IMG/VR virus record: IMGVR_UViG_3300037470_000672
Coordinates: 32,001 to 96,000 of that record
Length of the DNA stretch: 64,000 nucleotides
Direction: 5' to 3' (one strand)
From: a virus
Part shown: positions 1 to 64,000 of the stretch, piece after piece
Layout: each line of letters opens with the position of its first letter
Position numbering within the stretch: the first letter of the stretch is position 1
The notes under the pieces: model-generated
Seen by the model: the letters and a program-made list of their open reading frames with translations, nothing else
What the model was told of the DNA's origin: nothing
Databases searched by the model: none
Made by a program: the position numbers and the translations under genes

Positions 1-214
1 TCTTCGAGCTTCTCCTCACGGCGCTGTGACTGCTTGAGCGCCATCTCCAGTTTCTCCAGGTTTTCCTGCCACTGCTCAACAGCGCGTGCGTGAGCTTGGA
101 CTTCCTCTCGGAGGTTCTGCGCGTCGTCCGGCGGTAACCACCCGGCGTTCAGCAGGTGCCTGTAGGAACCGGTGTACCACTGGCTCGGGTCGCCGGTGTA
201 GACCGGGATGTCGG

Positions 215-700
215 TCATAGGTGAGAGCCCTGCAAGCCGAAAGGAAGGCTTGTGCCTAGAGGCAACACCCACAGGTGGTACCAGTTCTGCTGGTCAACGA
301 CTTCATCGTCGGGTGGGTAGATTTCGACTCCCACCCGTTCGGCGCCGTCGGGGAGCAGCTCGCGCTTGATCTGTTGAAGGGTTGCCCACGATCGGATCGG
401 TTTTCGGTCCGCGCGCCGGATGGCCAAACGTTCGACGAGTCCCCAGTCGGTGTCGTGTTCGCACAACAGGACTTCGTAGTGGTTGTTGTACCAGGCGCGT
501 GTGACGGAGGAGAGTCCGGCGGCGGGGATGCGGACCTCATTGTTGGCAGCGGAGTCGAGCGCCAAGACCTCACCAATCCGGGCATGGACATCAGGGAGTT
601 CTGTCCAGCCTCCCACAGGGCCTCGCAGCAACCGCACGCCGACGGCGTCCGCCTTCCTGGCGGCTTTCTTCATCTGGCGGCGCTGTGCTCGGCTGCTCAT
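215..700 (-). CDS. Phage hypothetical protein (probable start MSSRAQ at 700)
   Basis: Part of ORF 215..868; phage-like C-terminus (VEIYPPDDEVVDQQNWYHLWVLP); overlaps the start of the next gene at 218. Confidence 0.7.
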   Translation of the reverse strand: MSSRAQRRQMKKAARKADAVGVRLLRGPVGGWTELPDVHARIGEVLALDSAANNEVRIPAAGLSSVTRAWYNNHYEVLLCEHDTDWGLVERLAIRRADRKPIRSWATLQQIKRELLPDGAERVGVEIYPPDDEVVDQQNWYHLWVLPLGTSLPFGLQGSHL

Positions 701-722
701 TGATGGGGTCTGCCCGTACGGC

Positions 723-1439
723 TCAGCGGTTCTTCTTACGCGCAGCCTTCTGCGCCTTGCGGCGTTTCTTGCGCTTCGCCTGGTGGTCGGCCGGAAGTCG
801 GCGAATCGTGACCTTCTTGTTCTCGGGATTGTGTACGGCTTTGAGGATCTGCTCGTCGGTCGGGTCAAACGTTTCGATCTCTTCCCCGCTGTAACGCTGC
901 TCTTGCATCAGACTTCCACCATCTCAGCATCCTCCGCCACAAACCAGTCCGGCAGCAGGTTGTGCTTCTCCAGCCACTGGTTGACGACTTGGTTGACAAC
1001 CTCTTCCAGCTCCCCCTGTTTCTCGTGGGAGACGGCATCGAGCCAGGAGTGGTCTGGAAGAGCCCCCTCCGAGTCGTACATGTTGTCGGCGAGGACATCG
1101 AGTATCCATTCACCGTGGAGCTTGGGGACGCGGGGCTTGCGACACCTACCCACAGGCTCGACTCCTCTCCGTTCTCACGGAGGTACGGCACATAGCTCCG
1201 CGGAAGACCAGCGTCCAGGCGCGCTTCTCATGCAGGGGAACCTTAGTTTTTGCGCGGACGCGGGTCTTACGAGCCTCCTGCGCCTGCTTCTGTTTGGCTC
1301 GCCACGCCTTGCGGTGCTCGCGCCGCTGTTCCTTGGTCATGGCGTTGAGCTTGTTGCGGCGGGCGGTCTTGCCGTTGGGTCGGCCTACCTCGCCGCGCTC
1401 CCCTCTGGTGAACACGACGGGCTCGTTGTCTTCGCTCAC
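723..1439 (-). CDS. Three small overlapping hypothetical genes (723..908, 908..1153, 1146..1439)
   Basis: Tightly coupled start/stop overlaps typical of phage operons. Confidence 0.6.
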
Positions 1440-1452
1440 AGGTTCTTCTCCT

Positions 1453-1650
1453 TCAGTCTTCGACGGCTTGGAAGCCCTCTTCGCGTTCCAGCGCTTCGTT
1501 GATGTAGGTGCGGATCTTCTTCAGATCGCTGACCTTGGTAGCCCCGCCCTTTTTGCCGGCGCGCCACAGGTACTTGAGCGCGTTGCCCAGGTAGAAGTCG
1601 AACCGCTGAAGCAGCGTACGAGCCTGCTGGAGCCAGAGGAAGTTGCTCAT
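1453..1650 (-). CDS. DUF3310-like phage protein
   Basis: Motif FYLGNALKYLWRAGKK...DLKK. Confidence 0.65.
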   Translation of the reverse strand: MSNFLWLQQARTLLQRFDFYLGNALKYLWRAGKKGGATKVSDLKKIRTYINEALEREEGFQAVED

Positions 1651-1795
1651 GTCCCCTTTCGGTACTTCCGGCCGCAGAATTCACAACGGCCGGTGTGGGG
1701 GTTCCACTGGCGGTTGCGCAGATCGCAGTCGCACGGCTCGTCCTTGATGCGGGTAGGTTTTACCGGCGGAGGGTTGGTCTCGCTCATCGCTTCGC

Positions 1796-1824
1796 ACTAT
1801 AGACTCGGAACGCTTTCTTGACAA
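1796..1824 (-). promoter_or_regulatory. Sigma70-like promoter TTGTCA-17-TATAGT
   Basis: Read directly; lies upstream of an ATG at 1787. Confidence 0.7.
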
Positions 1825-1870
1825 GGCGAAAAGCACCTACTCACCTCAGCCGCCGATCTTGCCCGTACCA

Positions 1871-1906
1871 GTCTCGGAATTTCAAAGATCCGAGCATCCG
1901 TTCACC
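1871..1906 (-). repeat. Solo CRISPR repeat copy (33/36 to array repeat)
   Basis: GTCTCGGAATTTCAAAGATCCGAGCATCCGTTCACC on + strand. Confidence 0.9.
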
Positions 1907-1946
1907 GTGAAAACGGCGCCACAGAGGCGGGTGGCAGGACAACCAA

Positions 1947-2323
1947 CTAGGCGGCTGAGGGCGGAGTGAAGCCAGGGTCTGTCGGCTCCCCCGCAAGCCC
2001 CTCCAAGAGGACGAGCTTGCCGTCCTTCTCGGAGAAGACTTGCTCAGCCTCGGCCGCTACCTCGTGAGCAGTAACCGCCAGCATCTTCAGCCGGGACAGT
2101 CCAGGCTGAATGGCGCCCTCACGGCGGAGCAACTCGGCGAATGTGAGCGCCTGAAGCATCTCTTGGCGGGTCACTGATCGTCATCCTCGTCGTCTGCCGG
2201 CGAAGGCTTCTGCCGCTTCTGCTTCTTGGGGTCAGCCTCCTTGGCGTCTTCGGTCAAGGGCTTCCCGCTTGGGTAGGGCATGTCCTCGGTGATCATTTCG
2301 CCACTGGGTCTGGGCTGGACCAT
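1947..2323 (-). CDS. Two small hypothetical genes (1947..2174; 2171..2323)
   Basis: GTGA overlap; GGAGG RBS before the ATG at 2323. Confidence 0.55.
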
Positions 2324-2345
2324 CGAATCCTCCGTAGTTGTCCTG

Positions 2346-2381
2346 GTCTCGGAATTTCAAGGACCTGAGCATCCACTCAAG
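2346..2381 (-). repeat. Solo CRISPR repeat copy (31/36); contains the stop codon of the upstream gene
   Basis: GTCTCGGAATTTCAAGGACCTGAGCATCCACTCAAG. Confidence 0.9.
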
Positions 2382-2739
2382 CGACCGCAGGCATCCAGCG
2401 AAACCCCATGAACTGAAAGATCCTGCGCAGCTCCTTGGTGAGCTTCAAACGGTCTTTCTCCGTCTTCACCTTCACCGTGTGCAGGTATTCACAATCGGTC
2501 CGCGACGGGGCGTCCAGAACCAGGCGCACCGACACCAAGCCGGAGTCCAAGCAGCGCAACTCACCTCGGAAATCTCGGTTCGCAACCAACGTGAAATCGA
2601 CCCCCACACCCGGCAAACCTCGCTTCCGAGTGCACAAAAGGTCCAAGCCGAACATCTCCAGCACAGACAGGAGCCGAGCCATGTTCTGGCCGCTCAGGGC
2701 GTCGCTCTTCAATCTTCGTAAGACCTCAGATAACGGCAC
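2377..2739 (-). CDS. Hypothetical protein
   Basis: 120-aa ORF in operon orientation. Confidence 0.6.
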   Translation of the reverse strand: MPLSEVLRRLKSDALSGQNMARLLSVLEMFGLDLLCTRKRGLPGVGVDFTLVANRDFRGELRCLDSGLVSVRLVLDAPSRTDCEYLHTVKVKTEKDRLKLTKELRRIFQFMGFRWMPAVA

Positions 2740-2899
2740 TTGAGCGTCCTTTGGATAGAAGAGTCAGGCGAGCGGTCCGTAGCGGCCCTGGGGGGTATGG
2801 ATCGCAGACCGCTCGCCTGACCCAAGCGAGACCAATGGGAAGGTAGGCCCCTACAAAGGGTAGTAGCCACCGTTTTGGTTGTCAAATTCGGGGCTTCTC

Positions 2900-3328
2900 T
2901 CATCGAGCCTCGGTCCAAAACTCCCGAGGACTGATCTGCAAAGCCCTAGCTACCGCCTCCAGCGTTGACACCCGGGTATCGTTTTCTGATGCGTTCAGCA
3001 TCCGATAGAGGCTGCTCCGAGACACCCCCGACCGCTGAGCAAGCGTATCGTAGGTCAAACCGAGCCGGCTCATTCGCTTTTTGACGACCTCGGTGAGACA
3101 AAATTGAAAGGCCACAGCCGATATTTTTTGAACCGGTTGTGCTCGCTTACGGGTGTACAGGCGCTTGCGCCGTTGAATAAGGGCCAAGCTCAGGCGCTTC
3201 ATCCCCCCTTCCGTGAACTCCACATCAACTTGACCCGAGGACGGATGAACAGCCCGGACGATGCCGGGCTGTTTGTCGGAGAGGGTCTCCACCTGGGAGC
3301 CTTCTTTGATGGGCCGGTAGCGGGGCAT
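2900..3328 (-). CDS. XRE-family helix-turn-helix regulator
   Basis: C-terminal LGLTYDTLAQRSGVSRSSLYRML...TLEAVARAL HTH pattern. Confidence 0.8.
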   Translation of the reverse strand: MPRYRPIKEGSQVETLSDKQPGIVRAVHPSSGQVDVEFTEGGMKRLSLALIQRRKRLYTRKRAQPVQKISAVAFQFCLTEVVKKRMSRLGLTYDTLAQRSGVSRSSLYRMLNASENDTRVSTLEAVARALQISPREFWTEAR

Positions 3329-3342
3329 GCTCTCTTGTCTCG

Positions 3343-3378
3343 GTCTCGGAATTTCAAAGATCCGAGCATCTTTTCAAG
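3343..3378 (-). repeat. Solo CRISPR repeat copy (33/36), 14 nt upstream of the XRE ATG
   Basis: GTCTCGGAATTTCAAAGATCCGAGCATCTTTTCAAG. Confidence 0.9.
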
Positions 3379-3571
3379 ACAACAAACAACTCATCACACG
3401 CCAGCTCGGCCGCGTGCGACCATGTCCGTCCGTCGTCCGGGTCTTCACTTCGCGTGACATACTCCAGCTTCTGGACTGCTTTGAGCAGTTTCCCTAGCTT
3501 GGCGCAGGGACTGCAAAGCGCCAGCGGCGCGTTGCAGTCGCCGCAGAAAGCGCACTCGGACTCGGAGCTGC

Positions 3572-3919
3572 TCATGCGCCGTCTCCGGCGTCTTTGCGGA
3601 TCCAATCCTCCGCAGCCTCCAGCCCGTCGATTGCATCCTTGATGTCCCGATCTTGAATGAAGCGCATCACCTGCTCTTCACCATCTCGCTGCCGCACCCT
3701 GCCGACCGAGACAGAGTACATGCGGCCGTTCTGCCCCTCCGCCGTCTGTACCTGGGTACGAACGTGACCGAAGTCGAAGTTGGTGGCGTTTTGCCACTCC
3801 AAACGGGGGCGCGGTGTACGCGCGGCGTACCCACCCTGCGACCGATCGCTGTACCCCTCCTGTGAGGGGTTCCCGTTGTACGACAGATTACTGTTTTGAC
3901 GGTGGTTCCTCTTGCCCAT
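3572..3919 (-). CDS. Hypothetical protein
   Basis: 115-aa ORF downstream of a TTGACA-16-TATAGT promoter (~3957-3984). Confidence 0.65.
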   Translation of the reverse strand: MGKRNHRQNSNLSYNGNPSQEGYSDRSQGGYAARTPRPRLEWQNATNFDFGHVRTQVQTAEGQNGRMYSVSVGRVRQRDGEEQVMRFIQDRDIKDAIDGLEAAEDWIRKDAGDGA

Positions 3920-4414
3920 GGTCTTGTGTTTCCCTCAGTCGTTGGGTGCCGGCTTGACTATACGCAGGACGCTTGGTGTGTCAAGCACGGTACAGGAAAA
4001 ACGCCGTACACGGCGCCAGTTCAGTTTTCTGGATCGGGTTCGGGTGATGCGGAGGGTGGGACCAACTCCTGGAAGCGGGGAGCGATTATTCCTTCCAGCT
4101 CTTCCAATCGCCCATGGACACGTAGTCCTTGGGACACCTGCTCAGCGATGCGCGCCAGACACTTGGTTCGCCCGCAGAAACATAGATTGTTGGGCTCGTC
4201 CGTCATGTGTCTCCCGGAAGGTTCCCATGGTCCACGAAGTGTTGGAGCAATGGAAGCAACACGGCTACTTGCCAGCGCGTCAGAAGCGACCGACGTCGCC
4301 GTCGCGCGCGGCCTCACGCAGCTCCGCGCATGCTTCGAGCTGATCTTCCAACTCCGCGACGCGCTGTTCGAGGTCTTTCACATCGAAAGCGCTCATGCGC
4401 TTCTTTGAGGAGAA

Positions 4415-4441
4415 AGGGGAGCGCTCCGCAGAGCGCTCCCC
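4415..4441 (-). terminator. Probable intrinsic terminator after the ArdC-like gene
   Basis: GGGGAGCGCTC-CGCA-GAGCGCTCCCC hairpin, followed by CTTTCT on the minus strand. Confidence 0.6.
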
Positions 4442-4452
4442 TTGGTTAAGGG

Positions 4453-5424
4453 TCATGCCGCCATCAGGCAGGCGTTCTCGGCCTTGAGTCGCTCGATTTC
4501 GGCCTTCATCTCGGCCAGGGTCATCTCGCTGGCTTTCTTGTCCTTGGCCGGCTTGGGCGCCTGCTCCTCGACGAAGGTGAGGATCTCTGCCGTCGCCTTC
4601 TGCACCCGGTCCGCCACCTTCTCGACCTTCTCCGGGTCGGAGCCGCTCCAGTGCGCGACGTAGCCAAAGGAGTAGCTGGCAGAGTCGACCCCCAGCGCGC
4701 TCATGACGCAGTAGGCCACGCTCTCGGCCTCCACCTCGCGGTAGTCCGTGGGGGTGTGGCACAAGCCCGACTCCTTGCTGTGCAGGATGACGTGGGCCAG
4801 CTCGTGGGCCAGGGTCTTGGCCTGCTGTGCCGGGCTGTTGGCCTCGTTGAGCGCGATGCGCTTCTCCGAGAAGACCACGTAGCCGCCCATGCCGTCGATC
4901 ATGCGCTCGGTCTCGATCGTGTAGCCCTTCTTTTGGGCCAGGTTGCTGAGCGCCGTGAACGCGAGGTCAGCGGCCGGAGACGAGCCGTCGAGGGTCTGGA
5001 TGACGTCCAGCTCGGGCAGGTCCGGACCCTCGGTCTGCGCGATGTCGTAGACGAAGACGGTCTTGAAGAATCGAACGAAGCGGTAGGGCTTCTCCTGCCC
5101 GTCTTCCGTCCGCTTACCCCAGCCGAAGATGGGGGCGCGGATGGCGATCTTTTTCTCGCTGGCCTTCACCCGACGACCGGTGCGGGTCTCCCACTGCCGA
5201 CGCCCCATGACGCGCGAGGCGCCCGGACGCTGGAGGTGGATGAGGAGCTGGTTGGTCCAGGAATACTTCCAGAACATCGCCTGGAAGGCGAGGAACTGGA
5301 CCCAGGCGTTCGAACCGATGAGCGCTTCGACGCCGCGCTTCATCTGCTCGACGAGGTCTTTCGCCTCGCTCTCCTTCTGGGCTTTGAACTGCGCCTTCTG
5401 GTCGGGAGTGAACTGCTTGCCCAT
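4453..5424 (-). CDS. ardC: ArdC-like antirestriction protein (N-terminal ssDNA-binding domain plus HELAH metallopeptidase-like domain)
   Basis: FWKYSWTNQLLIHLQRPGASRVMG..W motif; TLAHELAH; EVEAESVAY. Confidence 0.8.
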   Translation of the reverse strand: MGKQFTPDQKAQFKAQKESEAKDLVEQMKRGVEALIGSNAWVQFLAFQAMFWKYSWTNQLLIHLQRPGASRVMGRRQWETRTGRRVKASEKKIAIRAPIFGWGKRTEDGQEKPYRFVRFFKTVFVYDIAQTEGPDLPELDVIQTLDGSSPAADLAFTALSNLAQKKGYTIETERMIDGMGGYVVFSEKRIALNEANSPAQQAKTLAHELAHVILHSKESGLCHTPTDYREVEAESVAYCVMSALGVDSASYSFGYVAHWSGSDPEKVEKVADRVQKATAEILTFVEEQAPKPAKDKKASEMTLAEMKAEIERLKAENACLMAA

Positions 5425-5431
5425 CGTCTAT

Positions 5432-5496
5432 CCTCCTTCAGCGATCCTTCGCTGATCTGATTTGACAATCGTAGTCCTACAGTGTTTGTGTGTCAA
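5432..5496 (-). promoter_or_regulatory. Promoter TTGACA-17-TACGAT plus conserved leader CAGATCAGCGAAGGATCGCTGAAGGAGG
   Basis: 27 nt of the leader are identical at 28207-28233; related leaders occur at four other promoters. Confidence 0.8.
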
Positions 5497-5547
5497 GCAC
5501 GGATCCGAAAAAGATCAGATCTGCGTGTGCGCGCGGTCACCGTCCAC

Positions 5548-5590
5548 AAAGAAGAACCCCCGGCGACGCTCACTGCGGCCGGGGGCTTTC
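5548..5590 (-). terminator. Probable intrinsic terminator
   Basis: CCCCGGC...GCCGGGG stem followed by TTCTTCTTT on the minus strand. Confidence 0.55.
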
Positions 5591-5844
5591 CTCTGTGTGT
5601 ACTCACACCAGTTCGGGGCGGTCGTAGCCCCAACGCTTAACCGTAGTCCGTTTGCTCAGATCGGTTCGCCCGATGCGCTGTCTTGGGCACGCTAGCCGCC
5701 CAGCTTGCGATCTGACTGTTGGACCGTGGTTGTCCACCGACAAGGTAGAAGAGCATTGCCCGTAGGACGGCTTCAACTCCTTGTTGGCGGGGTGAAAAGC
5801 TACCTTAAACGCGGTCTTTTTCTGGGTCAAGTGTGGGACACAGA

Positions 5845-6177
5845 TCATTTCACCAGTAGGGTCTCGACCAGTGTGGCAAAGCAGATCGCCTTACTCAGCT
5901 CACGGTGAATGATGATGACCTCGGCGAGGCTCCCCGAAGCTGACTTGACGTGGATGACGGTTCTTCCGTCCGAGTACAGGCGGACCATCGCCTCTACACC
6001 GTCCGTCTGGCTGTGGAAGTTGAGGGAGATGCCGCCACTGGCCGAGTCCGGCAGCGTGCCTGCCTCGTAGGCGTCGGCCAAGGCTTCCAGCTCCTCAACC
6101 TCTTCGCGCTGCGGGTAGAAGCCGGAGCAGAGACTGATCTCGCCAAGGCTCTGTCGGAGGAGGCTGTAGTTGATCAT
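5845..6177 (-). CDS. Hypothetical protein
   Basis: ATGA overlap with 6174..6920. Confidence 0.55.
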   Translation of the reverse strand: MINYSLLRQSLGEISLCSGFYPQREEVEELEALADAYEAGTLPDSASGGISLNFHSQTDGVEAMVRLYSDGRTVIHVKSASGSLAEVIIIHRELSKAICFATLVETLLVK

Positions 6178-6920
6178 GTGCGCCTCGACACGATCGCTTC
6201 GTAGTCCGGCGCGCCCTGGAACTCGATGCTCACGACCGGGCGCTCCTCTTCCGGCAGACTGCGGATGTAGTCGCGGAGCGCGATGGCGGGTTCGTTGGCG
6301 AGGGTCATACCCTCCTCGGGGATCTTCGCCTCGATGTTCTCCAGGTCGAAGCCGGCCTCCTGGAGGGTCGTGAGGGTCTTCTCGTGCTGCTCCTCTTCGT
6401 GCTTCGCGCGCCACTCTTCCTGCTCGCGACGGAACTCCTCGTCACGCTGCTTCGCGCGCTCTTCCATCGCCTCCAAGGCACCAGCAAAGGTCGTGTCGGC
6501 GCTGAGCCCCACCTTCTCCAGGACGCCGAGCACAGCAGCCTCGCGCAGCACCAGGAGCATCTCGTGCTCGTAGACGTGTTGCGGATCGGCGCCCGTCTCA
6601 GCAGGATCGTAGTCCGGCGGGAAGACCGTGAAAGGCTCCGCGACGAAGATCCCTTGGTCACCCGCGTGGTCCGAGGGTCCGTTAAAAACGGTCGGCTCAC
6701 CAGCGTGCTCCCAGCACGCCTCGTGGTAGAGCGCGGCGCTATCAAGCGTCTCGTCCTCTTCGTGACCGATGTTGCCGTAGCCGTCGTAGGTCCCCTTGCA
6801 AACCGAGCCGTCTGGCAGGATGGCCACGGCCTGCTGCATCCAGTCCCGGTAACCGGCCGCCGAATACCCAGAGCGAATCGACCGGCCACAGCTCTTGCAG
6901 TTCCACGAGAAGAAACCCAT
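6174..6920 (-). CDS. Hypothetical protein (N-terminal CxxC)
   Basis: Strong RBS, leader and promoter TTGCCC-17-TAGGCT at 6962-6990. Confidence 0.75.
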   Translation of the reverse strand: MGFFSWNCKSCGRSIRSGYSAAGYRDWMQQAVAILPDGSVCKGTYDGYGNIGHEEDETLDSAALYHEACWEHAGEPTVFNGPSDHAGDQGIFVAEPFTVFPPDYDPAETGADPQHVYEHEMLLVLREAAVLGVLEKVGLSADTTFAGALEAMEERAKQRDEEFRREQEEWRAKHEEEQHEKTLTTLQEAGFDLENIEAKIPEEGMTLANEPAIALRDYIRSLPEEERPVVSIEFQGAPDYEAIVSRRT

Positions 6921-7045
6921 CTTGACCTCCTTCAGCGATTCATCGCCGATCTGTTTTTACAAGCCTAAACGTATTGGATACGTAGGGCAAGCACAAAGCG
7001 GGTGTTTGGAGCCGATCTGTTGTGACGGGCGCCCCACCTAACAAT

Positions 7046-7061
7046 CCGCCCGTACGGGCGG
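7046..7061. repeat. 16-bp perfect palindrome CCGCCCGTACGGGCGG (copy 1 of 5)
   Basis: Also at 10183, 30461, 46145 and 60764. Confidence 0.9.
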
Positions 7062-7069
7062 TTTGGGTC

Positions 7070-7279
7070 CTACTTACCTAGCGTCGCAGCTGGCTTCGCG
7101 GTTGGCTTCTCAGCCAGCTTCTGACCAGCGTCCTTCTGCGGCGTCGGTCCGGCGTCAGTCCTGGGCTCGACCGGCGCCTCTTCTTTGGCGGGAGCCTCAG
7201 CGGATTTGTCCGCCTTGGGGGTGCAGGCGATGAGCGCCAGCGCCGAGAGATTGAGACCGATGAGCAGAATGCGCAGCAT
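7070..7279 (-). CDS. Small lipoprotein
   Basis: Hydrophobic signal with LIAC lipobox; low-complexity P/A/K tail. Confidence 0.65.
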   Translation of the reverse strand: MLRILLIGLNLSALALIACTPKADKSAEAPAKEEAPVEPRTDAGPTPQKDAGQKLAEKPTAKPAATLGK

Positions 7280-7321
7280 GTGGAACCTCCATGCGCCGTC
7301 TGCTCCCTCGGGCCTGGACGT

Positions 7322-7957
7322 TCAAGGGGGTTCACGGAGTCCGATGCGGACCTTGAGCCGGTAGGACAACACCAACGAATTCGTACCGAAATCCTTGAAA
7401 ATCGCCTCGGTGACGAAGCGCAGACCCCCGGGTGTAGTGATGGCGGGAGCGATCTCGTACTCGGTCATCGCCAGGGACAGGGTGGTCACGCCGTCGCCGA
7501 GCAACGCCTCATCCTCGACGTAGGCGATCTCAACAGGGGCCGCGCCCTCGGCGCTCACGTACAAGGTGATGTCCTCAAAGAGGGTGGTGATGCTGCGCTC
7601 GTACTGTTCCACCATCTCGAAGGCGACGAACCTGGCTGATTCGATGTCGTCCATGCTGCGCCCAGCTTCTTGTATCCGGGCACGGATGGCGGCGTTCAGG
7701 GCGAACCCGACCTCGGGCGGGACGGTGTTCTCGGGGTAGAGGGGGTAGTACACATTGGACGCGGCAGGGTGGATGTCGTCGTTGTAGCCGTTGATCTGGA
7801 TCAGCTCATCCATCTCGACCTCGACGTACAGCAGGTCGGGGTCGTCTTCGGCTACGACGCCTTGGCCGGGGCCGGCGTCACTCTGTTGGGTCGGATCTGT
7901 ACCGCAGGCGCAAAAAGCCAGGGCGACGAACGGATAGAAGATAAGGGCTCTGTGCAT
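7322..7957 (-). CDS. Lipoprotein
   Basis: Signal peptide MHRALIFYPFVALAFCAC. Confidence 0.65.
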   Translation of the reverse strand: MHRALIFYPFVALAFCACGTDPTQQSDAGPGQGVVAEDDPDLLYVEVEMDELIQINGYNDDIHPAASNVYYPLYPENTVPPEVGFALNAAIRARIQEAGRSMDDIESARFVAFEMVEQYERSITTLFEDITLYVSAEGAAPVEIAYVEDEALLGDGVTTLSLAMTEYEIAPAITTPGGLRFVTEAIFKDFGTNSLVLSYRLKVRIGLREPP

Positions 7958-8071
7958 CGTGGCCTCCTGACAGTACAAGAAGCACGTTAACACATGCCGT
8001 CAAGGGCGCGAAAGCAAAGGGGAAATCTCTAGAAGTCTCCGGAACGTAAAACCCCTTACCTCAGAGAAAGA

Positions 8072-8198
8072 TGGCGGAGAGCGGTGGTCCTGATCCAGTC
8101 TCGGAATTTCAAGGATCCGAGCATCCTTTCAACATCCATAACGCATGCGCGTCCTGACGGGTAGCAGCCGTAGCCCGGGCCTCCCGGGTTCACTCTCC
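8072..8198 (-). pseudogene. tRNA-Ser(GCU) interrupted by a CRISPR repeat plus a 5-bp duplication
   Basis: Acceptor GGAGAGT/GCTCTCC-G-CCA; anticodon arm ACGG-CTGCTAC-CCGT; removing 41 bp gives an 86-nt class II tRNA. Confidence 0.85.
8098..8133 (-). repeat. Solo CRISPR repeat, 36/36 identical to the array repeat, flanked by ATCCA direct repeats
   Basis: ATCCA at 8093-8097 and 8134-8138. Confidence 0.95.
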
Positions 8199-8204
8199 AC
8201 AGGT

Positions 8205-8291
8205 TGGCAGCGGGCAGCGGAATCGAACCACGACGCCTAAGCGCCCTCCAGTTTTCAAGACTGGTCGCTCCCCATGAGCAGTACCCGCTTC
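8205..8291 (-). tRNA. tRNA-Ser(UGA), imperfect stems
   Basis: CCAGT-CTTGAAA-ACTGG anticodon arm, long variable arm, TTCGATT loop, 3' CCA. Confidence 0.7.
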
Positions 8292-8297
8292 ATGTAG

Positions 8298-8389
8298 TGG
8301 TGGCCCGAGCGAGAGTCGAACTCGCATGCCCCTCACAAGGCACCAGGGTCTGAGCCTGGCGTGTCTACCGGAAATTCCACCATCGGGCC
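8298..8389 (-). tRNA. tRNA-Leu(CAG)
   Basis: GGCCCGA/TCGGGCC acceptor, CCAGG-CTCAGAC-CCTGG anticodon arm, TTCGAC loop, CCA end. Confidence 0.9.
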
Positions 8390-8390
8390 A

Positions 8391-8466
8391 TTGTGCGGAC
8401 GGCAGGAGTCGAACCTGCACTGACCGGGATTTGACGCCGGACCCTCTGCCGTTGGGGTACGTCCGC
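8391..8466 (-). tRNA. tRNA-Leu(CAA)-like, short variable arm, degenerate (ends CAA)
   Basis: GCGGACG/CGTCCGC acceptor; GCAGG-TTCGACT-CCTGC T-arm; mismatch in the anticodon stem. Confidence 0.6.
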
Positions 8467-8960
8467 TAAGATTTCTCCTTCCAGCAGGCGCACTGAGGCG
8501 GGCGGTGATACGTACACCACGGCTCCGTTAGCCGGGCTTGCGTGACCGTGCTCTCCTGCGCCTCTCCCTGCGCGCAGCTCAATGGGAGGCATGCCGTACT
8601 TGGCGTGCAACAGCAGCTCCTTGCCCTCCGCTTTGGCTACCCGCCGAACCGTCTTCCAGATGCGCGCCGTCTCAGCGCGTAGATCGACCCCAGGGCGTGC
8701 CTCCCAAAGCGCCCGCTTACGCTCCCTGGCCGCCTCCTGGGCGGCGCAGCGTTTGGTCCGCTGCTTGGCTCGGACCCTGGCAGCTCGCTCGGCTTGCGCT
8801 GTCTGACGCGCCTCTTTCTTGGCTTCGATGGTTGGACAAGCGCGCTTCACGAGCCTGCCGGTCTTGTCGGAGCACGGTAGGCAGTAGCGGCGGGTATCGT
8901 CCAGGCGAGGTTTGCTCGGGGCGAGCTTACCCGTCTCGCAGCGGGGGCAGACCCAGCGTC

Positions 8961-10003
8961 TCACGCGGCGGGCTTCTTCCGGGTCTTGTAGGTGGCCTTG
9001 AGCGTGTCGAACAGGTCGGTGTTGTCGAGCATCGCAACGAAAGCGTCGAGGGATGTGCGGTCGATGGTGACGCGATCGACGGTACCGCTGACGGTGCCCA
9101 TGAGACCGCCGGATACGGGAAGCCCGATTTCTTCGAGGCGCTTGCGCTGCGCGTACCACTCGGTGTTGTAGGTCTCGACACGTGCCATCTTGCGCAAGTG
9201 CTCCTCGCGCGTACGCGCCTGCTTTTCACCCTGCTGCTGAACGTACTCGTCCCAGGGCATCAGGACTTCTTGCGGTCGCGCGACCCCGGAGAGCCACTCT
9301 TTGGGTGCGCCGCGGCACAGAGCGACGTTGATGCCCTTCCCTCCGGACCGTTCCTTGGCCCAGCACCCGCGGATATTTCCCACGTAGCCGTCGAAGCCGA
9401 GAATGATCCCCTTCCTCACGTGGCGGAAACCAGCTTTGGTCGAGATGCCGATGGCGTACGTCTCGCCGATCTGGATGTCTTTGCGTTTCATGCCCAGCTC
9501 ACTCCCAGGTCCAACTCCTGGGCCTTTTGCAGTACCTCATCCAACCGCTCCAGGCGGTCTGTGAGGCGGTTGTCGTCGTAACCGCACAGGATGTGCCGCC
9601 CCGATCGTCGGAGGGCCACGGTGCCGTCCTCCTGGGGAACGGTTCGCATCTCGCCACCGTAGGTCTCGGTCTCGGTGCGGAAGGGGGCGCGGACCTTGTC
9701 CTGGTTGAGCGCGCGCATGATAGCGCGGCGCATGTTGGCCACCTCTTCGGCGGGGACCGACCCGCGCAGATCTGGGTCCGCGTACCCCAGCATCCGGAGA
9801 AGGACCACAGCCGTGCGATTGGCCACATTGAGCGAGCACTCGGACTCGCTGTAGGTCACCCACCCACCCTGACAGGACGCACAACCCCACTCGGGAACGG
9901 GCACGCCGTCCGCCTCAGCGAACTCGCGCGTCTGCTCGCAAAGGAAACAATGCTCCCGTACCTCTTGCTTGGGGCCGTCGGTGGGGCAGAAAGTAACGCT
10001 CAT
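8961..10003 (-). CDS. Two hypothetical genes (8961..9491; 9488..10003)
   Basis: ATGA overlaps; promoter TTGCTC-17-TATACT at 10043-10071 with conserved leader. Confidence 0.65.
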
Positions 10004-10137
10004 GAGGAACCTCTTCAGGGAGTCTTCTCTGATCTGAGCTTGAGTATAGACAACGTAAGTGATCAGAGCAAGCCTGATCTGCGTGTAGGTGGTGTTTTTT
10101 TTTCTACTGCCTCGACGTTCGAGATATTCTACGGCTA

Positions 10138-10173
10138 GTCTCGGAATTTCAAAGATCCGAGCATCTTTTCAAC
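10138..10173 (-). repeat. Solo CRISPR repeat copy (34/36, variant B), 9 nt from the palindrome core at 10183-10198
   Basis: GTCTCGGAATTTCAAAGATCCGAGCATCTTTTCAAC. Confidence 0.9.
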
Positions 10174-10209
10174 ACACTCAATCCGCCCGTACGGGCGGAT
10201 CACATCTCG

Positions 10210-11350
10210 TCATCGCAGTAGCTCCTCCCCGTCCTTGTAGACGGCGTTCGCCAGCATGTCCGACTCGTTGCGAGGGTAGGAAGAGGTGGAGCTGTTCCAC
10301 GCCTTCTCGCGCAGCGCCTTTTTGCTGGGCGGACGCCAGCGGGGCGGCATCTCGTAAGCGCTGCGCAAGCGGTGGTGGAAGTTCTGCTGCGGCCCCGGAA
10401 TGTCGTGCCGAGCTGCACCAGACCAGGCAAGCTCACCTTTCTTGGCAAGCCAGTCGAGGGCAGCCTTGCGGGAGGATAGCCGCACAACCTTCGTCTCGGG
10501 GTGGCGCAGGTCGGTCGTCTGCTCGATGCCGTAGAAGACGGTCATCAGTTCGTTCTTCCTTTTTTCATCTCGGCCATGAGGAGGTCAGCTTGGACGGCGG
10601 TCTCTTCAGGAGAGAGGTCTGAAGTACCGCCTCGCTGGCAGCGCTCCCCCATGACGATCAACAGCTCCCGGACCTCGTTATCGGTCCATTGCTGAGGCTT
10701 TCCCGCGCGGTAAGTGTCGAGGAGTTTCTCCAGCGCGCTACTCTCCTCATCGGCCGCGAAACCAAGCGCTGCGGCCTCTTCCTGGAGGGAAAGAAGAAGC
10801 TGCACCTCCTGTCGGCGCTTGTCCAGCTCGCACTCCCACGCAACGATCTTGTTGGCAAGCGTCTTCGCCCTTTCTGGGTCCAAACGATCGACGAACCGTC
10901 TGAACCAGAAATCGCTCCGTTTCGTTGCGAGCTTGTCCGGGTATGTCACTCCTGACCCGCCTCAGTAACGATGATCTTGGGCACCGGTTCATCACCACAT
11001 TGGAACGGCTCGCTTGAAGCGATCGGTCGGGTATCCAGCCCCTCCGTGTAGAACTGGTGCCGAATGACTTGGACGACATCGAATGCGGCCCGGTGCGCAT
11101 TGGGGACCAGAGGGTTGTGGATGCTCGGTCCCCCGCTGGCGAAGTATGCCCCGCCCCCCATCCAGTTGACGATCTGGTGAAGCACGTCACGCGCTTCTGC
11201 CAACCCGTCGACGTAGCCCGGAAGATGCTGCGTGTTGTCGAGGACCGCGCTGGCAAGCTGTCCCATGCCCAAACGCGCCAGCGTGTCACACGCTTGCATG
11301 ATGGCACGCGCCTGACCCTCGGTCAGCTCCAGCCGGTACAGCTTCGTCAT
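10210..11350 (-). CDS. Three hypothetical genes (10210..10545; 10545..10949; 10946..11350)
   Basis: Coupled ORFs; TTGACG-17-TATAGT promoter immediately upstream of 11350. Confidence 0.65.
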
Positions 11351-11467
11351 GCTCTGACTATAGGCGCGCTATGTTATAGCGTCAAGCCGGGGCTACCTGA
11401 TCTTGCGTTGTCGGAGGTTGTTCCAGGTTCTATCGGACCACTCCAGCAGGGGCAGGGAAGAAGCTCT

Positions 11468-11503
11468 GTCTCGGAATTTCAAGGATCCGAGCATCCATTT
11501 AAC
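11468..11503 (-). repeat. Solo CRISPR repeat copy (34/36)
   Basis: GTCTCGGAATTTCAAGGATCCGAGCATCCATTTAAC. Confidence 0.9.
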
Positions 11504-11686
11504 CTTTCGCGGTTTCGGTGTCGTACGCGCCCTCAAAGCAGGTAAGTCATCGATCGGCGTCTCGGCGAATTTTTGGATCCGACACCTGCCCCGAGTAGAG
11601 CGCGTACACAGCCCACATCTCAAAAGGAGCCCGCAGAAACTCATCCAAGGAAGCGGCCGTCAGGGTATCAAGTAAAGCATGTGCGT

Positions 11687-12415
11687 TCATACGTGCTTCC
11701 GAAGAAAAGACGAATAGTATTCATTCTCCCATAGCAACCTACCCATACCTCGACCAGGAACACCTCCTACCCGGCATACCCGTAGGCTCTCGCGTGGCCA
11801 ACGGCCGCCACCCAGCATTCCGTAGTTCGGATGGATCGGCAGGTCGTGCTTGGCTAGGTAGGCGTACACGTCCTGTATCTTCCAGTACCCGATCGGTGCC
11901 AGGGTATTGAGGCTGCGTAGGCCGTGCTTCATCATGCGGATCGCTCTGCCGCCCGACTCGTCTCGGCGTATTCCTGACAGGTAGCGAGTGTATGGAAGTT
12001 TCTTGAAACAGCGCAGAAATACCTTGTCGGTCTGCCTATCGATCTCGTTTTCGCTCCCGTCAATACCTGTGTAGTCTGCCAAGACCTCCTGGTAGGGCAT
12101 AGGAAATCTCGTCAGGAACGCGTCCCGGACGATAGCGTTGTATGGGTTCTCTCCTGGCTGCTGGATAATGTGCACGAGAAGGACCTTATCTTGGCAGACT
12201 TCCCAAAGCAGATGTGCGCAGGTGACCGAGTCCTTGCCCCAAGACACGCTGAGGTAGCAAGGGCCGTCCGCCACGAACTCGGAGATTGCGCTCCTGGCCT
12301 GCTCAGCGCGCCGCTGGAAGACAGGAAGGCTGGCGTAGGCGAGGTCGGCTTCGGCCAGGGTAGCCCACATCTCGCGGTCGGCTTGGGTGTGGGAGGGGAC
12401 TGGAATCAGGCCCAC
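11687..12415 (-). CDS. CysH/PAPS-reductase-like protein of a type IV-B locus
   Basis: PP-loop SVSWGKDS; SGIRRDESGGR; LAPIGYW..DVYAYL...LPIHPNY. Confidence 0.8.
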   Translation of the reverse strand: MGLIPVPSHTQADREMWATLAEADLAYASLPVFQRRAEQARSAISEFVADGPCYLSVSWGKDSVTCAHLLWEVCQDKVLLVHIIQQPGENPYNAIVRDAFLTRFPMPYQEVLADYTGIDGSENEIDRQTDKVFLRCFKKLPYTRYLSGIRRDESGGRAIRMMKHGLRSLNTLAPIGYWKIQDVYAYLAKHDLPIHPNYGMLGGGRWPRESLRVCRVGGVPGRGMGRLLWENEYYSSFLRKHV

Positions 12416-12422
12416 GGAAGCG

Positions 12423-13043
12423 TTACTCCCAGGCGCGGGAGAACTCCCGGTCGCGGAAGGCGTCGGCGAGCCCTGTGATCTGCTTGAGCCGCAAGACTTC
12501 GTCCGGATCCATGCCCAGTTCTTGGCTAATCCGCTCGTTGCTCCAGTGATGTTTGGTCAACGCCGTCACGAGCTTGGCGCTCAGCTCCACCTGATGCGTC
12601 CCACGAGCCAGGTTGTGCCGCACGGTGGACGTCATCCGGTCCTGAACACCCTTGTTCAGCTCCACCAGGGGGATGTAGCCACCCAAAGACTCCCGAATAT
12701 CCTCCCGGTTCTGGATAACGGTAGTGCGATGGAAACCGTCCACCACCACGTAGTCACCGGCATAAGGGTCTTTGGCTGCGACAATGGGCATCGTCACCCC
12801 ATCCTTCCGGATGGAAAATTCCAAAAGCTTCATCTCCGGCGGGGCAACGACGTTGGGGTTGTAATCATTGCCCTTGACCTGCTCAGACGGGACCAGCTTC
12901 ACGCCTGTTACAGGGTGGGGGAGCCCGAGGAATGCTTGGAGTGCTTCGCTGATCTCGTTGAAGACCTTCACACGCTCGTCGAGCGACAAGTCTGCGCTTT
13001 CGGCCAGGGTACGCTTGAACGCTTCCAAGTCATCCCACATCAC
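12423..13043 (-). CDS. IbrB-like ParB/Srx-domain protein
   Basis: GNDYNPNVVAPPEMKLLEFSIRKDG.TMPIV; VVDGFHR; STVRHNLARG. Confidence 0.85.
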   Translation of the reverse strand: MMWDDLEAFKRTLAESADLSLDERVKVFNEISEALQAFLGLPHPVTGVKLVPSEQVKGNDYNPNVVAPPEMKLLEFSIRKDGVTMPIVAAKDPYAGDYVVVDGFHRTTVIQNREDIRESLGGYIPLVELNKGVQDRMTSTVRHNLARGTHQVELSAKLVTALTKHHWSNERISQELGMDPDEVLRLKQITGLADAFRDREFSRAWE

Positions 13044-14313
13044 GCGCCTCCGAAAACCGTGCAATCAGAGAAAGCTGGCGCTCCATCTCCCGCTTGGTAG
13101 GGGAGAAACTCAACCCCTTTACCCAGTAATCGTTCTTGAGCAGTACCTTCACAATCCTGCGCCAAGAGGGAAGGCGGCATCTGACTCCGTTCACGAGCAG
13201 CCCGGATTCTAGGCGCTTGTCGGGGCATGCGTCGGGGATACCCTTCGTCCAGTCCGGGAGAAGATTGGCTTCACGAAGCGCCCTTACCATTGGCTCATCG
13301 TTGCGGTGTTTGCGCCACCAACGGAGGAAGGTGCGGATCTTGGTCCGATAGTGCGCAGCGATGTTGGGGGGCATGGTGTTGAGCAACAGCTTCGCGTAGC
13401 TCTTGTGCGTGTGTCCCGGAGGAAGAACCACCTTGAGGTTGCCCATGATGTGGGACTGTGTCTTGGAGTAGCGGCTCCCGTAGTTGGCCCCTTCTACACG
13501 AGCGACCACTTTGGTCCATGTTTCGGGTTCCAGGAGCTTGAAGAGGTAGAGCCCTTTGCGCTGGTCATCACCATAGGGCTGGCAAAGGCGCATCTGATGC
13601 AGCGTCAACCCAGCTAAGTGCATGAGGTCGTAGATTCTGTTGTAATCCCAGCCGAGCTTGCCGTTGGCGGTCCAAACGTCCTCGGTAGTCCAATCGTAAA
13701 TGGGGTAGGCGTTGCACACCGTATCGGACAACCAGGTGGTCCACATGCGACCATCCAGGGTATCCTTGTGGGTGTTCTTGATAGTCCGATAGCGGTTGAG
13801 GCTCTCGTCGCTACGAATGGCGACCAAGCAAGCGGTCTTGGAGCCATCAGCGAACCACCCCCCAAACTCAGGGACGAATTCCTCAAACTCCATCCCCTTG
13901 CGGAAGAAGGGGAAGAAACCGGGGTCTGAGATCACGCCCCTGTGCTCAGGAAGCGGACGGATCCAAGCGTCGCGCTTGTCCGGATCCCAACACATCCAAT
14001 GCGGCTGAATCTGAGATACAGCATTCCGAAGATGGATGGGAAGACATACCCACCAAGGCCGGATATCTTGTGTAGCGAACACCCGTTGGACGTAGCTGAT
14101 CGTATGTGCGTACTGACCTTCCAAATCGACCAGAAGAACATCCAGAGGAAGACGTCCCAACTCCCTGGCGGCCCCCAAGGCCAGGTTGAGTAATACTCCG
14201 CTGTCCTTACCCCCGCTGAAGGACAGGTAGACCTTGTCAAAATGGGCGTAGATTTCGCGAATCCGCCGTCGGGCAGCACAGAGCACATCCTCGGTCAGGT
14301 ACGTCTTCGGCAT
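13030..14313 (-). CDS. IbrA-like PAPS-reductase/DUF3440 protein
   Basis: SFSGGKDS; IRSDESLNRY; PIYDWTTEDVW; MRLCQPYGDDQRKGL; LLKNDYW. Confidence 0.85.
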   Translation of the reverse strand: MPKTYLTEDVLCAARRRIREIYAHFDKVYLSFSGGKDSGVLLNLALGAARELGRLPLDVLLVDLEGQYAHTISYVQRVFATQDIRPWWVCLPIHLRNAVSQIQPHWMCWDPDKRDAWIRPLPEHRGVISDPGFFPFFRKGMEFEEFVPEFGGWFADGSKTACLVAIRSDESLNRYRTIKNTHKDTLDGRMWTTWLSDTVCNAYPIYDWTTEDVWTANGKLGWDYNRIYDLMHLAGLTLHQMRLCQPYGDDQRKGLYLFKLLEPETWTKVVARVEGANYGSRYSKTQSHIMGNLKVVLPPGHTHKSYAKLLLNTMPPNIAAHYRTKIRTFLRWWRKHRNDEPMVRALREANLLPDWTKGIPDACPDKRLESGLLVNGVRCRLPSWRRIVKVLLKNDYWVKGLSFSPTKREMERQLSLIARFSEARDVG

Positions 14314-14319
14314 CGATCC

Positions 14320-15021
14320 TCAACACGGCACCACAATGTCCCGGTAAAGCGACCTTTGCCAGTAGGGAGGGCAAGGGCTTCCGTAGTCCTGGCGAAAACC
14401 CGCCAGATTTCCTACTCGCAGAAGGTCGGAGAAGGGTAAGGGCCTCATGAGCACCCGTTTCCCCTCGGATTCCGCAAACCAAGACAGATCGCAGGAGTGA
14501 GGTTCAACAACCCACCCGAGGACACGGCCGTGCCCGTACGCCGTCTTCTTCCCCAGGTAGACCACTTTCTTGAGGCGCCGGCGGATGTAGGCAGCGTTTC
14601 CCACAGCGAACCAGACGATCTTCTCAAAAAAGCGAAGGCGGAAGGGTAGTCGGTAACCCTTGAGGGCGCCACTGGTGGTACTGATCACACCTCGCCGAGA
14701 CGGATCAAGCGCATCGCGATCGTCACCCCAACGCTTATGTACGTGCGCGGTACCCTCCCAAAGAGGCTCAGAAAAAATCGGAGAAGAGCAGCAGGGGACC
14801 GGTAACCCGTCGACAGTGGCTCTTGCCACGCCGATAGGCAAGGTACCGATCTCTGTGACTGGTTGACCACGCGGGTGGATGGTGATGTTGCGCCCTCGTG
14901 CCTTAGCAATCGAAGGCGCATGAAACGCCATCACGAACTCCAGCAGCGCATCGAGCATGGGCGGATCGCCGCAGATGCTACCCGCCATGTGAGCAGTGAT
15001 CTTGATCGGCTCGTACTTCAC
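14320..15021 (-). CDS. csf3: Type IV CRISPR Csf3 (Cas5-family)
   Basis: PMLDALL; PVPCCSSP; VWFAVG; LGKKTAYGHGRVLGW; PPYW; GTG start overlaps the csf2 stop. Confidence 0.75.
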   Translation of the reverse strand: MKYEPIKITAHMAGSICGDPPMLDALLEFVMAFHAPSIAKARGRNITIHPRGQPVTEIGTLPIGVARATVDGLPVPCCSSPIFSEPLWEGTAHVHKRWGDDRDALDPSRRGVISTTSGALKGYRLPFRLRFFEKIVWFAVGNAAYIRRRLKKVVYLGKKTAYGHGRVLGWVVEPHSCDLSWFAESEGKRVLMRPLPFSDLLRVGNLAGFRQDYGSPCPPYWQRSLYRDIVVPC

Positions 15022-15914
15022 GCCGACTTGCTCGCACGCTTCTTCCCCTTCCGCGGGAAGAGCCTCTCCAGAAGCGCTCGTCCCTCCTCCCTGGAGGCTA
15101 AAAGGTGCTCTTTGTACTGCTCCACCGCGTACTCCCAACCCTCGGGAAACCCTACAAGGAGCCTGATGCGCCCATGACCACGGGAGGCTTGCCCGCCGAT
15201 AGCCCCGCCTTCGTTCTGCCAACGGTCCAAGGCATACAGGAGAGCGCCGATGGTGATCTTATCGACCCGGTTGGCGCGGAACTCGGAAACGAAGCGGGCG
15301 CCGGCTGCGACGGATTCGCCGCCGTAGATCATTTGCGAGCTGTCACTCAAACCCTGTTCCGAAGAGAGCAGGTCAGGTGTACTGATCGTGCTGTTGCTAC
15401 GGGTGTACTGCCACCCCTGTACGAACTCCCGAGCCGGCCGGAGATTGAGCCCGCTGAGCCACTTCTCCGGGACGAATGATCGCAGCCGGTCTTGGTTCTC
15501 GGCGCATACCAAGACACCCATGGAGACCTGGAGCTGCCCGGGGATGGGAGTGCTCGGCAGAGACAAGCCCAAGAGCTTCGCCAACGAGAGCAGGCGGTAC
15601 ACGTCCTGCTGCTGGCTGAGGCTCTCGCGCCCGCCCTTCTCGGTCAGCGAGCCGCCGTGAAAGAGAAAGTTGAGCTGCATCTCGTCGAGGGCGCCGTACA
15701 AGTCCCAGGACTCGACCAAGTGCCGAGCCAAAGGCGCGCGGACAACGCGGTGACGGAGAGCGTTGCCGGTTATGGTGGGCACCATCCGAACGCCAGACGG
15801 GGTAACTACCGGCTCGCGCATGAGCACGGCCTCGTTCCCTTCGGTTCCAGCCATGTGCGTGAGCCGCGACTCAACGGCGAGAAGGGCCGGCAGGATGTAG
15901 GTTTCTGACTTCAT
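15018..15914 (-). CDS. csf2: Type IV CRISPR Csf2 (Cas7-family backbone)
   Basis: LTHMAGTEGNEAVLMREPV; PTITGNALRH; FLFHGGSL; IGGQASRGHG glycine-rich loop. Confidence 0.85.
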   Translation of the reverse strand: MKSETYILPALLAVESRLTHMAGTEGNEAVLMREPVVTPSGVRMVPTITGNALRHRVVRAPLARHLVESWDLYGALDEMQLNFLFHGGSLTEKGGRESLSQQQDVYRLLSLAKLLGLSLPSTPIPGQLQVSMGVLVCAENQDRLRSFVPEKWLSGLNLRPAREFVQGWQYTRSNSTISTPDLLSSEQGLSDSSQMIYGGESVAAGARFVSEFRANRVDKITIGALLYALDRWQNEGGAIGGQASRGHGRIRLLVGFPEGWEYAVEQYKEHLLASREEGRALLERLFPRKGKKRASKSA

Positions 15915-16357
15915 AAAGCGCCCCCACCCTTGTTACTGGTCTTGTACTCCTGCCACCGTACCCGACCGTGGATGAGCACCGCGTACTGGTACTTGCGGAT
16001 GTACTCGACCAGCGCGGCTCGTGTTCCGTCCGAGAGGGCCGTAAGGCAGGAAAGCAGAGTCACTACATGAGGGCTCGCCGCGACCGTGTGTTCCGCCTTC
16101 ACGTGCTCTAGGCACCGCGACAGGAACAAGTCCATGTCGCCATCCCCTGCTTCCTGGGAGGCGGTCGCCAACGCGGATCCGATCCTGTCCCAGAGCTTGA
16201 TCGGATCAAGCACGTCGCGGTTGTAACAGAGCGCCAACACGAAGCAGATGTTGGTGGCCAAGTCCTTCAGCTCTGCTGTGTCAGGTACGTCGATGACGGG
16301 TTGCGTCAGGCCGGCCAGCTCACGGCGAAACGACGCGGCGTCGAGGTTCTCAATCAT
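15911..16357 (-). CDS. Type IV-B small subunit (Cas11-like)
   Basis: About 148-aa helical ORF between csf1 and csf2, ATGA-coupled. Confidence 0.6.
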   Translation of the reverse strand: MIENLDAASFRRELAGLTQPVIDVPDTAELKDLATNICFVLALCYNRDVLDPIKLWDRIGSALATASQEAGDGDMDLFLSRCLEHVKAEHTVAASPHVVTLLSCLTALSDGTRAALVEYIRKYQYAVLIHGRVRWQEYKTSNKGGGAL

Positions 16358-17031
16358 GGACTGCCCCTGGGAGGAGTGTGAAGAAACGCCGCTAGACGAG
16401 TAAGCGGCTCTCCAGCTACGGGAGCCCACGTCTCCAGGAGTTGGAAAGCCTCTTCGCCGTAGGCGTTGTGCAAAGCAATCGCGCTTGAAGAGGAAGGCCC
16501 CACCAATACCCCCGCGCGGCCGGTTACCGGTACAAGTCGATCTATCAGGTCCAACCGAGATCGCAAAGAAAAAGGCGCGTAGGTTAGCTGTTCTTCCTCA
16601 AGAAGGAGGGAAACGATGTCAGATTGCCAGTTTACGGGAGCCCGAAAGAGGAGCTGTTTCTGCCCACTCGTTGCAATCACAACAGCAAAAGGAGGCGTAG
16701 GTGGTTGAAGGCATACCTGGGATAGTTTTTGCCGATCTTCAATAGCCTTGCTGAAGAAATCTGCCGTGGTGGCAGTGACTACCCAGGAGTAGTTGCGGAT
16801 CTTTTGGGGCTTGTCTTTGCCCAGGTCCGCCTTCTCGTCCAGTGCTACAGGGCAGCCGTCGCAGACCCAATCGCTCTCAGGACAGACAACGCTACGCCAG
16901 GCGGTGAAGGTCTTTTTCAAAGCAGTCTCGACGGGTGTGTCGCGAGCTGCGCCGCCGCAAAAGAAACACTGATTTGAGCCTGGGATAACCGGTATGCCGC
17001 GTGCCTGAGCAAACAACATCGGCGCGGACAT
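16354..17031 (-). CDS. csf1: Type IV CRISPR Csf1 (Cas8-like, Zn-binding)
   Basis: CFFCG...VCDGC; KIRNYSW; PPFAVVIATSGQKQLLFRAPVN. Confidence 0.75.
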   Translation of the reverse strand: MSAPMLFAQARGIPVIPGSNQCFFCGGAARDTPVETALKKTFTAWRSVVCPESDWVCDGCPVALDEKADLGKDKPQKIRNYSWVVTATTADFFSKAIEDRQKLSQVCLQPPTPPFAVVIATSGQKQLLFRAPVNWQSDIVSLLLEEEQLTYAPFSLRSRLDLIDRLVPVTGRAGVLVGPSSSSAIALHNAYGEEAFQLLETWAPVAGEPLTRLAAFLHTPPRGSP

Positions 17032-17056
17032 CTTCACAGAGGAGGGGTAAGCGGTT

Positions 17057-18716
17057 TCACTCAACGCTGGCTGCCGGGTCGGGGCCAAAGATCAGCTCGG
17101 GCCAACCCGTCAGCTCCTTGGCTACCTGGGAACCTGTGTACGACAGACAATCAGCAAAGCCGAGGAGCTTCATGGCGAGGAGGAGGATGCGGCGCTCATG
17201 ATCTGTTGTAGGTATTCGCTCTTCCGCCCACTTCGCTTGCGCCAAGATCGACGCGCATTGCCGCGCCAGCTTGCGCTGGGGGAACCGCGCGAGAAACGTC
17301 CCGCTTTGCCGGTGGGTGAGGTTCCACCGCGGTCCGCGGTGGCTTTCTTCGCGGATGACTGCCCATCCGCCGATCAGTTCTGCCTGACGTTCTTCGCGTT
17401 CCCCCTGCCCGAGAAGGATCTCCACCATCCCCTTCACCATCTTGGGCGTCTGGTGCTCCTGGCAGATTTCGTTGACCCGCAGACGCCTGGCGTCCTCCTG
17501 CCGACGCGCCTTGGCTGCACCGGAACGCTCGTCCTTGTCCGCTTGTCGGGCTTGTTCGATGTCCAGCTTCCCCCGATCGTTGTAGACGACGAAGTCTACA
17601 TGGCTGGTACGGAGGAACTTTCGCAGCCCTTGCAGGTAGGCGTCCCCAGAGATGGAAGTGCTCTCCTGTTGTCGCCACACGCCCCCATCCCAGTTGAGAA
17701 CTACATGCTCGAACCCGCCCACCGTCTGGCGGTAGACGTCTGCCCAGCCATGCGCGACCTCTGCCACGCCGCGGTGCCCCAAGAGAAAGGACCACCGAGC
17801 CAGGAAGTTTAGGACGTCTTTGCCGGGCTTGGAGCCGAGACAGCCGGTCACTTGTGAAACCTAAGATCCCGGTCCGACCATCGGCTCGTGTAGTCAAGGA
17901 GGCCATCGAAGCCGACCGACGCATCATCGCCGTTGGCGAGCCACTTCGCAATGTCAGCCACCGCCTCCTGAAAACGATCTGGGATGTCATCCTCTCCGCT
18001 AAGATCCGAGAGGATCGCAACACCAAGCCGCACCCTCGCGTCGCTGATCGGTTGCTGTAGAAAATGCGTCCGGAGCGCATCATAGGCGATGGTGATCTCG
18101 TCACACTTCTCGTGGAGACTGCGCATACGGTCCATCAGGAAGAAGCGGAACGTGACCGTCCAATACCAGACCTCCGGGCTCTCGGGGTCGACCACCTCAG
18201 CCTTGAGCACGTCGATCACGCCGTCCAGGTCGACCTCCCAACACCTTCCGTCGGGGTCGGTCATTTCGACGCCCACGTACTCGAACGTCATGGACGCGGG
18301 ACCCTCCGACGATTTGAACCGAAACACGACGGTGGCGTCGTGTTTCAGGTCTTGGGTCGGAAACGGCATCGCTTCAACGCCGCGCTCGATTGCTTCGCCG
18401 AAATAATCAAAAACGGAGCCGAACCGCTCGTGCCTGTGCGGGAGAACTTCCAGAATGTTGACGTCGTCGGCCACGGTCCCTCCTAGGGGATGTAGAACAC
18501 CGGGTCACCGTACTCGTCGTCGTACGGCTGGACGATCTCTGCGTCCGTCTTGGGGCGCGGGGCGCAGGCACGAAGGAACTTCCCGTCCTTGTCCTGCTCG
18601 TGGCGCGCCGCGAGCCACTTCGGGTCGGCGACGCGGCGCAGCATCTCACACAGCTCCCGCACTTCTTTGCGGGTGACGCCCTCCTTGAGCTTCATGAGGA
18701 CTGCGTGGCGCCTCAT
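17057..18716 (-). CDS. Three hypothetical genes (17057..17851; 17848..18474; 18483..18716)
   Basis: Coupled ORFs under promoter TTGACC-17-TAGGAT (18756-18784) with conserved leader; no promoter or terminator seen before csf1. Confidence 0.6.
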
Positions 18717-18824
18717 GTCTTCCTCCTTCATGGACAAGTCCCTGATCTGTTGACAATCCTAAGTGCATAGGGGGTTTAGGTCAAGAAAAACGGCAGATCT
18801 GTTGTGACCGGTATCACCAGCAGA

Positions 18825-19313
18825 TCAGCGCGTGGGCGGGCCGAACAACAGGTCCACCACCTTGCGCCACCAGGGCCGCCGCCCCGGCTCTACCTTCACC
18901 AACGACCGGGAAAGCTCAGGAGCGCGAACCTCGCTGTCGTCGTACTTCCAAGGGCCTATGCGGCACAACTTCACGCGGGACTGTAAGTCCGCCCACGCCA
19001 ACAACTCGTCGTTGAGCCACCGCAGGCCGGCCTTTTCTGCTTCACCGTAGGATCGCTCGGTGCCCGCGCTCTGCTTGCGATAACCAGTGTGGAAGAGCAA
19101 CTCCGTCTTCCACACGGTGGTGCTTTTCTCCCGCATGACTCGGACTTGGCCTATCCAGCGGCCTTGGGGGTCTTCGATCACGCCCAGCCGGCCGCCCCCG
19201 GCGCCACCGGGTACGCGCGCCCATTCCATCTTCAAGCGCCCCTGCGGAAGAAACTCCGGGGCGATGCGCTTGACGAGTAAACTGTGCTGGTGTGCGCGGA
19301 GATTGAGACCCAT
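18825..19313 (-). CDS. Hypothetical protein
   Basis: 162-aa ORF. Confidence 0.55.
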   Translation of the reverse strand: MGLNLRAHQHSLLVKRIAPEFLPQGRLKMEWARVPGGAGGGRLGVIEDPQGRWIGQVRVMREKSTTVWKTELLFHTGYRKQSAGTERSYGEAEKAGLRWLNDELLAWADLQSRVKLCRIGPWKYDDSEVRAPELSRSLVKVEPGRRPWWRKVVDLLFGPPTR

Positions 19314-19598
19314 CGCGAGAACCTTATGTGAAAATGGAAGCTGGGTCTGAAATATGAAGCCTTATTGGTCGTGGTAGAGGTCGTAACCTAGTGTCCCCAG
19401 GGCTGGTAGTAGCCAGGCTGTTTACGAGGTTGTTGGGGTTGTTGGAGCCGGCGCTCTACCGCTTGTCGAACGTGCTTCAGCTCGTCCACCCCCTGCTGGC
19501 AGCCTGTATCCGAGCATCGGGAATCCCGAGCAGCTCACGGACCTTCTGTGCGTCCTGCGATGAGATGTTCACCCTGTTACCGTAGTATCGGAGTGGGC

Positions 19599-21956
19599 CT
19601 ACAGAATCTCGCACTGCCCGCCCGCGCAGGCCACCGTCCCCTGGATGTGGTCGTTCGTGTCGTCCTCCACCGCCATCTGCGCGTAGTCGACGTCGACGAA
19701 CTCCCGCTTGAGATCTTCCCAGAGCTTGATGTTGTTCACGTGCTTGAGGCAGCGCGTCATCTTGCGCACGTCCCCCTCGAAGTGGCGCTCGGCGAACTGG
19801 TTTGCCCGTCGGATCCAGTCCTTCTTCAACCGCATCCGTTCGACCCTGGCGCCGATCTCGTCGGCCTGCTGCGCAAGCTCCACTGCGGCTGAGATTTCCT
19901 TCGTCAACGTAGACGCACCACGGCTTTGGAGAAGGCGCTCCACCTTCTCCTCAGCCCGCTCTGCACTGGTCCTGGCGATGTCGTAGGCCACCTCCAGCTT
20001 GGTGTCTTCCAGGGTTTTTAGCCCCAGCGCGTGCTCGCAGGCGTCCCAGAGATTTCCGTCGTAGGCGTGCTGGCCATCTACGATGAGCCCAGATGCCATG
20101 ATGGCGCCGTTCCCGTATTCAGCCACAACCTCTTCTACCATCGGGACGGCGACGAAGGGGGCCTGGGGGTAGTCCAAGTCCCCTGACGCAGGAAGAAGGG
20201 ATACTCCGGCCAAGTGGAGACGGTTTTCGTAGATGAACCGGCCGACCTTCTCCCATTCCCCCTCACCCACTTCGACCGTGTTGGAAACGTTGTGGGAGAG
20301 CCATGGTTGGGTGCAGCGTGAGGGCACTTTACCGGCGTCCACCCAATGCTTCTTGGTGCTCAGCACCCGTTCGAGCAGCCCGATAGCGCCCACCTGGGCC
20401 TTGGTCAGCGCGTCTTTGCCGGGCTCGATGAGGAAGGTGATGACCTCGGTCTTGCCGTTGGGGTCCCAAACGGACTTCTCACAAGCACGCAGGTTGTGCA
20501 TCTTGAAAAGCTGGTAGGCCGGCTCGTTGATGTTGGCCTGCACCCGACGAAGGACGCGGCGGGCGTGGTGTCCGTGGATCCCGGAAGCGGACTTGAGGAC
20601 ACAACTCCCCGTACCTTCCGGCTTGAGACAGGTAGCACGCGCAGTCAGATTTACGCCCAGTTTGGGAGCAAGCTCCTTGTTCACCGCCAGGACGAGCTTA
20701 GCCATCTCCTCTTGGAGCGCGGGGTCGAAAGCGACGTCCGGGCTGTCCATCATCCCCGTCATGGAGACACCCAGAAGCGCCTCACGACGGGTGATACGCT
20801 CGGACACCGGTCCCAGGTAGGCGAAGTCCGTGTAGCCGGCCTGTAGGGTTCCGATGATAGCGGCGGCTCGCGTAGCCCGACGGAACGTTTCATCATCGTA
20901 AATGCGCGCCATGTTCAGAGTCGACAAATTGCACATTTGCCACCCGGATTCTCCGGTTTCGGAGCATACGGGCCACATACCGATCTCCAAACATGGGTTG
21001 TAGACGATCTCTGTATCATCGCCGAAAACAAACCCCGGCTCACCCCACTCTCTTGCCAGGTTCAAGACACGCTGGAAATCCCCCCATTGGGTTTTTTCAC
21101 GAAGTAGTAACACGCTGTTGTTGCTGCGGCCTCGCTGCGGGTTCTTGTGCATCCAATCGCCGATCTTTGCTGTCATCATCTCCTGGTCTTCGGGGGAGAA
21201 TAGTGAAATCGAGGCCGACCTCCTAACTCCACCTGATAGAACCGCATCAGACTCGTGCATCACGATGTCGTAGGCGTGGATGGGCCGAAGCTGGTCCCCC
21301 TCTGCGCAGGCGCGCTCAAGGATGTCACGCGCCTTCTCCAGCGCGCGTTTGAGCGGTTCGGGGCCGGGTGCTTTACACCCGGAGGATCGAATAAGCGCCC
21401 CCTCAGGGCGGATGAGAGAAAAATCGAACTCGATATACCTGCCGCGGTACTGCGGAAAGTCGACCCTCCCACCAATGAAGTAACTCGACAGTAGAGCGCC
21501 GAAAGCGTCGGCCCACCCCTCGATGGAGTCGTCGATGGTGTGGATGACGGAACTGCCGTTCCCTTTGGGAGGGGCGATCTGAGGGAGCTTGGCGACGTGG
21601 TGCTGCTGGACAGAAAAACCCACCCCGCACCCACACAGAAGCAAAAAGACCGCCTCCTGGAAGAACCGGGGGCGGTCGCAGTAGGACGTGCAGCAGTTGT
21701 ACAGCTTGAGGTTGTGGCGCTCGATACAGTCCCCTCCGTACTGGAGCGCGCGTTGACTACCTAACACAAGCCCGTCAAGGAAAGCAGCCTCAGCAAAGTC
21801 AATCTCGTCGTCCACCCCCATACCCGCGTACTTCTTGCGGTGCATGTCGAACATGCGCTTGCCGGCTTCGGGTAGCGTTTCTCGGCGGTGCTGTTCGGGG
21901 ATGGTTCGGGCGTACTTGGAAGTGAAGACGTAGCTGCTCAAAGCTTGCTGAGTCAT
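19599..21956 (-). CDS. nrdJ: Ribonucleotide reductase catalytic subunit (probably class II, NrdJ-like)
   Basis: LYNC; NPCLEI; CNL; KPEGT; C-terminal CAGGQC; no beta-subunit gene nearby. Confidence 0.85.
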   Translation of the reverse strand: MTQQALSSYVFTSKYARTIPEQHRRETLPEAGKRMFDMHRKKYAGMGVDDEIDFAEAAFLDGLVLGSQRALQYGGDCIERHNLKLYNCCTSYCDRPRFFQEAVFLLLCGCGVGFSVQQHHVAKLPQIAPPKGNGSSVIHTIDDSIEGWADAFGALLSSYFIGGRVDFPQYRGRYIEFDFSLIRPEGALIRSSGCKAPGPEPLKRALEKARDILERACAEGDQLRPIHAYDIVMHESDAVLSGGVRRSASISLFSPEDQEMMTAKIGDWMHKNPQRGRSNNSVLLLREKTQWGDFQRVLNLAREWGEPGFVFGDDTEIVYNPCLEIGMWPVCSETGESGWQMCNLSTLNMARIYDDETFRRATRAAAIIGTLQAGYTDFAYLGPVSERITRREALLGVSMTGMMDSPDVAFDPALQEEMAKLVLAVNKELAPKLGVNLTARATCLKPEGTGSCVLKSASGIHGHHARRVLRRVQANINEPAYQLFKMHNLRACEKSVWDPNGKTEVITFLIEPGKDALTKAQVGAIGLLERVLSTKKHWVDAGKVPSRCTQPWLSHNVSNTVEVGEGEWEKVGRFIYENRLHLAGVSLLPASGDLDYPQAPFVAVPMVEEVVAEYGNGAIMASGLIVDGQHAYDGNLWDACEHALGLKTLEDTKLEVAYDIARTSAERAEEKVERLLQSRGASTLTKEISAAVELAQQADEIGARVERMRLKKDWIRRANQFAERHFEGDVRKMTRCLKHVNNIKLWEDLKREFVDVDYAQMAVEDDTNDHIQGTVACAGGQCEIL

Positions 21957-22195
21957 GCTCTGTTCACCAGACAAAAAGGTGATTAGATACTCTCATCTAT
22001 AGAGGTATCTGTGGGGCGACATTGTGTAGCTTGCCAGGTCCAGATCGAGTGAGCCGACCTTCCATCCTACTCGTGGGACCAGTCGCTGACTAGGGTGTTC
22101 TGGTCGCGCTAGGCGGTTTTCTCGACGAGAAACGTGCGGCTTGCTAGCTGCACACCCAAAAAACGCAACCGGTTAGCAGCGTTGCTTGGTGGGGC

Positions 22196-22945
22196 TCATG
22201 CGTCGCTCGATGAAAGCGCTTCTATGCTCTCGGAGGAATGGCGGATGGCCTTGGCGGCGATGCCTGCGAGCTGATCTGCACGCTCGTTTTCAGGGTGCCC
22301 AGCATGCCCTTTCACCCAGGACCACTTGATAAAGAGACCGTGGCTGAGACGGTACATCTCTTCCCAAAGAGGGCGATTGGCGACTGGGTTTCCTTGGCTA
22401 TTGAGCCATCCTCGGCGCTTCCAGCCCTCGATCCATTCCGTTATGCCTTTGAGCACGTACTCGGAGTCGGAAACGACCTTGATGGTCTTGTGGGTATCGA
22501 GGTTCTCGCGCACCCAGGTAAGACCTTTGATGACCGCCGTCATCTCAGCGATGTTGTTGGTCGCTGGTTTTGGGATGCCTCCGGAGATTTCCGCGGTCTG
22601 CCGCTGTCCATCTGCAATCCAGACAATCACGGCCGCCCACCCACCGTAGCCCCCGGGGTTCTTCGTGATGGAACCGTCGGTGTAGATGGCGACATCAGCG
22701 CCGTCGAGGCTTGAGGGGGCAATGTCTTCGGGGCGCTCTTCTACAGGCTGAGGGTGCACGGTCAGCAGCGCTGGGTAGACCTTGAGATGCTGGCCGCTGT
22801 CGCTGAGCCGTCGCTTGGCGGCAAAGGCGTCCTCTTTGGAGCGATGTAGGTCTCCGACCATTCGCCCTAGCCGCGGATCGTCGGCAAGGAGGAATACCTT
22901 GTGAACCTTGGGGATGGGAGGTCTTTTCAACTCAACTTCCAGCAT
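22196..22945 (-). CDS. rnhA: Ribonuclease HI with N-terminal extension
   Basis: IYTDGS; TNNIAEM; SDSEY; WVKGHAGHPENERADQLA. Confidence 0.95.
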   Translation of the reverse strand: MLEVELKRPPIPKVHKVFLLADDPRLGRMVGDLHRSKEDAFAAKRRLSDSGQHLKVYPALLTVHPQPVEERPEDIAPSSLDGADVAIYTDGSITKNPGGYGGWAAVIVWIADGQRQTAEISGGIPKPATNNIAEMTAVIKGLTWVRENLDTHKTIKVVSDSEYVLKGITEWIEGWKRRGWLNSQGNPVANRPLWEEMYRLSHGLFIKWSWVKGHAGHPENERADQLAGIAAKAIRHSSESIEALSSSDA

Positions 22946-22979
22946 CGAAACAGTTTGAACCGGTTGGTGGGTTACTGTT

Positions 22980-23977
22980 TCACTTGGTCGTCGCTTCGAC
23001 GGGACGAAGAGGTTCCCCTGTGCGCAACCGATGGAAGAAGTACCGAAACATCTCCACCTGGAAAATGAACTGGAAGGTCAGGCCACAGACACTCGGCGGA
23101 TCGTCGGTGTGGAGCCGCATGACTTCGCGCTTCTCGTACCAGGCTTCGTAGAACGCATGCTCGTGGTCGAAGTGACGTGCGCGCACGCCGTCGACGAACT
23201 GCTTTTCCTTCTCCGCCCAAGAATCGAACTGGTCCTCCTCCAGAGCACGCTGTGCCTCCTCTGCAACCTCATCAAGGTAGCGGGTGATCAAAGCCGGCTG
23301 GAAATCTTCGATCCCTACCCGACCTGGAACCTTCTCTGCGATGTAGGTCAAGTCGTAGTCGTAACGCTGGCGAGGAAGAAGCTGCCGTTCGAGCCAAAGC
23401 ATCGCGTTGGCGTCGTTCGGCCTGAAAAAGACCTCCCCTGCGTCTCCGTAGGCCATCAGCATTCCGGGAGCGCGAAGGATCCTCATCCAGTAAGCCCAGT
23501 GGTGAGGACGTCCTTTGGGGCGTATGAAGAGCCACTGGTTCTCGTTCTCTTGCTTGACCTCGTGCTCAGCGAACACCCTCATCGCTAGCTTCCGGGCATC
23601 CTCACGAACGGACGGCAGGTAGGTAGCTCGACTCATTCGGACCCCCACAACGACGGATCGATCGGGGCGTCGTCCCCCTGGGTTTTGTCTGGCTTGATGC
23701 CCAGAACCGTTTGCTGGCGTTTACCGATGGCTTCGACAGCATCATGAGCAGGTGGATGCAATCCCATGCAGACAGCTTTGGCGTCTTCGTAGGCGTTGTT
23801 TACAGCACGTTCGACGTTCTCATTGGCGCGTCGAACCAGGGTGTCGGCGTCCTGTTGGATCTGAGTAAACAGCTCGACCACCTCATCGAAGACACAGTCG
23901 CGCATGCGGGCGCGAAGGGTTTTGGAGGTAGATTCAGCCTTGGTCAGCGCGGCTTCGACTCGTTCCTCGATCGTCAA
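22980..23977 (-). CDS. Two hypothetical genes (22980..23636; 23633..23977)
   Basis: ATGA overlap; the TTG start at 23977 lies 11 nt from the terminal CRISPR repeat. Confidence 0.6.
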
Positions 23978-23988
23978 AATATACCCCT

Positions 23989-24172
23989 GTATCGGAATTC
24001 CATATATCCGAGCATCTTTTCATCCCCACGCACGCCTCGAACGCCCGTAGCTGCCCACTCGTGTCTCGGAATTTCAAGGATCCGAGCATCCTTTCAACCA
24101 GTCGAGCTACCGCACGGCGACGGTCGCGTCGCTCTTGTCTCGGAATTTCAAGGATCCGAGCATCCTTTCAAC
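23989..24172 (-). CRISPR. CRISPR array: three 36-nt repeats, two 38-nt spacers
   Basis: Repeats at 24137-24172 and 24063-24098 (identical) and 23989-24024 (degenerate trailer, 29/36); starts 23 nt after the cas12 stop. Confidence 0.95.
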
Positions 24173-24195
24173 AGGATCCACCTAACCTACCGTAT

Positions 24196-25974
24196 TTACT
24201 CACCTCCATCAGCGCTTTGCAAGCGCCGCGCTTGCTGCTCTTCGAGCATCCCGCGAAATCGTTGCTGCCTTCGGGAAAGCACCTTCTTTCCACTGTCTTG
24301 ACCCTCGCGAGCGCCTTCCTCGACAGGCGTCACCGCCGGGGCTCTCGCGAGCAGGTTGTGCGCGGCGTTCTCGTCCTGATCCCACTCCGCGCCACACTGT
24401 TCACACGTGTAGCGGAGTTTGGCTGCCTGGTCCCAGGTGTTGCGGTGCTGACAGCAGTGACAATCCGTTGTCGTCCACTCGGCTGGTACCTCGGCAATAT
24501 CGGCACCTCGCCGGCCGCATGCGTTGTGGATGCGCTGGCGCAGGTCTGATACGCAGGCGACAAATCGCCCGTAGTTCTGCTTGCGCTGGTCGCGGGTGCC
24601 TTCTTCGGCATCGCCCCGCTTAGTCGCGTCACGCAGGTCAAACTTCTCCAGCACCACTCGCGAATAGGCGGTGCTGAGCGTGTTGGCGAACTGCCGGTAC
24701 ACCTCTCGTCGCTGGCGCAGAACCCGGCGCGACTCCTCAACCTCCCACTGCCCAAGGTGCAAGTCGTTGCGGCGCCACGCCTCCAGTCGCTCCACCAGGT
24801 CGGCAGGCATCTGGTCACGATGCTCGTCGTAGAGCCGCAGGACCCGTCGTGGGTTGCGCCAGAGATGGACGTGCGCGGGGTCTGCGCCCATCGCCTCGTG
24901 GTCGACTGTCTGGAGCCATGCGTGGATGCGGGGCTTGACCTCGTCGAATATCTTATCCCGCACAGCTCGGATGCTGTCTGCATGCTGGTCCTTGCGCAGC
25001 ATCATGGCGGGGAGCCGCAGCTCGCCCTCGCGGCCGAATTCGTCGACCCAGTAGGCGACGCGCAGACTGCCGTCGTCAAGTAGCCGCCAGCCGACGTCGA
25101 TCGCTACGGTGCCGTGGCCGCATGCGACCTTTTCAGGCTCGGCGTCGACGACGAACTGCACCTTCCACACGTATCGGGTCGCGCGCTTTTGGCGTAGCAA
25201 GTGGACCCACTTGATCCGTCCCGCGGGCAACGGCTGATGGTAGTCGATGGGGATGACGGCGAAGATCGGATCGCGGCCTTCGCTGCCGACGCGAAAGCGC
25301 ATCACGGTCTTCTGTAGCCGCCGGCGCCCCTTGCGCGAATCGGATTGGGCGGTCGGTCGTTCGATCCAGCAGCGCGTGTCGGGCTCGTGGATGAGCGCAG
25401 CATCCAGCCCGCCCTGAAGCTGGACCGCGAGATGTCCGTTACCGGTCCAGCGCTTGAAGTGCGGGTCCGCGATTGCTTTGCTGGCCTGTTCGACCGCCTG
25501 CTCCACGATGAGGTACGTGCCCCAGTACAGACCGGACGCAGCGCGGGCGCTTTTCACCTGGTCGGCGGCCGTCTTGTTGACGTCCGCTAGCGCCGTCTGA
25601 ACAACGGCGTCGTCCGCAATGAGTGCTTTAGCAACGCGAAGGTCGGCGCGAGCCGCCTTCAGGCGAGGCTTCAGCTCGCAGGCGCGGTCTCGCAACATCT
25701 GCGTCGCCAGCTTGGCAGCCGAGCGGGTTTGGCGACGTAGGAGGTTGATCTCCGCGCGCACGTTGTGCAGTTCATCGGCCAGTGTTTTGACCTCGCCTGC
25801 GAGCTTTTCGGTGTCGGGGTGACCTTCGAGCACTTCGCGCACCTTCTGGCGCCGCGCTCGCTCGATCTCGACAAGCGCGTTGTGATAACGATGCGCCAAG
25901 TGCATCTGATCACTGACCAGGTCAGCCATGTCAGTCGCTGTTTTAGCGCGGTACTCGTAAATACGGACTGTCAT
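24196..25974 (-). CDS. cas12m: Type V CRISPR effector, Cas12m-like (V-M/V-U1), 592 aa
   Basis: Long helical N-terminus with LYWGTY and GHLAVQLQ; RuvC D293 (AIDVGWR), E443, D534 (DQDENAA); Cys Zn-finger; adjacent array. Confidence 0.8.
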   Translation of the reverse strand: MTVRIYEYRAKTATDMADLVSDQMHLAHRYHNALVEIERARRQKVREVLEGHPDTEKLAGEVKTLADELHNVRAEINLLRRQTRSAAKLATQMLRDRACELKPRLKAARADLRVAKALIADDAVVQTALADVNKTAADQVKSARAASGLYWGTYLIVEQAVEQASKAIADPHFKRWTGNGHLAVQLQGGLDAALIHEPDTRCWIERPTAQSDSRKGRRRLQKTVMRFRVGSEGRDPIFAVIPIDYHQPLPAGRIKWVHLLRQKRATRYVWKVQFVVDAEPEKVACGHGTVAIDVGWRLLDDGSLRVAYWVDEFGREGELRLPAMMLRKDQHADSIRAVRDKIFDEVKPRIHAWLQTVDHEAMGADPAHVHLWRNPRRVLRLYDEHRDQMPADLVERLEAWRRNDLHLGQWEVEESRRVLRQRREVYRQFANTLSTAYSRVVLEKFDLRDATKRGDAEEGTRDQRKQNYGRFVACVSDLRQRIHNACGRRGADIAEVPAEWTTTDCHCCQHRNTWDQAAKLRYTCEQCGAEWDQDENAAHNLLARAPAVTPVEEGAREGQDSGKKVLSRRQQRFRGMLEEQQARRLQSADGGE

Positions 25975-26024
25975 GATCTCTCTGTTTCCCTACCTAATAA
26001 AGTAGGTAGAATAAGCGCACCCTC

Positions 26025-28200
26025 TCACATGTTAAACAGCATGGTGCGCTGGACAACGCGAAAGCCGTATCCGGGTGCGATGACGATCTCTTTCGTCTCG
26101 GCGATAGGGTCGACGCGACGCGGATGGTCACAAGGAGCGACCTCGACGTGGTAGCCGTCGAGGCTTTTTCCAGGATCGTGCAAAAGAAACACCTTCCCCG
26201 CGTCAGGTGCCACACACGTCAGGTGGCCACACTTGGGACACGGGCCGTCGTTCTTGCTGTGATCATCGAGCGCTCGTCTCAACCGTCCAGTGATCTGCCC
26301 GCTACCCTTCTGCGTTCTACAAGGATGAAGGCAGAGCGATCCGTATGCCGCCATCACTGATGCGGCGTACATGCGGTCTTGCTCGCTGAGCTGGTCGGGC
26401 GCATAGCGCAGTCGCCACTGCACACCGTCTGGGTCGTCCGGGCGCGGCCAGGTGGTGGTGTCCGGCCCCCCGTCCAGGATGACGTAGGAGCCTCGGATCC
26501 GCGCGCTACCATAGGTCAAGACCGGGATGGAGTAGAGTTCCACCTCTCCTGGGTTTCCCCGCTCAACGGCGCAGTAGCAGGTGTCACAGATCCCGGGGAT
26601 GGCGTCATCGACGCCGTCGGCGCAGCCGTCTTCGTAGCAGACCTGCTTGCCGCAGCCAGGACAGACCCGGAGGTAACCCCAGCAGTAGTCTGGGACGGGA
26701 TGGTTGTGGGACTCACAGCCGGAGGGAAGGCGTAAGCGCATAGGCTCGGGAGGGCCGAGAGAGCTGGCGAAACCTTCTCGGATCCGCTGCGCCCTGATGC
26801 GTTCGCGGTCTTCTTTGGTGATCATCACTTATCCTCTGGTCGTCGGAACATCTCTCCCCATTTGATGGCGATGGATGGATCGTCGCGACCCCTAGATGCC
26901 TGGTGCATGTCAAGGATCCACTGGAGGAGGCTATCGGGCAGAAACGTTCCAGGCGGTGGTGTGTACTCCCAAGCGCCGTTTACTGGGTTGCGTGTAAGGT
27001 AACGACAGTTGACCAATTCGTTGAGTCGTTCCATCAACATGGCGTTGTGTTTGTGAGGCCCCCCGCTGCTGTGGTCGAACACATCTCCCTTCCATCCGCA
27101 CGCGATGTTGAGGAGGTCGGCGTGAAGCGTGACAGGGGCGCGTTCGTCGAGAGCAATCGAAACAAGCTGGTGCAGCTCGTTGGCTACAACGGCCACGGTC
27201 GGCGTGGTGTCCATGGGACCGGCTGTTGGGAGAACGAGCCGGCCTTCGGGTGTTCCTCTGCATAGCTGTGGCGCGATGAGGGGCATCAGGACGTCTCCGG
27301 CCAGACCGGCTCCGGCCAGATCAGCTTCTGCGCCACGTCGGTGTCAATCACTGCGTCCGCCTCATGCCAACGGCGCACCAACACGTCATCCGGGGTGTAG
27401 TAGCTGTCCTCGACTTCGTGAGCCTTGTCGATCTGTTGGAGCAGGTGCCGAAGCGCATGGACTTCCGTGGTTAGGTCTTTCGGATCGGGGGTGTCGGGCG
27501 CAGAAGTGCTGCGCTCGTTCGCAAGGATGAGCTTCTGAATCTTGGCGAAATCGGTATCGATGTCTTCGCGGTCGTCACCGAGCCGAACTCGCAGCAGCAA
27601 GATCATGTAACGCACATGCCCCAGCGTGGCTTCTGCGCGCTCGGCGCGTGCTCGCACCTCTGCCAGATCGCTCAGCAGCACGACCATTTGGTCGGGGTTA
27701 ACACACTCATTGCAGAGGATAACTTCCCCCTCTTTACCCGCTTCGACAAGAGTATTGTCCCCGCAGACGTCACAGGCACGTGTGATCATTCACTGCTCCC
27801 ACCGCCAGGATGTCTACCTTGGCGCGGCCCAACGGGTCCGGTTCCGTCTCCGAGTAGGTGAACACGGCGCCCGGGTACCCTTGACTGGTGATCCTTCCGG
27901 CCGCGTAGCTCTTGGCCTTCTGGACGTCTTCCTCCGTGCCGCAGTTCAGCCAGATGCAGGCTTTGGGCTGGACCTGCTCCACCAGGCGGGGATGGCGACC
28001 GAGGTCGGCGGCGAAAGCCTCGCCGTCCCAGACGCTAACCGTCTCGGTCCAGGCGACAACGATCACCATGACACGCGCTCCCGGCAAGCCCTACAGCTCG
28101 CCTCCTTCTTGCGGTCGCGATGGCGCCCGGCCTTGGCCGACCGTCGCATCATGGCGACGACCACCGGGTTACGGTCTTTCGGCTGCTTGCGCTTGGCCAT
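26025..28200 (-). CDS. Cluster of hypothetical early genes (26025..26828; 26825..27286; 27286..27789; 27770..28069; 28063..28200)
   Basis: Coupled ORFs under promoter TTGACA-17-TACGGT (28242-28270) with conserved leader. Confidence 0.6.
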
Positions 28201-28211
28201 CTTGCACTCCT

Positions 28212-28730
28212 TCAGCGATCCTTCGCTGATCTGTTTCGCCTACCGTAAGACCTAGCTTTTGCCTTGTCAAGGGACAAGACCTTTGCCTGGTTCTTTTTTC
28301 GGTATTGGACCACTTCCCGCTCGGGCGGTGGTAGGCCCGTGAAGGGAACGATCGCAGGAAACCCAAACCGAGGTAGGTGCGTACAAAGCCGCTGCACCAG
28401 GATGGGGAGGCGCAAGTTCTCCGACTGCAAACCCTCAAGATCCGACATAAAAACCGTAGCTATCGGCTTGGGTAGCTCGACGGTCCAGTCCCAAAAGGCC
28501 AGCGTATGGAGACCGGAGATTTCACCCACCAGGGCTTGGCGCTCTGGGTACGCCACGTTCCGATACTCTGGCTTGGGTGGCAGCAGCTTCACCAGATGCG
28601 ATGGCGGAAAGCGCCGCTGATCTGATGGACCGCACGGCGTGAGCTGGCGGTTTTCACCTAGCTTCCAAAGCTGGTGGCGGTTGCCCTCGCGTAGAACGCC
28701 GAAGAAGTACGATTCGTGCTGCATTCTCAC
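28212..28730 (-). CDS. Hypothetical protein
   Basis: 172-aa ORF coupled to 28727..29284. Confidence 0.55.
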   Translation of the reverse strand: MRMQHESYFFGVLREGNRHQLWKLGENRQLTPCGPSDQRRFPPSHLVKLLPPKPEYRNVAYPERQALVGEISGLHTLAFWDWTVELPKPIATVFMSDLEGLQSENLRLPILVQRLCTHLPRFGFPAIVPFTGLPPPEREVVQYRKKNQAKVLSLDKAKARSYGRRNRSAKDR

Positions 28731-29284
28731 CGCATCTTGCTGCGAATGCGAGCCTGGCCCTCGGGCGTGGAGAGGTCAATCGAGGGGACTTTGAGCTTGT
28801 CTGCTACCCGCCAGGCGTGATTGGTCCCGCCCCTTTGATGGTCTATCAGGTTGCGCGCAGCCAAGAGCTGGTTCGCCCCCTGCACTACTCCGACATTGCG
28901 GATGAGGAGAAGCCGAGCACCATCTGAGCATTTTTCGGGATGGGGGTGACACGAGCGCGCCAGCTCCGCCCACTGGAGAAACTCCTGGTTGCCAGGCTGT
29001 TCCCAGCTCCCGCCCGGTAGCTGGTCGTCATCGAAGTGACAGATCAGATGGTTGTCAGGATGCAGAGATTTCGTGTTGTAATCAGGCCAGGGCAGGTAGA
29101 CGTGCACCAAGGTCGGGTCGACCCGATTGGCGCCGCGAGCAAACGCCTGGTCAGGTCCAGCCGCGTTCCCGTGGGTCAGGATGAAGCCCTTGGCGACTAT
29201 GTAGGCGCCCACCTCTTCACAGAGCTGGAGAACTTCCCGGGAGGTACCTCTCCAACCAGCGCAGGCGATCTTAGGGTGGGCCAC
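28727..29284 (-). CDS. SLOG-superfamily (DprA/Smf-like) protein
   Basis: GWRGTS; THGNAAGPDQAF; GGT..AWRVA motifs. Confidence 0.65.
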   Translation of the reverse strand: MAHPKIACAGWRGTSREVLQLCEEVGAYIVAKGFILTHGNAAGPDQAFARGANRVDPTLVHVYLPWPDYNTKSLHPDNHLICHFDDDQLPGGSWEQPGNQEFLQWAELARSCHPHPEKCSDGARLLLIRNVGVVQGANQLLAARNLIDHQRGGTNHAWRVADKLKVPSIDLSTPEGQARIRSKMR

Positions 29285-29366
29285 ACACCTAACCTACACA
29301 TAACCGAAGAATGATCAAGTGGTGCTCGGGTTCACGTTGTGCCAGCCTGATTTCGCTTCCGCCCTC

Positions 29367-29428
29367 TTGACAATCCGTATAGCTGCGCGTAGAGTGATCT
29401 CATGTCAGGGACGGTTCCCTGAAGGAGG
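29367..29428 (+). promoter_or_regulatory. Plus-strand promoter TTGACA-17-TAGAGT with leader hairpin CAGGGA-CGGT-TCCCTG-AAGGAGG
   Basis: Same architecture as the minus-strand early promoters. Confidence 0.75.
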
Positions 29429-29435
29429 TTCCACG

Positions 29436-30423
29436 ATGATGATGCTGAAAGCCGAGGGACGCCGCCTGTACTTCGAGGGAGCGCCCTTCGCCGCGAAGGA
29501 TAGGATCAAGGCGCTCGGCGCCGCGTCTATTGTTTACGACGCTCATTCAGAGTACCCTAGCGGCTGAGAGCCGCCGCCACCCAACGCCCCCGCGGGGGCA
29601 GAGGAGATGATGATGACGTCACCGACCGAACGGCCCTCCTCACCGAGAAGATCGTCCCCGCGGGGCATCGAGGTGGTCGAGGTGACTGTGTGCGGCTCGT
29701 CGCTGACCTACACCTACTATATCGACGCGGCGGGCGTCCATCACCCCGCGACTCTCGCGGGGACGCCGTGGGCGCTGGACGGGCGCCCCATCCCCGAGCC
29801 CGACGACGTCGGGTGGCGCGCAGAGATCGGGCACCGACTGCCCGACGCCGAGCACGGCGTCGAGTGGGGCGCGGATGTCGTGGTCGACGACGACGACGAC
29901 TGACACCGTCTCCCTCGCCCGGCGCCGAGGGACTCCGACTGCGCAGCGCCGGTGCCCCGCGAGGGGCAGGCCCCCGAGGTCGCCGCCTGCACGCGGTGGG
30001 GGCCGCACGCTCCGATGACGGGCGCAGCGATAGCGGACGCGGCGCGTGCGCAGAGTGTGGGCGGTTTGCATCTTTGGAGGACTGCTCAGACAGTAGCGGA
30101 CTCGTCGCAGGATGCTGCTCGCGCTGCGCCTCGATGTCACCCTACGCGCGGTCCTTCGCGTGATGCCTAGCCGGCCCGTCGCCTTCGAATTCGAGATACG
30201 CACCACCGAGGGCGTAACGTGGTGCCATGTGCAGGGTTCGGGTGGGCGCGTCGGTGACGGCGCGCTCTATATCACGGACACGACCACCCTCGCGTACGTG
30301 GAGCAAAGACTACTGGCTCGTGTGCGCCTCTTGGCCGAGCGGGGACCGTTATACATCGATGGGCAAGACGTGTGTGTACAGGAAGTCTGCGCGGTTCGTA
30401 TTCGGTATTCGCCTATCTCGTAG
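29436..30423 (+). CDS. Plus-strand island of small ORFs (29436..29567; 29607..29903; 30112..30423)
   Basis: RBSs before 29436 and 29607; the only plus-strand genes that look real. Confidence 0.5.
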
Positions 30424-30597
30424 GTGCCCGGCTCTTTCATTTCCGAGACGTACCCTCAATCCGCCCGTACGGGCGGATCGGGGTTGAAGAGAGGGTGCTC
30501 AGATCCTTGGAATTCCAAGACCGACGCGCTGTCAGCAACACCAACCCGAGCCGTCTTAGGTGTCTCGGAATTTCAAGGATCCGAGCATCCTTTCCGG
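30415..30597. CRISPR. Head-to-head repeat cluster: degenerate + copy 30415-30449, + copy 30483-30521, minus copy 30562-30597
   Basis: Aligned by eye to the array repeat; 33-nt and 40-nt intervening segments. Confidence 0.75.
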
Positions 30598-30633
30598 AAA
30601 AAGAGAAAACCCCCAGTCGTGTCCAACTGGGGG
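30598..30633 (-). terminator. Intrinsic terminator
   Basis: 8-bp CCCCCAGT/ACTGGGGG stem plus TTTTCTCTTTTT on the minus strand. Confidence 0.8.
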
Positions 30634-31049
30634 ATGACTCATGCTGTCCAAGATCACCCGCCTCAACACGTCCCCAGGCATGCCCTGGTTGGCTCAACGG
30701 TGCCCCCTTGGGGGCGAGCTTAAGGTAAGTCTCCCGAAAGAAACGACCAGGGCTCGCGGCCGTAGCCAGCAGGAGCTTGCCTCCTGCCGCTCGCACAGCC
30801 AATCCGGACCGTTCTGGCCCGCCTGGCCTTGGGCTCCCCTTCAGCCTCCCCCTGCCGTTGCCGGACAAGGTTCGTCAGGGTTACCCACTCTCCCGCCGGC
30901 TCCCATTCCTGGAAGAGGAGGGTTGGCCCCGAGCAGGGGAGCCGCGCTGTCCGAGGACCCGCTAGCTCTCGGAGGCAGGGCGAACCCAATCTCCGAACCG
31001 GGGCGCATCCTACGGATTCCGCTCCAACCGTCAACCAAAAAGTGAACAC

Positions 31050-31808
31050 CTACCGCAGAAGAGAGGAACGGACACGCTTGTGGGCCTCAGAGAGCGCCTG
31101 GTCGTACCTGGCGCGCTCGTCTTTCAAGAGCTGCACATCCTGCGCATCTACATCCCCGTCCCCGTCCGCATCCTTAACGAGCCGCAGATAGGCCCGGTTG
31201 TTCGGGTCGATGAAGGACTCAGCCGCCGCCAGCTCCTCGCCCTTCTGCGCCCACAGAAGGGCATTGAGCAGCTCATAGGTCCACGCGGTACGGAGGATGT
31301 CAACCTTCCCGCGGTCGTCCCAGAACTCCTCCGGCGCCGCAATCTCCAGATAGACCGGGCTGTGCGTCAGGCCGGTGTACTGGTCTTCCTTGCCGTCCTT
31401 GTTCTCGTCTCCTCCGGTAGCAGCCTTCCGCAACGGAGACGTGAGAAGCCGTGCGCGCATAACGACGACCATTTGGGCGAGAAGCTGTTCGGATTTGGCG
31501 GCGTTGAGCATCCCAGGCTTGGACAGCTCGGAGATAACCGTGCGGGTGATGTTGGTCAGCAACAGAACATCGACGCGGCCTTTCAGCTCCGGATCGAGGA
31601 GCCACCGCGAGCCCATGATCTGCAAGGAGGGTCGGAAGTACCGCAGGCCGAACTTGCTGAGCCGCCAGAGGGTACCCGACTTCGCCAAGTAGATGAGCAC
31701 AGGGAACAGCGCAAAGAGCCCTAGAACTGCTGTAATGAGCAGGTAGAGGACCCATGTCGGCATGGGAGGGCCTTCAAGACCAGGCGGAGGAGGCGTAATC
31801 TCAGGCAC
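31050..31808 (-). CDS. Membrane-anchored hypothetical protein
   Basis: N-terminal transmembrane helix; EF-hand-like DADGDGDVD. Confidence 0.65.
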   Translation of the reverse strand: MPEITPPPPGLEGPPMPTWVLYLLITAVLGLFALFPVLIYLAKSGTLWRLSKFGLRYFRPSLQIMGSRWLLDPELKGRVDVLLLTNITRTVISELSKPGMLNAAKSEQLLAQMVVVMRARLLTSPLRKAATGGDENKDGKEDQYTGLTHSPVYLEIAAPEEFWDDRGKVDILRTAWTYELLNALLWAQKGEELAAAESFIDPNNRAYLRLVKDADGDGDVDAQDVQLLKDERARYDQALSEAHKRVRSSLLR

Positions 31809-32498
31809 CGGGCTTGGTCTTTCGGCCGGTGAGCAGCTTGATCAGATCGTCAGCACCGAGATGCCCGAGCCCGTGGTGAAACACCATGGTCCCGAAGCCG
31901 AGCACCAAGCCGAGGGTCAGCTTCTCTCCCCAGGTCGGGTACTCGACAGTCCAGGGACCGGGAACGAAGAGGGACGGGAAAACACATCCGGTGATGGGGA
32001 GCCAAAACTTCACGCGCCAGGCTTGTGAGCGCCACCCTGGCAGGCCGTTCTTCTTTTCGAAGAGGGGCCAGGTGGACTGCCGCAGCGCGTGGATGATGGT
32101 CCAGTTGCCCACCACGAGGAGCACGTTCCAGAACGTGATGAGCTTCTGAAGCTCGGCGATGAACAAGTCCATCAGCTTGCGCCGTTCTTGTGCTGCGCCT
32201 TCACATTCTTCAAGTGATTGTTGCTGAGGTACGTACCTGACGCGAGGCCCAGAAGGGCTGAGATTGCGACCACGTCGAAGGCCGGCACCGTCCAAGAGAG
32301 CCAGGAAAGCTCGATCTTGGTGGCTGCGAAGAGCAGGGTGAGCGGCGCGTAGAGAGCGAGCGCGAACAGCCAGGTGAGGGAATGGATCAGGCTCGTCTTG
32401 GAGAACTTGCCATTCTTCGAGGCAAGGCGGCGCACACCCGAATCCTTCCACGTGTTGAGGCCAGGGATAGGGGCGTTGTCGTCGTTCTTGTCAGCCAC
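31801..32498 (-). CDS. Two small multi-TM membrane proteins (31801..32172; 32172..32498), holin-like
   Basis: Two or three hydrophobic segments each, with basic C-termini. Confidence 0.45.
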
Positions 32499-32522
32499 GG
32501 GAACCTCCGTACAGCGAGCTTA

Positions 32523-33392
32523 CTACATCCGCTTTCGGGCCTCCTTGGCCTTGGCGTAGTCGAACTTCCGCAGCTCGTTGGACAACTCTTTTCTGTACTG
32601 AATCCAGCCACGTAGGTTGCCGGACCGATAGAAGGGTTGTGACGCGGGTCGCGCCTGATGCTCTGCTGGGGAGACGTGACCGTTGGCGATGAGCTGGTCG
32701 TACAGGCGCACATCGTTCGTGACGTCAGAGTTTGTGTTGTCGTGGTTGAGGTACGACACGCGGGCACATCGGGCCACGGAGCACTTCTGAGCGAGCACAA
32801 GCTGCTCGGGGTCAGACATGTAGAACTCGCCCGTACGTACGTACGGGAGGTGCCACTGCCATTCCCGCAGCTCTTGGGGAGGGGCTTTGGGTTCGTAGAG
32901 GGCCTCCGCCATGACCCAGGCGAGAGCTTGGATCTCGGGCTGGGCGTCTTCCGGAGTGCGCAGTCCGAAGAAGTTCTCCCAGTCGGTGCCGGTGATGACG
33001 GTGGAGGCGTGGAGAAACGGCTCCAGGATTCGGTTGGCCGTCTGCTTGTGGACACCCAACTCTCGAAGGCGCTCCGCATGGGCAATGGCATCCGTCATTG
33101 CGGCCAACCATTCTTCTCGGGCGAGGTACTGCGTGGCCTTCGGTAGCTCTTCTGGCGCCACCATACCCCGCTGATTTTTGCCCCAATATATGGGAATGTA
33201 CGGGTCTTTTTTGATGCGCTCAATGAGCTTGGAAGAAGGAATCGCTCGATGTGAGGCTGTGCTGCGGGCGAACGATCTGTGCGTATTGAGTTGCGCCAGG
33301 AGGAACCGGGGGTAGACGAGCTGCATGGTCGTCAGCCGCACCCCCTCTTGGGAGACGGAGTCGGCGACAACCTCTGCGGTGATGGTGGTCAT
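32523..33392 (-). CDS. thyX: Flavin-dependent thymidylate synthase
   Basis: QLNTHRSFARSTASHRAIP; AQPEIQALA; SVARCARVSY; HVSPAEH. Confidence 0.9.
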   Translation of the reverse strand: MTTITAEVVADSVSQEGVRLTTMQLVYPRFLLAQLNTHRSFARSTASHRAIPSSKLIERIKKDPYIPIYWGKNQRGMVAPEELPKATQYLAREEWLAAMTDAIAHAERLRELGVHKQTANRILEPFLHASTVITGTDWENFFGLRTPEDAQPEIQALAWVMAEALYEPKAPPQELREWQWHLPYVRTGEFYMSDPEQLVLAQKCSVARCARVSYLNHDNTNSDVTNDVRLYDQLIANGHVSPAEHQARPASQPFYRSGNLRGWIQYRKELSNELRKFDYAKAKEARKRM

Positions 33393-33661
33393 GAGATTTT
33401 ACTTCTTCAGCTCATCCAGACATTCCCCCAAAGAGATATCACCTTCGGGTCCCCAGACGAGGCAAGTGCGATCCCAGTTTCTGCAAAGACGGTGCTCTGG
33501 ATCGGTCACTTCGACGGCCGAAATCTGATCGAAGGTGTTCATTGAGCAGTTGCCAAGCTCTTGCTCTGCATACCCCACCGTATCGATTTCGGAGGGAGGT
33601 GTAGGGCTGCGCACGTAGAACGTGACGCTCACGTCCGCTCGGCAGAGCCACAGCTTTTCGG

Positions 33662-34441
33662 TCACGAGCGCTCCTCCCTCATGACTAGCCCCCGAACACC
33701 TTCGTTGAGGAAGTCGCTTGTGACATCAGCCAAGAGGAACTTCCGCCCGAGCTTCATCGCCTCTATGCCTACCACCCCGGTGCCACAGAACGGGTCGACG
33801 ACCAACTCTCCGGGTTGGGTGGAGACGGAGATGACCTCTCGCGTCACCTTGGGCGGCTTGGGTGCAGGTAAGCGTTCTCCGCGCGGCGACAGAACCCGAG
33901 GGGCCGGGATCACGTCCAGGATGTCGTGGTTGAGTGCGCGCTTACCCTTCTCGAAGAAGAGGATGCGCTCGTTGGCACCTCGACCATGGTAGCCGGCGCC
34001 GCCGTGGAGTTTGGAACCGTCCTGGGTGGTCTTGACCCAGATCCACTCCCGCCAGAAGTAGAAGCCGGTCTTGGTCTTCCGGCGCCCGTCTTTGAGGCGA
34101 CAGATGCGGGGGTCGGATATCTCCTGCTGGGCCTTGATCACATCCGCCGTTGTCTCGTCACACCAGAGGAAGAAGTGGCGGTCTTTCTTCAGGATGCGGA
34201 AGACCTCGGCGAACAAGACCTCGAACGCTTCCCAGGCGAGCACCGAGAACCAGGGGTTCGAGCTACCCTTGGACTCTTTGAGGCGGGTGGTGGTGCCCTT
34301 CTCGCGGTGGATCTCAAGCGACGGGAAGGGCGGGTCTGTCAGCACCAGATCGACGCTCTCCGCCGGCAGCGCGCGAAGAAACTCCAGGTAGTCGCAACGG
34401 TAGACCTGACCCGGAAGGTCTTCGCGGACGGTGATGTCCAT
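33662..34441 (-). CDS. N6-A/N4-C DNA methyltransferase (beta class)
   Basis: TDPPF motif IV before DPFCGTG motif I. Confidence 0.85.
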   Translation of the reverse strand: MDITVREDLPGQVYRCDYLEFLRALPAESVDLVLTDPPFPSLEIHREKGTTTRLKESKGSSNPWFSVLAWEAFEVLFAEVFRILKKDRHFFLWCDETTADVIKAQQEISDPRICRLKDGRRKTKTGFYFWREWIWVKTTQDGSKLHGGAGYHGRGANERILFFEKGKRALNHDILDVIPAPRVLSPRGERLPAPKPPKVTREVISVSTQPGELVVDPFCGTGVVGIEAMKLGRKFLLADVTSDFLNEGVRGLVMREERS

Positions 34442-34485
34442 CCTTGTTACCTTTCATGTACGGTCAGTCTCGTCAAGAGGTTCGG

Positions 34486-34971
34486 CTACGCCTCGACGAG
34501 GGCCTCAATCATTTGCGGATCGACGAAGCCGATGAAGTCGCCACGGTCCTCTCCCTCTCCCTCGATACGCTTGAGCCAGCCAAAGTTGAGGCGACTGAAG
34601 AAGATACGGTCGCCTGGCTGAAAGGGTCGGGACAACCTCTTGGCGCGCTTGTGTGCGTTGGGTCCGGCCGAGAGCACGTCCCCGATGATGTAGACCTTGG
34701 ACCCCATGCGATCGTCGTACAGACGCGGACCGGTGGTGCCGACGGGATACCAGATGCCGCCGGCTGACTTCTCGGGCGGAGAGCCTACCCGGACAAGAAG
34801 GCGCCAGCCGAGGGCTTGTACTCGCCGCCCGTCGTAGACGCGCATGAGCAGGTCTTCGCACTCGTCTGGGGTCATCGGATCGGGCATCCGCGGAGGGATG
34901 ACACGCAGAGGGTGTCCTTCGATGATCTCCGCAGAGCCGCGAGGTGGGGCGCCTAGGATTCGGTTGGCCAC
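34486..34971 (-). CDS. GroES-like co-chaperonin
   Basis: LGWRLLVR..EKSAGGIW; GDVLSAGP; QPGDRIFF. Confidence 0.65.
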   Translation of the reverse strand: MANRILGAPPRGSAEIIEGHPLRVIPPRMPDPMTPDECEDLLMRVYDGRRVQALGWRLLVRVGSPPEKSAGGIWYPVGTTGPRLYDDRMGSKVYIIGDVLSAGPNAHKRAKRLSRPFQPGDRIFFSRLNFGWLKRIEGEGEDRGDFIGFVDPQMIEALVEA

Positions 34972-34988
34972 GCTTCCTCCGTCCGTGC

Positions 34989-35516
34989 CTACGCTCTTCT
35001 ACCGACAAGAGGGTTGGGAGCCGGTAGGAGCTTCACGTCCGCAACCAGAGTCCAATCTTCGCTACCACCTTTGGGCTTGATAGTCACGAGAATAGTGCGC
35101 TTACCTGCGGTGGAGTCCAGAAAATCCAGCTCAAAGGTGAGCTTCTGTCCATCCCTGAGATTACTCTGCGGATTGAGTTTCTGCGCAACGAGCGTATCCA
35201 GAACCTTTTGGGTAGCCGAATAGACTTCGCCGCTCTTACCGTACTGTTCGATGGCTACAGCCAACGCCTTCTGAACGGTAGCGCGAGCCTTGGCGCCGTC
35301 CATGAAACGAATACCAGCGCTGTCTTTTGGGGAGCCCAGATAGCGCGCGAAGATGGTGATCCCGCGGAACTCGTGTCCGTCCCCTACCCCGCCGGACGAG
35401 AGCTGCGATGTGTAGCCATTGGCTGCGGCCGGGTAGACGCCGGTGCCGTAATACTCCAGCAGCAGGGGCTCGCCTGCGGCCAGTCTCTCCAGCAGCGCTA
35501 CGCGCTTTGGTTCCAT
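34989..35516 (-). CDS. Hypothetical protein
   Basis: 175-aa ORF. Confidence 0.6.
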   Translation of the reverse strand: MEPKRVALLERLAAGEPLLLEYYGTGVYPAAANGYTSQLSSGGVGDGHEFRGITIFARYLGSPKDSAGIRFMDGAKARATVQKALAVAIEQYGKSGEVYSATQKVLDTLVAQKLNPQSNLRDGQKLTFELDFLDSTAGKRTILVTIKPKGGSEDWTLVADVKLLPAPNPLVGRRA

Positions 35517-35525
35517 CCGCCCATC

Positions 35526-36680
35526 CTAGTGCGGCACGAACACGATGCGAACCGGCAGCGCAGCACCACCAACGGGCATGAACTGCTGCCACACGGACAG
35601 ACTGTCGCTCGGCTCGTAGCGCGCTTCGACAACGCACTTGGTGTTGTCGCCGAGTGACCCGGTTCCGGCGGGGAGCAAGGCTGTCGTGTTCGTGGTCGGG
35701 ACAACACCGGCCATGATGCGCGCTGCGCCACCCCAAGTCCCGCCGCGAGGGTTCACGCACAGGCCGAGGTGGTCGTGTGCTGCATCATCGTCTTCGGTAG
35801 ACAGGTGCATGCGGTAGAGGACGCCGAAATTCCCTTGGAGGGTTTCCTCTGTTGGCGGGTCGACGGCGTTGTCATAGCCGGTGACGTATTCATCACCGTT
35901 GCCGCCGATGGGAAATTGAACGACGCCTTCTGACGTCAAGATCGTCTCTGTCGCGGCTGTGTCGTAGACCTTGTCCGCGTAGTCGAAGGTGCCGCGATCA
36001 TGGCTGTCACGGGCGAGCACGGACATGCCCGGGCAGTCACCTGTCGGGCTCTCGCTCTGCTTGAGGAAGCACACGGTGACGGCGTGTGTCGACGACATCG
36101 AGTAGTCCCAGATGCCGTGCAGCAGGTAGCCCTTGGCCACGTTCGTAGTGTCGAAGGCCGTATCTAGACGCACCGTTGCTCCAGCCGCGACGTTCACGGA
36201 ACCGAGCGCCGATGAATCTGTCCACCGCTCATAAGCTTTCTTACCCGCGTACAGGAACGATGTGGACGGTCCGGCGGTCCCGTGCTTCTGCACCTGCAAG
36301 GTCGCTGAAGAGCCGGATGTGTTCTTCACGATCACTGAGAACCGTCGTGACGGCCCGTTGGCGTTGTTCACGTGGTAGACGAAGACGCGGTTGTAGTCAG
36401 TGCCCGCGGTGGCTGCGAGCCCCGTGTCCTCGTAGAGCTTACCCGATGCTGTCGGGTATTCCGGGGAGTCGGAGAAGACGAGCCTTCCCCCCGCCCACGT
36501 CTGGGATATGTCGACTTCGGGGCAGTTGATGACCCCGCTGCCAATGTCGTCGAGAGAGATGACGTCGGAGACGCTGGCGCCTGTGATGTCGGCGTCGAGC
36601 TGCGATGACGTGGGGCAGGTCTGCGCCTGCGCGGTCCCTGCTGCTACCAGCAGCAAGAAGAGGGGGAAAAATATCTTCAT
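35526..36680 (-). CDS. Secreted protein with Sec signal peptide
   Basis: MKIFFPLFLLLVAAGTAQA/Q. Confidence 0.75.
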   Translation of the reverse strand: MKIFFPLFLLLVAAGTAQAQTCPTSSQLDADITGASVSDVISLDDIGSGVINCPEVDISQTWAGGRLVFSDSPEYPTASGKLYEDTGLAATAGTDYNRVFVYHVNNANGPSRRFSVIVKNTSGSSATLQVQKHGTAGPSTSFLYAGKKAYERWTDSSALGSVNVAAGATVRLDTAFDTTNVAKGYLLHGIWDYSMSSTHAVTVCFLKQSESPTGDCPGMSVLARDSHDRGTFDYADKVYDTAATETILTSEGVVQFPIGGNGDEYVTGYDNAVDPPTEETLQGNFGVLYRMHLSTEDDDAAHDHLGLCVNPRGGTWGGAARIMAGVVPTTNTTALLPAGTGSLGDNTKCVVEARYEPSDSLSVWQQFMPVGGAALPVRIVFVPH

Positions 36681-39600
36681 GATTCACTGTCCTCGCTGAG
36701 TCCGTAGAAGGTCACTACAGACCAAGTGCCGTCACAAGGGATGTGGTTTTGGAGGCTGATTTCGATGTCCATACCCAGAGCCTCGTCTATGTCGATGGTC
36801 GCCTGGTGGCTGTATGGCCAGCGGTAGATGTAGACATCGCGGGTCAGGTCACGCCATCCGAGGTTTGCTCCCTGGGTCTTGGGGATGACGGGGAAGGCAC
36901 CGCTGGCTTCGGCGATGATGTCCATGACCGTCTGGTAGATAACGGGGTCACCGAGCGGGAGCATGGTGCCTGCGGGATACGGCCCACCGTTAGCGTCCCA
37001 ATACGCAGCTAGAGCCGGATGCTTGGCGACATCGCCACGGGCCTGAAACAGGAAGCTGTTCTTGAGGCGGGCATCGTCGCTGAACTGAAGCTCGGCTGTG
37101 ATCAGGCGGATGCGCTTACCGGCTGCTGGCGTGATGTACCACTGGCTGGTGGTGACGCGGCTGTAGTCGATGGTGACGACGCCAGACGGCACGTCGTCGA
37201 AGTCGACGTCTCCCGTCAGGTAGTCGATGCTGTAGTCGCCGATGTCGGTGTCCGGGTCTTTTTCTGTCTTGGCTACGGCGTCCACGTAGACAACGGGTTG
37301 GTGCTCTGCGCGGAGCTTGGTCTCGCCGGTGATGCGTCCGTGGCTGACGTCGACGACGGTCTCGGGGGCCGGGAGATGAAACAGCGTCGGGAGGACGACG
37401 TCCACGGTCATCGCCACGCCGGTCTCACGAACCGACTTCGTGTACCAGGTGCGCTTGTCGCAGAAGTTCTGGCTGATGATCTGGAGCTTGGAGCCCTCTC
37501 GCACCGCGGGTTGCACGACCGGCGTGTTGGTCGTCGTCTTCTTCGTGACACGGGGTGGCTTGCTGACCCAATTTGTCTCGAAGTCTGTGACCAGCGCAGC
37601 GTGCGCAGCATCGGCCTTCCGTAGCGACGTCCGACGATGGATTCCACCATCCTCCTCCGTGTACACACGGTAATGGTCGTCGCGGTCCTCGAACACGTAG
37701 TTCAGCGATGCGTAGGTGCCGTCGATGAACTTGACGAAATCCTCCCATTCCAATTCTTGGACGGGAGAGCTGATCATCATACGCCCGCTATTTACGGTCA
37801 TGACGGAATATCCTGTTCATACACGTATAGCTCACCGCGTATGACCGTTGACGTTGCCTGAAACGGCACGACGTTCACCCAGACCCTGGACTTCTCCGGC
37901 AGCTTCACGGCGTTCAAGGGCTTATCGAAGGACAGGCGTGACGGTACGATGGCGCCGCCGTCGCGGAGATTGATGAGGTCGAGGTTGTGATCGACCAGGT
38001 TCGTGCCGTCTTCGCGTAGCTGGCCTTTGAGCTTGAAGGCTACCTCGTCCTCGACGTCTCCGTTCCATCCTATGGCCCAAGCTTCCTTGCCTGCCGGGAC
38101 GTAGTGGTGGCAGAGGAACGCCTTTTCCGTTCCCGAGCCTATGCCACAGAACTCCGACGCCCCACCTGTTGTCCCGTCCAGCAGGCGGATGGCACCGGCT
38201 GCGGCTGCGCCTTCGATGACAAAGAAGTCCTCGATGAAGCGGATGTCGGTGGCGACGGTGTTGACGTTTACTGTGCCGTTGAGGACTACGTCTTCGACCT
38301 TCCGCTCGTACGCCGAGTTCTGGAAAATGATGCGCACCTTCTTGGCGCCTGTGCCGCCGCTGTCGTCTTGTGCGCTCGTGGAGTCGACAGCGCATTGTCG
38401 TTCCGACGTCAGCTCGATGTACGATCGTAGGGACAGGAGCGTCTCGCTGGCAGACGTGGTGGTCTTGTTCCCGAGCCGACGGATGACGCGCTCGTCGTTG
38501 AATAGTGCTTGATTGGGCGCGGGCATGTGCTTGCTACTCCTCGTACCCGACCCAGCTAGCGGTCATGTGCAACGGGGAGCCGGTACCGTTCGTCCGCTGG
38601 ATAACGATTCGACGGTCACCGTCACCGACAAACTCCTGGCCTATAGTCCTCTGGAAGTTGTTGGCGTTCAGGTACAGGAGGTCGAGGATGCTGTCTCCCC
38701 CGGTAGTCCTTTCCACGAGCACACCACGCCCGCCGCCTATCGAACCATCAGCCCCGGCAGAAAACCGTTGTAGTATCAGCGTTTTCCCGTCTGTGATCGT
38801 GTAGATGTCTTCGGAGGTCGAACCGGAACCGATTGACCCGGAAACGAACCGGTTAACGGGTGTAGTTCCTGGCGGTGAAGCGGGTGGAGGGATGCTAACG
38901 CGCAGTCGAGAGTCTGCCTCCAACTCTATATTGTCGAATATTCCGTCCGGTTTCTTACCCGTGAGGATGGCCTTCACCAGCTCCGCGTCGTCATCGTCGA
39001 CGATGGAATCGGAGATGCGGTGCGAACTAGGTTTGCCGTAGAATTGTTTGTAGACAATCTGGAGCCGGAAGAAGGTCTGCGTTGTCGATCCGTTCTTGTA
39101 GCGGACGCGAAACCAGTTACCGACAACAGACGTGTAGATTTTCCCCTTGTTTGCGGGGATCGTAAACTCATCAATGCTGTCCCAGTTCGTGCCGTCGGGG
39201 CTCGTCTCCAGTACCAACCCATCGACCGCCGAGGCATGGCTGGCCTTGACTACGATCACAGCCATGGCGTAGTCACGTACTTGTTCGGCTGTGCCTACAA
39301 ATTCGGCATCGGCAGCAAGAGTGGTGACGGAACTGTTGCCGGTTTCGTTGGCGGAGACGACACCACGAGGTACGAGCAGGGACTCCACTTGCAGCCTACG
39401 ATCACTCCCATCACCTGCGGTCGTGACGATGTTGCCGTCTACGTCTACTATCAGGCGGGCCGGGCCATCGGTCATGCGATAGCTCTCGTGCGACCGGACT
39501 CAAAGGCCCCGGAATAGGAGACGGTGTCTGTGACCGTGGCCAAAACCGTGGTTCCGTCGGTGTCGTAAATCTTCCACTCCACGGTCGTGGGAAAAGCGTC

Positions 39601-40503
39601 CGTGTAGGTCAGGGACTTACGGACAAGAGCCGAGGTGTCAGCACGCTTCCACAACACCTCGGTCGGGAACGCCCCTGAGTACGTAATGACCTTGGTAGCC
39701 CCGCTAGCAAACCCTTCCGCCGGCCCCTCATCGATGAAGTGGATGAGCTGGAGAAGGGCACGGTGTTGCGCTTCACTCAGCCCTGACCCCGACCGCGGAT
39801 CGTACTCCCCTGTGGAGTCGAAAAACTTCCAATTCCCTGCTGTTGGGTCGTAAGAAAATTCTCCAGCTACGTCCGGAGTAGCTCCCCCTACCGAGTCCAG
39901 TTTCGCCACGCCGCTGTCATCGATGGATAGCTTGCTGGTCTGAATCTGACCATCCACGCCATCGAACCTAGGAACCCCGTTGTCGGCCGAACCGCTTGGT
40001 GGAGGTGCAATCGTAACGGTTTTCCAGACCGACCCGTCCCACCGCTGAAGAAGCCGACGACCTACCCCATCGTCCAGAAGCCAAAGGTCTCCTACAACGT
40101 CACCTGTGGCAGGACGTTCCCCGATGGCTCCTGACCCGAATAGGTCTGCGTCCTCTGCGTCGATCGTTGTCGGCAGCCCTGTTACTGGGTCTACATAAGT
40201 GATCTGCCGGGTACCCATCGTCGCTCATCGAGCCCGCGATGATGTTCGTGCGCTCTTGTTCTTTGGGGGCACTTCGCCATTCGAGGAGGGCGCCGCGCCG
40301 TTCAAAGTCGGTTCGGGCTTTGTGGCGACGCCTACAGGGCCGTAGGTATCCTTGTACATCTTCCACTCGTGGATGACCTGCGCCATCAGCTTCAGCGACA
40401 AGTCCAGGACCCGGTGATCGTCGCGCGTACCTTGGTACTTCGCTACGACTCCATCCAGGTAGCCGTACGCAGTGTCTGGGGTGACGGTGATCTTGTCAGC
40501 CAT
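36677..40503 (-). CDS. Putative virion structural genes (36677..37801; 37798..38526; 38534..39475; 39472..40218; 40225..40503)
   Basis: Contiguous beta-rich, T/D/G-rich ORFs in the morphogenesis block. Confidence 0.6.
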
Positions 40504-40519
40504 GGGGTCGAAGCTCCTA

Positions 40520-42751
40520 TCAGGACACACCCGGTCCGCGGCTGATGAACATCGGCATGTAGAGCACATCCACTGTTGTGGCGACGCCGTCAGCGCCTTG
40601 AACGATGCCGACCTGGAAGACAACGCGGTTGTTCGCTCCTGCGGGGATGGACGTGTCTACCTGACCCGCCGTAGTCGACAGGTAGCAGGGAAGGCCGTTG
40701 AAAGCCGACGCAGGGGCAGACACGAAGCGAATCGGAACCAAAGACCCTGGCGCGGTGTAAATCTGCGCCGGGTTGCCTGCCGTCGCTGCCGCTCGGGTCA
40801 CGCCCGTTACCAGCCCATCGGATAGTGTTCCGGTGTCGGCATCTGCTAGGCCGACGTCTCCGTCAGATTCGATCTGTACGACGTCTCCTGCCGTCAGCGT
40901 GTCGTTGGTCGTGAAGATGAGACCGGCGCCGCCTGCGATGTTGCTGAACTGCGGAAGGTCAACCTTCTCCAACCCCGCCGTTGAGTCCAAGACGAGAAAG
41001 TCGTCCGCGCCGTCCGTGACGGTAAGCGCGGTCGCGCTCGCGTTGGGGATGGTGTAGGTCGAGTCATCTGCGGAGCTGAGCAACAGGCTGCCGCTCGTCG
41101 TAGTGCTCAGGGCGAGGTTGCCGGCGTCCGCCGTCACGTTGCTGGCGCCGGTGCCGTCAATCGAAAACGCACCGGTCGCAAGCATGTCGAACGTGCCGGT
41201 GACGTCGATGTCGAGGTTGGCGCCTGCGTTGATGTCGATCAATCCGCCGGCCGTCAGGTCGATCTCATCGTCCGATGAGACGAGCACGTTGCCCGTACCT
41301 GCCCCGGCGTTCGTGGCGCTGAGAGTCAGGTTCTCCGCACCGGCGCTGTTCCCGGTGACCGTCAGGTTGGAGCTGGTCACCGCGTCGAGGGAGATGCTCG
41401 TGGTGGCGTCGACCGTTACCGCAGTCCCGTCTACGTCTACGTTGACCGCGGCGTCGATGACCACGTCACCAGAGGTGGTCGTGTTGAGCGTCAGGTTCCC
41501 GGACGCCGCCGTGACGTTGGACGCCCCTGTCCCGTCGATGCTGAACGCCCCTGTCGCCAGGATGTCTACGGTCCCTGTGACATCGACATCCAGGTTGGCT
41601 CCGGCGTTGATGTCAACCAAGCCGCCTGCGGTGAGGTCGATCTCATCATCTGCGGAGAGGAGAACGTTCCCGGCACCGGCGCCTGCGTTGGTAGCCGCCA
41701 GCGTCAGGTTGATGGTCCCGGCGTCGTTGCCTGTGACCGTGAAGTTCGAGGAGGTGATGGCGTCCAGGGAGATGGATGCCGTGGCGTCGAAGAGGATGTT
41801 CGCCGCGTCTGCGTCGATGTCGCCTGTGGCGTTGAGGACTACGTTCCCGGACGTAGTTGTGCTGAGCGTCAGGTTTCCGGCGTCCACGGAGACGTTCGAT
41901 GCGGCTGTGCCGTCGATGGAAAACCCGTTGGTGCCCGACATCTGGACGTCGAAGACCGTCCCATCGAAGTCGAGCTGGGTATCGATGTCGATACCCCCGG
42001 TCGCAGTGATGAGGAGCTGCTCGGTGCCGGAGATGACAACGTCACCCTCAGCCGCCGACGTCGTGATCGTGTTGCCGTTTTCGTACGCTGTTTGGAGCGT
42101 TACCGCCGAAGCTGAGATGTCGGAGAACGACAACGGTGTAGAGCTACCGAAAGCGGTCTCCCAGGCGCCGTCCGCGCCTGCCCGCATGACGGACACGTTG
42201 ACCTTGCGGATCGTGCCCTGGGCTGTGTTGTCCGTATCGAACTGGTTCTGGGTGAAGTCCTCGTCCGTGGCGGTTGTGCCGATGCCGCGGATGGTCAGGG
42301 TGGTGCCGACGTGGCTGAGTACCTCGAACAGCCCGTTGTTCTGCGGATCGGCGGCGCCTGTGATCTGAATCAGATCACCAGCCGCGAACGTAGCCGTTCC
42401 TGTCGTGACCACCGTCGGGTTGGAGGTCGCCGGAACTCCGGCCGTGAACCCTCCCGCAGCGACGGTATCGTTCGTAGAGGTCGGAAGGTAGTTGACAACC
42501 AAGCCGCCCGTTTGGGCGGCCACCGTTTCGTACCCGCTGTTCAGGTAGAGGTGGTTATCGTCGAAGGAAACAGTCTCGGCCTGCTCCGTAACCATCGCAC
42601 CGCGAACCGTGAGGTTCGCGGTAATCAGTACATCGTTTTGAAGCTCCATCCGAGCACTGATCTGGAGATTGTCAGCCGCCTCGATGGTTCGAGGGAGAAA
42701 CGGCGCGGAGGCGTCCAAGATCTGGATGTTGTCTACTTGGTTTCCGGCCAC
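40520..42751 (-). CDS. 743-aa virion fibre/decoration-like protein with internal ~120-aa repeats
   Basis: Repeated FSIDGT..SNV..GNL.L.TTTSG units; C-terminal domain paralogous to 42760..43524. Confidence 0.7.
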   Translation of the reverse strand: MAGNQVDNIQILDASAPFLPRTIEAADNLQISARMELQNDVLITANLTVRGAMVTEQAETVSFDDNHLYLNSGYETVAAQTGGLVVNYLPTSTNDTVAAGGFTAGVPATSNPTVVTTGTATFAAGDLIQITGAADPQNNGLFEVLSHVGTTLTIRGIGTTATDEDFTQNQFDTDNTAQGTIRKVNVSVMRAGADGAWETAFGSSTPLSFSDISASAVTLQTAYENGNTITTSAAEGDVVISGTEQLLITATGGIDIDTQLDFDGTVFDVQMSGTNGFSIDGTAASNVSVDAGNLTLSTTTSGNVVLNATGDIDADAANILFDATASISLDAITSSNFTVTGNDAGTINLTLAATNAGAGAGNVLLSADDEIDLTAGGLVDINAGANLDVDVTGTVDILATGAFSIDGTGASNVTAASGNLTLNTTTSGDVVIDAAVNVDVDGTAVTVDATTSISLDAVTSSNLTVTGNSAGAENLTLSATNAGAGTGNVLVSSDDEIDLTAGGLIDINAGANLDIDVTGTFDMLATGAFSIDGTGASNVTADAGNLALSTTTSGSLLLSSADDSTYTIPNASATALTVTDGADDFLVLDSTAGLEKVDLPQFSNIAGGAGLIFTTNDTLTAGDVVQIESDGDVGLADADTGTLSDGLVTGVTRAAATAGNPAQIYTAPGSLVPIRFVSAPASAFNGLPCYLSTTAGQVDTSIPAGANNRVVFQVGIVQGADGVATTVDVLYMPMFISRGPGVS

Positions 42752-42759
42752 TTTTACCT

Positions 42760-44543
42760 CTACGGACGCCTTGACACGTACTGGGGTTGAATCAGAACAC
42801 TCGGAGCAATCGTGATACCGTCCGCACCTTGGAGCACACCGACCGTGAAGACCACGTTACCCGCTGTCAGCGGTGGGGTCAGACTACCGATTCCGGCCGT
42901 TGTGCTCAAGAAGACCCGCTGACCGTTCGCGGAGGCGAGCGGCGCGACGCTGAAGCGCACAGGCCCGAGGTCGCCGGACGTGGCGACCTGAACGGAGCTA
43001 CCCGCCAAAACGGCTTGGCGAGCACTCCCCACCGCATAAAAATTCCCTCCCGAAAAACTGGCAGCGGCGCGGAGCACCTCTCCTGCTGCGTCGATGGCCA
43101 CGATGTGACCCAAAGACAGAGCCTCGGCTGCAACGAGGACGACACCCCCTACGCCTCCTGCGATCCCGATCCAAAGGGCAGCGCTTGGGGTGGCGTCCAG
43201 ACAGATGAACACCGAGCTGGTCGCGGTGTTGTACCAGTGCGACCCGACCCCGTAGCCTTCGGTGCTGTCGTTGGTTGGGAGCGGATCGCTCGTCGTGCGA
43301 TTATCAAGCTGCCCGGATGTGAATGTAAGAACTTCGTCAAGGAAGTCCGGGACGATCTCGATGTCGATGTCCCCATCGACAAAGAACTGCTTGAGGTTCC
43401 GCGCGCCTTCGATGTCCGCAGGTAACCGCTCCGTAAGAAGTACTTCACCTGGCTCAAGAAACGTCTGGTAGACGCCCGCCAGGTGCTGTCGTTCAGCGCT
43501 GAGATTGGTGATGCGGACCCGCACAAGTTAGAGCCTCCGCAGCATCTCCGCGAGACGCTTACGCCGCTCTACTTCATCTTCCAAAGAGGCGACCACTTCC
43601 AGCTCCTTCTTGTCCTCTTCGGCCTTCACTCGCGCCTCCACGCGGGCGACGAGAGCTTCTTTCTCGACCTGCTTGACCTTCCTGACCAGGAACTTTGGGG
43701 GCTCAGGGAGGTAGGTCTCGTCGCCTGAGTGCTCAGGCCCGCCGCGGAACACGAGCAGACGCAGCGCGAGCAGGACGAGGCCAGAAATTGCAGCGAGCGC
43801 AGCCCAGCACTCCCAGCGCCGGGCCTGGTAGAACGCCTTGAGCTTCTTCCACATCACCACGCCTCGACGCGGAAGTCTGTACCCGCGGCCGAACGAACAG
43901 CGATGCCGGACTCATACCGCTGGCGGTAGGTCCGGGTCTCTTCGGGGAAAACTACACCGTGCACGGTTGTACCGTCGAACGAAATCTCCAGATTGTTGGT
44001 AGCGCCGTCGTTGCTGATCTGAAAGGTCCCAGCAGCGCGCCGAGAAACGATCGCACCCTGCGGCGGGGTTCCGGTCGGGGTGACGTTCCCTCCGCCCAGA
44101 GGAGGCGCTGGACGTGCCAGGCGACCGATTTCTGTCGGCCGGGGTTCAGATGTGCCGATGTCTCCGCCTGGTCGCACGATGGGCGTGGGGTCGACCTGAG
44201 CCTCAGCATCCGTGTCACCGATGAGCCAGGCGTTGTCGGCGAAGTCGGCTGTCGCTGTACCCGCTTGAAAGAAACGGACCGAGCGAACCCCGGACGGTGG
44301 TGTGGGGGGCCAGCCTGCGGGAAACGGCATGCTCTACTCCTCGTCGACGGGGACCTTCTCTATAGCCTGTTCCAGTAGTTGCGCAACAGACATCCCCCGC
44401 TTCAGAGCTGCCTTCGAGAGAGCTTCGTACGTTACCCGAGGGATGGCGACGAAGTAGAAGTCCCCAAGAAACGCCTCAGAGGCGCCTTGCTGAAGTTCCT
44501 CCTGCCCTGGCTCTGGTAGAATCGCAGGTCGTGCCCGTACCAT
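42760..44543 (-). CDS. Virion-region genes (42760..43524; 43528..43860 single-TM; 43854..44330; 44334..44543)
   Basis: Coupled ORFs. Confidence 0.6.
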
Positions 44544-44557
44544 ATCTCAGGTTCTCG

Positions 44558-45355
44558 TCAGGTCGTGGGATCTAGGATCTTACTCCTGGCACCGAGAGAA
44601 TACGGCGCCAAGCCGAAGTCGACAGGCGTGAGTGGCTGGGAACGCGGCGTAGGCGCAAACCGCACAGCTCCGTCTAGAGCGTCGGTTGCGGACGGGAAGT
44701 GTACCTGCCCTTGGTACTGCGCCGACTGAGCAAAGGCCATGTTCACGGCAACTATACGCGGTAACCCGCTCGGAAAGAACGCCTCAAAGGTTACGTCACA
44801 CAACGTCATGAACGCAATAATAGAGTCTCGTGCGGTAGACGAAGCTTGCCCCCCGTACAAGCCTATTCCGGAGTTGGGGAGGTAGAGCTTGACCTTGCGC
44901 GGAGCGAAGACCGTGGTGGTTCCTACAGACCCCTCCGGCCCGTACCGAGGAAGGATGTGTCGCCGGAGCCAGACGATAGCCGCGCGTATGTCGACGTTTC
45001 GATCAATGGCTCCGATGTTGGCTAGTGCTGCCAATCTAGCCGTGTTCACTTGCTGACCGGGCTGACCGCTAGCAGTGATCGTCAGGTCTATGTCTGTCGT
45101 GAAGACGGCCGTAAAGGTAATGAGCCGTTCACCGGTGCTCATCCACTGGTACAGCGGGAGGGTCGCCCCTGGAATCTCTTTGGGGTTGTAGTTGACCTGT
45201 TTTTGGTCGTTCAGCGAGTCGGGGAAATACTGGAAGCGCAGGAAGTCCCCTATCGGGGTGTCGTCCTGATCGTCCAGGGTCAGAAGAAGCGCATCTGCCC
45301 GCTTTTCGTTGTGAACGGGGTTGAGCGCGCTGGCTAGTGATCTCAGCGCGACCAT
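44558..45355 (-). CDS. Contractile tail tube/initiator-like protein
   Basis: FQYFPDSL.DQKQVNY; LPLYQW...GER.ITFTAVF; DVTFEAFFPSGLPR pattern. Confidence 0.55.
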   Translation of the reverse strand: MVALRSLASALNPVHNEKRADALLLTLDDQDDTPIGDFLRFQYFPDSLNDQKQVNYNPKEIPGATLPLYQWMSTGERLITFTAVFTTDIDLTITASGQPGQQVNTARLAALANIGAIDRNVDIRAAIVWLRRHILPRYGPEGSVGTTTVFAPRKVKLYLPNSGIGLYGGQASSTARDSIIAFMTLCDVTFEAFFPSGLPRIVAVNMAFAQSAQYQGQVHFPSATDALDGAVRFAPTPRSQPLTPVDFGLAPYSLGARSKILDPTT

Positions 45356-45370
45356 GCGTTCCCTTCTGGG

Positions 45371-46447
45371 CTACGCGGCTTTCTTCTTGCCGCTGGCCTT
45401 CTTCTTCTTTCCACGACGCCAGGCGCCGTACTTCTCACGATAGGCCGCGTTGTACCCTGCCTTGTAGGCGGGGTTCACGCTGAAGCGCTTGGTCTGACCG
45501 TTCGGACCGGAGCACTGGCACTGGTAGTTGGCGCATCGGCAACTCCAGTCATCGGTCTCGCCACGCGGTGTGCTCTTGTAGCCCGGAAGGTTCGCACCAC
45601 CGATGTCCGAACCGCCACGCGGTCCCGTAGCGTTGAAGGGGTTTTGCTCCTTCTCCGCCAGGCTTCGATCGAATTCGAGGAAGACTGCGCTCAGTTCTTC
45701 AAGAAGGTCTTCGTTCACGCTGCGACCCCATCAGCCGCCGCGGCTGGGTTTGGGTACTCTTTGAGCTTCGCTTCCCAATTCACTTCTTCTACACGGTATA
45801 CCGAAACGAGGCGAAGCTCAAACTCCGGATCTGCCCTCAGAACATGGCGGAAATCTCCACTTCGATCCGGGTTGAACATGAAAAACGTACCCAGTTTGCC
45901 GGTTCGGCGGTTCTTGGACAGACCGAGAAAAGCGCCGGGAGTCGCACGTCGGAGCTGCTTGTGCGCATCCGAGGAGCCGTGCGGAGCAAGTACCCCACAC
46001 AAGCGCTTCCAGTCATACCGTACAGCTTTGGCGCCTTTCCGAGCGACGAAACGATCGGCGCGAACGTGGCACTCCGTCAGGACAACGTCTGTCCCGCCTT
46101 CAGCTTGCACACCTACCACATGGTCTACCATGGGAAATTCTCGTCCGCCCGTACGGGCGGATTCAGCGGGCGCCTGTGATTGGCTTCCCCTCACCGAGGG
46201 CTTGCAGCGACGCTTCGACGCTCTCACGCAGGTGCAGCAGAATCTGCTTGGCCTCCTCGAACTGGTCGCCGCGGATGGCCTGGAGCGCGTGCCCGAGCGT
46301 CGCCTGATGCACCGAGATCGACTCGTAGGCGGTTTTCTTGTTCACCCCGAGCTGCTCGGGGGTCTTGGACAGACGCCAACCTGCGTAGGGGCCGTCCCCT
46401 AAGGCGACGCTGCGCATCTCTTCAAGGAGGCTGTTCGGGTTGCTCAT
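45371..46447 (-). CDS. Three small hypothetical genes (45371..45718; 45715..46131; 46163..46447)
   Basis: Coupled ORFs; GGAG RBS before 46447. Confidence 0.55.
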
Positions 46448-46459
46448 GCAGGCTCCGGC

Positions 46460-46562
46460 GTCTCGGAATTTCAAATATCCGAGCATCTGTTCATTGGTGC
46501 GGGCCATATCCACCGGATTGGCCGTGGTCTCGGAATTTCAAAGATCCGAGCATCTTTTCAAC
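46460..46562 (-). CRISPR. Orphan mini-array: repeat 46527-46562 (34/36), 31-nt spacer, degenerate repeat 46460-46495
   Basis: Direct reading; same repeat family as the 23989 array. Confidence 0.85.
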
Positions 46563-46564
46563 GG

Positions 46565-47395
46565 CTAAACAGCCGCGACGAACAACTCCTCGTTGTCACG
46601 CACGTCGGCCTGCGCCCCGATGCCGAAGGTCACGTCGCCACGGTTGACGAGGATGTTCCACTCCTCACCGGGTTCGAGACCATCGCCATCCATCGCCGAC
46701 TGGGACTTGCTGTGGTGGAAGTCCCGCGGGTGCATCGGCAACTCCACAGAAGAGCCGAACTCCAACGTGCCGTTGGCATCGGGCAGGTTCGCCGGCTCGT
46801 TGAAGGGGTAGGGGAGCGGATCCTCGCGCTGCCCGCCAGTGGCGAGACCGTCCTCGCCCAGACCCAGGCGGTTGAGGGTCTTGTTCGGATCCGTGGTATT
46901 TTCGATCGTAACGATCACGTCATCCTCCGTACCCCTGTACAGGGTGTAGGCGCAACAATACTCTCCGTCAGATCAAGGGTCAAGCAACCCCTAATCCCCT
47001 GCCATGGACACGATGACCACCATGTCCACCGTCCCACCGTTGTTCACGGTGAGGGACGTGATGCCCGGGTGGGTGACCGCCAAAAACCCCACCTTGGTGG
47101 TGCCGAGCGGGGTGACGGGAAGAACCTCGGCGCCGCCGTTGAGCGCGAAGTCGAGCTGCGTCGGGGTATCCGTCTCCGTCTTGGGGCTCGTCCGCACGTA
47201 GAGGAACTTCGCCGAGGCGATGCTGGGGCAGGGGATTACCTGCCCGGCAGCGCCTGCCGGGACGACCACCTTCTGGGTAGCGCCTTCGCCTAGGTCATCG
47301 GTCTGAACCTCGTGGGAGAGGTTGCCCAGGTCTTTCTCCTCCGCTGTGGTGGATGAGATGCCTACCTCGGCCTTGAAGCGGGCGCGTACGGACAT
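46565..47395 (-). CDS. Two virion-region hypothetical genes (46565..46918; 46991..47395)
   Basis: ORFs with RBS. Confidence 0.6.
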
Positions 47396-47407
47396 GGAGG
47401 GCTCCTG

Positions 47408-47994
47408 CTAAACGTCGGTGGCGTCAGACCACTCGGAGAGGGTCTTGAGGTAGGTGTAGGCTTGGGTGTGGGCGTTCGCGCCAGCCTTGTCAAAGGCAGT
47501 GAGCGTGTACGCCCACACCTTGAGCGGCGGATCGGCTGTCTTGGGGTCGACCTTGTAGGCGGTCGCCTCGGTCTGAGACCTGAAAGTCCCTAGCTTGATA
47601 GCGAGCGCACCGTCTCGCCCTGAGGCAACACGGAGCACCTGGTGGTAGGCGTTGGCCACCTGCACACTGCTGAGGGCGATGGTCTTCTGAAGAGCCATCA
47701 CACATCCGTGGTGTCAGCGTCGAAGCCTGACTGACTGATCGGGTCTTTGAGCCAGTCGTACGCTTGGGTGTGGATGTTGTCAGTCACGTGAGCCTTGTCA
47801 AAGGAAAGCAATGCGTATTCTTTCTTCTCGACGGGAGGATCCCCAGCATCCGCCTGCGCCTGTCCCACGTAGGAGCAAAGTGTAAAGCGAACCCGATCCG
47901 GGTGAGCTTCATCCCATCGAAGGTGGGTGATCTTGTGATAGGCGTCTGTGAGCTGGACACCCGAAGCAGTCGTGACCGTCTTCTGAAGAGCCAT
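47408..47994 (-). CDS. Two paralogous ~100-aa proteins, tail-fibre chaperone-like (47408..47701; 47698..47994)
   Basis: Both start MALQKT..., share AYH, FDKA and HTQAY..LK, and end TDV. Confidence 0.6.
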
Positions 47995-48005
47995 CAGGCT
48001 TTCTC

Positions 48006-51000
48006 CTATGAGTCCTTCGAAACCGTGTACCGCGCCACGCCTACCCAATGCGTATCTACACGCACGCCTGCATTCGACAGCGCCACAAGCCTCACGATCC
48101 AGTCCGAACCGATCGAAGCCGTGTAGGTGGCCAGCGTGGTGAACACCGTCTCAGTGAACGAAGCTGGCGCCCCACCAAGCTCGCGGCCTTGCTCCGTGAT
48201 TGCGACCGTCGATTCAAACGCACCGCCGTTCGGTCCGCCGTCGGATCCTTTAGCTGCAAAGAATCCTCGGATAACTATACTGTAATGGAGTGTCCGGGTA
48301 GCAGAGCCTTTGGCGGTACCTGATAGCTCAAGAACAAGGTCTACCGATGCGTTATCGGTGGCTAGATCGGAGAAAAAGAAGTTGTAGAGAACAGTTCCTG
48401 TAGCGCCATCCGCTGCCAGCGCCGTGAAATCTATAAACTCCTCGAAGAGTTGCTCGCTAAGCGTTGCGTCCTCTTGGAGGAAGATTTTGCGTCCGGCGGA
48501 CAGGGGTAGAGGTCCCATGTCTAGTGGCTTGGCGAATTCTACCTGTGCGTTGTTTGATGTCAGATCGCCGTCGAGGAAGGTATCTCCTGACACATTAAGC
48601 TGATCGTCTACTGTGAGGTCGTTTGTAACTTGGGCCGTTCCCGCAAAAAATACGTTTCTCACGCCGTAGAGGAGTGCCCAAGCCGTATCCAACCAGGAGG
48701 CTGCTGCCGCTGGGTTAACTGCAACCGCAAAATCAGCAGCAAGATGTGGCGGAGCGCCGCCGCAGAAGACAGCAAAACCCCCAAGGGCCAGGTCAGCCAC
48801 CCAATCTGCGGTAGCTTCACGCCACCGGGCGTTCTGGGTGATGACAAAGCCAGGGTCCGCCGTAGGGGAAACGGCTGTCCGGGTGTACAGGCGCACCTTT
48901 GCGGTCCCGGTGTCCATTTCCCAGAGCAGCGTGTATCGGGGGTCTACGGCATCTGCGGGAGCCGTGTCGGTGAGAATCCTAGGGGTTTCGTGGTTGCCTG
49001 CGGATCCGACCAGATCTCGCCCAAGCTCCGTCGTTTGGTCGGGGTTCACCTCCAAAGCGCGGAAGTCACCATTGATTGTCACGTCGTCCAGAAAATCCGT
49101 GAGCGCGACCCCGAATAACCCACCCACGTGATCTATCTCACGCAACCACGCCGTCTCGACAAAAGGGCTGGCCCCTGTGTGGTAGTCAACGCTCGGCCCG
49201 ACGCTTTTGAAGCTCCCGTCGAGATTGTGGAAATCGCCCAAGATGACGCGCGAGGACTCGTTACCGCCGACATCCTTGACCCACTGCGCTCCGGCGTGGT
49301 CGTACCGGGCGTTGGTGGTAACCGCCAGGGATAGTCCGGTCGTAGAACCGGCGGGGAAAAACCCGTAAAGCCGGGTGTGCCACACCGCCGCACCGTCGGC
49401 GTCGTTCTCCCAGAGCAGGGTCCACTGGTCAACCACCGCTCCGGCCCGTCGGGATGCAGTCAGGAACCGGGTAAGCTCGGCCTGCGCGTCAGACGAAACC
49501 AGACGGGTCAGAGAGAGGCGCGCGGTGTCGAAGGTGGGTTGGCTAGCGCTGACGTCATCGCCATCAACGCGAGCGTGCTTCAGCGTGCCGGACCCAGGAT
49601 CTCGAAGGTACGAGGCTTCGGGGTAGCCAGAGAAGTCCTCACCGCCGCCGAAACGCAACTCCTCCACGCTCGGGTACGATGAAGCCAGTCCTAGGAACCG
49701 CGCATCAGTAGGACGGCCCTCCCACCAAACCTGTACGCTGTCTACATGGAAAGCATCGCCAAGTGAGTTGAAAGTGATGTTATTGAAGAACACTTCGAGA
49801 TGAAGAAGTCTGGTCTGGGAAAACCCACTTACGTCGAAGACGTCTTCCAGGGTCCGGTACGCGCCAACTGACGCCGTCATTGGATCTATGATCCGAACGT
49901 CGACGTCCGCTGTACCGTCTGCTCCCGCCATCACCAACCGGAACTGCAAATCACCAGCGGCGGCTGCCTGGTCTACACGGACCCGGACACGGACACGTGC
50001 TCGCTGCCCAGAGATGTTCCTGACAGGGACCTGAAGAGGGTACAGCGCGCTAGAGCCGTTGAAGCTACCGGTCGACGTAACGACCCATCGCAGGCTTTTG
50101 AGCCCTACGTCAGCGTCGGGTGCGGATTCGTGGATCTCCCAGTTTCCAACGCCCGTTCCGCCAGGAGGTGGAATCAGGCGCCAGTAAAACGCCGCGCGCT
50201 CGTACACCGCGCTCGACTCCGCACTTTGAAAGTCCCCGTTCTGAAGGAGCGGCGTCCACAGCGCCCGATCGGTCCCCTCGTTCTGGTAAGCAGCGCGACG
50301 CTCCAAGGCGCGCACATCCGCAGTCACAACCGGCACAGCGCCGGCTGGCACATCTACCTGTCCCACCACCACGAGCCGGCGCTGGTCGGCTGCGGAGAGG
50401 GCGCTGAACTCCGCCTCGGTGAAAGACTGCACCTCGAAGGTGGTGGGTGTAACGATCGTGTAGTCAGGTACCAAAACGAGGAAGACTGTCGTACCTGCGA
50501 GGGCTGCCAGGTCGATGTTGAACGAACCGACCACCCGCACGGCTACGGCAAATCCCGTGTCGGTCAGGCCGATGGCGTAGCTGTCGCCGGTGTCCGGGTC
50601 CGGATCGAGCTGAACGGTCTGATTGAACGCCCCGTTGGGTGCGAGGGTGAAGCCTCGGTAGACGCCGGCCGGCGCCTCGATTGCCTGTTTTTGGTTGAGC
50701 CCGTCCGTCGCCCGAACCTGGTTCAGGCGCATGTTGAACTCAATGTCGGCAAAGGTGTGGACGATGGTAGGCACTGCTGGTCCGCTAACTCTGTTCGGCG
50801 AAGACGGAGAAGTTTACAAACAAGGTGGAGGCGAAGTCACGGGCGTCTACTTGAACGGGCGCGCCTGCTCCTGAGATATCCCATATCTCGATGTCGAAGT
50901 CTGCCCCGGACTGCGATTCGACGGTCGCGATCAACAAAGAGGGTGAGATCGACAGGTCTACCTGGGCCTGCACTTGGTAGTCGTCGCTGCTGCCAATACC

Positions 51001-54000
51001 CAAGCCGCCTGCAAGCGTAACACGGATGCCTCGGGGAACAGATACCGTGTAGGCCACGTTCCCGGTACCGATGCTGAAACCATTGCGCACGGACGGCGGG
51101 TCGTCTGCACCAGCGTTCCCACAACGGACGCGCCCCCACATCGCTGGGAAACTCTTCGCACGCAGCTCATTCTTCACCACATCCGTAAACGGCCCATTGG
51201 ATCCACCTGCGCCTGTTGTCGGACTTGGAACGGTGGCGTGACCGTCCGTGATGGCTAGCGTCTTCGTCGCCAGCGTGAACACAAAAGATGTGAGCAGAGT
51301 GAGCTGTGCGGAGGTCAGAGTAAAGTTGCTCAATGAGGTTGTAAACAGATCGGCTGCATCGTTTACCGAAAACTTGCTAGAGAACAAGCTAAACAAAGTG
51401 CTTGTTAGCAGCACACTAGAGTCAAGTAAAAGTGTCGCTGTGTTGGTAAACACTGCTGGGTTACTATCCCATGAACCTTCGGCCCATGGACCGGACACTG
51501 TTTTGTGTTGCAAAGTGAGTGCTACATTGGTGAGCAGCAAGCGCATGGAGCTGTCTGCGATGTCCTGCGACCACATGGAGGTCGCTTCGTCCCAGACAGC
51601 GTTGGTCGTAATCGCGAGGAGACCGAGGCTGCTGACATAAATCCTTGTAGCTCGCCCTCCGGAGGACGCGCTCTCCCACAGCAGATTGTAGGAGCTGGTG
51701 GAGAACACCGGCGCGGAGACACGAGCCGTCTGCGCATTCGCGGCTGTGTCGCCAAGCCCTGACCCGAGCAGAAGACGCCCAGCCATACGCAGTGCGGGGT
51801 CCCGGCTCTTGTCGTTGAGCAGGTCCCGCATCCGTTGGAGGTCGAGGAACGCCTCCGTCGGATCTGAGTCATCGACCGCAAGCTGAACACCATCTGAATC
51901 CTGATCGGCATCAGGGTCACGAAGGGTCAACGGGCCGGCTTGTACCTCGCGTGCCCACGCCTCCTTGAAGAGGTACGGGTTGTCCGGCCCAACCGTCTGC
52001 ACCCACACTTGTACCTGATCGACGCGGAAGACCACGCCCGCCGAACCCACCTGCACGTCGTCTACCTGAAGCTCGATGCGTCGCAGCAGGGCCGCCCCTG
52101 TTGGGGGAATGACCGTGTCGGTGAAGCGCACAAAGGCACCGGAGACTCCCTGCGGCGTGAAATCCACGGAGGTTGTCGTGAGGTCAGTGCCGTCCTTGTC
52201 TACCCAACCAAGCTCGAAACGGATGGCGCCACCTACGGTCGCGAGGGACGGCTGCTGGATGAACGCTTCCAGGCGAACAGAGGGGGCGTGGTCGACCGGG
52301 ATGTTCACGAACTGCCGAAGGAGGGCCAGGTCGACGGTAGTTGTAAGGGGTCCGGGGGCTGCCAGCTCGACCGATCGTACTCCTGCGTGGGTAGCGGCTT
52401 CGGTGATCGTCCAGGTGTAGCTGTCGGTGGCAGAGAAGAACCAGCCGTCTGCCAAGCGGCTCTCGGCTGGGGTAACGGCGCCGGTACGAGCGTTTTCGAA
52501 GCCGCTGTTGAGAATGATGGGGGCGAAGAAGATTTCTCCGGACGACTTCGCCCGCCAGGCATCGGAGCGGAAAGACGCGGAGATGTCGGTTGCTACCAGC
52601 GGGACGGCCGTGGCCGGGACGTCCACTGTTCCCAGGGCGGTCACTTCCAGGCCGGCAGCCCCGGTGAACTCATCTGTCGGCGACAGCTCGAAGGCTTGGA
52701 GACGAGAGACGGTCGTGAAGCCGACGTCGTACTCGCCAGCGAGGGCCAAGACGACGCGCTTGCCGGCGAAAGCGGTCAGGTCGACGGTGAAGTTTCCGAT
52801 GCGGCGTACGGATAGATTGACCCCAGAAGCAGTGAGCAGAGCGGCAGCGTGGTCGCTGCGTTCGGGGTCGCCCTGGACCTCTACTGTGCGGGGCGCTGCA
52901 CCGGGAGTGAGGCGAAAGCCGCGGTAAATGCCGGGAGCTTCGCTGGCGACGAACTTGCGGTTGATCTCTTGGGTGAGCAGAGCCGACTTGGTCCGGGCTT
53001 GGACCTCTGCTGCGCCGAAGGTGAGGAGCGTAGCGGGCATCAGTACCTGGCCCCTGCTTCGCCGATGGCGTCGTTGTAGTTGGCGTACTCGAAGTCGATG
53101 GCGATTTCTTCGACACGAATTGGGTTAAGTCCGGAATCCGAAAGCTCCACACACATGACCCAGTTACGCTCATCGTCCAGGATACCTGTACCCCCTGGCG
53201 GCTCGTCGAACTCGACATCAATAGCAAAGTCAAACTCATTGCTAAGAAGCACACCGTCCATGGTGAATGTAAACTCGTCGAACGCTTCCGGGTTGTTTCG
53301 CGTGCCCATAAGCACTCTGTACGTATCGTTTGTCGCCGGACTAACCTCCTGTAGAAAACGACCTCGAAACCGCACCGCTGTTGGTTTACGCCCCAAATCG
53401 AGACCAAAAACACCCCATATGTTGGTGGTCCCTGTCCCCCCCTGCCAACCGGTCGCCTTGGACCACTGCTCCCGCATATCCGCAGCCGAGGGTTTACCGT
53501 CGGTTCCTCCTCCTTTCACTGGCCGAAATTCCACAGGGCGGTATCTGACCACCACCGGATCTGTGCCGTTGCTCTTTAGAAGGGAGTTGGCACGGACCGT
53601 AGTAGCCTCGACTCGGTTAACGATGGCGCGAGACAGACCGCTACCTAGGTCCAATCTTCCGTCAGATAGGCCAAAGAAGGGGCGCATCAAAGGATCAGCA
53701 TCCCCTGATATTGCAGTACCGTCTTTGGCGTACTGAAAAGCCCCTAGCCAGGATATTTGGTCAACGCTGATGTCTACCCTGAGCCCCGAGCTAAGGTTCG
53801 CGCTACCGTTACCTAACACCTCGAAGAAGTCAGTCTTGTCTAGAGTGAGGCCGTCCCCGACATCCCCGCCACCAAAGATCGACAACACCTCCGCTGCGTT
53901 GTCCAAGTACACCGCCGAGTTTCCCAGCGTCGTACCGAACAACCTGAACACGTCAGCGGTATCGTCGTACCGGAACCGCCCCGCAAACGCTGCAAACACC

Positions 54001-55961
54001 TGGGCGTTTGAATCAAAGAACACGTCTCCGGAGTTGAGGTTGGTCGTGTTGTCGAACACGTCGGCTTCGAAAAACCCGGAGGCGAAGCTCAGAAGGGTGG
54101 GCTCTACCCCAAGTAGCGTTCCCAGCGGAGATCCTAGGAAGAACTCCTCGTTGACCCCATCCCACACGAAGCTACCGAACGCTCGGATGACTTCGTCCGT
54201 CTCGTCGAACTCCACACCGGTGCCGAAGAACCGAACGTGACGAGGAGCGATGCCTCCTACAAAAAGCGTCCCAGCGTCAAAACTCAGCTCTTGGAGGGTT
54301 GCATCTAGCGTCAGCAGGCTGTCCAGGACCCTGAGCTTGTCTGCGTCCAGAAAGGAGAGCAGCTCGACATCCCAGCCTGCGTCTACCCACGGGGCGGCGG
54401 CGCTGTCCTTGTGCACCAGCCGGACCTCATCGTCGAGGAGCTGTAGGAGCTTGGAGGTCGAGCCCGCATCATCCTGGTTCCACAGCGACGTGGACGGGTT
54501 CCAGTCAGCGTTGAAGGTCAGCGTCAGGTTGCCATCCTCTTCTACGAGTAGGCGGGAGGCGGGTTTGCCGAGCAGCCCTACGCCGAGGGATTCGATCAGG
54601 GTCGTGTAGGTCGCCGTTGCTGGGTTGTCTTGGTAAGGCGCCAGGATACGGGGCCGAGCCGCCGCATCTGCGGTCCCCAGCAAGTCCGACCCCAGGTCCA
54701 GCAAGCGCCCCCGATGCCGCAACGCAGGGGTGAACGCATGCGTCTCCAGCGTGTCGTTGAGCCGATCGATGTCGAGCGCGCCCTCATCTCCGGCGGGGTC
54801 GAACTCGATCTTGACGCCGTCCTCTCCGAAAGATGAACCATCCTTGGGGCGGAGGATGAGGGGGTTGGCGTGGCGCTCGCGGGCGATAGCCGAATCGAAC
54901 GTGTACGGGTCTTGGACGCCGTCGGTCTCCAGCCACAAGGAGATGTCGTCGAAGCGGAAAACGTCCCCTGCTGGGGTCCAAGCGACGTTTTGGAGGTCAA
55001 TGGCGATGGATTGGAGCATCGCAGCATCCACCAGACCCACTCTTCGTATCTCTTCGAGGGTACGGTAGTTCGCATCCGGAGCTGACAGGTCGATGGAAAT
55101 CGTCTCGGTGGTTTTGGCCCCCGTCTTGTTGCGGAAAACCAGCTCGATGAAGGCAGAGCCGGCCGTCGGTGCCTCAAGGAGACGCAGCGCGACGCTAAGC
55201 TTGTAGTACCGGTCCGTCAGGGTGGGCGCGTTGATGTACTGTACAATCCGCGCGGTCGTGACCGTGGAGAGCACCGCTGGTGCGACCAGCTTAACAGACC
55301 GGTTTCCGGTGTTCGGGTCTGCCTCTTCCACCTCCCACAGGAAACCATCGGACGCCAAGAACTCCCAGAAGTCGGCGAGCCGGGTATCCGGAGGCGCCTG
55401 GGCGCCGTTGCGAGAGATTTCGAAGCTCGGGTTCTTGGTGAGCGGCGCCCACTGGATGGCCGCGTCGGATGTGTTCTCCCACGCCTCTGTCCGATGAAGA
55501 GGGGTGATGTCTGCTGTTGGGATGACCCCCGCGGCCGGGACCGTCACGGTGCCCAGCACGATCAGTTCATCGCTGGCTCCGGTGAACTCATCAAGCGGGC
55601 CTAGTTCAAAGACACGGATATCAGCCGTGGTGTTCGCGCCAACCTGGTACCGAACAAAGACTGTGATGACGATCGTCTTGCTGGCGAACTGCGTCAGGTT
55701 GAGCTGGAAGTCTCCGCCGATCCGACGCAGGGAGATGGCCTCGCCAGTAGCGTTCACGTGTACGAGCGCATGGTCCTGGGTAGTCGGGTCTGCCATGACC
55801 GTGACCGCGAGGTTCGAGATGCTGGGGGCTAGCCGAAAACCGCGGTAGATACCCGCCGGGGTGTTGACCGCCTTCTTCTTGTTGATGCCTTCCGTAAGCA
55901 GCGGGCGCTTGAACCGCAGCTCGAACTCAGCATCGGCAAAGGAGACGAGGGTGGTAGGCAT
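48006..55961 (-). CDS. Three paralogous tail fibre/receptor-binding proteins (48006..50774; 50785..53040; 53040..55961)
   Basis: Shared N-terminus MP....F...E...R and PAGxYRGFxL; carbohydrate-binding-like N(G/P)xF(E/Q) domain; divergent C-termini. Confidence 0.7.
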
Positions 55962-55988
55962 GGTTCAGTAGTACGTCAGAAACACAGC

Positions 55989-57210
55989 TCAGTAGATGAG
56001 GCGGATGATGTTCTCAAGTTGTACGGCTGCGCTCTTGGTCTCCTGGGGAAAGGTTGCGTAGCCGACCATGAGCTTGGTCCCTGCTGGGTAGACCGAGCCG
56101 GCCAGGGGGTGGTCTTGGAAGATGCCGACCTCCCAAAGCTCCGGGCTGTTGGCGAACCCATCGTCGTTGAACTCGCCGAAGTCCAAACGGATCGCAACCC
56201 GAAGAATCGACGGCGTCTCAAATAGCATGTCCGCGACGGTGAGCGATTTGGTGAACGTGGCGCGGGAGTCTGCGGGGTAGCGCTGCTGGACGACTGGTCG
56301 ATCTGCGTCGATGGCAGCGTCGATGTCTTGTAGGCCGGTCACTGGATTGCGCAGAGCTGGGTCGGGGATACGTCGGACCTTGCCGCTACCCGGATCGATC
56401 CAGCCCCCCTCCCCCACCTTGAACTCGTCAATGACGTTGAACGTGACCAGACCGCTCTTTTCTTGCGGCCAGAACACCCGAGCATCGTCTGTCACCACAC
56501 CGGCAATGATCGCCATGTCAGGCTCCTAGCTAGGCCGTCCGCGCCGTGATCTCTGTCTGGCCGATGCCGACCCCGAAGGATTGCCCGTTGATAACGATCT
56601 TGCCTCCCGCCATCTGGATGCGGCCGAGCATGTTGCCACCTGAGACGGCGTCGTGGACGCTAAAATAGGTGATGGCGGGCCAATCCGCTGTCGCCGGCCC
56701 GAACGTGAGGTTGGTGTCGTTGTCGATGCGCCTGCCCGCGGCGAGAGCGACGATGGCGGCGAAGGTGACTGGCTGGCGCGCGTAGCCGATGCCCGAGCCC
56801 AACTCGGTCGGCGGAAGCCGCTCTACCCAAGAGATAGCACCGTTGTTGGCATCTGGAATGACGGCCGCACCATTGATCACGTCCACCGTCAGGACGTCGA
56901 CGAACGCATCGATGTCGAAGGTCCCATTGTTACCTCCTGATGCAGCACCAGAGATTTCCAGCTCCCGTTCTACCGAGTCGGCGACCATCCCTGTGAGCCC
57001 GGTGACCCGCATCTGTCCCGCTGGCGCTCCAGCTATGATGCTCGCTGCGGCGCCGCTTTGCCCGGGAACGGGTTTGCCCACTGCCGTGAAGTCGTCCGCC
57101 TCAGGATCGGCGATGTTCAAAGCCAGCCAGAGGTTGGCGGGTGAGGCTTGGGCATTGGCAAGGAAGAAGTGCTCCAAGATCGCGTCGGCCAAAAAGGTGG
57201 AAAGTAGCAT
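55989..57210 (-). CDS. Baseplate/tail-fibre-attachment-like genes (55989..56516; 56530..57210)
   Basis: ELWEVGIF...YATFPQETK and GYARQPVTF...ITYFSVHDAVSGGNML motifs typical of tail proteins. Confidence 0.6.
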
Positions 57211-57214
57211 GGGG

Positions 57215-60200
57215 TCAGCTCACCGTTCCGTCGCCTGAGCCCTCAAACACGATCTCGTTACCCGACGGCCCGAGGCCAGTGCTGTCGGCAAACAGCTCAC
57301 CAAACGCCGATCCGGAGACGTCTGCCGTGGGATGAGGAAGAGGTACGATCTTGGCCAACTTCAACGCCACGTCCAGGGGTACAAGGTCCACAGGGATACC
57401 AAGATCGAAGAGCCCTGTCAGGAACAAATAGAAGATGTTGGACGCCGCTACCCACTCCCCCAGCTCTAGCTGGAGGTTCAGGCTGATGTCGATCTCACGG
57501 GTGAAACGGGTCGCGAGCTGTACGTGGGCTGGGGTCACCTCCTCGAAGCGCCGGAAAACGCGCTGGAAGGCGTTCTCAATGGCGACCCCTACCTCTGCCG
57601 CGATGTCCCCCTCCGTGACGTTGGCGAACGCCACGTAGCTCGGGCAGTAGTCGCAGGTGTTCTCCGGCTCGCACTCGTACTTGAGCAAGCTGTCCCAGAA
57701 GCCGGGCGCTCCCCCTACCGTCTCGGAAGCAGATCCTGTGAGCACAGCGCTTACGGTTGCTTCCCCACCTCCTGTGTCGGTGATGGTTTCACCTTCCTCG
57801 AACGGCCCAGGACCGCCCGTGACCGTGTCGATGGTCAGGACCCCGGTGTCGTCGGGGTTCTCCACGATCTCAAGGATGACCCCTGTAGCCCCGGAAGTGC
57901 CGCCGGTGACAGTGTCGCCAACCGTGAAAGAGTTGACGAGCCCTTCGTAGGCCAGGTCATAGACGCCCTCCGGGGAGGAGAGCTTGGGCGCTGCGGCGAC
58001 CTTGGTCGTGAACCGGTAGCGCAGATTTCCATCAGCGCGGGCGGCACCAATGCTCGTTCCTGTATCTGGCTGACCGTCACCATTGGTGTCGAGGATGGAC
58101 CAGATCAGGACGTCGTCATCGAACGTTCCGCGCACATCCGCGAGGATAAGGGTACCTGTAAGACCGCTCTCTTCCACAGCCGTGATGAGCGCTTGGTCGA
58201 TGATGCGGATGTCTCCGTCCACATCTGCGGTATTCGCTCCGGAGGTGAGGGTCTCACCATCGATGAAGATTCCGTCTACCTGGACCAGCTTGAGGGTTCC
58301 GGTTGCACCTACGTTGTCGTCATCGGCGATGACTGCCGTAGCGCCAGAGGTACCTCCTGTTATGGTTTGGCTAGTGATAAAACCAGGCCCCGCAAAGGAG
58401 TCGTAGTCCAGCTCCTGTGGGCCGTAAAGCGTTTGACCGGCTAGAAATACCTGCGTCTGGGCGTCGTAATCGAGCCGCCCTTCGGGGACGGTGTCGACAA
58501 AAAACTGCTGCCCGGTGCGATCGACGAAGGTCCAGCGACCAATGTCAATCACGACATTCCCCGGGCCTTCAACCTCCACCGCAAAAATGTCCGGATCGGG
58601 GAACAGGGGCTCTACCAGGACTACTTTGACACCTACCTCAGCAAGGAAATCCGCTTCCCAACAAAAGCGATCGACTCCGAAGAACTTCACCTGCCCGCCC
58701 GACAGCTCGGCGTCTGCGGACCCTGTGACGGAGCCTGTGAGCAACTCGTTGTCGAGAAAGGTTCCTCGTACATCTGCCAGGCGCAGCTCCCCTGCGGGGC
58801 CGTCTTCGGTGAAGGAAACCAGTGCGGCTGTAGCTCCTGAAGTCCCGCCAGTGACCAGCTCGCCTACCGTGAAAGACGCTGTAAGCGCATCGTAGGGGAG
58901 AAAAGTCTCGGCGACGCGCTCTTCCAGCTCCTCTACCAGGATCTCATCGAACCTTGGGATGAGCGGAGGCAGGTCTGTGTAGAGCCGCAAGACCACCCAG
59001 GAGAGGCTTCCGTTGTTAGCCTCCGGCAACGTCGCGGTATCGGAAAGAGAAAACTCGACTGTGTTGGCGTCAAGGAACCGATCAATCGTGTAGAGCTTAT
59101 CGTTCGTCCCCAAGTCTGAATCGCGGATCCTGATCTGACGCGAAATGTCCGCCGCAGTGAACACAGCCGTCAAAGAGTTGAGGCGGATTCGTCCTGCGCC
59201 GAGGGTAAGGCTGCCGTCTGCGCCCGACCGACCTTCACCTGCCTCGCCAATCTCAATAACGTTGGCGGCTGGAACGGTATCGAGAAACCCAGGCCCAATG
59301 TGCCAAAGCTGGCTGACCTCTGCCTCGAAGCCGGAAATTTTCGCGAGAACCTCGTACGCCCGGGCCTGCCCCTTGATACTGATCCATTGGCCGATGTTAC
59401 GGACCCAGCTCCGCTGACGAGCCTCACTCTCTTGACGGTCCAGCTTTATGCCGAAGTCTTGTGCGAGTAGCTCTAAAAGACTCTGAGGTCCCGCCTCTAC
59501 CTGCGACAGGTCTCCAAGAACGGTAGCCGTCCGCAGCTCCCAAAAGAGGCTTCCGGTGTTCGTCTCGGGTACGGTAAAGGTCGCATCGAGCTGAAGACGA
59601 CGGGGGCTGAGTACACCTAGTACCCTCGTTGGGCCATCGTTTACCTGCCCATCTGAGCCACGTAGGAAGACCGTCTTGCCAACGTCTCCGGCGGAAAAAG
59701 CCCCGGAGGATGCACGGAAGATGTCCGTAGCGAGTGTACCATCAGGATCTAACTCCCCATCAAAACCGCTCTGCTCGACCACCCCTCGCGGCGTTCCAGA
59801 TGCTTGAAGCACCAGTTCAGGTCGCGGGCGGATAGCCCAAACGAGAGGACCGACGTCTGGATCGGGTACAGGGTCTAGCTCCAGAATAAGGGTGCCCGAA
59901 CCGTCATCTACGACAGCCTCTACAACATACGGAGCGTTGGTCTCTGGGGTGGTTGACCCCGAGATTGTGAGCACCTTCCCTACATCGAACTGGTCTACCC
60001 GCAGCGTGGGAGAAGTGAACCGCCCAAACGTATCGATGGAGCCGTTCTTTCCTTCCTGCTCGGTGAGCACCTTGCGCTCGTCGTTCGGATCTTGAAACTG
60101 TCGACGAGCCAACACCTTGAAGAAACCCAGACCGTCGGTCAGAACCCAACCGGGTGCGATCTCGGATACGTCTCCGGCTTGCACTTCGACTGCGATCTCG

Positions 60201-60748
60201 TTCGCCGGCCGGTCGACAGCAGCGCGCAGCTCCCAACGAAGGAGGTTGTCACCTGCATCGAACACCAAAGACGGGAGGGTTACGATCTCTTGTAGTCCAA
60301 TTACTTGAGAGATGACGACGGTACGGTTGTTTGCTGATACCCGGGAATTTTTTAGTGTCAGCTCTTTGCCGATATCTCGATCTCTGAACCGCCCCCTCTT
60401 GGAGAAGAAGTTACCCGTTCCGAGTACCTGCCCTTCGAGGCCCCTCTGTTCGATCTGTCCTTGGAGGAGGATTTGCGGCCCGAGGCGAAGCGTGGTGACA
60501 TCGTCGAATGCGCTGCGTACCCGCAGAGGGTCTCGCAAGTCGCCAAAGTCTGCGATGCGCCGCTTGAACCTGTCGAAGGACGGGCGCAAGCCTTTGGTCC
60601 AGGCTTCAAGCTGCCCGTTTCCTTGGTTCGGATCTGCGTCCTGTCCTTTATGCAGCTCGGGGAGCAGGTCGAAGAGCACGTACTTCGACCACGGCCATTC
60701 TCCAAAAGGCTCGTGTCCGAACGGTCCGTAACCCCAACCGAAGCTCAT
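57215..60748 (-). CDS. Large baseplate wedge/tail protein (1177 aa)
   Basis: LELLAQDFG..QRSWVRN..WISIKG (P2 gpI-like segment); three TGGTSGAT repeats. Confidence 0.65.
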   Translation of the reverse strand: MSFGWGYGPFGHEPFGEWPWSKYVLFDLLPELHKGQDADPNQGNGQLEAWTKGLRPSFDRFKRRIADFGDLRDPLRVRSAFDDVTTLRLGPQILLQGQIEQRGLEGQVLGTGNFFSKRGRFRDRDIGKELTLKNSRVSANNRTVVISQVIGLQEIVTLPSLVFDAGDNLLRWELRAAVDRPANEIAVEVQAGDVSEIAPGWVLTDGLGFFKVLARRQFQDPNDERKVLTEQEGKNGSIDTFGRFTSPTLRVDQFDVGKVLTISGSTTPETNAPYVVEAVVDDGSGTLILELDPVPDPDVGPLVWAIRPRPELVLQASGTPRGVVEQSGFDGELDPDGTLATDIFRASSGAFSAGDVGKTVFLRGSDGQVNDGPTRVLGVLSPRRLQLDATFTVPETNTGSLFWELRTATVLGDLSQVEAGPQSLLELLAQDFGIKLDRQESEARQRSWVRNIGQWISIKGQARAYEVLAKISGFEAEVSQLWHIGPGFLDTVPAANVIEIGEAGEGRSGADGSLTLGAGRIRLNSLTAVFTAADISRQIRIRDSDLGTNDKLYTIDRFLDANTVEFSLSDTATLPEANNGSLSWVVLRLYTDLPPLIPRFDEILVEELEERVAETFLPYDALTASFTVGELVTGGTSGATAALVSFTEDGPAGELRLADVRGTFLDNELLTGSVTGSADAELSGGQVKFFGVDRFCWEADFLAEVGVKVVLVEPLFPDPDIFAVEVEGPGNVVIDIGRWTFVDRTGQQFFVDTVPEGRLDYDAQTQVFLAGQTLYGPQELDYDSFAGPGFITSQTITGGTSGATAVIADDDNVGATGTLKLVQVDGIFIDGETLTSGANTADVDGDIRIIDQALITAVEESGLTGTLILADVRGTFDDDVLIWSILDTNGDGQPDTGTSIGAARADGNLRYRFTTKVAAAPKLSSPEGVYDLAYEGLVNSFTVGDTVTGGTSGATGVILEIVENPDDTGVLTIDTVTGGPGPFEEGETITDTGGGEATVSAVLTGSASETVGGAPGFWDSLLKYECEPENTCDYCPSYVAFANVTEGDIAAEVGVAIENAFQRVFRRFEEVTPAHVQLATRFTREIDISLNLQLELGEWVAASNIFYLFLTGLFDLGIPVDLVPLDVALKLAKIVPLPHPTADVSGSAFGELFADSTGLGPSGNEIVFEGSGDGTVS

Positions 60749-60763
60749 GTACCTCCCACCAAT

Positions 60764-60779
60764 CCGCCCGTACGGGCGG
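60764..60779. repeat. 16-bp palindrome copy between a stop codon and the next RBS
   Basis: CCGCCCGTACGGGCGG. Confidence 0.9.
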
Positions 60780-60780
60780 T

Positions 60781-61602
60781 TTAGTCGATCTTGAATCCAG
60801 CCCAGGACGTCACGATGCGATCGTTGGGGGGCGTCCCTCCTGTTACTCGGTGACGCACCTCGTACAGGCGCGGGCCAGCCGGCAGGGACAGAACAGCCGA
60901 CACGGTAGAGGCGGGTGTCAGCGTCCCTGGATAGGTGTGGGTGATGACAGCCCCCGCATCGGTCAGGTTGAAGAGCTGAATTTCCCCGGTGAGCGCGCCG
61001 TCGGTCACGTTGGCTACGGTGGAAAACTGGACCGAGTCGTGTTCGGTCGCGTCCAGCTCAAAGGAGCCGATGACCTGGAAGGTGGCCTGATCTGTAGATT
61101 CATTCGTCGCAAGAGGAAGATTGTCGAAGTCCCCGGCGCCGCTGGGGTTTTCGATGACATTGGCCGGAACCCCATCGTCGAGCACGGCGCCGTTACGGAA
61201 GTAGACCTTGTCACCCTTGCGAAATGCCAGCGCGATGTGAGCGTCGCTGGACGGTACCTGGGAGGCTGCCGCGACAGGGACGTTGACGTTGTTGGTGGGT
61301 CGGCGGACAAGCTCGGCGTATAGGGTCTCCCCGTCTTCCAGATCGATAGGACTGGTAGGAGGTTGGATGCGCCAGAGGAAGCCAGAGATGGCGGCCAGCA
61401 TCTCCCAGACATCCTCCCACTCGATCGTGTTGGCGATGGCGCTGAAGGTAAACGTACCACCACCGCGCATGATGAGATGACGGTCTTCCCGGGCCGCAAA
61501 GGCGGAGTTTTCCTGGGCCGTGACGAGTTGGTTGAAGTCTCGGATCCACGGATCACGAAACTCCGAAACCAGCGGCCAACCCATGCGCGGCGTGTTCGCC
61601 AT
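60781..61602 (-). CDS. Virion structural protein
   Basis: 273-aa ORF in the tail block. Confidence 0.6.
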   Translation of the reverse strand: MANTPRMGWPLVSEFRDPWIRDFNQLVTAQENSAFAAREDRHLIMRGGGTFTFSAIANTIEWEDVWEMLAAISGFLWRIQPPTSPIDLEDGETLYAELVRRPTNNVNVPVAAASQVPSSDAHIALAFRKGDKVYFRNGAVLDDGVPANVIENPSGAGDFDNLPLATNESTDQATFQVIGSFELDATEHDSVQFSTVANVTDGALTGEIQLFNLTDAGAVITHTYPGTLTPASTVSAVLSLPAGPRLYEVRHRVTGGTPPNDRIVTSWAGFKID

Positions 61603-61630
61603 GCTTCAAACCTCCTGACGGATAAGGTCG

Positions 61631-62488
61631 TCAGTCGCCCGGTCGTGTAACGTGCAGCCCGTAGGGCCGGCCGGTCAGAACCCTCAATGCGCTGACGGTA
61701 CCAGGCCCAGCAACTCCATCTACAACCAACTTCGCATCGAACATCTCGTTCAGGTGGTGCTGCCGCAGCTTCCACGCGCTGAGGTCTTCCTCCGCATCGT
61801 AGTCCCACGGTTCGTAGCCGCCTTCAACGAGCCGCTCAAAGACAGCGTCGCCAGGGTCTCCCCGACTCCTGGTGGATGTGACATCCCGGTGCCCATAGAT
61901 GCCTACACAGTCATCACCACCGTTGCGAAGCCGTTGGATTGGACCGACGAAAGGAAAGTGCACTTGACGCTGAATCCCGAAGACCCGCGTGAGGTAGTCA
62001 CACATCAGGACAACTGATTGAAGCTGCTGGTCGAAGAGGACGCCGTCTTCTCCGTCTTGATAGATTTCGATGCCGATAGTGTTGTCGTTGACCGCTCCAG
62101 CATGGAACGTGGTCGCGGTGGCGAGGTCAGCCATGTTTGCCCACGACCCATCCAGATCACACATCAAGTGACACCCGGCGCGCCGGCCGTCTTTGCTCCA
62201 CCACTTACCGATACGCTGTGCTGCGCGGGTGTGCGGACCTTGTCCGGGTTCGATCTGTTTGACGTCTGGCTTCCCCAACGTGGTGTGGAGCACGATCGCT
62301 CGGACCCACTTGGTGCGACGGGCTCGGTAGTCCTCAACGGCCTTGAGCGCATAGCTCGGCACTTCTTTCCAGTGCCGACAAACCAGCCCGGGGATTTCCT
62401 TCTCGATACCATCGACGACTACTCCAGGCACGGAACCTCCGTTACAACCGAGGAATACAAGTAGACTTGGAGAGGGTAAGCTGAGCAC
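61631..62488 (-). CDS. N-acetylmuramoyl-L-alanine amidase (Amidase_2) with peptidoglycan-binding tail
   Basis: IVLHTT; FHAG..N..TIGIE; YGHRD; DPG; VDGVAGPGT. Confidence 0.85.
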   Translation of the reverse strand: MLSLPSPSLLVFLGCNGGSVPGVVVDGIEKEIPGLVCRHWKEVPSYALKAVEDYRARRTKWVRAIVLHTTLGKPDVKQIEPGQGPHTRAAQRIGKWWSKDGRRAGCHLMCDLDGSWANMADLATATTFHAGAVNDNTIGIEIYQDGEDGVLFDQQLQSVVLMCDYLTRVFGIQRQVHFPFVGPIQRLRNGGDDCVGIYGHRDVTSTRSRGDPGDAVFERLVEGGYEPWDYDAEEDLSAWKLRQHHLNEMFDAKLVVDGVAGPGTVSALRVLTGRPYGLHVTRPGD

Positions 62489-63917
62489 GCTTGATGAGCG
62501 GAAAAGGCTGGTCTACCGGAAAGATCAACCACACGTCGAATATGTAGTTTCCCGGATCTAAACCTACAGTGTCTGCCTGTTTGAAGAACACATAGGCTAG
62601 ACCGTCCTCCACCACTAGTATCTGTGTAGGGTCATCGGTCGAAAGAAAGAGAGTCGGAAACTCATCGTCACTACATCTCTTTGCGCACAAGAGTATCTTG
62701 GTATTGGCCAGCGGTACCGGTGTCTCGCATGCGTCTTCTATCCGCAACTTGAGCGTAGCAGCCTGACCGATACAAAGCAGCAGGGCACCTGATGGCGCTA
62801 AGAGCGTAGAGGTGGGAGAAACGCACGCCACGCTTAAACCTCCGACACCTGGACAGTAACCTGTCCAAGGTCGTCTGTGTCTCCCATCCAAAGCTGGTAT
62901 GTAACGGGTACCCCGTTCGGCGTGCCAGGTGTAACCGCAATAGCGTCGTTGATGAGAATCGCTCCTACAAGGGGCTGGTTCACAACCTCGAACTTCGGCG
63001 GACCGAGTAAGAGGGGCGCCGCCCAAAAGAACCGCTCCCCCACACCTATACTGACGGCGAAAATGGTCTCTACCGTGCCTTGAATTGCGGAAATAACCAA
63101 CGCCTCGACGAACGCCTCATCCCCCCCTCCAACCAGTAGTGGCGCAGATACCCCAGCGTACACCCGCGGCCAGAACGGAACCGAGAAGGTCGCCTGCACC
63201 GGCCCTTTGTCCTCTGCCTTGGCTGTAAGAACAAAGCCCACTTCTTCCAGCGGTAGGGTCTTTGAGAAGGTCTCGTCTGACTGGAAAGCCGTTGGGGCGG
63301 CGATGACAGACTTTGACGGAGAGCCTTCTGCGTCGGTCAGGACCGCGGAGGTAGGGGTGAGCGAGTACGCTGCTGTGAAAGCAGGAGTGATCAGCTCGGC
63401 GCCGATCTCTTGCGGAGCGGGACCGTCGAACGTGGTGATGAGAAAGGGCGCGTCTTCGATGAGCGCTGTACCAGCGGCGCTGAGCATCCCCACGAGTTCA
63501 GTGAAAACCTCCACCTTCCGCCGAGCTGGGGGCACCCGATGGAAGAGAAGCTGGGCGCGGGGGTTCTTGGTGACGATCGCTGTCATGTACGGCTCACGCT
63601 ACCGTGGAAACAGAGTGCACAGAGGAGACCGTACCAAACGCATCGGTAACGATCACCAAGGCGTTGTAGGGGCGGTTGTCGGACAAGAGCACCCCCGCCT
63701 GCTCGATGTTGAACACTCCGTTGGATGCCTGCGGAGCTGCGCTGGCCAAACTGGCGATGATGGCCTCGTCTTTGTCTCGGAGTGCCACCGTACAAGAGGT
63801 AGGAGATAGCACCACCTGCCCCTCTCGTTCCAACCACACTTCCACAAAAAGTTGCTCTCCTGCTTCATCATAGGCAAAGTTGACATGGGCTACAGATGGT
63901 GGAGTAACTACTCGCAA
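62442..63917 (-). CDS. Three virion-region genes (62442..62831 BppU-like; 62834..63586; 63594..63917)
   Basis: Beta-sandwich-like ORFs (DPGNYIFDVWL). Confidence 0.55.
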
Positions 63918-64000
63918 AGTCTCATGGAGTACAGGCTCTCCGCCCGCTACGACGGTGTGCCCAGCATCCGTATAGAAGGTTGTAATAATCGAGTAGTACC

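Follow-up and report, generated by a model that had tools for sequence, protein, structure and literature searches.

Scaffold binding, self-processing and use of the 3' flank as guide have been established for Cas12m, the effector of type V-M systems (PMC10442227, PMC11013384). Tested members show PAM-dependent binding of dsDNA without cleavage and process their own pre-crRNA, D-E-D variants included (PMC11013384); the mechanism and exact site of this processing are not settled in the literature (PMC11013384, PMC10442227). Neither these studies nor the preprint on phage MvCas12m, which has one array with eight spacers (10.64898/2026.09.14.751636), report anything like dispersed repeats. In phage Cas12r of Thermus Lalka phages a single repeat with 18 nt of flank is a functional guide (10.64898/2026.04.20.719267). 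Here we explore a phage in which, according to an earlier note, the repeat of a cas12-adjacent array is scattered as solo copies and mini-arrays, a description that our analysis confirms.

The window, the whole stretch of 64,000 nt that was analysed, is only part of a 175.9-kb soil phage record. The complete record (175,906 bp) contains 31 copies of the 36-nt repeat, 30 on the minus and one on the plus strand: a 6-repeat main array (period 73-78 nt) at the contig ends and beyond the window, a 3-repeat mini-array, and about 19 further sites. Thirteen copies fall inside the window. The sites are of three classes: gene junctions, operon tails and, twice, positions inside ORFs. The features of the window are:

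1871..1906, minus strand: solo repeat, tail class, 40 nt past the upstream stop, with a sigma70-like promoter (1824-1796) 46 nt further downstream
2346..2381, minus strand: solo repeat, junction class, with the TGA stop of the upstream gene inside the repeat, followed by a GGAGG Shine-Dalgarno (SD) and an ATG start 22 nt downstream
3343..3378, minus strand: solo repeat, junction class, the ATG of gene 2900-3328 lying 14 nt downstream
8098..8133, minus strand: solo repeat, tail class, identical to the consensus, no start codon within 60 nt
10138..10173, minus strand: solo repeat, tail class, directly following a GC-rich hairpin without U-tract (CCGCCCGTACGGGCGG, 10171-10201)
11468..11503, minus strand: solo repeat, tail class, with a sigma70-like promoter (11385-11357) 82 nt downstream
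23989..24172, minus strand: mini-array of 3 repeats (24137-24172, 24063-24098 and a degenerate terminal one at 23989-24024) with two 38-nt spacers, 23 nt 3' of cas12m; the terminal repeat ends 11 nt ahead of the TTG start of gene 23633-23977
24196..25974, minus strand: cas12m effector gene (P0001, 592 aa), with PDB 23vw_A and Pfam TNB matches
30414..30449, plus strand: unconfirmed "very degenerate" copy
30486..30521, plus strand: sole plus-sense copy (7 mismatches), behind the only plus-strand genes and immediately after a hairpin (30449-30479); its 40-nt flank (30522-30561) is common to the minus copy at 30562, on the opposite strand
30562..30597, minus strand: solo repeat, tail class, convergent with the plus copy and immediately after an intrinsic terminator (30633-30610)
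46460..46562, minus strand: two-repeat mini-array (46527-46562 and 46460-46495, 31-nt spacer) that starts 2 nt past the upstream stop, with a GGAG SD and an ATG 12 nt after the second repeat and an alternative ATG 19 nt after the first

By homology the phage effector is Cas12m, type V-M. P0001 aligns over its full length with the Cas12m of PDB 23vw_A (E=2.2e-80, residues 18-544) and further matches 8pm4_A (E=3e-23) and UnCas12m4a (23vu_A, E=2e-14). Its C-terminus carries a CxxC...CxxC zinc ribbon (Cas12f1-like TNB, PF07282, 1.3e-10) and its RuvC triad is D293-E443-D534; among 28 homologs the first RuvC position is D in 21, N in five, H in one and G in one, the second E in 23, D in three, H in one and P in one. 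The solo copies are part, as had been claimed, of the type V system that the phage itself encodes. Like MmCas12m/Cas12m2, GoCas12m and MsCas12m (PMC10442227, PMC11013384), this system combines a homologous effector of ~590 aa and a D-E-D triad with 36-nt repeats that have a stem, a pseudoknot and the guide 3', an array beside the gene, and no Cas1 found; self-processing and non-cleaving DNA binding are assumed for the phage protein from that homology. Unlike described type V-M systems, the phage has ~19 more single or paired repeats spread over 176 kb, at junctions, at tails and in two ORFs. These differ from a canonical adaptive array in that solo sites hold one or two repeats and that adaptation genes, Cas1 included, were not found.

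Other described elements share part of this layout. Viral solitary repeat units (SRUs, Racrs; PMC10651486) are likewise intergenic and keep Cas-binding structure. A Racr is cas-free and mimics a host repeat, whereas here cognate Cas12m and arrays are encoded by the phage, ~19 copies are embedded in operons, and no sigma70-like promoter stands in front of the six solos tested. CreR/crlRNA (10.1101/2023.03.03.530964, 10.1101/2024.12.27.630466) employ a repeat and its flank for regulation, not immunity, which is also what we propose here, and in some relatives a solo repeat immediately precedes cas12m, in its 5'UTR; the guides of CreR/crlRNA partly pair with a promoter elsewhere, whereas most phage flanks coincide with the start of the following gene and none matches a second site in the phage. 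Cas12r is also phage-encoded type V without adaptation genes, but belongs to another effector family, cleaves, and has no dispersed repeats reported. Literature searches found no publication of a system with the present layout, in agreement with the earlier note.

The window has 11 exact matches to TTGAAATTCCGAGAC. Allowing up to 2 mismatches gave 12 matches against 0.11 expected by chance, and none of 100 shuffled windows reached that number. All 12 minus-sense copies listed before were recovered in place. The plus-sense copy is real (nhmmer E=3e-9) but starts at 30486 rather than 30483, and a second one, proposed at 30415, was not reported by the indel-tolerant nhmmer profile at E<=10; aligned by eye it reaches ~76% with two gaps and, lying 72 nt ahead of the confirmed plus copy, may be a relic that has decayed. 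The 24-nt repeat core had no exact match in viral, metagenome or genome collections, hence there is no close relative for synteny comparison. The stretch is contained in 24 sequencing runs, none of them an RNA run. In four runs from soil and sediment the contigs do not differ from the reference except that some end or are wrongly joined at repeat copies; variants that have or lack a given copy were not seen among them. A longer mobile unit was rejected: apart from one hairpin at three sites the flanks have no common motif, hence the copies are not MITE- or IS-like elements.

The distal end of the repeat had been described as drifting, and it does. With the main array set aside, the remaining 23 copies are conserved at 52-87% in positions 1-8 and at 83% or more in positions 12-36, save covarying position 21. 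The variable 5' 8 nt correspond to nucleotides -36 to -30 of the Cas12m2 structure, which were omitted from its final cryo-EM model (PMC10442227); the solo copies preserve exactly the effector-bound part. Selection acts at the RNA level. Stem 2 is kept at every pair in 29-31 of the 31 copies, and stem-1 pair 8:21 covaries (G-C in 13, A-T in 13, G-T in four). Across 28 phages all ten scaffold pairs show compensatory changes and 87.9% of the cells are paired, compared to 63.3% in shuffles and 33-44% when slid. This covariation shows that the solo copies retain the stem-plus-pseudoknot scaffold. Minimum free energy folding of single repeats yields stem 2 only, with unremarkable z-scores (-0.1 to -2.0), so that the structural case rests on covariation rather than energy.

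At each of the 21 repeat sites the repeat has the same sense as the local genes (p=5e-7), 237 of the 247 called genes being on the minus strand. Orientation thus tracks transcription as had been stated, the sole plus copy lying 62 nt behind the plus-strand genes, which end at 30423. Seventeen of the 19 non-array sites are intergenic in a genome that is 90% coding (p~1e-15), and at 11 sites, the junctions, a start codon follows 10-26 nt downstream. This closeness is largely expected of any tolerated insertion into short intergenic gaps; as the median gap is 13 nt, placement alone is no proof of function. At three sites the repeat comes immediately after a GC hairpin that has no U-tract and that could shield the upstream product of cleavage. 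A search for sigma70-like promoters in window 1500-12000 found none in the 100 nt ahead of each of its six solos, and two that lie downstream of solos. The phage genome also lacks the T4 late-promoter motif TATAAATA. Own promoters of these types were rejected for the solos on these grounds. Both in-ORF copies keep fold and reading frame, and one has TTGGAA in place of TTGAAA, by which a stop codon is avoided. A peptide-coding repeat was rejected, as the two in-ORF copies are in different frames and the frame of the internal ATG is not continued into downstream genes.

The layout recurs in some distantly related Cas12m phages, each with a different repeat sequence. Solo copies in L009, L017/G005, L053/54, L055, L059 and L024 match the respective phage's own, unrelated repeat and lie on the same strand. 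Two relatives have a cas-adjacent array only, and a third, G003, has its 26 copies confined to 2.5 kb, apparently the cas-adjacent zone; Cas12m thus does not depend on scattered copies for its function.

We consider the scattered copies to be working Cas12m scaffold elements, that is docking or processing sites in polycistronic phage mRNAs, with a probability of about one half. About 20 sense-oriented handles suggest that the phage uses its CRISPR protein on its own mRNAs. Every copy would be transcribed in sense within an mRNA; phage Cas12m would dock on it and probably cut just 5' of it, as on pre-crRNA, so that the downstream RNA would begin with a Cas12m-bound handle and have adjacent phage sequence as its "guide". 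At gene junctions this would be the next gene's SD and start region, and the likeliest effect would be post-transcriptional control of the phage's own operons by cistron separation, altered mRNA stability or occlusion of the ribosome site. Docking and cutting at the tail of an operon would instead set free stand-alone guide-like RNAs. Transcription, binding and cleavage at the solo sites, and the effect on expression, are what we infer here. The repeat contains the stop codon of the upstream gene at two sites, where a cut at the extreme 5' edge would strip it, which is awkward for a simple processing model. The wider proposal, in which Cas12m reads the handles at junctions and tails and cuts, stabilises or translationally gates ~20 viral mRNAs whose ends may guide against related phages, is tentative and in our view rather doubtful. 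Phage mRNAs are known to be punctuated, for instance by RNase III sites in T7 and by RegB of T4, which cuts at GGAG, and engineered Csy4 and Cas12a are used for mRNA processing. By functional analogy, the copies may resemble T7 RNase III, T4 RegB and Csy4 sites in being a structured or sequence-specific inter-cistron element beside the SD with a dedicated RNA-binding nuclease; unlike in T7 and T4, the proposed reader is the phage's CRISPR effector on copies of its own crRNA handle.

The earlier note proposed delocalised crRNAs or processing sites. Solos could indeed be one-repeat crRNA genes cut from phage mRNAs, the complexes of which silence DNA elsewhere, in co-infecting relatives that share gene starts, in other mobile elements or in host genes. 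An own type V system, a conserved scaffold and a sense-oriented handle with a 3' "guide" all fit the interpretation of the note; in favour of guide production, the tail-class sites (1871, 8098, 10138, 11468, 30562) have no downstream cistron to regulate. That a single repeat with its flank can form a working guide, as had been assumed, holds in another type V system, phage Cas12r (10.64898/2026.04.20.719267), and binding-only silencing should leave self-matching guides harmless at loci that have GAC, the end of the repeat, in place of a PAM (deduced from PMC11013384). Against it, no solo guide matches a second site in the phage beyond chance at up to 5 mismatches in 24 nt, by which an internal CRISPRi network was rejected as well. 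No exact match to the single tail-class guide searched turned up among 185,579 species genomes (GTDB), the three array spacers searched had no target in IMG/VR or JGI metagenomes, and INPHARED yielded none for true spacers, only one chance match (E=0.5). Since most junction guides simply cover the SD and start of the phage gene that follows and no targets were found, a processing or docking site is at least as likely as a delocalised crRNA, and dispersed guide production as the principal role is unlikely.

Lower still we place the explanation that the copies are litter without a role, spread into harmless places by array recombination or other copying. Their presence varies between Cas12m phages, intergenic placement and start-codon spacing fit tolerated insertions, and relatives carry irregular arrays while adaptation genes are absent. 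Against litter stand the agreement with transcription at every site, decay confined to the 5' 8 nt, compensatory G-C/A-T changes that preserve stem 1, and in-ORF copies that keep fold and frame. That the solo handles are decoys which soak up Cas12m, a host type V-M effector with a compatible repeat or the phage's own, and so blunt host immunity or buffer the free effector, is the least probable explanation: SRUs do act as RNA anti-CRISPRs that bind Cas proteins (PMC10651486) and the solos do preserve a protein-binding scaffold, but the repeats are cognate to the phage's own effector, the 24-nt core occurs in no GTDB representative genome, and the six solos examined lack a sigma70-like promoter upstream, unlike typical SRUs.

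If the wider proposal holds, the copies would constitute CRISPR-based operon punctuation, with a CRISPR effector turned into a reader of the phage's own messages. To our knowledge, Cas12m has been known solely as a DNA-binding silencer in defence, and lone viral repeats solely as decoys against host CRISPR. A third use is indicated here, either a CRISPR protein directed at the transcripts of the virus itself or the supply of guides from mRNAs all over the genome. It would explain the supply of guides in array-poor phage systems without adaptation genes and would offer a natural compact part for gene insulation at the RNA level; either use, if true, would widen the known roles of type V systems in viruses.

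The repeat search of the window returned a single repeat family with 12 minus-sense copies, each lying exactly where the earlier note had placed it. Exact matches to the 15-mer TTGAAATTCCGAGAC number 11 in the window, and allowing up to two mismatches gave 12 matches against 0.11 expected by chance. The plus-sense copy that had also been claimed was recovered at window 30486-30521 by a mismatch-tolerant scan and by an nhmmer profile; neither method detected the "very degenerate" copy reported at 30415, which stays unconfirmed. Extended to the whole 175,906-bp virus record, in which the window takes up bases 32001-96000, the search identified 31 copies, 30 on the minus strand and one on the plus strand. 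The only weak extra nhmmer candidate (genome 148699-148722, minus, E = 0.01, gapped) is possibly a decayed copy. The plus- and minus-sense repeats at window 30486-30597 face each other across a 40-nt segment (30522-30561), and the "guide" RNA of one would be complementary to that of the other over its full length.

The phage system belongs to type V-M. Its effector matches structures 23vw_A (E = 2e-80), 8pm4_A and 23vu_A, and contains a Cas12f1-like TNB zinc ribbon and the RuvC triad D293-E443-D534. A three-repeat mini-array begins 23 nt past the cas12m stop codon; a search for Cas1 in the phage found none. Cas12m proteins, D-E-D variants included, bind dsDNA PAM-dependently without cutting it and block transcription; their guide is a single crRNA of 50-60 nt, and they process their own pre-crRNA (PMC11013384). 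The other phage genes include a T4-type portal with inteins, a head maturation protease and a UvsX-like recombinase. Intein splicing domains together with an HNH endonuclease enlarge the portal gene (genome 128618-132745, minus; L061:10618-14745) to 1375 aa. A 743-aa ORF at window 40520-42751 (minus) contains a tandem duplication (41097-41918, period about 378 nt, 73-74% identity) that looks like a repeated 126-aa domain.

Features of the phage considered here.
Window 24196-25974, minus: cas12m ORF, 592 aa, matching solved Cas12m along its whole length
Genome 34346, 35343, 55989, 78460, 78527, 120496, 128577, 141239, 142359, 145787, 163394: junction-class repeats, before the start of the next gene
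Window 1871: tail-class repeat (operon end), sigma70-like promoter 46 nt downstream
Window 11468: tail-class repeat, sigma70-like promoter 82 nt downstream
Genome 874, window 10138 and the plus copy: tail-class repeats, each directly after a hairpin CCGCCCGTACGGGCGG without U-tract
Window 30562: tail-class repeat after an intrinsic terminator
Genome 126270 and 127873: in-ORF repeats, in two genes between portal and head protease
Window 7034-7064, 10171-10201, 30449-30479, 60752-60782 and genome ~915-940: identical GC-rich hairpins CCGCCCGTACGGGCGG
Window 5432-5500, 6926-6994, 28206-28274, minus: three copies of a 69-nt cassette
Genome 1-419 and 175765-175906 (L064, L063): contig-end overlap in the main array, the far-end version lacking three spacer-repeat units

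Self-trained gene calling predicted 247 genes (237 minus-strand) and 90% coding sequence. At each of the 21 repeat sites of the whole phage the repeat runs in the same direction as the genes around it (p = 5e-7), which bears out the proposal that orientation follows transcription, and 17 of the 19 non-array sites fall between genes (p ~ 1e-15). At the junction class the next start codon follows 10-26 nt downstream, usually with the Shine-Dalgarno (SD) sequence right behind the repeat, and at genome 34346 and 142359 the TGA stop of the upstream gene is located inside the repeat. Intergenic gaps are short (median 13 nt), so any tolerated insertion would end up near a start codon; placement alone thus does not prove a function of the repeat copies. 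No common motif emerged from comparison of the flanks, which makes the 36-nt repeat by itself the dispersed unit. For the six solo copies in window 1500-12000, no sigma70-like promoter of their own was found in the 100 nt upstream. The gene whose stop lies inside the repeat at 142359 encodes a PD-(D/E)XK, Cas4-domain-like exonuclease (genome 142390-143358, minus; L062:4390-5358) with PHROG matches to exonuclease (3e-22) and to "CRISPR/Cas system associated" (1e-17); it may simply be a recombination nuclease of the usual kind.

Sequence conservation is uneven, as had been claimed: the 23 copies that lie outside the main array drift only at positions 1-8 and are 83-100% conserved at positions 12-36, except for the covarying position 21. 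The Cas12m2 scaffold consists of a stem and a pseudoknot (PMC10442227), and the drifting positions correspond to its unmodelled 5' end. In stem 2 (13-18 with 29-34) each position is paired in 29-31 of the 31 copies, and at the stem-1 pair 8:21 13 copies have G-C, another 13 have A-T and four have G-T. In a comparison of 28 phages whose repeat sequences are unrelated, both helices, taken as a pseudoknot, show two-sided changes at all 10 pairs; 87.9% of cells are paired versus 63.3% in shuffles (0/500 reach it) and 33-44% with partners slid, and the covariation score is 0.639 versus 0.195. The two in-ORF copies lie in different reading frames and both keep the fold, which rules out a peptide role and indicates that the element acts as nucleic acid. 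One of them has TTGGAA where TTGAAA would make a stop codon.

The solo copies are likely transcribed as parts of mRNAs, in which Cas12m would bind each copy and probably cleave at its 5' side. As outcome we favour a control exerted on transcripts of the phage itself, because the junction copies put SD and start codon at the guide position and because three tail copies sit just behind a hairpin that could shield the product left upstream of the cut. Cleavage at the outermost 5' end of the repeat would take away two upstream stop codons. The main rival is dispersed guide production, one of the two senses in which the earlier note had read the solo repeats with their flanks. It fits the tail class better, and a Thermus-phage Cas12r obtains a functional guide from a single repeat and 18 nt of its flank (10.64898/2026.04.20.719267); however, no solo guide has a second-site match within the phage, and searches of phage, viral, metagenome and genome collections found no target for the one tail guide and the three array spacers searched. 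Explanation of the solo copies as decoys or as litter is less likely than either. Among the 24 runs that contain the stretch there was no RNA run containing the phage, and DNA contigs from four runs were all identical to the reference.

A TTT follows two of the CCGCCCGTACGGGCGG hairpins, which resemble terminators; each of the three that lack a U-tract lies upstream of a solo Cas12m repeat, at a distance of 5-8 nt. The 69-nt cassette, taken on the minus strand, consists of a sigma70-like promoter TTGACA-17-TACGAT, then the hairpin CAGCGAAGGATCGCTG and the Shine-Dalgarno sequence GAAGGAGG, and is probably a shared early-promoter/5'UTR module.

The main array comprises six copies (genome 3-419, period 73-78 nt) with an AT-rich leader. 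Two copies at the opposite contig end repeat part of it, in a version without three spacers, by which the two ends of the assembly appear to join through the array; the difference reflects either arrays that vary within the population or a jump of the assembly from one repeat to another. Although its label gives it as linear and 83% complete, the record appears self-closing.

More than 280 Cas12m homologues of 550-620 aa were identified. In nearly all relatives an array lies immediately 3' of cas12m, with repeats ending in G(A/C)GAC. Scattering is lineage-specific: one phage (L009/G001) combines a 7-repeat array with about five solo sites, another (L017/G005) has four separate repeat loci, and solo copies are present in L053/54, L055, L059 and L024, whereas G002 and G004 have an array only and G003 has all 26 copies inside an apparently cas-adjacent 2.5-kb zone (L050, G003:87541-90053). 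Solo copies in the scattering phages all match the own phage's repeat, nearly all on its strand, which ties them to Cas12m; several of them precede a start codon by 2-13 nt or fall within the cas12m 5'UTR. The L014 array is highly irregular, with about 30 repeats across 2.3 kb. Such long degenerate arrays with spacings of 51-326 nt (L014:7937-10213; L013:11884-12871; L050) show compensatory stem changes between neighbouring repeats, and gene callers place antisense ORFs over them.

The earlier note knew of no described system with this layout, and we found no paper describing dispersed Cas12m repeats. The solo copies resemble the viral solitary repeat units that give RNA anti-CRISPRs (PMC10651486) and the cr-like regulatory RNAs (10.1101/2023.03.03.530964), yet miss defining features of both. 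A September 2026 preprint on MvCas12m (10.64898/2026.09.14.751636) describes a phage with one array only, in contrast to the scattered solo copies here, and calls its protein the first phage Cas12m. That statement contrasts with the at least 45 viral contigs in IMG/VR (L016-L060) that encode Cas12m relatives, by which phage-borne Cas12m is common. The presence of solo copies among Cas12m phages is patchy, which shows them to be an optional add-on.

Follow-up and report, generated by a model that had tools for sequence, protein, structure and literature searches.

Single copies of a Cas12m repeat along phage operons: candidate Cas12m sites on the phage's own mRNAs

Why should a phage carry the repeat of its own CRISPR effector outside its arrays, singly, between its genes? 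The question is raised by a 64,000-nt stretch of DNA (the window), which is part of the 175.9-kb record of a phage encoding its own Cas12m. The window contains 12 copies of the 36-nt repeat and the record about 33, made up of two arrays, one pair and about 24 copies that are single or partial. The reading favoured here, at a probability of about 0.45, is that the single copies are sites at which Cas12m docks on, and cuts, the phage's own mRNAs, with a regulatory effect that we infer. Positions are those of the window, unless preceded by "genome", which refers to the whole record; genes and start codons were called with a simple codon-score caller, and the ORF scan was independent of an earlier note on this DNA.

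The effector and its repeat family

The effector, assigned to Cas12 in the earlier note, can be identified more closely as a Cas12m (type V-M): phmmer aligns it over its full length (residues 18-544) with PDB 23vw, "Cas12m" (E 2e-80), the second match being PDB 8pm4 (GoCas12m, E 3e-23), and it contains the Pfam TNB domain PF07282 (E 1.3e-10). Both the D-E-D RuvC motifs and the CxxC zinc ribbon line up in the Cas12m alignment, and the closest other Cas12m is 48% identical. Compact size, RuvC with a TNB zinc ribbon and an adjacent array, the traits by which type V-M is recognised, are all present. Cas1, on which alone the adaptation module was judged, was not found in the virus record, and there is no tracrRNA-like anti-repeat at the cas12m locus, the only inverted repeat lying 6 kb off at a convergent junction. 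Homologous loci have the same architecture and the same 3' AC. Members of the family bind DNA without cutting it and process their own pre-crRNA, cutting it within the repeat on the 5' side of the scaffold, independently of RuvC, to give guides of which about 18 nt are used, in an 18-bp heteroduplex; RuvC-independent processing and PAM-dependent, non-cleaving binding are known from characterised orthologues, D-E-D ones included (PMC10442227, PMC11013384).

The mini-array begins 23 nt past the cas12m stop, and the main array (6 repeats) has a separate location in the record; both operons and a tRNA cluster harbour arrays. Both mini-arrays lie inside operons, with the terminal repeat 11-12 nt from a start codon. 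When a 28-nt core was searched with up to 3 mismatches, the window gave 11 matches against 0 in 100 shuffles, all 11 on the minus strand; a looser search of the window adds the degenerate array-terminal copy at 23989 and a plus-strand copy (30486-30521). Over the whole record, 28 full copies (up to 8 mismatches) and 3 degenerate ones are on the coding strand, the single exception being the sole inverted copy, which comes after a small block of plus-strand genes. In two cases the copy is internal to an ORF, once in frame.

An Rfam search returned tRNAs only, and no sigma70-like promoter was found within 230 nt ahead of any repeat copy. Separately promoted small-RNA genes were ruled out, since promoters are missing directly upstream of the copies. 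Because the copies follow the local direction of transcription and, having no promoters of their own, lie inside operons, they must be transcribed as parts of mRNAs.

Placement of the single copies

Two classes of single copy can be distinguished, at gene junctions (n = 11) and at operon ends (Table 1).

Table 1. Repeat copies and associated features in the window
Feature	Position	Strand	Context
Single repeat, operon end	1871..1906	-	46 nt upstream of TTGTCA-17-TATAGT promoter (1824-1796)
Single repeat, gene junction	2346..2381	-	GGAGG at +13, ATG 2323 at +22
Single repeat, 5' leader of XRE/HTH_3 gene	3343..3378	-	ATG 3328 14 nt downstream; 193-nt gap upstream
Single repeat downstream of tRNA-Leu and tRNA-Ser	8098..8133	-	94 nt upstream of promoter of ORF 7322-7957
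Composite of GC hairpin (CCGCCCGTACGGGCGG) and single repeat	10138..10201	-	66 nt upstream of TTGCTC-N17-TATACT promoter
Single repeat	11468..11503	-	82 nt upstream of TTGACG-17-TATAGT promoter (11385-11357)
ORF, 114 aa	23633..23977	-	AGGGG-TTG initiation region in first 14 nt past terminal repeat
Mini-array, 3 repeats and 2 spacers (38 nt each)	23989..24172	-	Directly downstream of cas12m
cas12m (592 aa)	24196..25974	-	Sole TnpB/Cas12-type gene in the virus record
Convergent repeat pair	30486..30633	both	Copies share a 40-bp segment between them
Two-repeat unit (46527-46562 and 46460-46495), 31-nt spacer	46460..46562	-	Fills gap from ORF 46565-46918 to ATG 46447

At the junctions, the start codon lies 10-26 nt downstream of the repeat in ten copies and 46 nt downstream in one. 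The distances given in the earlier note were reproduced by the ORF scan: 22 nt (2346 to ATG 2323), 14 nt (3343 to 3328), 11 nt from the degenerate terminal repeat of the mini-array (3' end 23989) to TTG 23977, and 12 nt from the repeat 3' end at 46460 to ATG 46447. Beyond the window they are 10, 14, 11 and 11 nt at genome 120496, 128577, 141239 and 142359, and 26, 21 and 46 nt at genome 145787, 163394 and 166455. The downstream genes include an XRE-type regulator, a RecA/UvsX-like recombinase and the gene after the portal. The first of these, named as an XRE regulator by the earlier reader, is indeed a Pfam HTH_3 gene (2900-3328, with GTG 3292 as an alternative start), while the 114-aa ORF behind the mini-array has no Pfam or PHROG match.

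On the upstream side, the stop of ORF 2377-2712 is the TGA of the repeat itself (repeat positions 3-5) and ORF 46565-46918 stops 2 nt ahead of the repeat 46527-46562, which bears out at 2377 and 46565 the claim that repeats contain or abut the upstream stop codon. The claim is too strong at 30423, which is only loosely near: this stop belongs to a plus-strand ORF and is 62 nt from the plus-strand repeat, with a GC hairpin between. The plus-strand ORFs of this region (29436-30423) have a coding-like GC1/2/3 pattern.

It had further been supposed that the would-be guide covers both the ribosome-binding site and the start codon. At offsets of 10-14 nt, Shine-Dalgarno and start codon are both within the first 18-20 nt past the repeat, whereas at 21-26 nt these take in the Shine-Dalgarno only; the next 15-20 nt past the repeat hold the Shine-Dalgarno at ten junction copies, and the start codon too at seven. 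A general RNA switch, in which the repeat would hide the ribosome-binding site, was rejected, as the folds of 12 junctions have no common pattern; a suggestive helix appears in the XRE leader only, where, in the predicted fold, sequence flanking the repeat on its 5' side pairs with the leader.

Seven or eight copies, roughly a third, have no ribosome-binding site close by and mark operon ends instead. The placement of repeats at junctions ahead of ribosome-binding sites therefore stands for the 11 junction copies but not for these, and a regulon acting through sequestered initiation regions would fit only part of the repeat family. Operon-end copies come after a hairpin, or 46-94 nt ahead of a promoter; the promoters near 1871, 8098, 10138 and 11468 are sigma70-like, and that at 11385-11357 drives an apparently leaderless ATG at 11350. 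In the convergent pair, the minus strand has a strong terminator (30633-30610) followed by the repeat 30597-30562, and the plus strand a hairpin (30461-30476) followed by the degenerate repeat 30486-30521. A non-coding stretch of 40-90 nt follows each of the copies at 8098, 10138, 11468 and 30562. Of 14 GC hairpins, four adjoin a repeat.

Scaffold conservation and tolerated insertion

The predicted scaffold consists of a 6-bp stem, a pseudoknot of AAGGA with the loop UCCUU, and a 3' AC. Among 22 aligned copies, columns 4-36 are mostly at least 90% conserved, except for 7, 10, 25 and the covarying pair 8/21, whereas columns 1-3, which lie 5' of the expected cut, vary freely in single copies: a whole scaffold conserved beside three free columns is the pattern expected under selection for Cas12m binding. 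Stem pairing across copies amounts to 96.5%, and pair 8-21 of the pseudoknot covaries (GC 11, AU 5, GU 2), although, being the lone covarying pair, it may reflect two repeat subfamilies instead of many independent events; the excess of G-U over A-C is weak (9 vs 4). As judged from sequence, the single copies retain the crRNA scaffold, and thus the mRNAs are predicted to carry a fold of the kind that the Cas12m family binds and cuts.

Two unrelated Cas12m elements (G001 and L028) show the same scattering, each with a repeat of its own that differs in sequence. G001 is a phage whose Cas12m is 33% identical to the one studied here, with only 3 proteins common to both; a single inverted copy in it accompanies plus-strand tRNAs. 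In L028, all 33 repeat copies have the orientation of the genes. Both elements have a repeat copy in the cas12m 5' leader. The order "single copy, tRNA-Phe, tRNA-Met" is found in G001 as well; common ancestry of this order was rejected, the regions being unalignable and only 3 proteins shared, and it is treated as a coincidence.

How far, then, could the positions have arisen without any function? If a 36-nt element were placed uniformly between genes, its 3' end would come 8-26 nt from a start codon in 7.6% of cases, while ten of about 20 copies are so placed. However, 56% of the junctions in the phage are 30 nt or shorter, so that a null giving every junction equal weight predicts much of this proximity. 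No close relatives of the phage by DNA were found. In capsid relatives (61-64% identity), the matching junctions at two sites are 3-7 nt wide and repeat-free, which indicates that the copies are lineage-specific insertions into tight junctions, although these relatives are too diverged for comparison of junction nucleotides or of a PAM at the empty sites. Such insertions would adjoin a ribosome-binding site anyway.

On this evidence, the first alternative is that the copies are functionless: repeats of the arrays would spread by recombination or aberrant integration, survive where they are harmless, and be kept uniform through gene conversion with the arrays. The tight junctions, where any insertion adjoins both a stop codon and a ribosome-binding site, and the repeat-free junctions of the relatives, which make the copies recent gains, both favour it, as do the degenerate or partial state of some copies (genome 120496, 127875 and 148699) and the loss of spacers through repeat-repeat recombination in the population, observed at contig ends. 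Debris would not be expected, however, to keep the scaffold whole while columns 1-3 are free, to track local transcription even in the rare inverted copies, to pair non-randomly with GC hairpins, or to recur with different repeats in unrelated Cas12m elements. Moreover, in most roomy gaps the repeat is near the ribosome-binding site (upstream/downstream distances of 193/14, 186/26, 45/11 and 47/21 nt), the opposite placement occurring at genome 166455 (5/46 nt). Tolerated insertion at junctions accounts for the positions nearly as well as docking sites would; as the explanation of the copies it is judged the less likely of the two.

Possible roles of the single copies and related systems

If the single copies are Cas12m sites on mRNAs, each transcribed copy would fold into the Cas12m crRNA scaffold, and Cas12m would bind this fold and cut a few nucleotides into the repeat, as in the array, severing the transcript at gene boundaries and operon ends. 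Cas12m would then remain bound where the downstream fragment begins, its guide channel occupied by the following 15-20 nt. At junctions, the likeliest effect would be lower translation or a changed lifetime of the downstream messages; at operon ends, cutting would remove read-through RNA, and the upstream RNA would be left with a GC hairpin at its end. The sequences establish what the effector is, what the copies are and how far their structure is conserved, how they are oriented and placed, and that the trait recurs in unrelated Cas12m elements; binding and cleavage at single copies, as well as the direction and magnitude of any change in expression, are what we infer. A wider proposal, only slightly less probable, is that of virus-wide post-transcriptional control of the phage's own mRNAs, with the repeat as a cis operator or cleavage site and Cas12m as the trans factor, splitting operons and occupying translation starts, which would have arisen independently, with different repeats, in several mobile elements that carry Cas12m.

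Several points speak against sites on mRNAs. The matching junctions of relatives function without a repeat, and tight junctions force tolerated insertions beside a stop codon and a ribosome-binding site. Furthermore, a cut at the copy that lies in frame within an ORF would destroy the message, and stoichiometric binding at about 24 sites in the transcripts of each genome would compete with the guide-RNA role of Cas12m.

Cas12m is descended from TnpB, whose guide is the flank of its transposon. It is conceivable, though still less probable than tolerated insertion, that each repeat with its flank is matured into a guide RNA which steers Cas12m in trans to DNA. The target would be either the repeat-less junction alleles of co-infecting relatives, the phage's own PAM being destroyed by the repeat in the manner of TnpB, or host or rival DNA. 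Besides this ancestry, repeat-less alleles do exist in relatives, the 40-90 nt of non-coding flank at operon-end copies could act as a spacer, and in a phage-encoded type V system one repeat is enough for a guide RNA (bioRxiv 10.64898/2026.04.20.719267). The searches for targets argue against it: the 18-nt flanks of single copies have no match elsewhere in the genome at up to 2 mismatches and only background matches at up to 4 (4.05 chance matches per random 18-mer), the array spacers have no second genomic match at up to 9 mismatches, and the seven spacers of both array regions gave nothing below E 0.2 among INPHARED phages. In addition, junction guides would consist mostly of a Shine-Dalgarno and a start codon, which are poor specific targets.

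It is very improbable that the copies serve as 36-bp direct repeats giving short homologies for the swap or deletion of cassettes, like the promoter-stem-loop cassettes of T4-type phages. Copies do bracket cassettes of 1-3 genes (e.g. genome 142359 to 141239 around a RuvC-like resolvase), one borders an accessory block, consisting of endonuclease VII and two ORFs, that is absent from capsid relatives, and the phage encodes a UvsX/RecA-like recombinase; but exact Cas12m scaffolds with RNA-level covariation and the bias towards the direction of transcription are left unexplained, and essential structural genes would be lost whenever direct repeats recombined. The least probable role is that of Racr-type decoys soaking up a host V-M Cas12m or buffering the phage's own: solitary viral repeats are established as RNA anti-CRISPRs, V-A among the types (PMC10651486), but this phage itself encodes the cognate Cas12m and two arrays, the repeat had zero matches in IMG/VR, JGI metagenomes and one genome each of 185,579 prokaryote species, and about 24 copies without promoters or terminators of their own, inside mRNAs and over 170 kb, contrast with the one or two Racr units of anti-defence loci.

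Should Cas12m act on these sites, the natural function of a CRISPR protein would extend beyond the targeting of foreign DNA to the processing and gating of the virus's own messages via the repeat fold alone, with no spacer. This would explain the persistence of non-cutting, adaptation-less Cas12m systems on phages, and would provide both a natural precedent for engineered Cas12 and Cas6 repeats as mRNA insulators and switches and a compact, portable RNA operator with its protein partner. If the copies are tolerated debris, they still illustrate the free spread of array repeats in phage genomes.

Intercistronic processing and translational control are found in phages at the RNase III sites of T7 and with RegB, which cuts the GGAG of early mRNAs, and RegA of T4. 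The single copies are likewise short structured intercistronic elements in early and late regions, through which a nuclease or repressor would give genes sharing a transcript separate fates; the hairpins left at T7 sites are protective, as those of the composites of GC hairpin and repeat could be. The T7 and T4 sites depend, however, on a host RNase or a dedicated phage protein and have no CRISPR link, so the comparison is one of working, not of membership.

The locus resembles the described type V-M systems (MmCas12m2, GoCas12m, MsCas12m, and MvCas12m of myxophage MV-1) in its effector, which measures about 600 aa and has a TNB zinc ribbon, in its 36-nt repeat, which has a pseudoknot and a hairpin plus AC at its end, and in lacking an anti-repeat and, as judged on Cas1, adaptation genes. 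In those systems the array lies beside the gene, and the one published phage example is reported with the effector and adjacent array only, whereas here about 24 extra single copies run through the operons; no published description of single Cas12m repeats scattered between phage genes was found. Racrs (PMC10651486) are also single viral CRISPR repeats keeping a Cas-binding fold, but they mimic host repeats, are expressed as small RNAs from signals of their own and target host Cas proteins, while the copies described here are many, lie inside mRNAs and have the phage's own protein as their cognate effector.

Repeats outside arrays with a putatively regulatory role are known as well from the crRNA-like regulators and mini-arrays that autoregulate cas genes, among which are stand-alone repeats upstream of cas12a (bioRxiv 10.1101/2023.03.03.530964). 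These act by partial complementarity of the guide to a promoter; the phage copies have no such match, and they are spread across the genome, far from the cas locus. Finally, in extraneous crRNAs (PMC13187072; Cas12r work, bioRxiv 10.64898/2026.04.20.719267) a terminal or lone repeat gives an RNA guided by its flank: elsewhere such RNAs are regarded as waste to be suppressed, whereas here the flank is systematically a translation start.

The phage CRISPR system and its repeat

The window spans bases 32001-96000 of a virus record in IMG/VR (175,906 bp). This record, which carries nearly all its genes on the minus strand, begins with the 119 bases that also end it, inside the main CRISPR array (genome 1-419 and 175765-175906; stretches L014 and L019 of the record), so the assembly is circular or permuted and essentially complete. 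Its last 23 bases skip to a spacer three units further along this array, pointing to an array variant without three spacers in the population. The cas12m product aligns over its full length with the solved Cas12m PDB 23vw (E 2e-80) and also matches GoCas12m (8pm4, E 3e-23); its alignment shows the D-E-D RuvC motifs as well as the zinc ribbon, and Cas1 was not found in the virus record. Judged by its sequence, the system is of type V-M, a group whose biology has already been published (PMC10442227, PMC11013384).

The 36-nt repeat reads GTTGAAAGGATGCTCGGATCCTTGAAATTCCGAGAC on the minus strand, and the family itself is certainly beyond chance, with 11 matches in the window vs none in shuffled sequence. 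In an alignment of 22 copies, conservation reaches at least 90% in most of columns 4-36, while columns 1-3, constant in arrays, vary freely in single copies. Cleavage of pre-crRNA by Cas12m falls upstream of the scaffold (PMC10442227, PMC11013384), and the pattern would be expected if only the Cas12m-binding part had been kept. Pairing in the 6-bp stem reaches 96.5%, and a pseudoknot of AAGGA with the loop TCCTT is supported by one covarying pair (GC 11, AU 5, GU 2), which may represent two repeat subfamilies only; G-U is in modest excess over A-C (9 vs 4). The same kind of stem and pseudoknot occurs in solved Cas12m crRNAs (PMC10442227, PMC11013384).

The repeats are oriented along transcription: the 28 full copies on the minus strand and three more degenerate ones are all co-oriented with genes, and the sole plus-strand copy comes after a small plus-strand gene block with coding-like codon-position GC. 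Since no promoter was found within 230 nt before any copy, junction copies must be transcribed within mRNAs.

Coordinates of repeats and associated features
Feature	Position	Details
cas12m	24196-25974 (-)	592 aa; Cas12f1-like TNB domain; sole gene of its type in the record
3-repeat array	immediately after cas12m
6-repeat main array	end of an 11-gene tRNA cluster
2-repeat unit	window 46460-46562
Single or partial copies	genome-wide	~24
Repeat outside window	genome 120496	10 nt to start
Repeat outside window	genome 128577	14 nt to start
Repeat outside window	genome 141239	11 nt to start
Repeat outside window	genome 142359	11 nt to start
Repeat outside window	genome 145787	26 nt to start
Repeat outside window	genome 163394	21 nt to start
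Repeat outside window	genome 166455	46 nt to start
GC hairpin CCGCCCGTACGGGCGG	window 7046, 10183, 30461, 46145, 60764	nine more genome-wide
ATCAGCGAAGGATCGCTGA cassette	window 5432-5500, 6926-6994, 28206-28274; genome 25603 (+), 168244 (-)	five copies

Single copies as candidate Cas12m sites

The most likely reading, with a probability of roughly 0.45, is that the copies are docking and cutting sites for Cas12m on the phage's own transcripts, which widens the idea of the earlier note that mRNA might be cut ahead of ribosome-binding sites. What the sequences show is the identity of the single copies, their structure, orientation and position, and their recurrence; family knowledge suggests that Cas12m would bind and cleave them, with an effect that might be of either sign. 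After docking and cutting, the next 15-20 nt at ten junctions, with the Shine-Dalgarno sequence, would occupy the guide channel, the start codon also falling within this stretch at seven of them; at operon ends, read-through RNA would be trimmed by the cut, with a hairpin left to cap the upstream RNA.

The placement directly ahead of ribosome-binding sites proposed in the earlier note holds for the junction copies, but part of the family is placed elsewhere. Its repeat-to-start distances are all correct (22 nt to ATG 2323; 14 nt to ATG 3328, the start of an HTH_3/XRE protein; 11 nt to TTG 23977; 12 nt to ATG 46447), and in most junction copies outside the window a GGAGG-like motif starts at or just past the final repeat base. 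As for the upstream stop codons said to lie in or against repeats, ORF 2377-2712 is indeed terminated by the repeat's own TGA and ORF 46565-46918 ends 2 nt from the next repeat, but the stop at 30423 does not abut one: it ends an ORF on the plus strand, and a GC hairpin lies in the 62 nt that separate it from a degenerate copy on that strand.

Uniform placement in existing intergenic space would put 7.6% of 3' ends 8-26 nt from a start, vs about 10 of 20 copies observed. Junctions of at most 30 nt make up 56% of this phage's junctions, so that insertion at random junctions would give much the same picture, and it is less clear-cut that junction positions exceed chance. In roomy gaps the repeat lies mostly at the RBS-side end (upstream/downstream 193/14, 186/26, 45/11 and 47/21 nt; exception 5/46 nt), which in these small numbers is suggestive. 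Capsid relatives (61-64% identity) have the common gene order terminase, portal, protease, capsid, adaptor, with 7 nt between portal and the next gene, 3 nt before the adaptor, and no repeated element found in 15-21 kb of this structural module; here the two junctions measure 55 and 73 nt, filled by a repeat, and the copies are therefore lineage-specific insertions. That they are tolerated insertions, kept uniform by conversion, is considered unlikely.

At the portal junction, an AAGGAGAGG motif just ahead of the portal stop is retained and now has the repeat downstream of it, and no Shine-Dalgarno sequence was found between repeat and ATG; in this single case, a cut at the repeat would part the start from what was probably its earlier ribosome-binding site. 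The portal ORF (genome 128618-132745; L017:12618-16745, a stretch of the same record) has 1375 aa vs ~590 aa in the relatives, which lack anything corresponding to residues ~85-432 and 607-1030; as the first of these blocks matches HNH endonucleases, both may be intein- or homing-type insertions.

Copies away from ribosome-binding sites include those at 1871, 8098, 10138 and 11468, at the ends of preceding units and 46-94 nt upstream of sigma70-like promoters, and that at 30562, after a strong terminator. Moreover, a full repeat lies in frame within a 514-aa head-module ORF (genome 126270-126305; L017:10270-10305), encoding LKGRSDPWNSET 53 codons short of the ORF end. Coding signal extends to either side of it, and cleavage here would break the message in two. 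The preceding ORF contains a hairpin-only copy.

At 11350-11385, a promoter (TTGACG-17-TATAGT) has its -10 box only 6 nt from the ATG, so that this mRNA is probably leaderless. At the convergent junction 30486-30597, opposite-strand copies point towards each other with a 40-bp segment in between, their would-be guides being exact complements. The palindromic GC hairpin CCGCCCGTACGGGCGG is perfectly conserved in 14 intergenic copies, mostly flanked by AAT and ATT, four of them having a Cas12m repeat no more than 60 nt away; as the U-run is missing after most copies on the coding strand, it may be an RNA-end hairpin, not a terminator.

Recurrence in other elements and remaining alternatives

In IMG/VR the effector has a single relative (33% identity), encoded by a complete 109.7-kb phage (G001) that has only three proteins in common with this one. 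Its repeat, different in sequence and of the same architecture, forms a 7-repeat array and seven scattered copies; a repeat pair directly follows the TTGACT-17-TATAAT promoter in the cas12m leader, and one inverted copy adjoins plus-strand tRNAs. In a 108-kb phage-like metagenomic contig (L028, ENA contig BAEC19-1 scaffold_149; Cas12m of 577 aa), 33 repeats are spread over 10 kb (L028:11742-21290) as short groups and singles among small genes, all gene-oriented and irregularly spaced (46-73 nt), with a further, more degenerate copy 35 nt upstream of the cas12m start. Cas12m on mobile elements thus comes repeatedly with scattered copies of its cognate repeat. Several ORFs called in L028:11742-21290 are probably array sequence.

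Guides that are made from single copies and act in trans, for example on repeat-less alleles in the manner of TnpB, seem rather improbable, no targets having been found in the phage's own genome or, for array spacers, among INPHARED phages. Recombination boundaries are a very improbable explanation. Solitary repeats in viruses have been described as anti-CRISPR RNAs (PMC10651486) and regulatory mini-arrays (bioRxiv 10.1101/2023.03.03.530964), but this phage encodes an effector itself and the repeat was not found in 185,579 species genomes, which leaves decoys resembling RNA anti-CRISPRs the least probable. A report of September 2026 first described Cas12m on a phage, with an adjacent array only, and a literature search found no paper on a Cas12m phage that carries its cognate repeat at gene junctions throughout the genome, an arrangement that is interesting, if unproven.

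Finally, a cassette not related to the CRISPR repeat combines a TTGACA-type promoter with the inverted repeat ATCAGCGAAGGATCGCTGA, AGGAGG and a start codon; it resembles an operator or a 5'-leader hairpin common to one class of promoters. In the structural region, the 743-aa ORF 40520-42751 contains a 378-nt tandem duplication (41097-41918, ~73% identical).

What the first reader, a model, noticed from the sequence alone, without database searches (positions are those of the whole stretch)
3343..46562. Compensatory base change between repeat variants indicates a selected RNA fold (possible pseudoknot)
Seen: variant A (8098, 24063, 24137, 30562) reads AAGGAU-GCUCGG-AUCCUU in RNA sense. Variant B (3343, 10138, 46527) reads AAAGAU-GCUCGG-AUCUUU. 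The only two core differences swap a G-C pair for an A-U pair in the same stem. The loop CUCGG is complementary to the 3' CCGAG, allowing either an H-type pseudoknot or a switch between two hairpins. The + copy at 30483 keeps all six stem pairs using G-U wobbles. Inference: dispersed copies are under structural selection, or variant B comes from a second active array elsewhere in the genome.
Basis: partly seen in the sequence, partly recalled or inferred. Interest (0 to 1): 0.7.

Follow-up and report, generated by a model that had tools for sequence, protein, structure and literature searches.

The report
Phage Cas12m repeat pseudoknot, scattered copies
The repeat is the guide-RNA handle of a CRISPR protein (Cas12m) encoded by a large T4-like phage; its stem-plus-pseudoknot fold is already known, but the phage also keeps 18 lone copies at gene boundaries, which suggests it uses Cas12m on its own messenger RNAs.

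Summary
The 36-nt unit (RNA sense is the minus strand: GTTGAAAGGATGCTCGGATCCTTGAAATTCCGAGAC) is the CRISPR repeat of a phage-encoded type V-M system. A 592-aa Cas12m homologue (window 24196-25974, minus; E=2e-80 to a solved Cas12m) lies 23 nt upstream of a 3-repeat mini-array.

Forty-three repeats from phage Cas12m loci covary at all 9 pairs tested. Variant B is the repeat type of a second array at the contig ends. The fold is therefore known biology in a new member.

I found no paper describing the rest. This 176-kb T4-like phage has 18 solitary copies:
- all are co-oriented with local transcription;
- 16 are intergenic, and several lie 10-26 nt before a start codon;
- the 24-nt scaffold core has diverged 3%, against 23% for the 5' 12 nt.

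Three other complete Cas12m phages without a T4-type capsid gene show the same layout. This scan has already noted it on other genomes.

Best reading of the solos, inferred at about 45%: Cas12m docking or processing sites on the phage's own mRNAs.

The parts
24196..25974 (-). cas12m gene: 592-aa type V-M effector homologue
   Evidence: phmmer against PDB: 23vw_A 'Cas12m' E=2.2e-80 over residues 18-544, and 8pm4_A 3e-23. Pfam Cas12f1-like_TNB 1.3e-10. RuvC motifs AIDVGWR / VVLEKFD / WDQDENAAHN and four zinc-ribbon Cys are conserved.
23989..24172 (-). Mini-array of 3 repeats (24137-24172, 24063-24098, and a degenerate terminal repeat at 23989-24024) with two 38-nt spacers. It starts 23 nt after the cas12m stop. 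Repeat type A.
   Evidence: Spacing of 74. The last repeat has 7 mismatches, as terminal repeats often do. The next ORF starts 11 nt after it.
46460..46562 (-). Two-repeat unit (46527-46562 of type B, 46460-46495 degenerate) with one 31-nt spacer, placed between two genes
   Evidence: It starts 2 nt after a stop codon, and the second repeat ends 12 nt before an ATG.
1871..1906 (-). Solitary repeat with G8-U21 (the wobble intermediate), 40 nt after a stop and 47 nt upstream of a promoter-like site
2346..2381 (-). Solitary repeat that overlaps the last 5 nt of the upstream ORF; a GGAGG and an ATG follow 22 nt downstream
3343..3378 (-). Solitary repeat of type B, with an ATG 14 nt downstream
8098..8133 (-). 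Solitary repeat of type A (exact consensus), about 70 nt downstream of tRNA-Ser and tRNA-Leu on the same strand
10138..10173 (-). Solitary repeat of type B, 8 nt after the GC hairpin CCGCCCGTACGGGCGG
   Evidence: (family D7)
11468..11503 (-). Solitary repeat of type A with one stem mismatch, 83 nt upstream of a promoter-like site
30562..30597 (-). Solitary repeat of type A directly after an intrinsic-terminator-like hairpin with a U tract, at a convergent gene junction
30486..30521 (+). The only plus-strand copy. It lies 62 nt after the stop of a short plus-strand gene block, just after a GC hairpin. The stem is kept with 2 G-U pairs; the pseudoknot helix has 2 mismatches.

Best explanation
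SHOWN. The 36-nt unit is the CRISPR repeat of a type V-M (Cas12m) system carried by a ~176-kb T4-like phage. Its RNA folds as the Cas12m crRNA scaffold: stem 6-11/18-23, whose 6-nt loop pairs with 30-34 to form an H-type pseudoknot, followed by A35 C36 and then the guide. The G-C/A-U difference between variants A and B is a compensated change in that stem. It separates two repeat lineages: type A in the mini-array beside cas12m, and type B' in a second array 56 kb away. Solitary copies derive from both lineages.

SHOWN. The genome also holds 18 solitary copies. All are on the locally transcribed strand and 16 are intergenic. The 24-nt scaffold core is held almost constant while the 5' 12 nt have drifted.

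INFERRED. The selective agent is binding by the phage's own Cas12m. The solitary copies are transcribed as parts of phage mRNAs, where Cas12m binds them and probably cuts just 5' of the scaffold, as it does in pre-crRNA. This would split polycistronic messages. It would also leave Cas12m sitting on the ribosome-binding site of the downstream gene, which in several cases starts at guide position +1. The result would be control of stability or translation. The direction of the effect is unknown.
For: Cas12m identity. No Cas1 in the genome, as is usual for V-M.

Published scaffold geometry: PMC10442227 and PMC11013384.

Family-wide covariation in 43 repeats: 85% of cells paired; score 0.596 against 0.21+/-0.02 in shuffles (0/500) and at most 0.20 for slid partners; every one of the 9 pairs has changes on both sides.

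Second array of type B'.

Solitary copies:
- 16 of 18 are intergenic in a genome that is 90% coding (P~2e-13).
- 18 of 18 are co-oriented with local genes, including the single plus-strand copy, which lies behind plus-strand genes.
- Start codons lie 10-26 nt downstream at genome 34346, 120496, 128577, 141239, 145787 and 163394 by the trained gene model. By the first-start ORF scan they also do at 35343 and 142359.
- Mismatch rate is 23% in positions 1-12 against 3% in 13-36 (P=3e-15).
- There is no tail of decayed copies at 4-6 core mismatches.
- Strong hairpins lie immediately 5' of four solos.

Same layout, each with its own repeat sequence, in complete phages G001 (110 kb), G003 (178 kb, 23 copies) and G004 (180 kb, 20 copies on one strand). 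None of these has a gp23-type capsid gene. In G004 the solos differ from the array repeat by another compensated stem change.
Against: Nothing here is experimental.
- Within this genome the stem is supported by one covarying pair only, possibly one event. The stem is degenerate in the three most diverged solos (genome 120496, 127873, 141239).
- Two solos lie inside predicted coding genes.
- As free RNA the nested minimum-energy fold is the 13-18/29-34 hairpin alone, and z-scores are unremarkable (-1.5 to -1.9).
- In the early region the solos sit upstream of promoter-like sites, so they are in 3' ends rather than leaders. One mechanism may not fit all copies.
- How Cas12m processes pre-crRNA is itself unresolved in the literature.
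- My gene calls come from a home-made codon model.
Confidence: 0.8

Rival explanations
1. The solitary copies are stand-alone guide RNAs. Each repeat plus its fixed downstream sequence makes a crRNA-like RNA that sends the DNA-binding Cas12m to a target elsewhere, either in the host genome or in a related rival phage that lacks the repeat insert at that site. The target would be silenced without cutting.
For: Cas12m interferes by binding DNA and blocking transcription (PMC11013384, PMC10442227). Regulatory crRNA-like RNAs made from single or degenerate repeats are known for types I and V-A (abstract).
Against: Downstream sequences have no match elsewhere in the phage genome beyond chance. Anchored 12-mers gave 1 hit against about 0.6 expected, and 13-mers gave 0. 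Many of the 'guides' are simply the RBS and start of the next phage gene. At the self locus the PAM position would be GAC, whereas the characterised Cas12m PAM is TTN. No close relative or host could be found to test trans targets.
Confidence: 0.2
2. The solitary copies are non-functional by-products: remnants of decayed or recombined arrays, or repeats spread by recombination, tolerated only where they do no harm (between genes).
For: Intergenic location alone could reflect purifying selection against insertions in genes. The contig ends show two array versions, R-X-R-Y and R-X-R-S4-R-S3-R-S2-R-Y, so repeats do recombine. Several solos have stem mismatches.
Against: Neutral relics should decay evenly and in either orientation. 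Instead the core is 3% diverged against 23% for the 5' part, and there is no decay tail. Eighteen of 18 are co-oriented with transcription. The same pattern recurs, with unrelated repeat sequences, in three other complete phages that lack a T4-type capsid gene.
Confidence: 0.15
3. The solitary copies are RNA anti-CRISPR decoys (Racr-like). They would soak up a Cas12m belonging to the host or to a competing element by mimicking its repeat.
For: Viral single repeat units that act as dominant-negative crRNA mimics are established (review PMC11656645).
Against: The cognate effector is encoded by the phage itself, next to an array of the same repeat. The repeat was not found in 185,579 species genomes, in IMG/VR or in JGI metagenomes. 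Eighteen copies embedded at gene junctions, without promoters of their own, is unlike known Racrs. They would mostly titrate the phage's own Cas12m.
Confidence: 0.07
4. The two helices are mutually exclusive states of a switch (hairpin 6-11/18-23 versus hairpin 13-18/29-34) rather than a pseudoknot.
For: The nested minimum-energy fold of the free RNA is the second hairpin alone, at -8.6 kcal/mol and about 68% of the ensemble. Position 18 can pair in either helix.
Against: Both helices covary across 43 repeats. Loop lengths of 1, 0 and 6 nt fit an H-type knot. Two independent cryo-EM structures of Cas12m RNPs show stem and pseudoknot formed together and stacked.
Confidence: 0.08

Closest known systems
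Type V-M CRISPR-Cas12m (Cas12m2, GoCas12m, MsCas12m; PMC10442227, PMC11013384; PDB 23vw, 8pm4)
   Same: Effector of ~600 aa with the same domain order (E=2e-80 to 23vw_A). Array directly beside the gene. No cas1 and no sign of a tracrRNA. A 36-nt repeat whose 3' ~30 nt form stem + pseudoknot and end in GAC.
   Different: It is carried by a T4-like lytic-type phage rather than a plasmid or chromosome. It has a canonical D-E-D-type RuvC motif set. It has two small arrays plus 18 solitary repeats spread over the genome. Targets and PAM are unknown.
MvCas12m of myxophage MV-1 (bioRxiv 10.64898/2026.09.14.751636)
   Same: A phage-encoded Cas12m with an adjacent array, no adaptation genes and no protospacer matches.
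   Different: That report describes one array only and calls itself the first phage Cas12m. It does not mention solitary repeats (a term search of the text gave 0 hits). Here 78 IMG/VR loci encode relatives, and about a quarter of the distinct systems show solos within 10 kb.
Viral solitary repeat units / RNA anti-CRISPRs (Racr; reviewed in PMC11656645)
   Same: Single CRISPR repeats without a neighbouring repeat in a virus genome, presumably bound by a Cas protein as RNA.
   Different: Known Racrs mimic the host's repeat and inhibit the host's effector. Here the repeat matches the phage's own effector, the copies are many, and they are embedded in mRNAs at gene junctions.
crRNA-like regulatory RNAs (CreR / crlRNA / Cracr; bioRxiv 10.1101/2023.03.03.530964 and 10.1101/2024.10.29.618823)
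   Same: Repeats exapted for regulation rather than immunity. They are often degenerate on one side and work with a non-cleaving mode of the effector.
   Different: Those act in trans through a spacer partly complementary to a promoter. No such complementarity was found here, and the position suggests action in cis on the RNA.
T4 RegB endoribonuclease and RegA translational repressor; engineered Csy4/Cas12a processing of polycistronic RNAs (own knowledge, not checked in papers here)
   Same: This is an analogy of mechanism only: a phage or designer protein that recognises short RNA signals at ribosome-binding regions or gene junctions, and so cuts or silences many messages.
   Different: There is no homology. 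RegB and RegA recognise short linear motifs, not a 24-nt pseudoknot scaffold, and no natural Cas12-based case has been described to my knowledge.

Membership tests
Type V-M CRISPR-Cas (Cas12m) | Effector homologous over its full length to characterised Cas12m, ~550-650 aa, with a C-terminal RuvC split by a zinc-ribbon (TNB) domain | tested here: met
   23vw_A E=2.2e-80 over residues 18-544 of 592; 8pm4_A 3.2e-23. PF07282 1.3e-10. C505/C508/C524/C527 invariant in 41 homologues.
Type V-M CRISPR-Cas (Cas12m) | CRISPR array adjacent to the effector gene; no adaptation module; no tracrRNA | tested here: met
   The array starts 23 nt after the stop. Cas1 profile: no hit in the genome, while controls gave hits. 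The only antisense repeat copy is 6 kb away at a convergent junction. The absence of a tracrRNA is inferred, not shown.
Type V-M CRISPR-Cas (Cas12m) | Repeat of ~36 nt whose 3' part forms a stem plus a pseudoknot pairing with nt -8..-3, ending in A(-2)C(-1) | tested here: met
   Own repeat: stem 6-11/18-23, pseudoknot 13-17/30-34, then AC. Covariation across 43 repeats. Published geometry.
Type V-M CRISPR-Cas (Cas12m) | PAM-dependent DNA binding without cleavage; self-processing of pre-crRNA | not testable with these tools
   Acidic residues of all three RuvC motifs are present. D-E-D variants characterised in PMC11013384 also only bound DNA. Bench tests are needed.
RNA anti-CRISPR (Racr) solitary repeat units | The repeat mimics that of a CRISPR-Cas system of the host, not of the virus | tested here: inconclusive
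   The host is unknown. The repeat core is absent from GTDB species genomes, IMG/VR and JGI metagenomes. A cognate effector is encoded by the phage itself.
crRNA-like regulatory RNAs (CreR / crlRNA) | The sequence next to the repeat is partly complementary (PAM-proximal ~11-16 nt) to a promoter of a cas or cargo gene | tested here: not met
   Anchored seed matches elsewhere in the phage genome are at chance level: 12-mers 1, 13-mers 0. blastn-short found nothing above chance. Host targets could not be tested.
IS200/IS605-type PATE/MITE (TnpB-associated repeat) | Conserved element of 100-300 bp with both transposon ends, and similarity extending beyond the repeat | tested here: not met
   Similarity stops at the 36 nt. 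Flanks are unrelated in all copies. Arrays have regular 67-78-nt spacing.

The most novel reading that the evidence does not exclude
Large phages have turned a CRISPR effector into a regulator of their own messages. Cas12m would recognise about 20 copies of its crRNA scaffold placed at gene junctions, cut or sit on those mRNAs, and so set the stability or translation of early, recombination and head genes. That would be a CRISPR-derived post-transcriptional regulon, present in at least two phage lineages that do not share a capsid type.
Probability: 0.4. Interest if true: 0.85.

Novelty: new variant of a known kind. Interest (0 to 1): 0.6.

Why it matters
The fold itself adds little. It extends the solved Cas12m scaffold to a large, almost wholly viral clade and shows by covariation that both helices are under selection.

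The value lies in the context. Phage-borne Cas12m was first reported in September 2026 as a single case. Here 78 viral loci encode it, and several complete phages scatter the cognate RNA handle through their genomes in a pattern that looks selected. If Cas12m acts on these sites in mRNA, that would be a natural example of a DNA-targeting class 2 effector reused for RNA-level gene control. It would also offer a ready-made compact part (a 24-nt handle plus a 592-aa protein) for operon processing. The idea is directly testable with a two-cistron reporter.

Tried and rejected
- Rfam (gathering thresholds) found only two tRNAs.
- Spacer targets: nothing in the phage's own genome. Nothing significant in 50,697 phage records (E 0.2-0.8). 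No exact 21-mers of two spacers in IMG/VR. PAM and targets therefore stay unknown.
- Trans targets of the sequences downstream of solos: at chance level.
- Close relatives for an orthologous-site comparison: the repeat core is absent from IMG/VR, GTDB genomes and JGI metagenomes. The UvsX-like protein has no near relative in IMG/VR. megablast of 6.4 kb against phage records gave no match.
- The closest Cas12m (49% identity, L120) has a different repeat, so it could not enlarge the alignment around variants A and B.
- A TnpB/IS element or MITE reading was rejected because similarity ends at 36 nt and spacing is regular.
- My first gene caller, based on GC3, was poor (69% coding). I replaced it with a self-trained codon model.
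- I first read the contig ends as a simple 140-bp overlap. The exact comparison shows they share repeat-spacer-repeat and then diverge, so there are two versions of one array.
- MAFFT placed this phage's three repeats one column out of register with the others in A2. The pair counts therefore understate pairing for these rows.


Full report
WHAT IS THERE. The window is bases 32001-96000 of a 175,906-bp IMG/VR virus contig. Genes run almost entirely on the minus strand: 233 of 244 by a self-trained codon model, with 90% of the genome coding. Head genes are of the T4 type: a gp20-like portal interrupted by an intein and an HNH domain, a gp21-like protease and a gp23-like capsid protein. There are also a UvsX-like recombinase, a ribonucleotide reductase and two tRNAs. 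Most other proteins match nothing in Pfam or PHROGs.

THE REPEAT. The repeated unit is 36 nt. In RNA sense (minus strand) it reads GTTGAAAGGATGCTCGGATCCTTGAAATTCCGAGAC. A full-length search allowing 10 substitutions finds 31 hits, which are 29 distinct places because the contig ends duplicate two. A looser search on the 24-nt core finds no more, and shuffled genomes give 0.2. The copies are:
- a main array of 6 identical repeats at genome 3-419;
- a 3-repeat mini-array at window 23989-24172;
- a 2-repeat unit at window 46460-46562;
- 18 solitary copies, 8 of them in the window.

The two contig ends share repeat-spacer-repeat and then diverge. The contig therefore opens and closes inside one array that exists in a long and a short version. 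The genome is probably circular or circularly permuted.

CHECK OF THE OBSERVATION. Number the repeat 1-36. The stem is 6-11 with 18-23, the loop is 12-17, and loop bases 13-17 (CUCGG) pair with 30-34 (CCGAG). Variants A and B differ at 8 and 21 only, giving G-C against A-U. The plus-strand copy (30486-30521) keeps all six stem pairs, two as G-U, but breaks two pairs of the second helix.

Over the 21 distinct sequences, pair 8-21 is GC in 11, AU in 5, GU in 4, CU in 1 and never AC. The association of A8 with U21 gives P=0.012. The sequences are related, so this may be one event with a G-U intermediate still present (window 1871). On its own that is suggestive only.

WHAT IT IS. The 592-aa ORF at window 24196-25974 (minus) matches a solved 'CRISPR-associated DNA-binding protein Cas12m' (23vw_A) at E=2.2e-80 over nearly its full length. 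It matches 8pm4_A, the next-best chain (deposited as 'Transposase'), at 3e-23; TnpB and Cas12f match only over the RuvC/zinc-ribbon end. The mini-array begins 23 nt after its stop codon, and its last repeat is degenerate, which fixes the minus strand as the crRNA strand. No Cas1 is encoded. This is a type V-M system.

Published cryo-EM structures describe the Cas12m crRNA scaffold as follows. There is a 36-nt repeat-derived part whose first ~7 nt are disordered. A stem stacks coaxially on a pseudoknot formed by -22..-17 with -8..-3. The scaffold ends in A(-2) and C(-1) (PMC10442227). [quoted passage not shown] In that numbering the present repeat has its stem at -31..-26 with -19..-14 and its pseudoknot at -24..-20 with -7..-3, followed by A(-2)C(-1).

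INDEPENDENT TEST OF THE FOLD. A profile of 41 homologues retrieved 78 loci in IMG/VR viral contigs, against only 9 in one genome for each of 185,579 prokaryote species (which used a single peptide pattern). This clade therefore looks mainly viral. The exhaustive protein search found 3,001 representatives at E<=1e-10.

I extracted 40 distinct array repeats from the viral loci by script and aligned them with three repeats of this phage (A2). On the structure of 4 stem pairs plus 5 pseudoknot pairs:
- 85% of cells pair;
- all 9 pairs show changes on both sides;
- the covariation score is 0.596, against 0.210+/-0.022 for shuffled partners (0 of 500 reach it) and at most 0.20 when partners are slid by 1-3 columns;
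- the pseudoknot helix pairs in 94% of cells.

This phage's own rows sit one column out of register in that alignment, so the figures are conservative. As free RNA the nested optimum is the 13-18/29-34 hairpin alone, at -8.6 kcal/mol with z about -1.6. That is expected for a short pseudoknot that a nested-fold program cannot represent.

THE TWO VARIANTS. The main array, outside the window, carries AAAGAT...ATCTTT plus G at position 25 (type B'). The mini-array beside cas12m carries type A. The three type B solos equal B' except at position 25, or equal A except for the compensated pair. The two repeat lineages differ by a change that keeps the stem paired.

In another complete phage (G004, 180 kb) the solitary copies differ from the array repeat in the same way. 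GCC/GGC becomes GCT/AGC, and a C-A mismatch becomes C-G.

THE SOLITARY COPIES. I found no paper describing this part.
- Sixteen of the 18 solos lie between predicted genes, although only 10% of the genome is intergenic (P~2e-13). The two exceptions lie inside the 514-aa and 304-aa genes that follow the portal gene.
- All 18 follow the local direction of transcription. The single plus-strand copy lies 62 nt behind a short plus-strand gene block at a convergent junction, facing a minus-strand copy that follows a terminator-like hairpin.
- At six or more junctions the start codon is 10-26 nt after the repeat. At genome 120496, 141239 and 142359 a Shine-Dalgarno-like AGGAG/GGGAGG begins at the first base after the repeat, which is the position a crRNA guide would occupy.
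- The last repeats of the mini-array and of the 2-repeat unit are placed the same way, 11-12 nt before a start.
- In the early region (window 1800-11500) the solos instead lie after a gene, and 47-83 nt before a promoter-like site.
- Four solos directly follow a strong hairpin.
- Positions 1-12 differ from consensus at 23% of sites, and positions 13-36 at 3% (P=3e-15). There are no copies with 4-6 core mismatches. The part conserved is the part that Cas12m holds in the solved complexes. The part that drifts is the part that is disordered or cut off.

RECURRENCE. The same layout occurs with unrelated repeat sequences in complete phage genomes:
- G001 (110 kb): a 7-repeat array plus about 6 solos.
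- G003 (178 kb): 23 copies.
- G004 (180 kb): 20 copies, all on one strand, 9 of them in the array.

Their solos also lie shortly after stops and before starts, some behind hairpins. None of these three has a gp23-type capsid gene, although the same search finds it in this phage. So the trait is not confined to one phage lineage. About a quarter of the 40 distinct systems show two or more solos within 10 kb of cas12m, almost always on the cas12m strand. In several, solos sit just upstream of cas12m itself. The scan's notebook shows that other agents have reported the same phenomenon on other phage genomes. I treat those notes as leads, not as support.

MECHANISM. What is shown is the identity of the system, the fold and the selected-looking distribution. 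What is inferred is the following: the solos are transcribed within phage mRNAs and bound by Cas12m; Cas12m cuts 5' of the scaffold, as in pre-crRNA; the upstream fragment is left with a 3' hairpin where one is present; and the downstream cistron starts with a protein-bound handle that covers its ribosome-binding site. I put this docking or processing reading at about 45%. The direction of the effect is unknown.

ALTERNATIVES.
- Stand-alone guides against the host or rival phages. Nothing matches within the phage, and neither host nor relatives could be found.
- Neutral relics. This fits badly with the orientation, the uneven divergence, the missing decay tail and the recurrence.
- Racr-like decoys. 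The effector is the phage's own.

WHAT IS KNOWN. Cas12m biology and structure are established (PMC10442227, PMC11013384). V-M is described as enriched on plasmids and present in some prophages (PMC11656645). A September 2026 preprint reports 'the first Cas12m identified in a bacteriophage', with one array, and does not mention solitary repeats. Solitary repeats as anti-CRISPR RNAs and degenerate mini-arrays as trans-acting regulators are known for other types. My searches found no description of cognate solitary repeats spread through a phage that encodes the effector. The library lacks most subscription-journal papers, including the original Cas12m paper (Wu et al. 2022), so this absence is provisional.

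VERDICT.

Noticed in passing
genome 1-460 and 175760-175906 (outside the window; L001, L021, L022): The contig begins and ends inside the same CRISPR array. Both ends share repeat-spacer-repeat (about 116 nt) and then continue with different spacers. This fits a 6-repeat and a 3-repeat version of the array in the sampled population, and a circular or permuted genome that IMG/VR lists as linear and 83% complete.
   Followed up: partly
L123:10618-14712 (genome 128618-132712, minus): The T4-type portal gene encodes 1,364 aa because it carries an intein splicing domain plus an HNH endonuclease and an HTH domain. A solitary repeat starts 5 nt after its stop.
   Followed up: partly
window 7034-7064, 10171-10201, 30449-30479, 60752-60782: A second dispersed element: the GC hairpin CCGCCCGTACGGGCGG (4 copies in the window, one more at genome ~915). 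Three of the five lie directly 5' of a solitary Cas12m repeat.
   Followed up: partly
window 5432-5500, 6926-6994, 28206-28274 (read on the minus strand): A repeated early-promoter cassette: TTGACA-type -35 and -10 boxes, then the hairpin AGCGAAGGATCGCT and a GGAGG just before the start codon.
   Followed up: no
window 41097-41918: Two diverged (73-74% identical) tandem copies of a 378-bp segment inside the 743-aa ORF that has a weak DUF2345 match (spike or baseplate-like).
   Followed up: no
window 30437-30640: Convergent junction. A minus-strand terminator-like hairpin with a U tract and a minus-strand solo face a plus-strand GC hairpin and the plus-strand solo, 40 nt apart. Read-through RNA from either side would fold repeat against anti-repeat into a long imperfect duplex.
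   Followed up: partly
L124:4390-5358 (genome 142390-143358, minus): A 322-aa PD-(D/E)xK-type exonuclease matching PHROG families named 'exonuclease' and 'CRISPR/Cas system associated' (Cas4/RecB-like). A solitary repeat overlaps its last 5 nt.
   Followed up: no
L126-L132 (phage G004): Several G004 solos are followed within 0-25 nt by a second, partial copy of only the last 11 nt of the repeat (GTATCTGAGAC), which is the 3' strand of the pseudoknot. A weaker echo (CGAGAC) follows the solo at window 3343.
   Followed up: no
L120:5730-5990: The closest Cas12m homologue (49% identity) has an array of 4-5 shorter repeats (~30 nt core, GTGTGCTCGTCCACTTCAACGACGAGAC) spaced only 58-68 nt apart. That implies spacers of about 26-36 nt, with the same stem + pseudoknot plan.
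   Followed up: partly
window 13030-14313 and 19599-21974: A PAPS-reductase/DUF3440 protein and a class II-like ribonucleotide reductase are encoded near cas12m. These are auxiliary metabolic genes of the phage.
   Followed up: no

Follow-up and report, generated by a model that had tools for sequence, protein, structure and literature searches.

A full-length type V-M CRISPR repeat interrupts a tRNA-like gene in a Cas12m-encoding phage with many sense-oriented solitary repeats

Guide RNAs have been combined with tRNAs in engineered tRNA-gRNA arrays, where the guide RNA is placed within or next to tRNA genes so that tRNA processing can set its ends, and type V-K CASTs use short delocalised crRNAs that target tRNA genes. 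The locus described here differs from both: it is a natural phage locus, the CRISPR repeat lies inside the tRNA body, and there is no transposon. Viral solitary CRISPR repeats are known mainly as decoys for host Cas proteins. Racrs, or viral solitary repeat units, are single CRISPR repeats in viral genomes that are transcribed as small RNAs binding Cas proteins (PMC10651486). The phage studied here also carries single repeats, but Racrs mimic host repeats and occur without cas genes, whereas the phage repeats match the array of the phage's own Cas12m, and many copies are present, in 5' UTRs and in a tRNA-like gene. With Cas12m and two arrays of its own, the phage falls outside the Racr definition of a host-repeat mimic in a virus that has no cognate cas gene. 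A second group of described systems, comprising creA, scaRNA, tracr-L and mini-arrays, consists of standalone repeats that give cr-like RNAs and serve regulation rather than immunity (Shmakov et al. 2023, 10.1101/2023.03.03.530964). In contrast to the phage copies, which are spread genome-wide, creA, scaRNA and tracr-L lie in or beside cas loci and rely on partial promoter complementarity. Guides taken from the flanks of the phage's solitary copies have no second match in the phage's own genome, and regulation of distant phage loci by partial complementarity was rejected on that ground. As far as we found, a Cas12m phage peppered with its own sense-oriented repeats, one of them in an allo-type tRNA-like gene, has not been described.

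A third point of comparison is TnpB with its omega RNA in IS200/IS605 elements, where an RNA scaffold is followed by a flank-derived guide and the filled site is protected by displacement of the TAM/PAM (Meers et al. 2023, 10.1101/2023.03.14.532601). Cas12 descends from TnpB, and guides drawn from a phage's own genome would resemble the guide architecture of that ancestor. Unlike the TnpB system, the phage repeat comes without TnpA, element ends or empty sites, and any nuclease activity of its effector is putative. The characterised Cas12m enzymes bind DNA and do not cleave it, and silence through that binding (PMC11013384, PMC10442227, bioRxiv 10.64898/2026.03.26.714355). They need only a crRNA, which they process themselves; PmCas12m cuts after repeat nt 2-3 and at guide nt 17-18, and cryo-EM of its crRNA shows a two-stem pseudoknot layout. 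The PAMs reported for these enzymes include TTN, YTN and other T- and C-rich motifs.

The window, by which we mean the whole 64,000-nt stretch of viral DNA that was analysed, is part of a 175,906-nt IMG/VR record (G000). Its cas12m gene (24196..25974, minus strand) encodes a 592-aa protein that matches a solved Cas12m (PDB 23vw_A, E=2e-80) and GoCas12m (8pm4_A, E=3e-23) and carries a Cas12f1-like TNB domain (PF07282). Judged by these matches, the effector adjoining the array is Cas12m (type V-M), as expected from the original prediction. In common with the Mm, Go and Pm examples of type V-M, the system has an effector of about 590 aa, a 36-nt two-stem pseudoknot repeat and an array beside the gene, and lacks Cas1. 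It differs from them in being carried by a lytic-looking 176-kb phage, in having about 19 extra solitary repeats genome-wide, and in its RuvC residues. The phage protein aligns D/E/D at the three RuvC positions, as does 23vw_A, whereas MmCas12m has HDD and PmCas12m NDD; the phage enzyme may differ from these two in catalytic potential.

Two arrays accompany this gene. The cas12m-adjacent array (23989..24172, minus strand) consists of two perfect repeats (24063-24098 and 24137-24172) and a degenerate third, which lies 11 nt ahead of a possible TTG start. The main array has six repeats and is seen at both contig ends of the record, with repeat-spacer units shared between G000:1-411 and 175767-175872, both of them beyond the window. 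The two ends of the assembly probably join via this main array; a simple exact-overlap test of the record ends gave no overlap, and CheckV estimates completeness at 83%. No protospacers for the main array were found among INPHARED phages, and 20-mers of two spacers had no match in viral contigs. Main-array spacer 2 matches a conserved gene of three Micromonosporaceae genomes (L027-L029; Micromonospora and Actinoplanes) over its first 20 nt, with GCGA flanking the site. The identity ends at nt 20 and about one chance match is expected, so this match was rejected as a protospacer. The match is at chance level, yet it might be a clue to the host since mature Cas12m guides are about 17-20 nt long.

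The interrupted gene (8198..8072, minus strand, 127 nt) is the last of a four-gene phage tRNA cluster. The cluster begins with tRNA-Leu(CAA) (8393..8466), continues with a type II tRNA whose anticodon loop, CUCAGAC, is read as Leu(CAG) (8301..8389), and then with tRNA-Ser(UGA) (8205..8289), which ends 6 nt upstream of the interrupted gene; all are on the minus strand. A scan for promoters and terminators around the cluster found none. A zinc-ribbon-like ORF (CPRC...CLPC; 8365-9159, minus strand) runs from about 8960 into the first tRNA genes; on other contigs gene callers make it 199 aa long, with a stop ahead of the tRNAs. The 65-nt 5' part of the interrupted gene (8134..8198) contains an 8-nt acceptor strand, a 6-bp D hairpin, an anticodon arm with the loop CUGCUAC and a variable arm, and ends in a first TGGAT (8138..8134). 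A full-length, 36-nt solitary repeat follows within the T-loop (8098..8133, minus strand). The 26-nt 3' part (8072..8097) opens with a second TGGAT (8097..8093) and supplies the rest of the T-loop, the 3' strands of the T-stem and acceptor, the discriminator G and CCA, so that the minus strand from 8097 to 8072 reads TGGAT-CAGGACCACCGCTCTCC-G-CCA. In the 127-nt RNA the order is GGAGAGUG..., the GCU anticodon loop, the variable-arm hairpin, UUA-UGGAU, the 36-nt repeat, and UGGAU-CAGGACCACCGCUCUCC-G-CCA. The original prediction, which had seen a perfect repeat copy interrupting this gene, is borne out: the T-loop repeat is identical at 36/36 positions to both perfect repeats of the cas12m-adjacent array, and by this identity it is a type V-M crRNA scaffold. 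It differs from the main-array repeat at three positions.

The same prediction took the two TGGAT motifs for a 5-bp target-site duplication. The statistics of such duplications are weak when taken alone: an exact-boundary flanking direct repeat of at least 5 nt occurs at 0.2% of random sites, which gives a chance of about 4% among 20 copies. Decisive support came from scanning metagenome contigs for the 20-nt would-be guide, that is, the sequence that follows the repeat. The scan recovered an uninterrupted 87-nt homologue on contig SDBS01031387.1 (L024:3641-3727). The 5' 12 nt and the 3' 26 nt of this gene are identical to those of the window gene (26/26 for the latter), while its D, anticodon and variable arms have diverged by compensatory changes that keep the pairing. 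Because this intact homologue carries TGGAT once, within a T-arm reading ...GUGG-AUCAGGA-CCAC..., the comparison indicates that the 5-nt duplication at the repeat insertion is genuine. Aligned in this way, the window gene is a gene of the same kind with 41 nt (the repeat and the second TGGAT) added in the T-loop. The intact gene is followed downstream by a tRNA-Ser(UGA) gene. Its contig shares no protein similarity with the phage; it encodes a LAGLIDADG-containing ORF, a GT2 and a hexapeptide transferase, and the nearest cluster of the GT2 is partly phage-derived.

Removing the repeat and one TGGAT had been predicted to restore an 86-nt tRNA-Ser(GCU). On the evidence of the intact homologue this reconstruction is right as to sequence, but the gene is not a canonical tRNA by the Rfam RF00005 model or ARAGORN at default. 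ARAGORN makes no tRNA call on the reconstruction with its threshold lowered to 50%, and the interrupted gene of the window gives no Infernal tRNA match, not even a partial one at E<=10. The intact homologue is itself missed by both programs at default settings, and is called tRNA-Ser(GCU) by ARAGORN only at 90% of threshold. Both sequences fold with an 8-bp acceptor, a short T-stem, a long D-stem, a long variable arm and an unusual T-loop, AUCAGGA. The T-stem of the homologue has 4 bp, giving an 8 + 4 acceptor branch, and that of the window gene 3 bp with an A.C mismatch at the fourth pair. The D arm has a 6-bp stem and a 3-nt loop in the window gene, as against 5 bp and 4 nt in the homologue, and the stem of the variable arm is 4-5 bp in both. 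In their long D-stems with tetraloop-like loops and in their long variable arms the two genes agree with the (8/4) allo-tRNAs, whose acceptor branch is 12 bp (8 + 4).

Earlier finds of (8/4) allo-tRNAs and tRNA-Ser come from phages and from metagenomes of soil and sediment (Mukai et al., NAR 2017, PMC5389517). The window gene shares with these RNAs the 8-bp acceptor, short T-stem, discriminator G, long variable arm and long D-stem closed by a tiny loop, as well as the setting in a phage tRNA cluster, the soil or sediment source and the tendency to be overlooked by standard tRNA finders. Two features set it apart, namely a T-loop split by 41 nt and a T-stem of three pairs plus the A.C mismatch. 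It is also more degenerate than its intact homologue, with that mismatch, a bulged anticodon stem and a worse ARAGORN score. On its predicted fold, the window gene is best described as an (8/4) allo-type tRNA-Ser(GCU)-like gene, possibly decaying. Given this architecture, the failure of ARAGORN and Infernal does not refute the insertion. The 127-nt RNA is predicted to keep the cloverleaf and to carry the repeat hairpin on an extended T-arm, and the interrupted copy is unlikely to be a working tRNA. The locus would thus be a natural example, from a soil phage, both of an (8/4) allo-type tRNA and of a guide RNA carried within a tRNA scaffold.

The T-loop repeat belongs to a large family. The record contains 29 repeat copies, which fall into the six-repeat end array, the three-repeat array after cas12m, a two-repeat unit and singles; 19 lie outside the perfect array repeats. 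All 29 lie on the minus strand, which also bears every one of the 23 ORFs longer than 500 aa, so every repeat copy is in sense orientation. A strand-specific insertion mechanism could also explain this bias. Within the window, solitary copies lie at 1871..1906, 2346..2381, 3343..3378, 10138..10173, 11468..11503 and 30562..30597, and a two-repeat mini-array at 46460..46562, all on the minus strand. Among these, the copy at 10138 is a full-length type-B variant, the degenerate copy at 2346 lies 22 nt before an RBS and ATG, the copy at 3343 precedes the ATG of an HTH regulator gene by 14 nt, and the second repeat of the mini-array is 12 nt before an ATG. Overall, 10-11 of the roughly 20 non-array copies end 10-26 nt ahead of a long ORF's start codon, with GGAGG often present in the gap, and the ORFs so preceded include a UvsX-like recombinase, a head-tail adaptor and the HTH regulator. 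In a genome this compact, short intergenic spacers account for part of this closeness to start codons. The T-loop copy is the sole non-array copy inside a gene. About 40 nt downstream of the copy at 30562-30597 is a partial inverted copy (window 30494-30521, plus strand; G000:62494-62521) with 4 mismatches in a 28-nt core. It is the only plus-strand copy in the genome and may form a long transcript hairpin with its neighbour.

Conservation within the family points to an RNA structure. Per-position conservation is 89-100% at positions 13-36 of the solitary copies (the 3' 24 nt), against drift in the first 8 nt, and most solitary copies have a decayed 5' end; the T-loop copy is perfect over all 36 nt. 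The original prediction had read the 36/36 identity as a sign of recent insertion. This reading does not hold, because the 3' 24 nt of the solitary copies are conserved anyway, apparently by function. The repeat can form an H-type pseudoknot, with stem I pairing positions 6-11 with 18-23 and stem II pairing 13-18 with 29-34. Stem I shows covariation from G8-C21 to A8-T21, the pair 8-21 being GC in 10, AT in 5 and GT in 3 of the copies among 19 distinct ones, and stem II is nearly invariant. A two-stem pseudoknot with covariation is thus present, in the layout seen in the PmCas12m crRNA. The exact repeat is absent from other IMG/VR contigs.

A parallel case occurs in a distant phage, a complete 109.7-kb genome (G001) that is the only other viral contig found to encode a related Cas12m (33% identity). 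Its repeat is a different one and occurs in a seven-repeat array plus 7-8 scattered copies. All but one of its 15 copies lie on the minus strand, and the exception is found between tRNA genes of the plus strand, on which it also lies, past the 3' end of an odd tRNA, with the whole repeat beginning about 5 nt and its conserved core about 15 nt beyond that end. Searches of the main array of the window's phage against this genome, and of the G001 array against the window's phage, gave no protospacers. In two lineages, therefore, scattered and co-oriented solitary repeats follow whichever repeat the effector uses, with one copy each in a tRNA cluster, and the scattering and the tRNA-cluster copy in both argue for function over accident. 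The odd tRNA (L021:309-387) has an anticodon loop of 12 nt where 5 are expected, which may be an enlarged loop or a small intron. Just upstream of this tRNA and the solitary repeat lies a DUF3800-VI RNA motif (Rfam RF02915; 45 bits, above the gathering score) at L021:189-241 (G001:83088-83140).

Taken as a whole, the T-loop insertion looks like one of about 19 solitary sense repeats (about 20 non-array copies) and not like a homing transposon. The explanation we favour, and to which we give an about even chance of being correct, is that the solitary repeats are binding and processing sites for Cas12m on phage transcripts, and that the copy in the T-loop turns a tRNA-like gene into a crRNA gene. 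The T-loop of an allo-type tRNA-Ser(GCU)-like gene has taken up a full-length repeat of the phage's own type V-M system, with 5 nt duplicated. Because the solitary repeats keep the pseudoknot that Cas12m is expected to bind, and Cas12m matures its own crRNA, the enzyme would bind and cut the sense transcript at each copy. At copies that lie in 5' UTRs, the second cut would hit the RBS and start codon or come shortly past them, which would point to post-transcriptional control; a stabilised, protein-capped 5' end is also conceivable there. The T-loop repeat would be transcribed together with the tRNA cluster, and cleavage of the 127-nt RNA by Cas12m would split and inactivate the tRNA-like RNA and release a crRNA. 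The guide of this crRNA, 17-18 nt if PmCas12m is a guide to its length, would be the tRNA's own T-arm and acceptor 3' strand, UGGAUCAGGACCACCGC(U). Since the repeat end GAC occupies the PAM position, the phage's own DNA would be spared, and intact alleles in other elements, such as the 26/26 match in L024, would be possible binding targets. One observation goes against a DNA target of this kind, in that the PAM position of the L024 allele reads ATG, which misfits the TTN and YTN of the characterised orthologues. Excision of the repeat to restore the tRNA was rejected, as the published Cas12m cuts would take away the T-arm together with some of the acceptor strand. On the favoured reading, Cas12m may serve to process or regulate the phage's own transcripts, or may take guides from the phage's own genome without spacer acquisition; no description of either use of a CRISPR effector was found in the literature searched.

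The original prediction instead saw a minimal non-autonomous element that inserts with a 5-bp duplication and whose flank-guided Cas12m converts TTN-flanked, repeat-free alleles of relatives. In its favour, the duplication is genuine, a scaffold followed by a flank-derived guide mirrors the TnpB omega RNA, and D/E/D at the RuvC positions leaves nuclease activity possible. The reconstructed empty site does have the TTA that had been noted before the would-be guide, which fits the TTN and YTN PAMs of characterised Cas12m, and the filled site reads GAC as claimed. However, the natural intact allele has ATG at this position, and the expected PAM does not extend to the other copies: TTN lies upstream of 1/20 copies (background 0.039) and YTN upstream of 2/20, both at background under a simple-insertion model. 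The prediction's caveat that no other copy has a clear duplication proved accurate, with none at the 19 other non-array copies; a transposable element would be expected to show a duplication of fixed length at most copies, and transposon-like behaviour is not supported at 1/20. The absence of an integrase, noted earlier for the window, now extends to the 176-kb record, where searches for Cas1, Y1_Tnp and Phage_integrase that gave matches in control genomes found no Cas1, Y1 transposase or tyrosine integrase, although a host-encoded enzyme is possible. All four contigs spanning the 8072-8198 site, drawn from four samples, carry the repeat and share at least 99.9% identity, contigs from four additional runs (Logan) break at the repeat with no deletion joint across it, and the predicted empty junction GCGTTATGGATCAGGACCACC had 0 matches in viral contigs and metagenome contigs. 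There is thus no presence/absence polymorphism of the T-loop repeat among the four spanning contigs, which come from a clonal population and have low power. No characterised Cas12m cleaves DNA. Cas12 enzymes cut on the PAM-distal side, 18-23 nt away, so that this guide would not cut at TGGAT, and the duplication was accordingly rejected as the footprint of a staggered, flank-guided Cas12 cut. Neither spacer integration nor IS200/IS605 insertion could be fitted as the origin; the latter makes no duplication. Gene conversion from the cas-adjacent array also fails at the junction, since the TGGAT in its leader sits 3 nt off the repeat. The homing model is largely unsupported, the single TTA being the one support left to it, and we regard it as very improbable.

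Two other readings that give the guide a DNA target keep part of this logic. In one, the repeats make guides and remove their own PAM, and Cas12m silences the alleles of repeat-free competitors, here their (8/4) tRNA-Ser(GCU) gene, without any homing. Binding alone would suffice, as it does for Cas12m silencing, virus-borne mini-arrays against other viruses are known from the literature, and the guide matches the intact allele 26/26 on an unrelated contig whose GT2 is nearest a partly phage-derived cluster. We nevertheless think it unlikely: that allele has the misfitting ATG, no further match to the 20-nt guide turned up in 2.9 million viral contigs or 185,579 species genomes, RBS and start regions are ill suited as conserved targets, and no competing relatives of the phage were present in the databases searched. 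A broader version, which we consider distinctly improbable, would have the repeats mark the phage as self by making the adjacent sequence a Cas12m guide while shielding their own copy, so that repeat-free alleles are silenced or cut and about 19 transcripts are controlled. If Cas12m does cut, with an active D/E/D RuvC, repair could copy the repeat into a relative and lead to a gene-drive-like spread of repeats. Lastly, the locus might be functionless, illegitimate or microhomology recombination having dropped an array repeat into a dispensable and already degenerate gene. The degeneracy of the window gene relative to its homologue (the A.C mismatch, the bulged anticodon stem, the ARAGORN failure at 50%), the GGAT motifs present both in the repeat and in the T-loop, and the position of this copy alone inside a gene are consistent with such an accident. 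Against it stand the perfection of all 36 nt where most solitary copies have a decayed 5' end, the sense orientation shared with all other copies, the fixation in every sample, and the independent presence of a repeat in the tRNA cluster of G001; a neutral origin is in our judgement rather doubtful.

Several proteins of the phage, including those that neighbour the interrupted gene (211 aa and 176 aa), had no homologue outside the clone among 5.8 billion proteins. The phage was found in at least 17 soil and sediment runs from 2019-2025, and no RNA run was among those listed with it. Across the soil and sediment metagenomes of many studies from these years it is essentially clonal, with at least 99.9% identity. 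Its other products include a PAPS reductase/DUF3440 protein and a protein with a weak match to class II ribonucleotide reductase (window 13030-14313 and 19599-21974).

Follow-up and report, generated by a model that had tools for sequence, protein, structure and literature searches.

A soil phage of roughly 176 kb that encodes a type V-M (Cas12m) effector carries the 36-nt repeat of its CRISPR arrays as 16 solitary copies as well, and this dispersal of a Cas12m repeat as solitary copies in a phage genome is new here. That the repeat stands alone at about 16 places between genes suggests that Cas12m may act on the phage's own mRNAs, and we hypothesize, at a probability of about 0.55, that the V-M locus is accompanied by solitary repeats at which Cas12m would dock on the phage's own transcripts and cut them. 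Recognition of the solitary repeats by Cas12m, one part of this reading, is likely. The dispersed repeats outweigh in importance the intact D-E-D triad of the protein; a phage Cas12m with D-E-D alone adds another member to a family already known.

A Cas12m gene and its array in a T4-like phage

The record is an IMG/VR virus of 175,906 bp, of which the window covers 64,000 nt. Its 13 tRNAs and its genes for tail fibre, baseplate, head-tail adaptor, portal or prohead-like, UvsX, RNR, RNase H and ThyX-type proteins mark the carrier of cas12m as a T4-like phage. No tyrosine integrase was found, no close relatives of the phage were found in IMG/VR when sought via its UvsX-like protein, and megablast of the cas12m locus gave no match among GenBank phages. 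The earlier note had seen no cas1, cas2 or cas4 in the window; this holds, and profile searches gave no Cas1, Cas2 or Cas4 match in the entire record either. A spacer-acquiring CRISPR locus would have cas1 and cas2 and arrays that differ between samples, marks that are lacking here: the array spacers are identical across four runs (2019-2025) where contigs cover array 1.

The 592-aa protein is a full-length type V-M (Cas12m, formerly V-U1) effector, as the earlier note had supposed. The Cas12u1 profile of PADLOC matches it with E 2.1e-103 (residues 1-545 on profile positions 1-530 of 533), the solved Cas12m chain 23vw_A with E 2.2e-80 (residues 18-544), and GoCas12m (8pm4), by sequence, with E 3.2e-23. 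An AF2 model (mean pLDDT 88) has the bilobed architecture of the family, with a long coiled-coil REC insertion (helices 17-147), WED, RuvC and a zinc-finger TNB, and the top Foldseek match is Cas12m2 8hhl (E 5e-30, TM 0.63), together with GoCas12m 8pm4 and 8hio (TM 0.60-0.64 to the three, E about 1e-29; 0.63-0.64 on superposition with Cas12m2/GoCas12m). MmCas12m2, GoCas12m and PmCas12m share this fold (TM 0.63-0.64; PMC10442227, PMC11013384, bioRxiv 10.64898/2026.03.26.714355), and their way of using crRNA, with a 5' handle, self-processing and a guide of about 17-20 nt, is predicted for the phage protein; they differ in having HDD or NDD triads, in being only 21-23% identical by structural alignment, and in being bacterial.

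A position close to TnpB, also suggested earlier, was not borne out. With TnpB of the IS200-IS605 elements the phage protein shares the RuvC and zinc-ribbon C-terminal core (residues 415-544), but it has about 200 extra REC coiled-coil residues and is accompanied by a CRISPR array where TnpB has an omega RNA. The guided_TnpB profile reaches 53 bits against a cut-off of 100 and covers the C-terminal third only, Cas12f and TnpB superpose on the model with a TM of only 0.37-0.41 (TnpB 0.37), and no transposase was seen among the scanned neighbours of cas12m; we therefore reject a TnpB identity. Two of the checks that the earlier note had proposed, an HMM search and a structure model, both place the protein in Cas12m, the former by a full-length match with TnpB profiles below cut-off, the latter by its fold with the long REC coiled coil.

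Translation and the family alignment, on which the residue numbering was verified, confirm the RuvC triad as D293 (in AIDVGWR), E443 (in VVLEKFD) and D534 (in DQDENAAHN), and the Cys zinc finger (CxxC...CxxC) as C505/C508 and C524/C527. Across the alignment G295, W296 and R297 never vary, while D532, Q533, D534, N536, A537 and all four cysteines are nearly invariant.

The description of array 1 given earlier also stands: the gap from the end of the cas12m stop (24196) to the start of the first repeat (24172) is 23 nt, and three repeats with the 3' terminus GAC enclose two 38-nt spacers exactly as quoted (Table 1). Array 1 is not a chance repeat, since its copies score E 2e-15 to 4e-11 in a covariance model of the repeat and similar repeats with covarying stems lie in the same position at related cas12m genes. 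No promoter-like or terminator-like match occurs on the gene strand between cas12m, array 1 and the next gene, and array 1 appears to be co-transcribed with both genes. The 114-aa product of that next gene has no similarity to its counterpart behind the array at the locus of the closest homologue.

Table 1. Positions of the cas12m locus and of repeat copies in the window
Feature	Position	Strand	Remarks
Solitary repeat	1871..1906	minus	3 mismatches; promoter-like TTGTCA-17-TATAGT about 45 nt further on
Solitary repeat	2346..2381	minus	22 nt ahead of ATG with GGAGG ribosome-binding site
Solitary repeat	3343..3378	minus	14 nt ahead of ATG of 142-aa HTH_3 regulator gene
Solitary repeat, perfect copy	8098..8133	minus	71 nt downstream of tRNA-Ser; then promoter-like site
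Solitary repeat	10138..10173	minus	palindrome CCGCCCGTACGGGCGG before; promoter-like site downstream
Solitary repeat	11468..11503	minus	TTGACG-17-TATAGT about 80 nt further on
114-aa gene	23633..23977	minus	no family assigned; immediately downstream of array 1
Array 1, degenerate terminal repeat	23989..24024	minus	7 mismatches; ends 11 nt ahead of TTG of next gene, ribosome-binding site directly after repeat
Array 1, spacer 2	24025..24062	minus	38 nt; no target found
Array 1, repeat 2	24063..24098	minus	consensus
Array 1, spacer 1	24099..24136	minus	38 nt; no target found
Array 1, repeat 1	24137..24172	minus	consensus, 36 nt
cas12m ORF	24196..25974	minus	592 aa, ATG start
Sigma-70-like promoter match	26008..26035	minus	TTAACA-16-TATTCT upstream of cas12m, consensus match only; short inverted repeat comes after it
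Convergent pair, plus-strand member	30486..30521	plus	only plus-strand copy; after plus-strand ORF and palindrome; faces 30562..30597 across 40-nt spacer
Convergent pair, minus-strand member	30562..30597	minus	covariance model match
Mini-array, repeat 2	46460..46495	minus	ends 12 nt ahead of ATG with GGAG site
Mini-array, repeat 1	46527..46562	minus	then 31-nt spacer

The intact triad and DNA cutting

From the D-E-D triad the earlier note had proposed that the protein may be nuclease-competent, and a TnpB-like, DNA-cutting Cas12m is indeed what a complete set of RuvC acidic residues together with the zinc finger might suggest; Omura et al. speculated on DNA hydrolysis by Cas12m clades 3 and 4 (PMC10442227). 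According to that paper, clades 1-2 have a non-canonical triad, clades 3-4 have D-E-D or variants of it, and Wu et al. 2022 defined clades 3 and 4 partly by D-E-D, with which the triad state of the phage protein is compatible. The earlier statement that characterised Cas12m proteins have a degenerate RuvC is accurate for the Mm, Go and Pm proteins only. Against a cutter stand the published tests: Bigelyte et al. found no dsDNA cleavage by any of the D-E-D, H-D-D and N-D-D Cas12m proteins that they assayed, and purified D-E-D MsCas12m cleaved neither DNA nor RNA targets and had no collateral cleavage (PMC11013384), while conversion of HDD to DED did not restore cutting by Cas12m2 (PMC10442227). 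D-E-D is moreover the common state among relatives (105 of the 135 nearest), the closest solved chain (23vw_A) has D-E-D and is named a DNA-binding protein, and the full Cas12m fold with its long REC coiled coil is unlike TnpB. We consider a DNA-cutting protein improbable, and by analogy with its tested orthologues the 592-aa protein probably does not cut DNA despite its intact triad. Behaviour carried over from MsCas12m and PmCas12m may nonetheless fail at identities of at most 48%, the value for the nearest relative among database proteins, and the RuvC may then be active. As a compact editing candidate, the use envisaged earlier, the protein is a weak lead, because D-E-D Cas12m proteins are known binders and not cutters.

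The locus resembles those of D-E-D V-M members such as MsCas12m (PMC11013384): a protein of about 600 aa with full-length profile and structure matches, D-E-D and a CCCC zinc finger, a 36-nt repeat that ends in GAC and forms a two-stem, pseudoknot-type scaffold, and an array directly downstream of the gene without cas1, cas2 or cas4. It differs in being virus-borne, in having only 2 spacers in array 1, in its identity of at most 48%, and in the dispersal of solitary repeats, which is described for no characterised Cas12m locus. MvCas12m of myxophage MV-1 is presented as the first phage Cas12m (bioRxiv 10.64898/2026.09.14.751636); it is likewise a phage-borne D-E-D effector (D305/E463/D555) with an adjacent array, no adaptation genes and no spacer targets found, and it differs in length (610 versus 592 aa) and in spacer number (8 versus the 2 of array 1). 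The passages of the preprint that were consulted make no mention of dispersed solitary repeats, and its authors read D-E-D as a sign of possible nuclease activity, a reading to which the published tests of D-E-D Cas12m give no backing.

Dispersal of the repeat through the genome

Counted at no more than 10 mismatches to the 36-nt repeat, there are 31 copies in the whole phage genome, 30 of them on the gene (minus) strand, arranged as three arrays (6, 3 and 2 repeats, with spacers of 31-42 nt), one convergent pair and the 16 solitary copies. The "compact array" of the earlier note thus exists as a 3-repeat array, and its locus is one node in this genome-wide set. A covariance model recovers the same repeats, with E down to 2e-15, plus one truncated copy; hairpins follow the truncated copy, as in a small RNA gene. 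Every copy is sense to local transcription, the sole plus-strand copy coming after a plus-strand ORF. The genome holds a second repeated element, a 16-nt palindrome with 13 occurrences.

The repeat copies are real: contigs from four independent soil or sediment DNA runs start and stop in them with identical sequence. No RNA run was listed for the phage. The DNA runs contain only breaks at repeats and graph joints between copies, with no informative array variation; two versions of array 2, at two contig ends, represent a deletion variant without new spacers and are consistent with recombination between repeats.

Across the copies, repeat columns 12-36 (the 3' 25 nt) are almost invariant and columns 1-8 are variable, a pattern that matches the ordered part of the Cas12m2 scaffold, in which the 5' 7 nt are disordered (PMC10442227). 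Within the two-stem scaffold 90.5% of cells pair across copies, and G-C to A-U swaps occur at one pair. Ten solitary or array-terminal copies stop 10-26 nt short of a start codon, and in eight cases a ribosome-binding motif lies within this interval; the genes behind the tagged sites include those for a UvsX-type recombinase, an HTH regulator and a head-tail adaptor. Other copies lie in tRNA clusters or at operon ends; at these two kinds of site, and ahead of promoters, the 45-95 nt that follow a copy are free.

T4-type phages are known to carry repeated intergenic cassettes; their PeSL cassettes, like the stoperators of mycobacteriophages, are repeated elements that act at the DNA level. The 36-nt element could likewise be a recombination or regulatory cassette whose likeness to a CRISPR repeat is secondary, and the palindrome would be in keeping with this. 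We regard such a role as highly improbable: the element builds three true arrays that adjoin cas12m or are co-oriented with it, its scaffold with covarying stems is family-wide and common to other cas12m loci, and its strict sense orientation fits a role as RNA.

A second Cas12m phage, G001, has solitary copies of an unrelated repeat, and these are sense in nine of nine cases in a genome of 78 minus-strand and 61 plus-strand genes; tRNA clusters hold repeat copies in both phages. The GenBank phage Rctr197k (KX853510) also has a cas12m gene, annotated merely as transposase-like. Its locus and three MAG loci have arrays and no dispersed copies, save one copy upstream of cas12m in one MAG, and dispersal is therefore not a trait of the whole family. 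A repeat or mini-array just upstream of cas12m, found in G001, one MAG and possibly a further locus (L022), resembles known autoregulatory elements.

Possible roles of the solitary copies

In our proposed mechanism, Cas12m would bind the 3' 29-33 nt of a repeat as a pseudoknotted handle, would cut its own pre-crRNA and, with a guide of about 17-20 nt, would clamp, but not cut, double-stranded DNA next to a PAM. A copy at an operon end or within a tRNA cluster would yield one stand-alone guide; at the roughly 10 junctions of repeat and ribosome-binding site this site and the start codon would occupy the guide slot, such that binding by Cas12m, or a cut at guide position 17-18, would stop the tagged gene from being translated. 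The cuts made by PmCas12m fall after repeat nt 2-3 and at guide nt 17-18 (bioRxiv 10.64898/2026.03.26.714355). Repeat-tagged control of translation by Cas12m, taken by itself, is a tentative suggestion, and it is similarly tentative that the phage has recruited a CRISPR effector to control its own gene expression (about ten genes and the tRNA operons) while keeping guides against outside DNA. The nearness of copies to ribosome-binding sites may reflect mere genome compaction, since the median intergenic gap in this phage is 10 nt and any intergenic insert therefore falls beside the next such site; docking on transcripts is also spoken against by the G001 solitary copies, which lie 29-86 nt from starts, and by two copies of the 176-kb phage that fall within ORFs.

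As an analogy for the repeat-tagged genes we have in mind phage T4, in which the endoribonuclease RegB and the translational repressor RegA act at ribosome-binding sites to inactivate a group of the phage's mRNAs. The proposed tagged counterpart has no sequence relation to these proteins, and recognition would here proceed via a 36-nt RNA tag to which a CRISPR effector would bind. The Pfam profiles of RegA and RegB had no match in the phage, in a search in which control profiles likewise had none.

Alternatively, the phage may carry an ordinary mini-CRISPR against rival mobile elements, a role proposed for Cas12r in Thermus phages and for the mini-arrays of archaeal viruses, and the solitary repeats may be functionless relics of decayed or recombined arrays. 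The three true arrays with their 31-42-nt spacers, the two versions of array 2, the lack of adaptation genes (as in other viral systems) and the relatives that have arrays only all agree with this. Yet if all sixteen were relics, the 25 nt in contact with the protein would not have been retained throughout while the 5' 8 nt drifted, and the sense orientation would not have been preserved without exception in two phages whose repeats are unrelated; we think it unlikely that they are relics.

Searches for targets bear on another possibility, namely that each solitary repeat and its downstream sequence form a single-guide gene directed at the DNA of a rival relative or host, with any effect on the phage's own mRNAs incidental; a repeat in PAM position would then protect the target in the phage's own genome. 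For a Cas12-type handle a single repeat upstream is enough, 3' trimming is done by Cas12m itself (bioRxiv 10.64898/2026.03.26.714355), and the free sequence behind copies in tRNA clusters, at operon ends and ahead of promoters, as well as the truncated copy with its hairpins, would suit such genes. However, no convincing target was found for any spacer or repeat-adjacent sequence in the phage's own genome, G001, GenBank phages or IMG/VR, and at about 10 copies the would-be guide is constrained as ribosome-binding site and start codon; single-guide genes are accordingly a rather doubtful explanation.

In these searches, the first 22 nt of array 1 spacers 1 and 2, taken as exact matches, and two array 2 spacers had no match in IMG/VR. 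Arrays 1 and 2 gave only chance-level matches to GenBank phages (E 0.2-0.5), the best of which spans a repeat-spacer border, and the repeat-adjacent 40-mers gave nothing above chance against the phage's own genome and G001. Positions 1-24 of the leader-proximal spacer of array 2 match a P450-like (cytochrome) gene on two JGI contigs of 69% GC, with the 5' flank CCCGAGG. No second guide matches these contigs, and a 22-mer search of a collection of JGI size yields about 0.1-0.5 chance matches (a rough estimate for an assumed collection size); with a single guide and this chance estimate, we set the gene aside as a weak lead.

Repeats outside arrays are known as solitary repeat units, regulatory mini-arrays and Racrs, which also act as RNA (bioRxiv 10.1101/2023.03.03.530964; PMC10651486). 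The known cases occur in one or few copies, beside cas genes or as mimics of a host system; the present phage has 16 copies, many before ribosome-binding sites, and encodes the matching effector. Racrs are single repeats that phages carry as mimics of the repeats of their hosts (PMC10651486), and the copies could likewise be RNA anti-CRISPRs, decoys that titrate a Cas12m encoded by the host. This is very unlikely: the matching effector is encoded by the phage itself, a search with the repeat core (25 nt, 2 degenerate positions) gave no match in 185,579 GTDB species genomes, IMG/VR or JGI metagenomes, collections that may lack records of this same phage, and sixteen copies are far above the number described for Racrs.

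Should Cas12m indeed act on the solitary repeats, this CRISPR effector would have an additional task at the RNA level, in the control of phage genes, and tag-directed processing of mRNA by a Cas12 protein would be found in nature. The same use of the repeat could explain why virus-borne V-M loci have tiny or irregular arrays and no adaptation genes.

Phage-borne Cas12m proteins and the RuvC triad

The phage protein is a full-size Cas12m. The 592-aa ORF described in the earlier note is present, and its triad columns in the family alignment are D, E and D. The Cas12u1 profile of PADLOC matches it end to end (E 2.1e-103); a solved chain, 23vw_A ("CRISPR-associated DNA-binding protein Cas12m"), matches residues 18-544 (E 2.2e-80) and GoCas12m (8pm4) matches at E 3.2e-23, the triad positions in the printed alignments being D, E, D for 23vw and H, D, D for 8pm4. 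When aligned with 30 relatives, G295, W296 and R297 are invariant and C505, C508, C524, C527, D532, Q533, D534, N536 and A537 nearly so, and the sole Pfam match is the Cas12f1-like TNB zinc ribbon. A long N-terminal coiled coil is seen in the AlphaFold2 model, which was made from 31 sequences (mean pLDDT 88) and whose top Foldseek matches are Cas12m2 (8hhl, E 4.9e-30, TM 0.63) and GoCas12m (8pm4), as against TM 0.38-0.41 for Cas12f and 0.37 for TnpB. The proximity to TnpB that had been proposed is contradicted by both profiles and fold: NCBIfam TnpB models cover residues 415-544 only, with scores far under their cut-offs, and an intermediate near TnpB is therefore rejected.

The intact triad had also been read as a sign of nuclease competence. 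Wu et al., as quoted in PMC10442227, divide the Cas12m family into four clades and place D-E-D or near variants in clades 3 and 4; four of the eight Cas12m proteins chosen by Bigelyte et al. are D-E-D (PMC11013384), as are 105 of 135 relatives in our alignment, the remainder carrying NED, NDD or other variants. D-E-D, H-D-D and N-D-D proteins all bind PAM-flanked dsDNA and leave it uncut; purified MsCas12m, which is D-E-D, cuts neither DNA nor RNA targets and shows no collateral cutting, and its pre-crRNA processing is unaffected by D274A (PMC11013384). Conversion of HDD to DED in Cas12m2 likewise did not restore cutting (PMC10442227). Given this frequency and the published non-cutting D-E-D proteins, an intact triad is not unusual in Cas12m and predicts nuclease activity poorly, and the phage protein is most likely a DNA binder, not a nuclease.

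Phage-borne Cas12m is already a known kind, as indicated by a preprint, a GenBank phage and the closest relatives. MvCas12m of a myxophage is described in a September 2026 preprint as the first phage Cas12m, with 610 aa, a D305/E463/D555 triad and eight spacers for which no targets were found (bioRxiv 10.64898/2026.09.14.751636). The GenBank phage Rctr197k (KX853510) encodes a homologue (35% identical, D-E-D, annotated only as "similar to transposase") adjoining an annotated 1.5-kb CRISPR of at least 18 repeats, the repeat being a covarying relative of that studied here; this is apparently a phage V-M system that has gone unrecognised. The closest proteins (37-48% identical) lie on viral-looking contigs with many small unknown ORFs, genes for ThyX, MT-A70 and UvrD helicases, a Tad2-like gene and a phage ProQ-like gene. 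The Tad2-like gene (anti-Thoeris family) is on a phage-like contig of 70 kb, 7 kb away from the cas12m homologue.

Genome context, arrays and spacer targets

The window covers bases 32001-96000 of a 175,906-bp IMG/VR virus record, and nearly all genes of the record are on one strand. Those recognised include tail fibre, baseplate, ribonucleotide reductase, RNase H, DprA-like, thymidylate synthase, head-tail adaptor and UvsX-type recombinase genes, together with 13 tRNA genes, all on the gene strand. A 1375-aa open frame comes from a crude ORF call and is possibly a composite of several genes. It has matches annotated as portal, capsid assembly, DNA polymerase and methylase, and it matches more than 2,500 phage records, mostly from groups rich in T4-type phages. 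Two further products have PHROG matches: a 323-aa protein (anti-restriction and metalloprotease), and a 427-aa protein (PAPS-reductase family, classed as auxiliary metabolic or host-takeover). Contigs of at least 17 runs from soil and sediment contain the phage, with no differences in sequence. Cas1, Cas2 and Cas4, reported as absent from the window, have no profile match anywhere in the record, nor has a tyrosine integrase. Both contig ends fall and overlap inside a second array (array 2), so the genome is probably closed; spacers A-E are all present at one end, whereas the other has A and E alone, indicating that array 2 exists in two versions.

Array 1 has the form attributed to it in the earlier note: it begins 23 nt past the cas12m stop codon and has three repeats and two spacers, both spacers exactly as quoted. 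The direct repeats are 36 nt long at a 74-nt period, and the spacers 38 nt. The spacers and repeat-adjacent sequences have no convincing match in the phage itself, in a second Cas12m phage (G001), among GenBank phages or in IMG/VR. In array 2, the leader-proximal spacer matches two JGI metagenome contigs (69% GC) over its first 24 nt, at the 3' end of a gene that was read by eye as cytochrome P450-like and has a ferredoxin-like ORF after it; this sole target lead may be within chance expectation. The repeat core was not found in 185,579 species genomes, weak evidence that it does not mimic a host system.

Coordinates of the cas12m locus, repeats and other features (G000, the whole virus record; G001, second Cas12m phage; L-numbers, loci or contigs examined)
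Feature	Location	Strand	Remarks
cas12m ORF, 592 aa	window 24196-25974	minus	ORF call
Array 1 repeats	window 24172-24137, 24098-24063, 24024-23989	minus	third repeat has 7 mismatches
Array 2	G000 1-450 and 175765-175906 (L025, L030)		six repeats, five spacers of 37-42 nt, AT-rich leader; directly downstream of tRNA-Met, tRNA-Phe
Mini-array	window 46562-46460	minus	two repeats
Convergent repeat pair	window 30486-30597		common 40-nt spacer
Truncated repeat copy	G000 148699-148726 (L029 12699-12726)		first stem's 3' arm missing
Palindrome copies, including	window 7046, 10183, 30461, 46145, 60764
tRNA genes, including	window 8205-8289, 8393-8466; G000 600-4586
323-aa protein	window 4453-5424
427-aa protein	window 13030-14313
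Two-repeat unit of G001	G001 35790-35930 (L009, L032)
Irregular arrays	L023 9789-9956, 12359-12667, 5443-5576, 19049-19131; L093 11940-12390; L022 5732-5991; L091 7946-10150		contigs with closest Cas12m relatives
Array 2 spacer matches	L094 10307-10330; L095 7978-8001
Rctr197k homologue and CRISPR	KX853510.1 110754-114219 (L002)
Tad2-like gene	L092 18846-19196

Dispersed copies of the repeat

At up to 10 mismatches the 36-nt repeat has 31 copies in the whole genome, 30 of them on the gene strand: those of arrays 1 and 2, a two-repeat mini-array, a convergent pair and 16 solitary copies. A covariance model recovers the same set (E 2e-15 to 2e-9) and adds a truncated copy. From copy to copy, columns 12-36 hardly change whereas columns 1-8 vary; in the 36-nt scaffold of Cas12m2 the 5' seven nucleotides are disordered, the remainder forming a stem and pseudoknot read by the protein (PMC10442227). 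A two-stem scheme fits 90.5% of cells, and covariation within the genome is modest apart from one pair that alternates between G-C and A-U.

All copies are sense to local transcription, the lone plus-strand copy coming after a plus-strand ORF. Ten end 10-26 nt upstream of a start codon, with a Shine-Dalgarno-like motif in between in eight; the longest possible ORF starts at the tagged codon at seven of these ten junctions, and genes for an HTH regulator, for the UvsX-type recombinase and for the head-tail adaptor are among those tagged. Other copies come after tRNA genes, with solitary repeats inside or just past tRNA clusters, and some lie 45-95 nt upstream of strong sigma-70-type promoter-like sites, as judged by eye. 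The positions are not random, and together with handle conservation and sense orientation they point to function. Since the median gap between genes is 10 nt, any intergenic insert abuts the next ribosome-binding site, and spacing alone is no proof of positional selection.

A perfect 16-nt palindrome, CCGCCCGTACGGGCGG, occurs 13 times, three copies preceding solitary repeats by at most 10 nt and another lying about 40 nt past the truncated repeat; as it has no U-tract, it may form a hairpin for processing or stabilisation instead of a terminator. The truncated repeat is followed 3' by a long hairpin and then this palindrome, an assembly that looks like a small stand-alone RNA gene.

The genome of G001 is complete at 109,753 bp and has direct terminal repeats; its Cas12m is 33% identical and its CRISPR repeat unrelated in sequence. 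A seven-repeat array lies 3' of cas12m, and just upstream of the gene is a two-repeat unit with a 27-nt spacer, driven by a strong promoter-like site (TTGACT-17-TATAAT) and similar to autoregulatory mini-arrays known from other CRISPR types. There are further solitary copies, one in a tRNA cluster (83292, before tRNA-Phe and tRNA-Met). Although its genes are split 78 minus to 61 plus, each of the nine copies that lie beyond the main array has the sense orientation relative to its neighbours, an outcome expected by chance about once in 500. Rctr197k has no dispersed copies, nor have two of three MAGs with related cas12m, the third (G004) having one lone repeat about 200 nt upstream of the gene; dispersal thus characterises some Cas12m phages but not the family as a whole. 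Array structure is irregular on several phage-like contigs, where the spacers measure only 12-32 nt or the repeats stand 51-379 nt apart. In one form 31-nt repeats recur every 45 nt, leaving spacers of 13-14 nt; in another, heterogeneous repeats that covary are separated by 12-24 nt; in a third, repeats at the 51-379-nt spacing extend over 2 kb. Such short spacers are unlikely to act as guides.

A possible role for the solitary repeats

Mature PmCas12m crRNA has about 33 nt of repeat and about 17 nt of guide, the protein cutting behind nt 2-3 of the repeat and at nt 17-18 of the guide (bioRxiv 10.64898/2026.03.26.714355). Applied to the ten tagged junctions, this geometry would place the ribosome-binding site within the guide segment, and the start codon too at seven. 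Cas12m docked there would mask both, and a cut at +17/18 would separate them from the coding sequence. Such masking or cutting may be likened to RegA and RegB, which act on T4 early messages, although the recognition principle differs. Guides that bind DNA would come from copies with free downstream sequence and from the three arrays. Self-silencing at the DNA level seems unlikely, because the PAM position is taken up by the repeat end, GAC, and the PAMs known for Cas12m are rich in T or C (PMC11013384; bioRxiv 10.64898/2026.03.26.714355).

The papers searched contain no description of such dispersed solitary repeats. The locus as first described is a real but ordinary phage-borne D-E-D Cas12m; the value of follow-up lies in the genome-wide, sense-oriented solitary repeats that preserve the handle.
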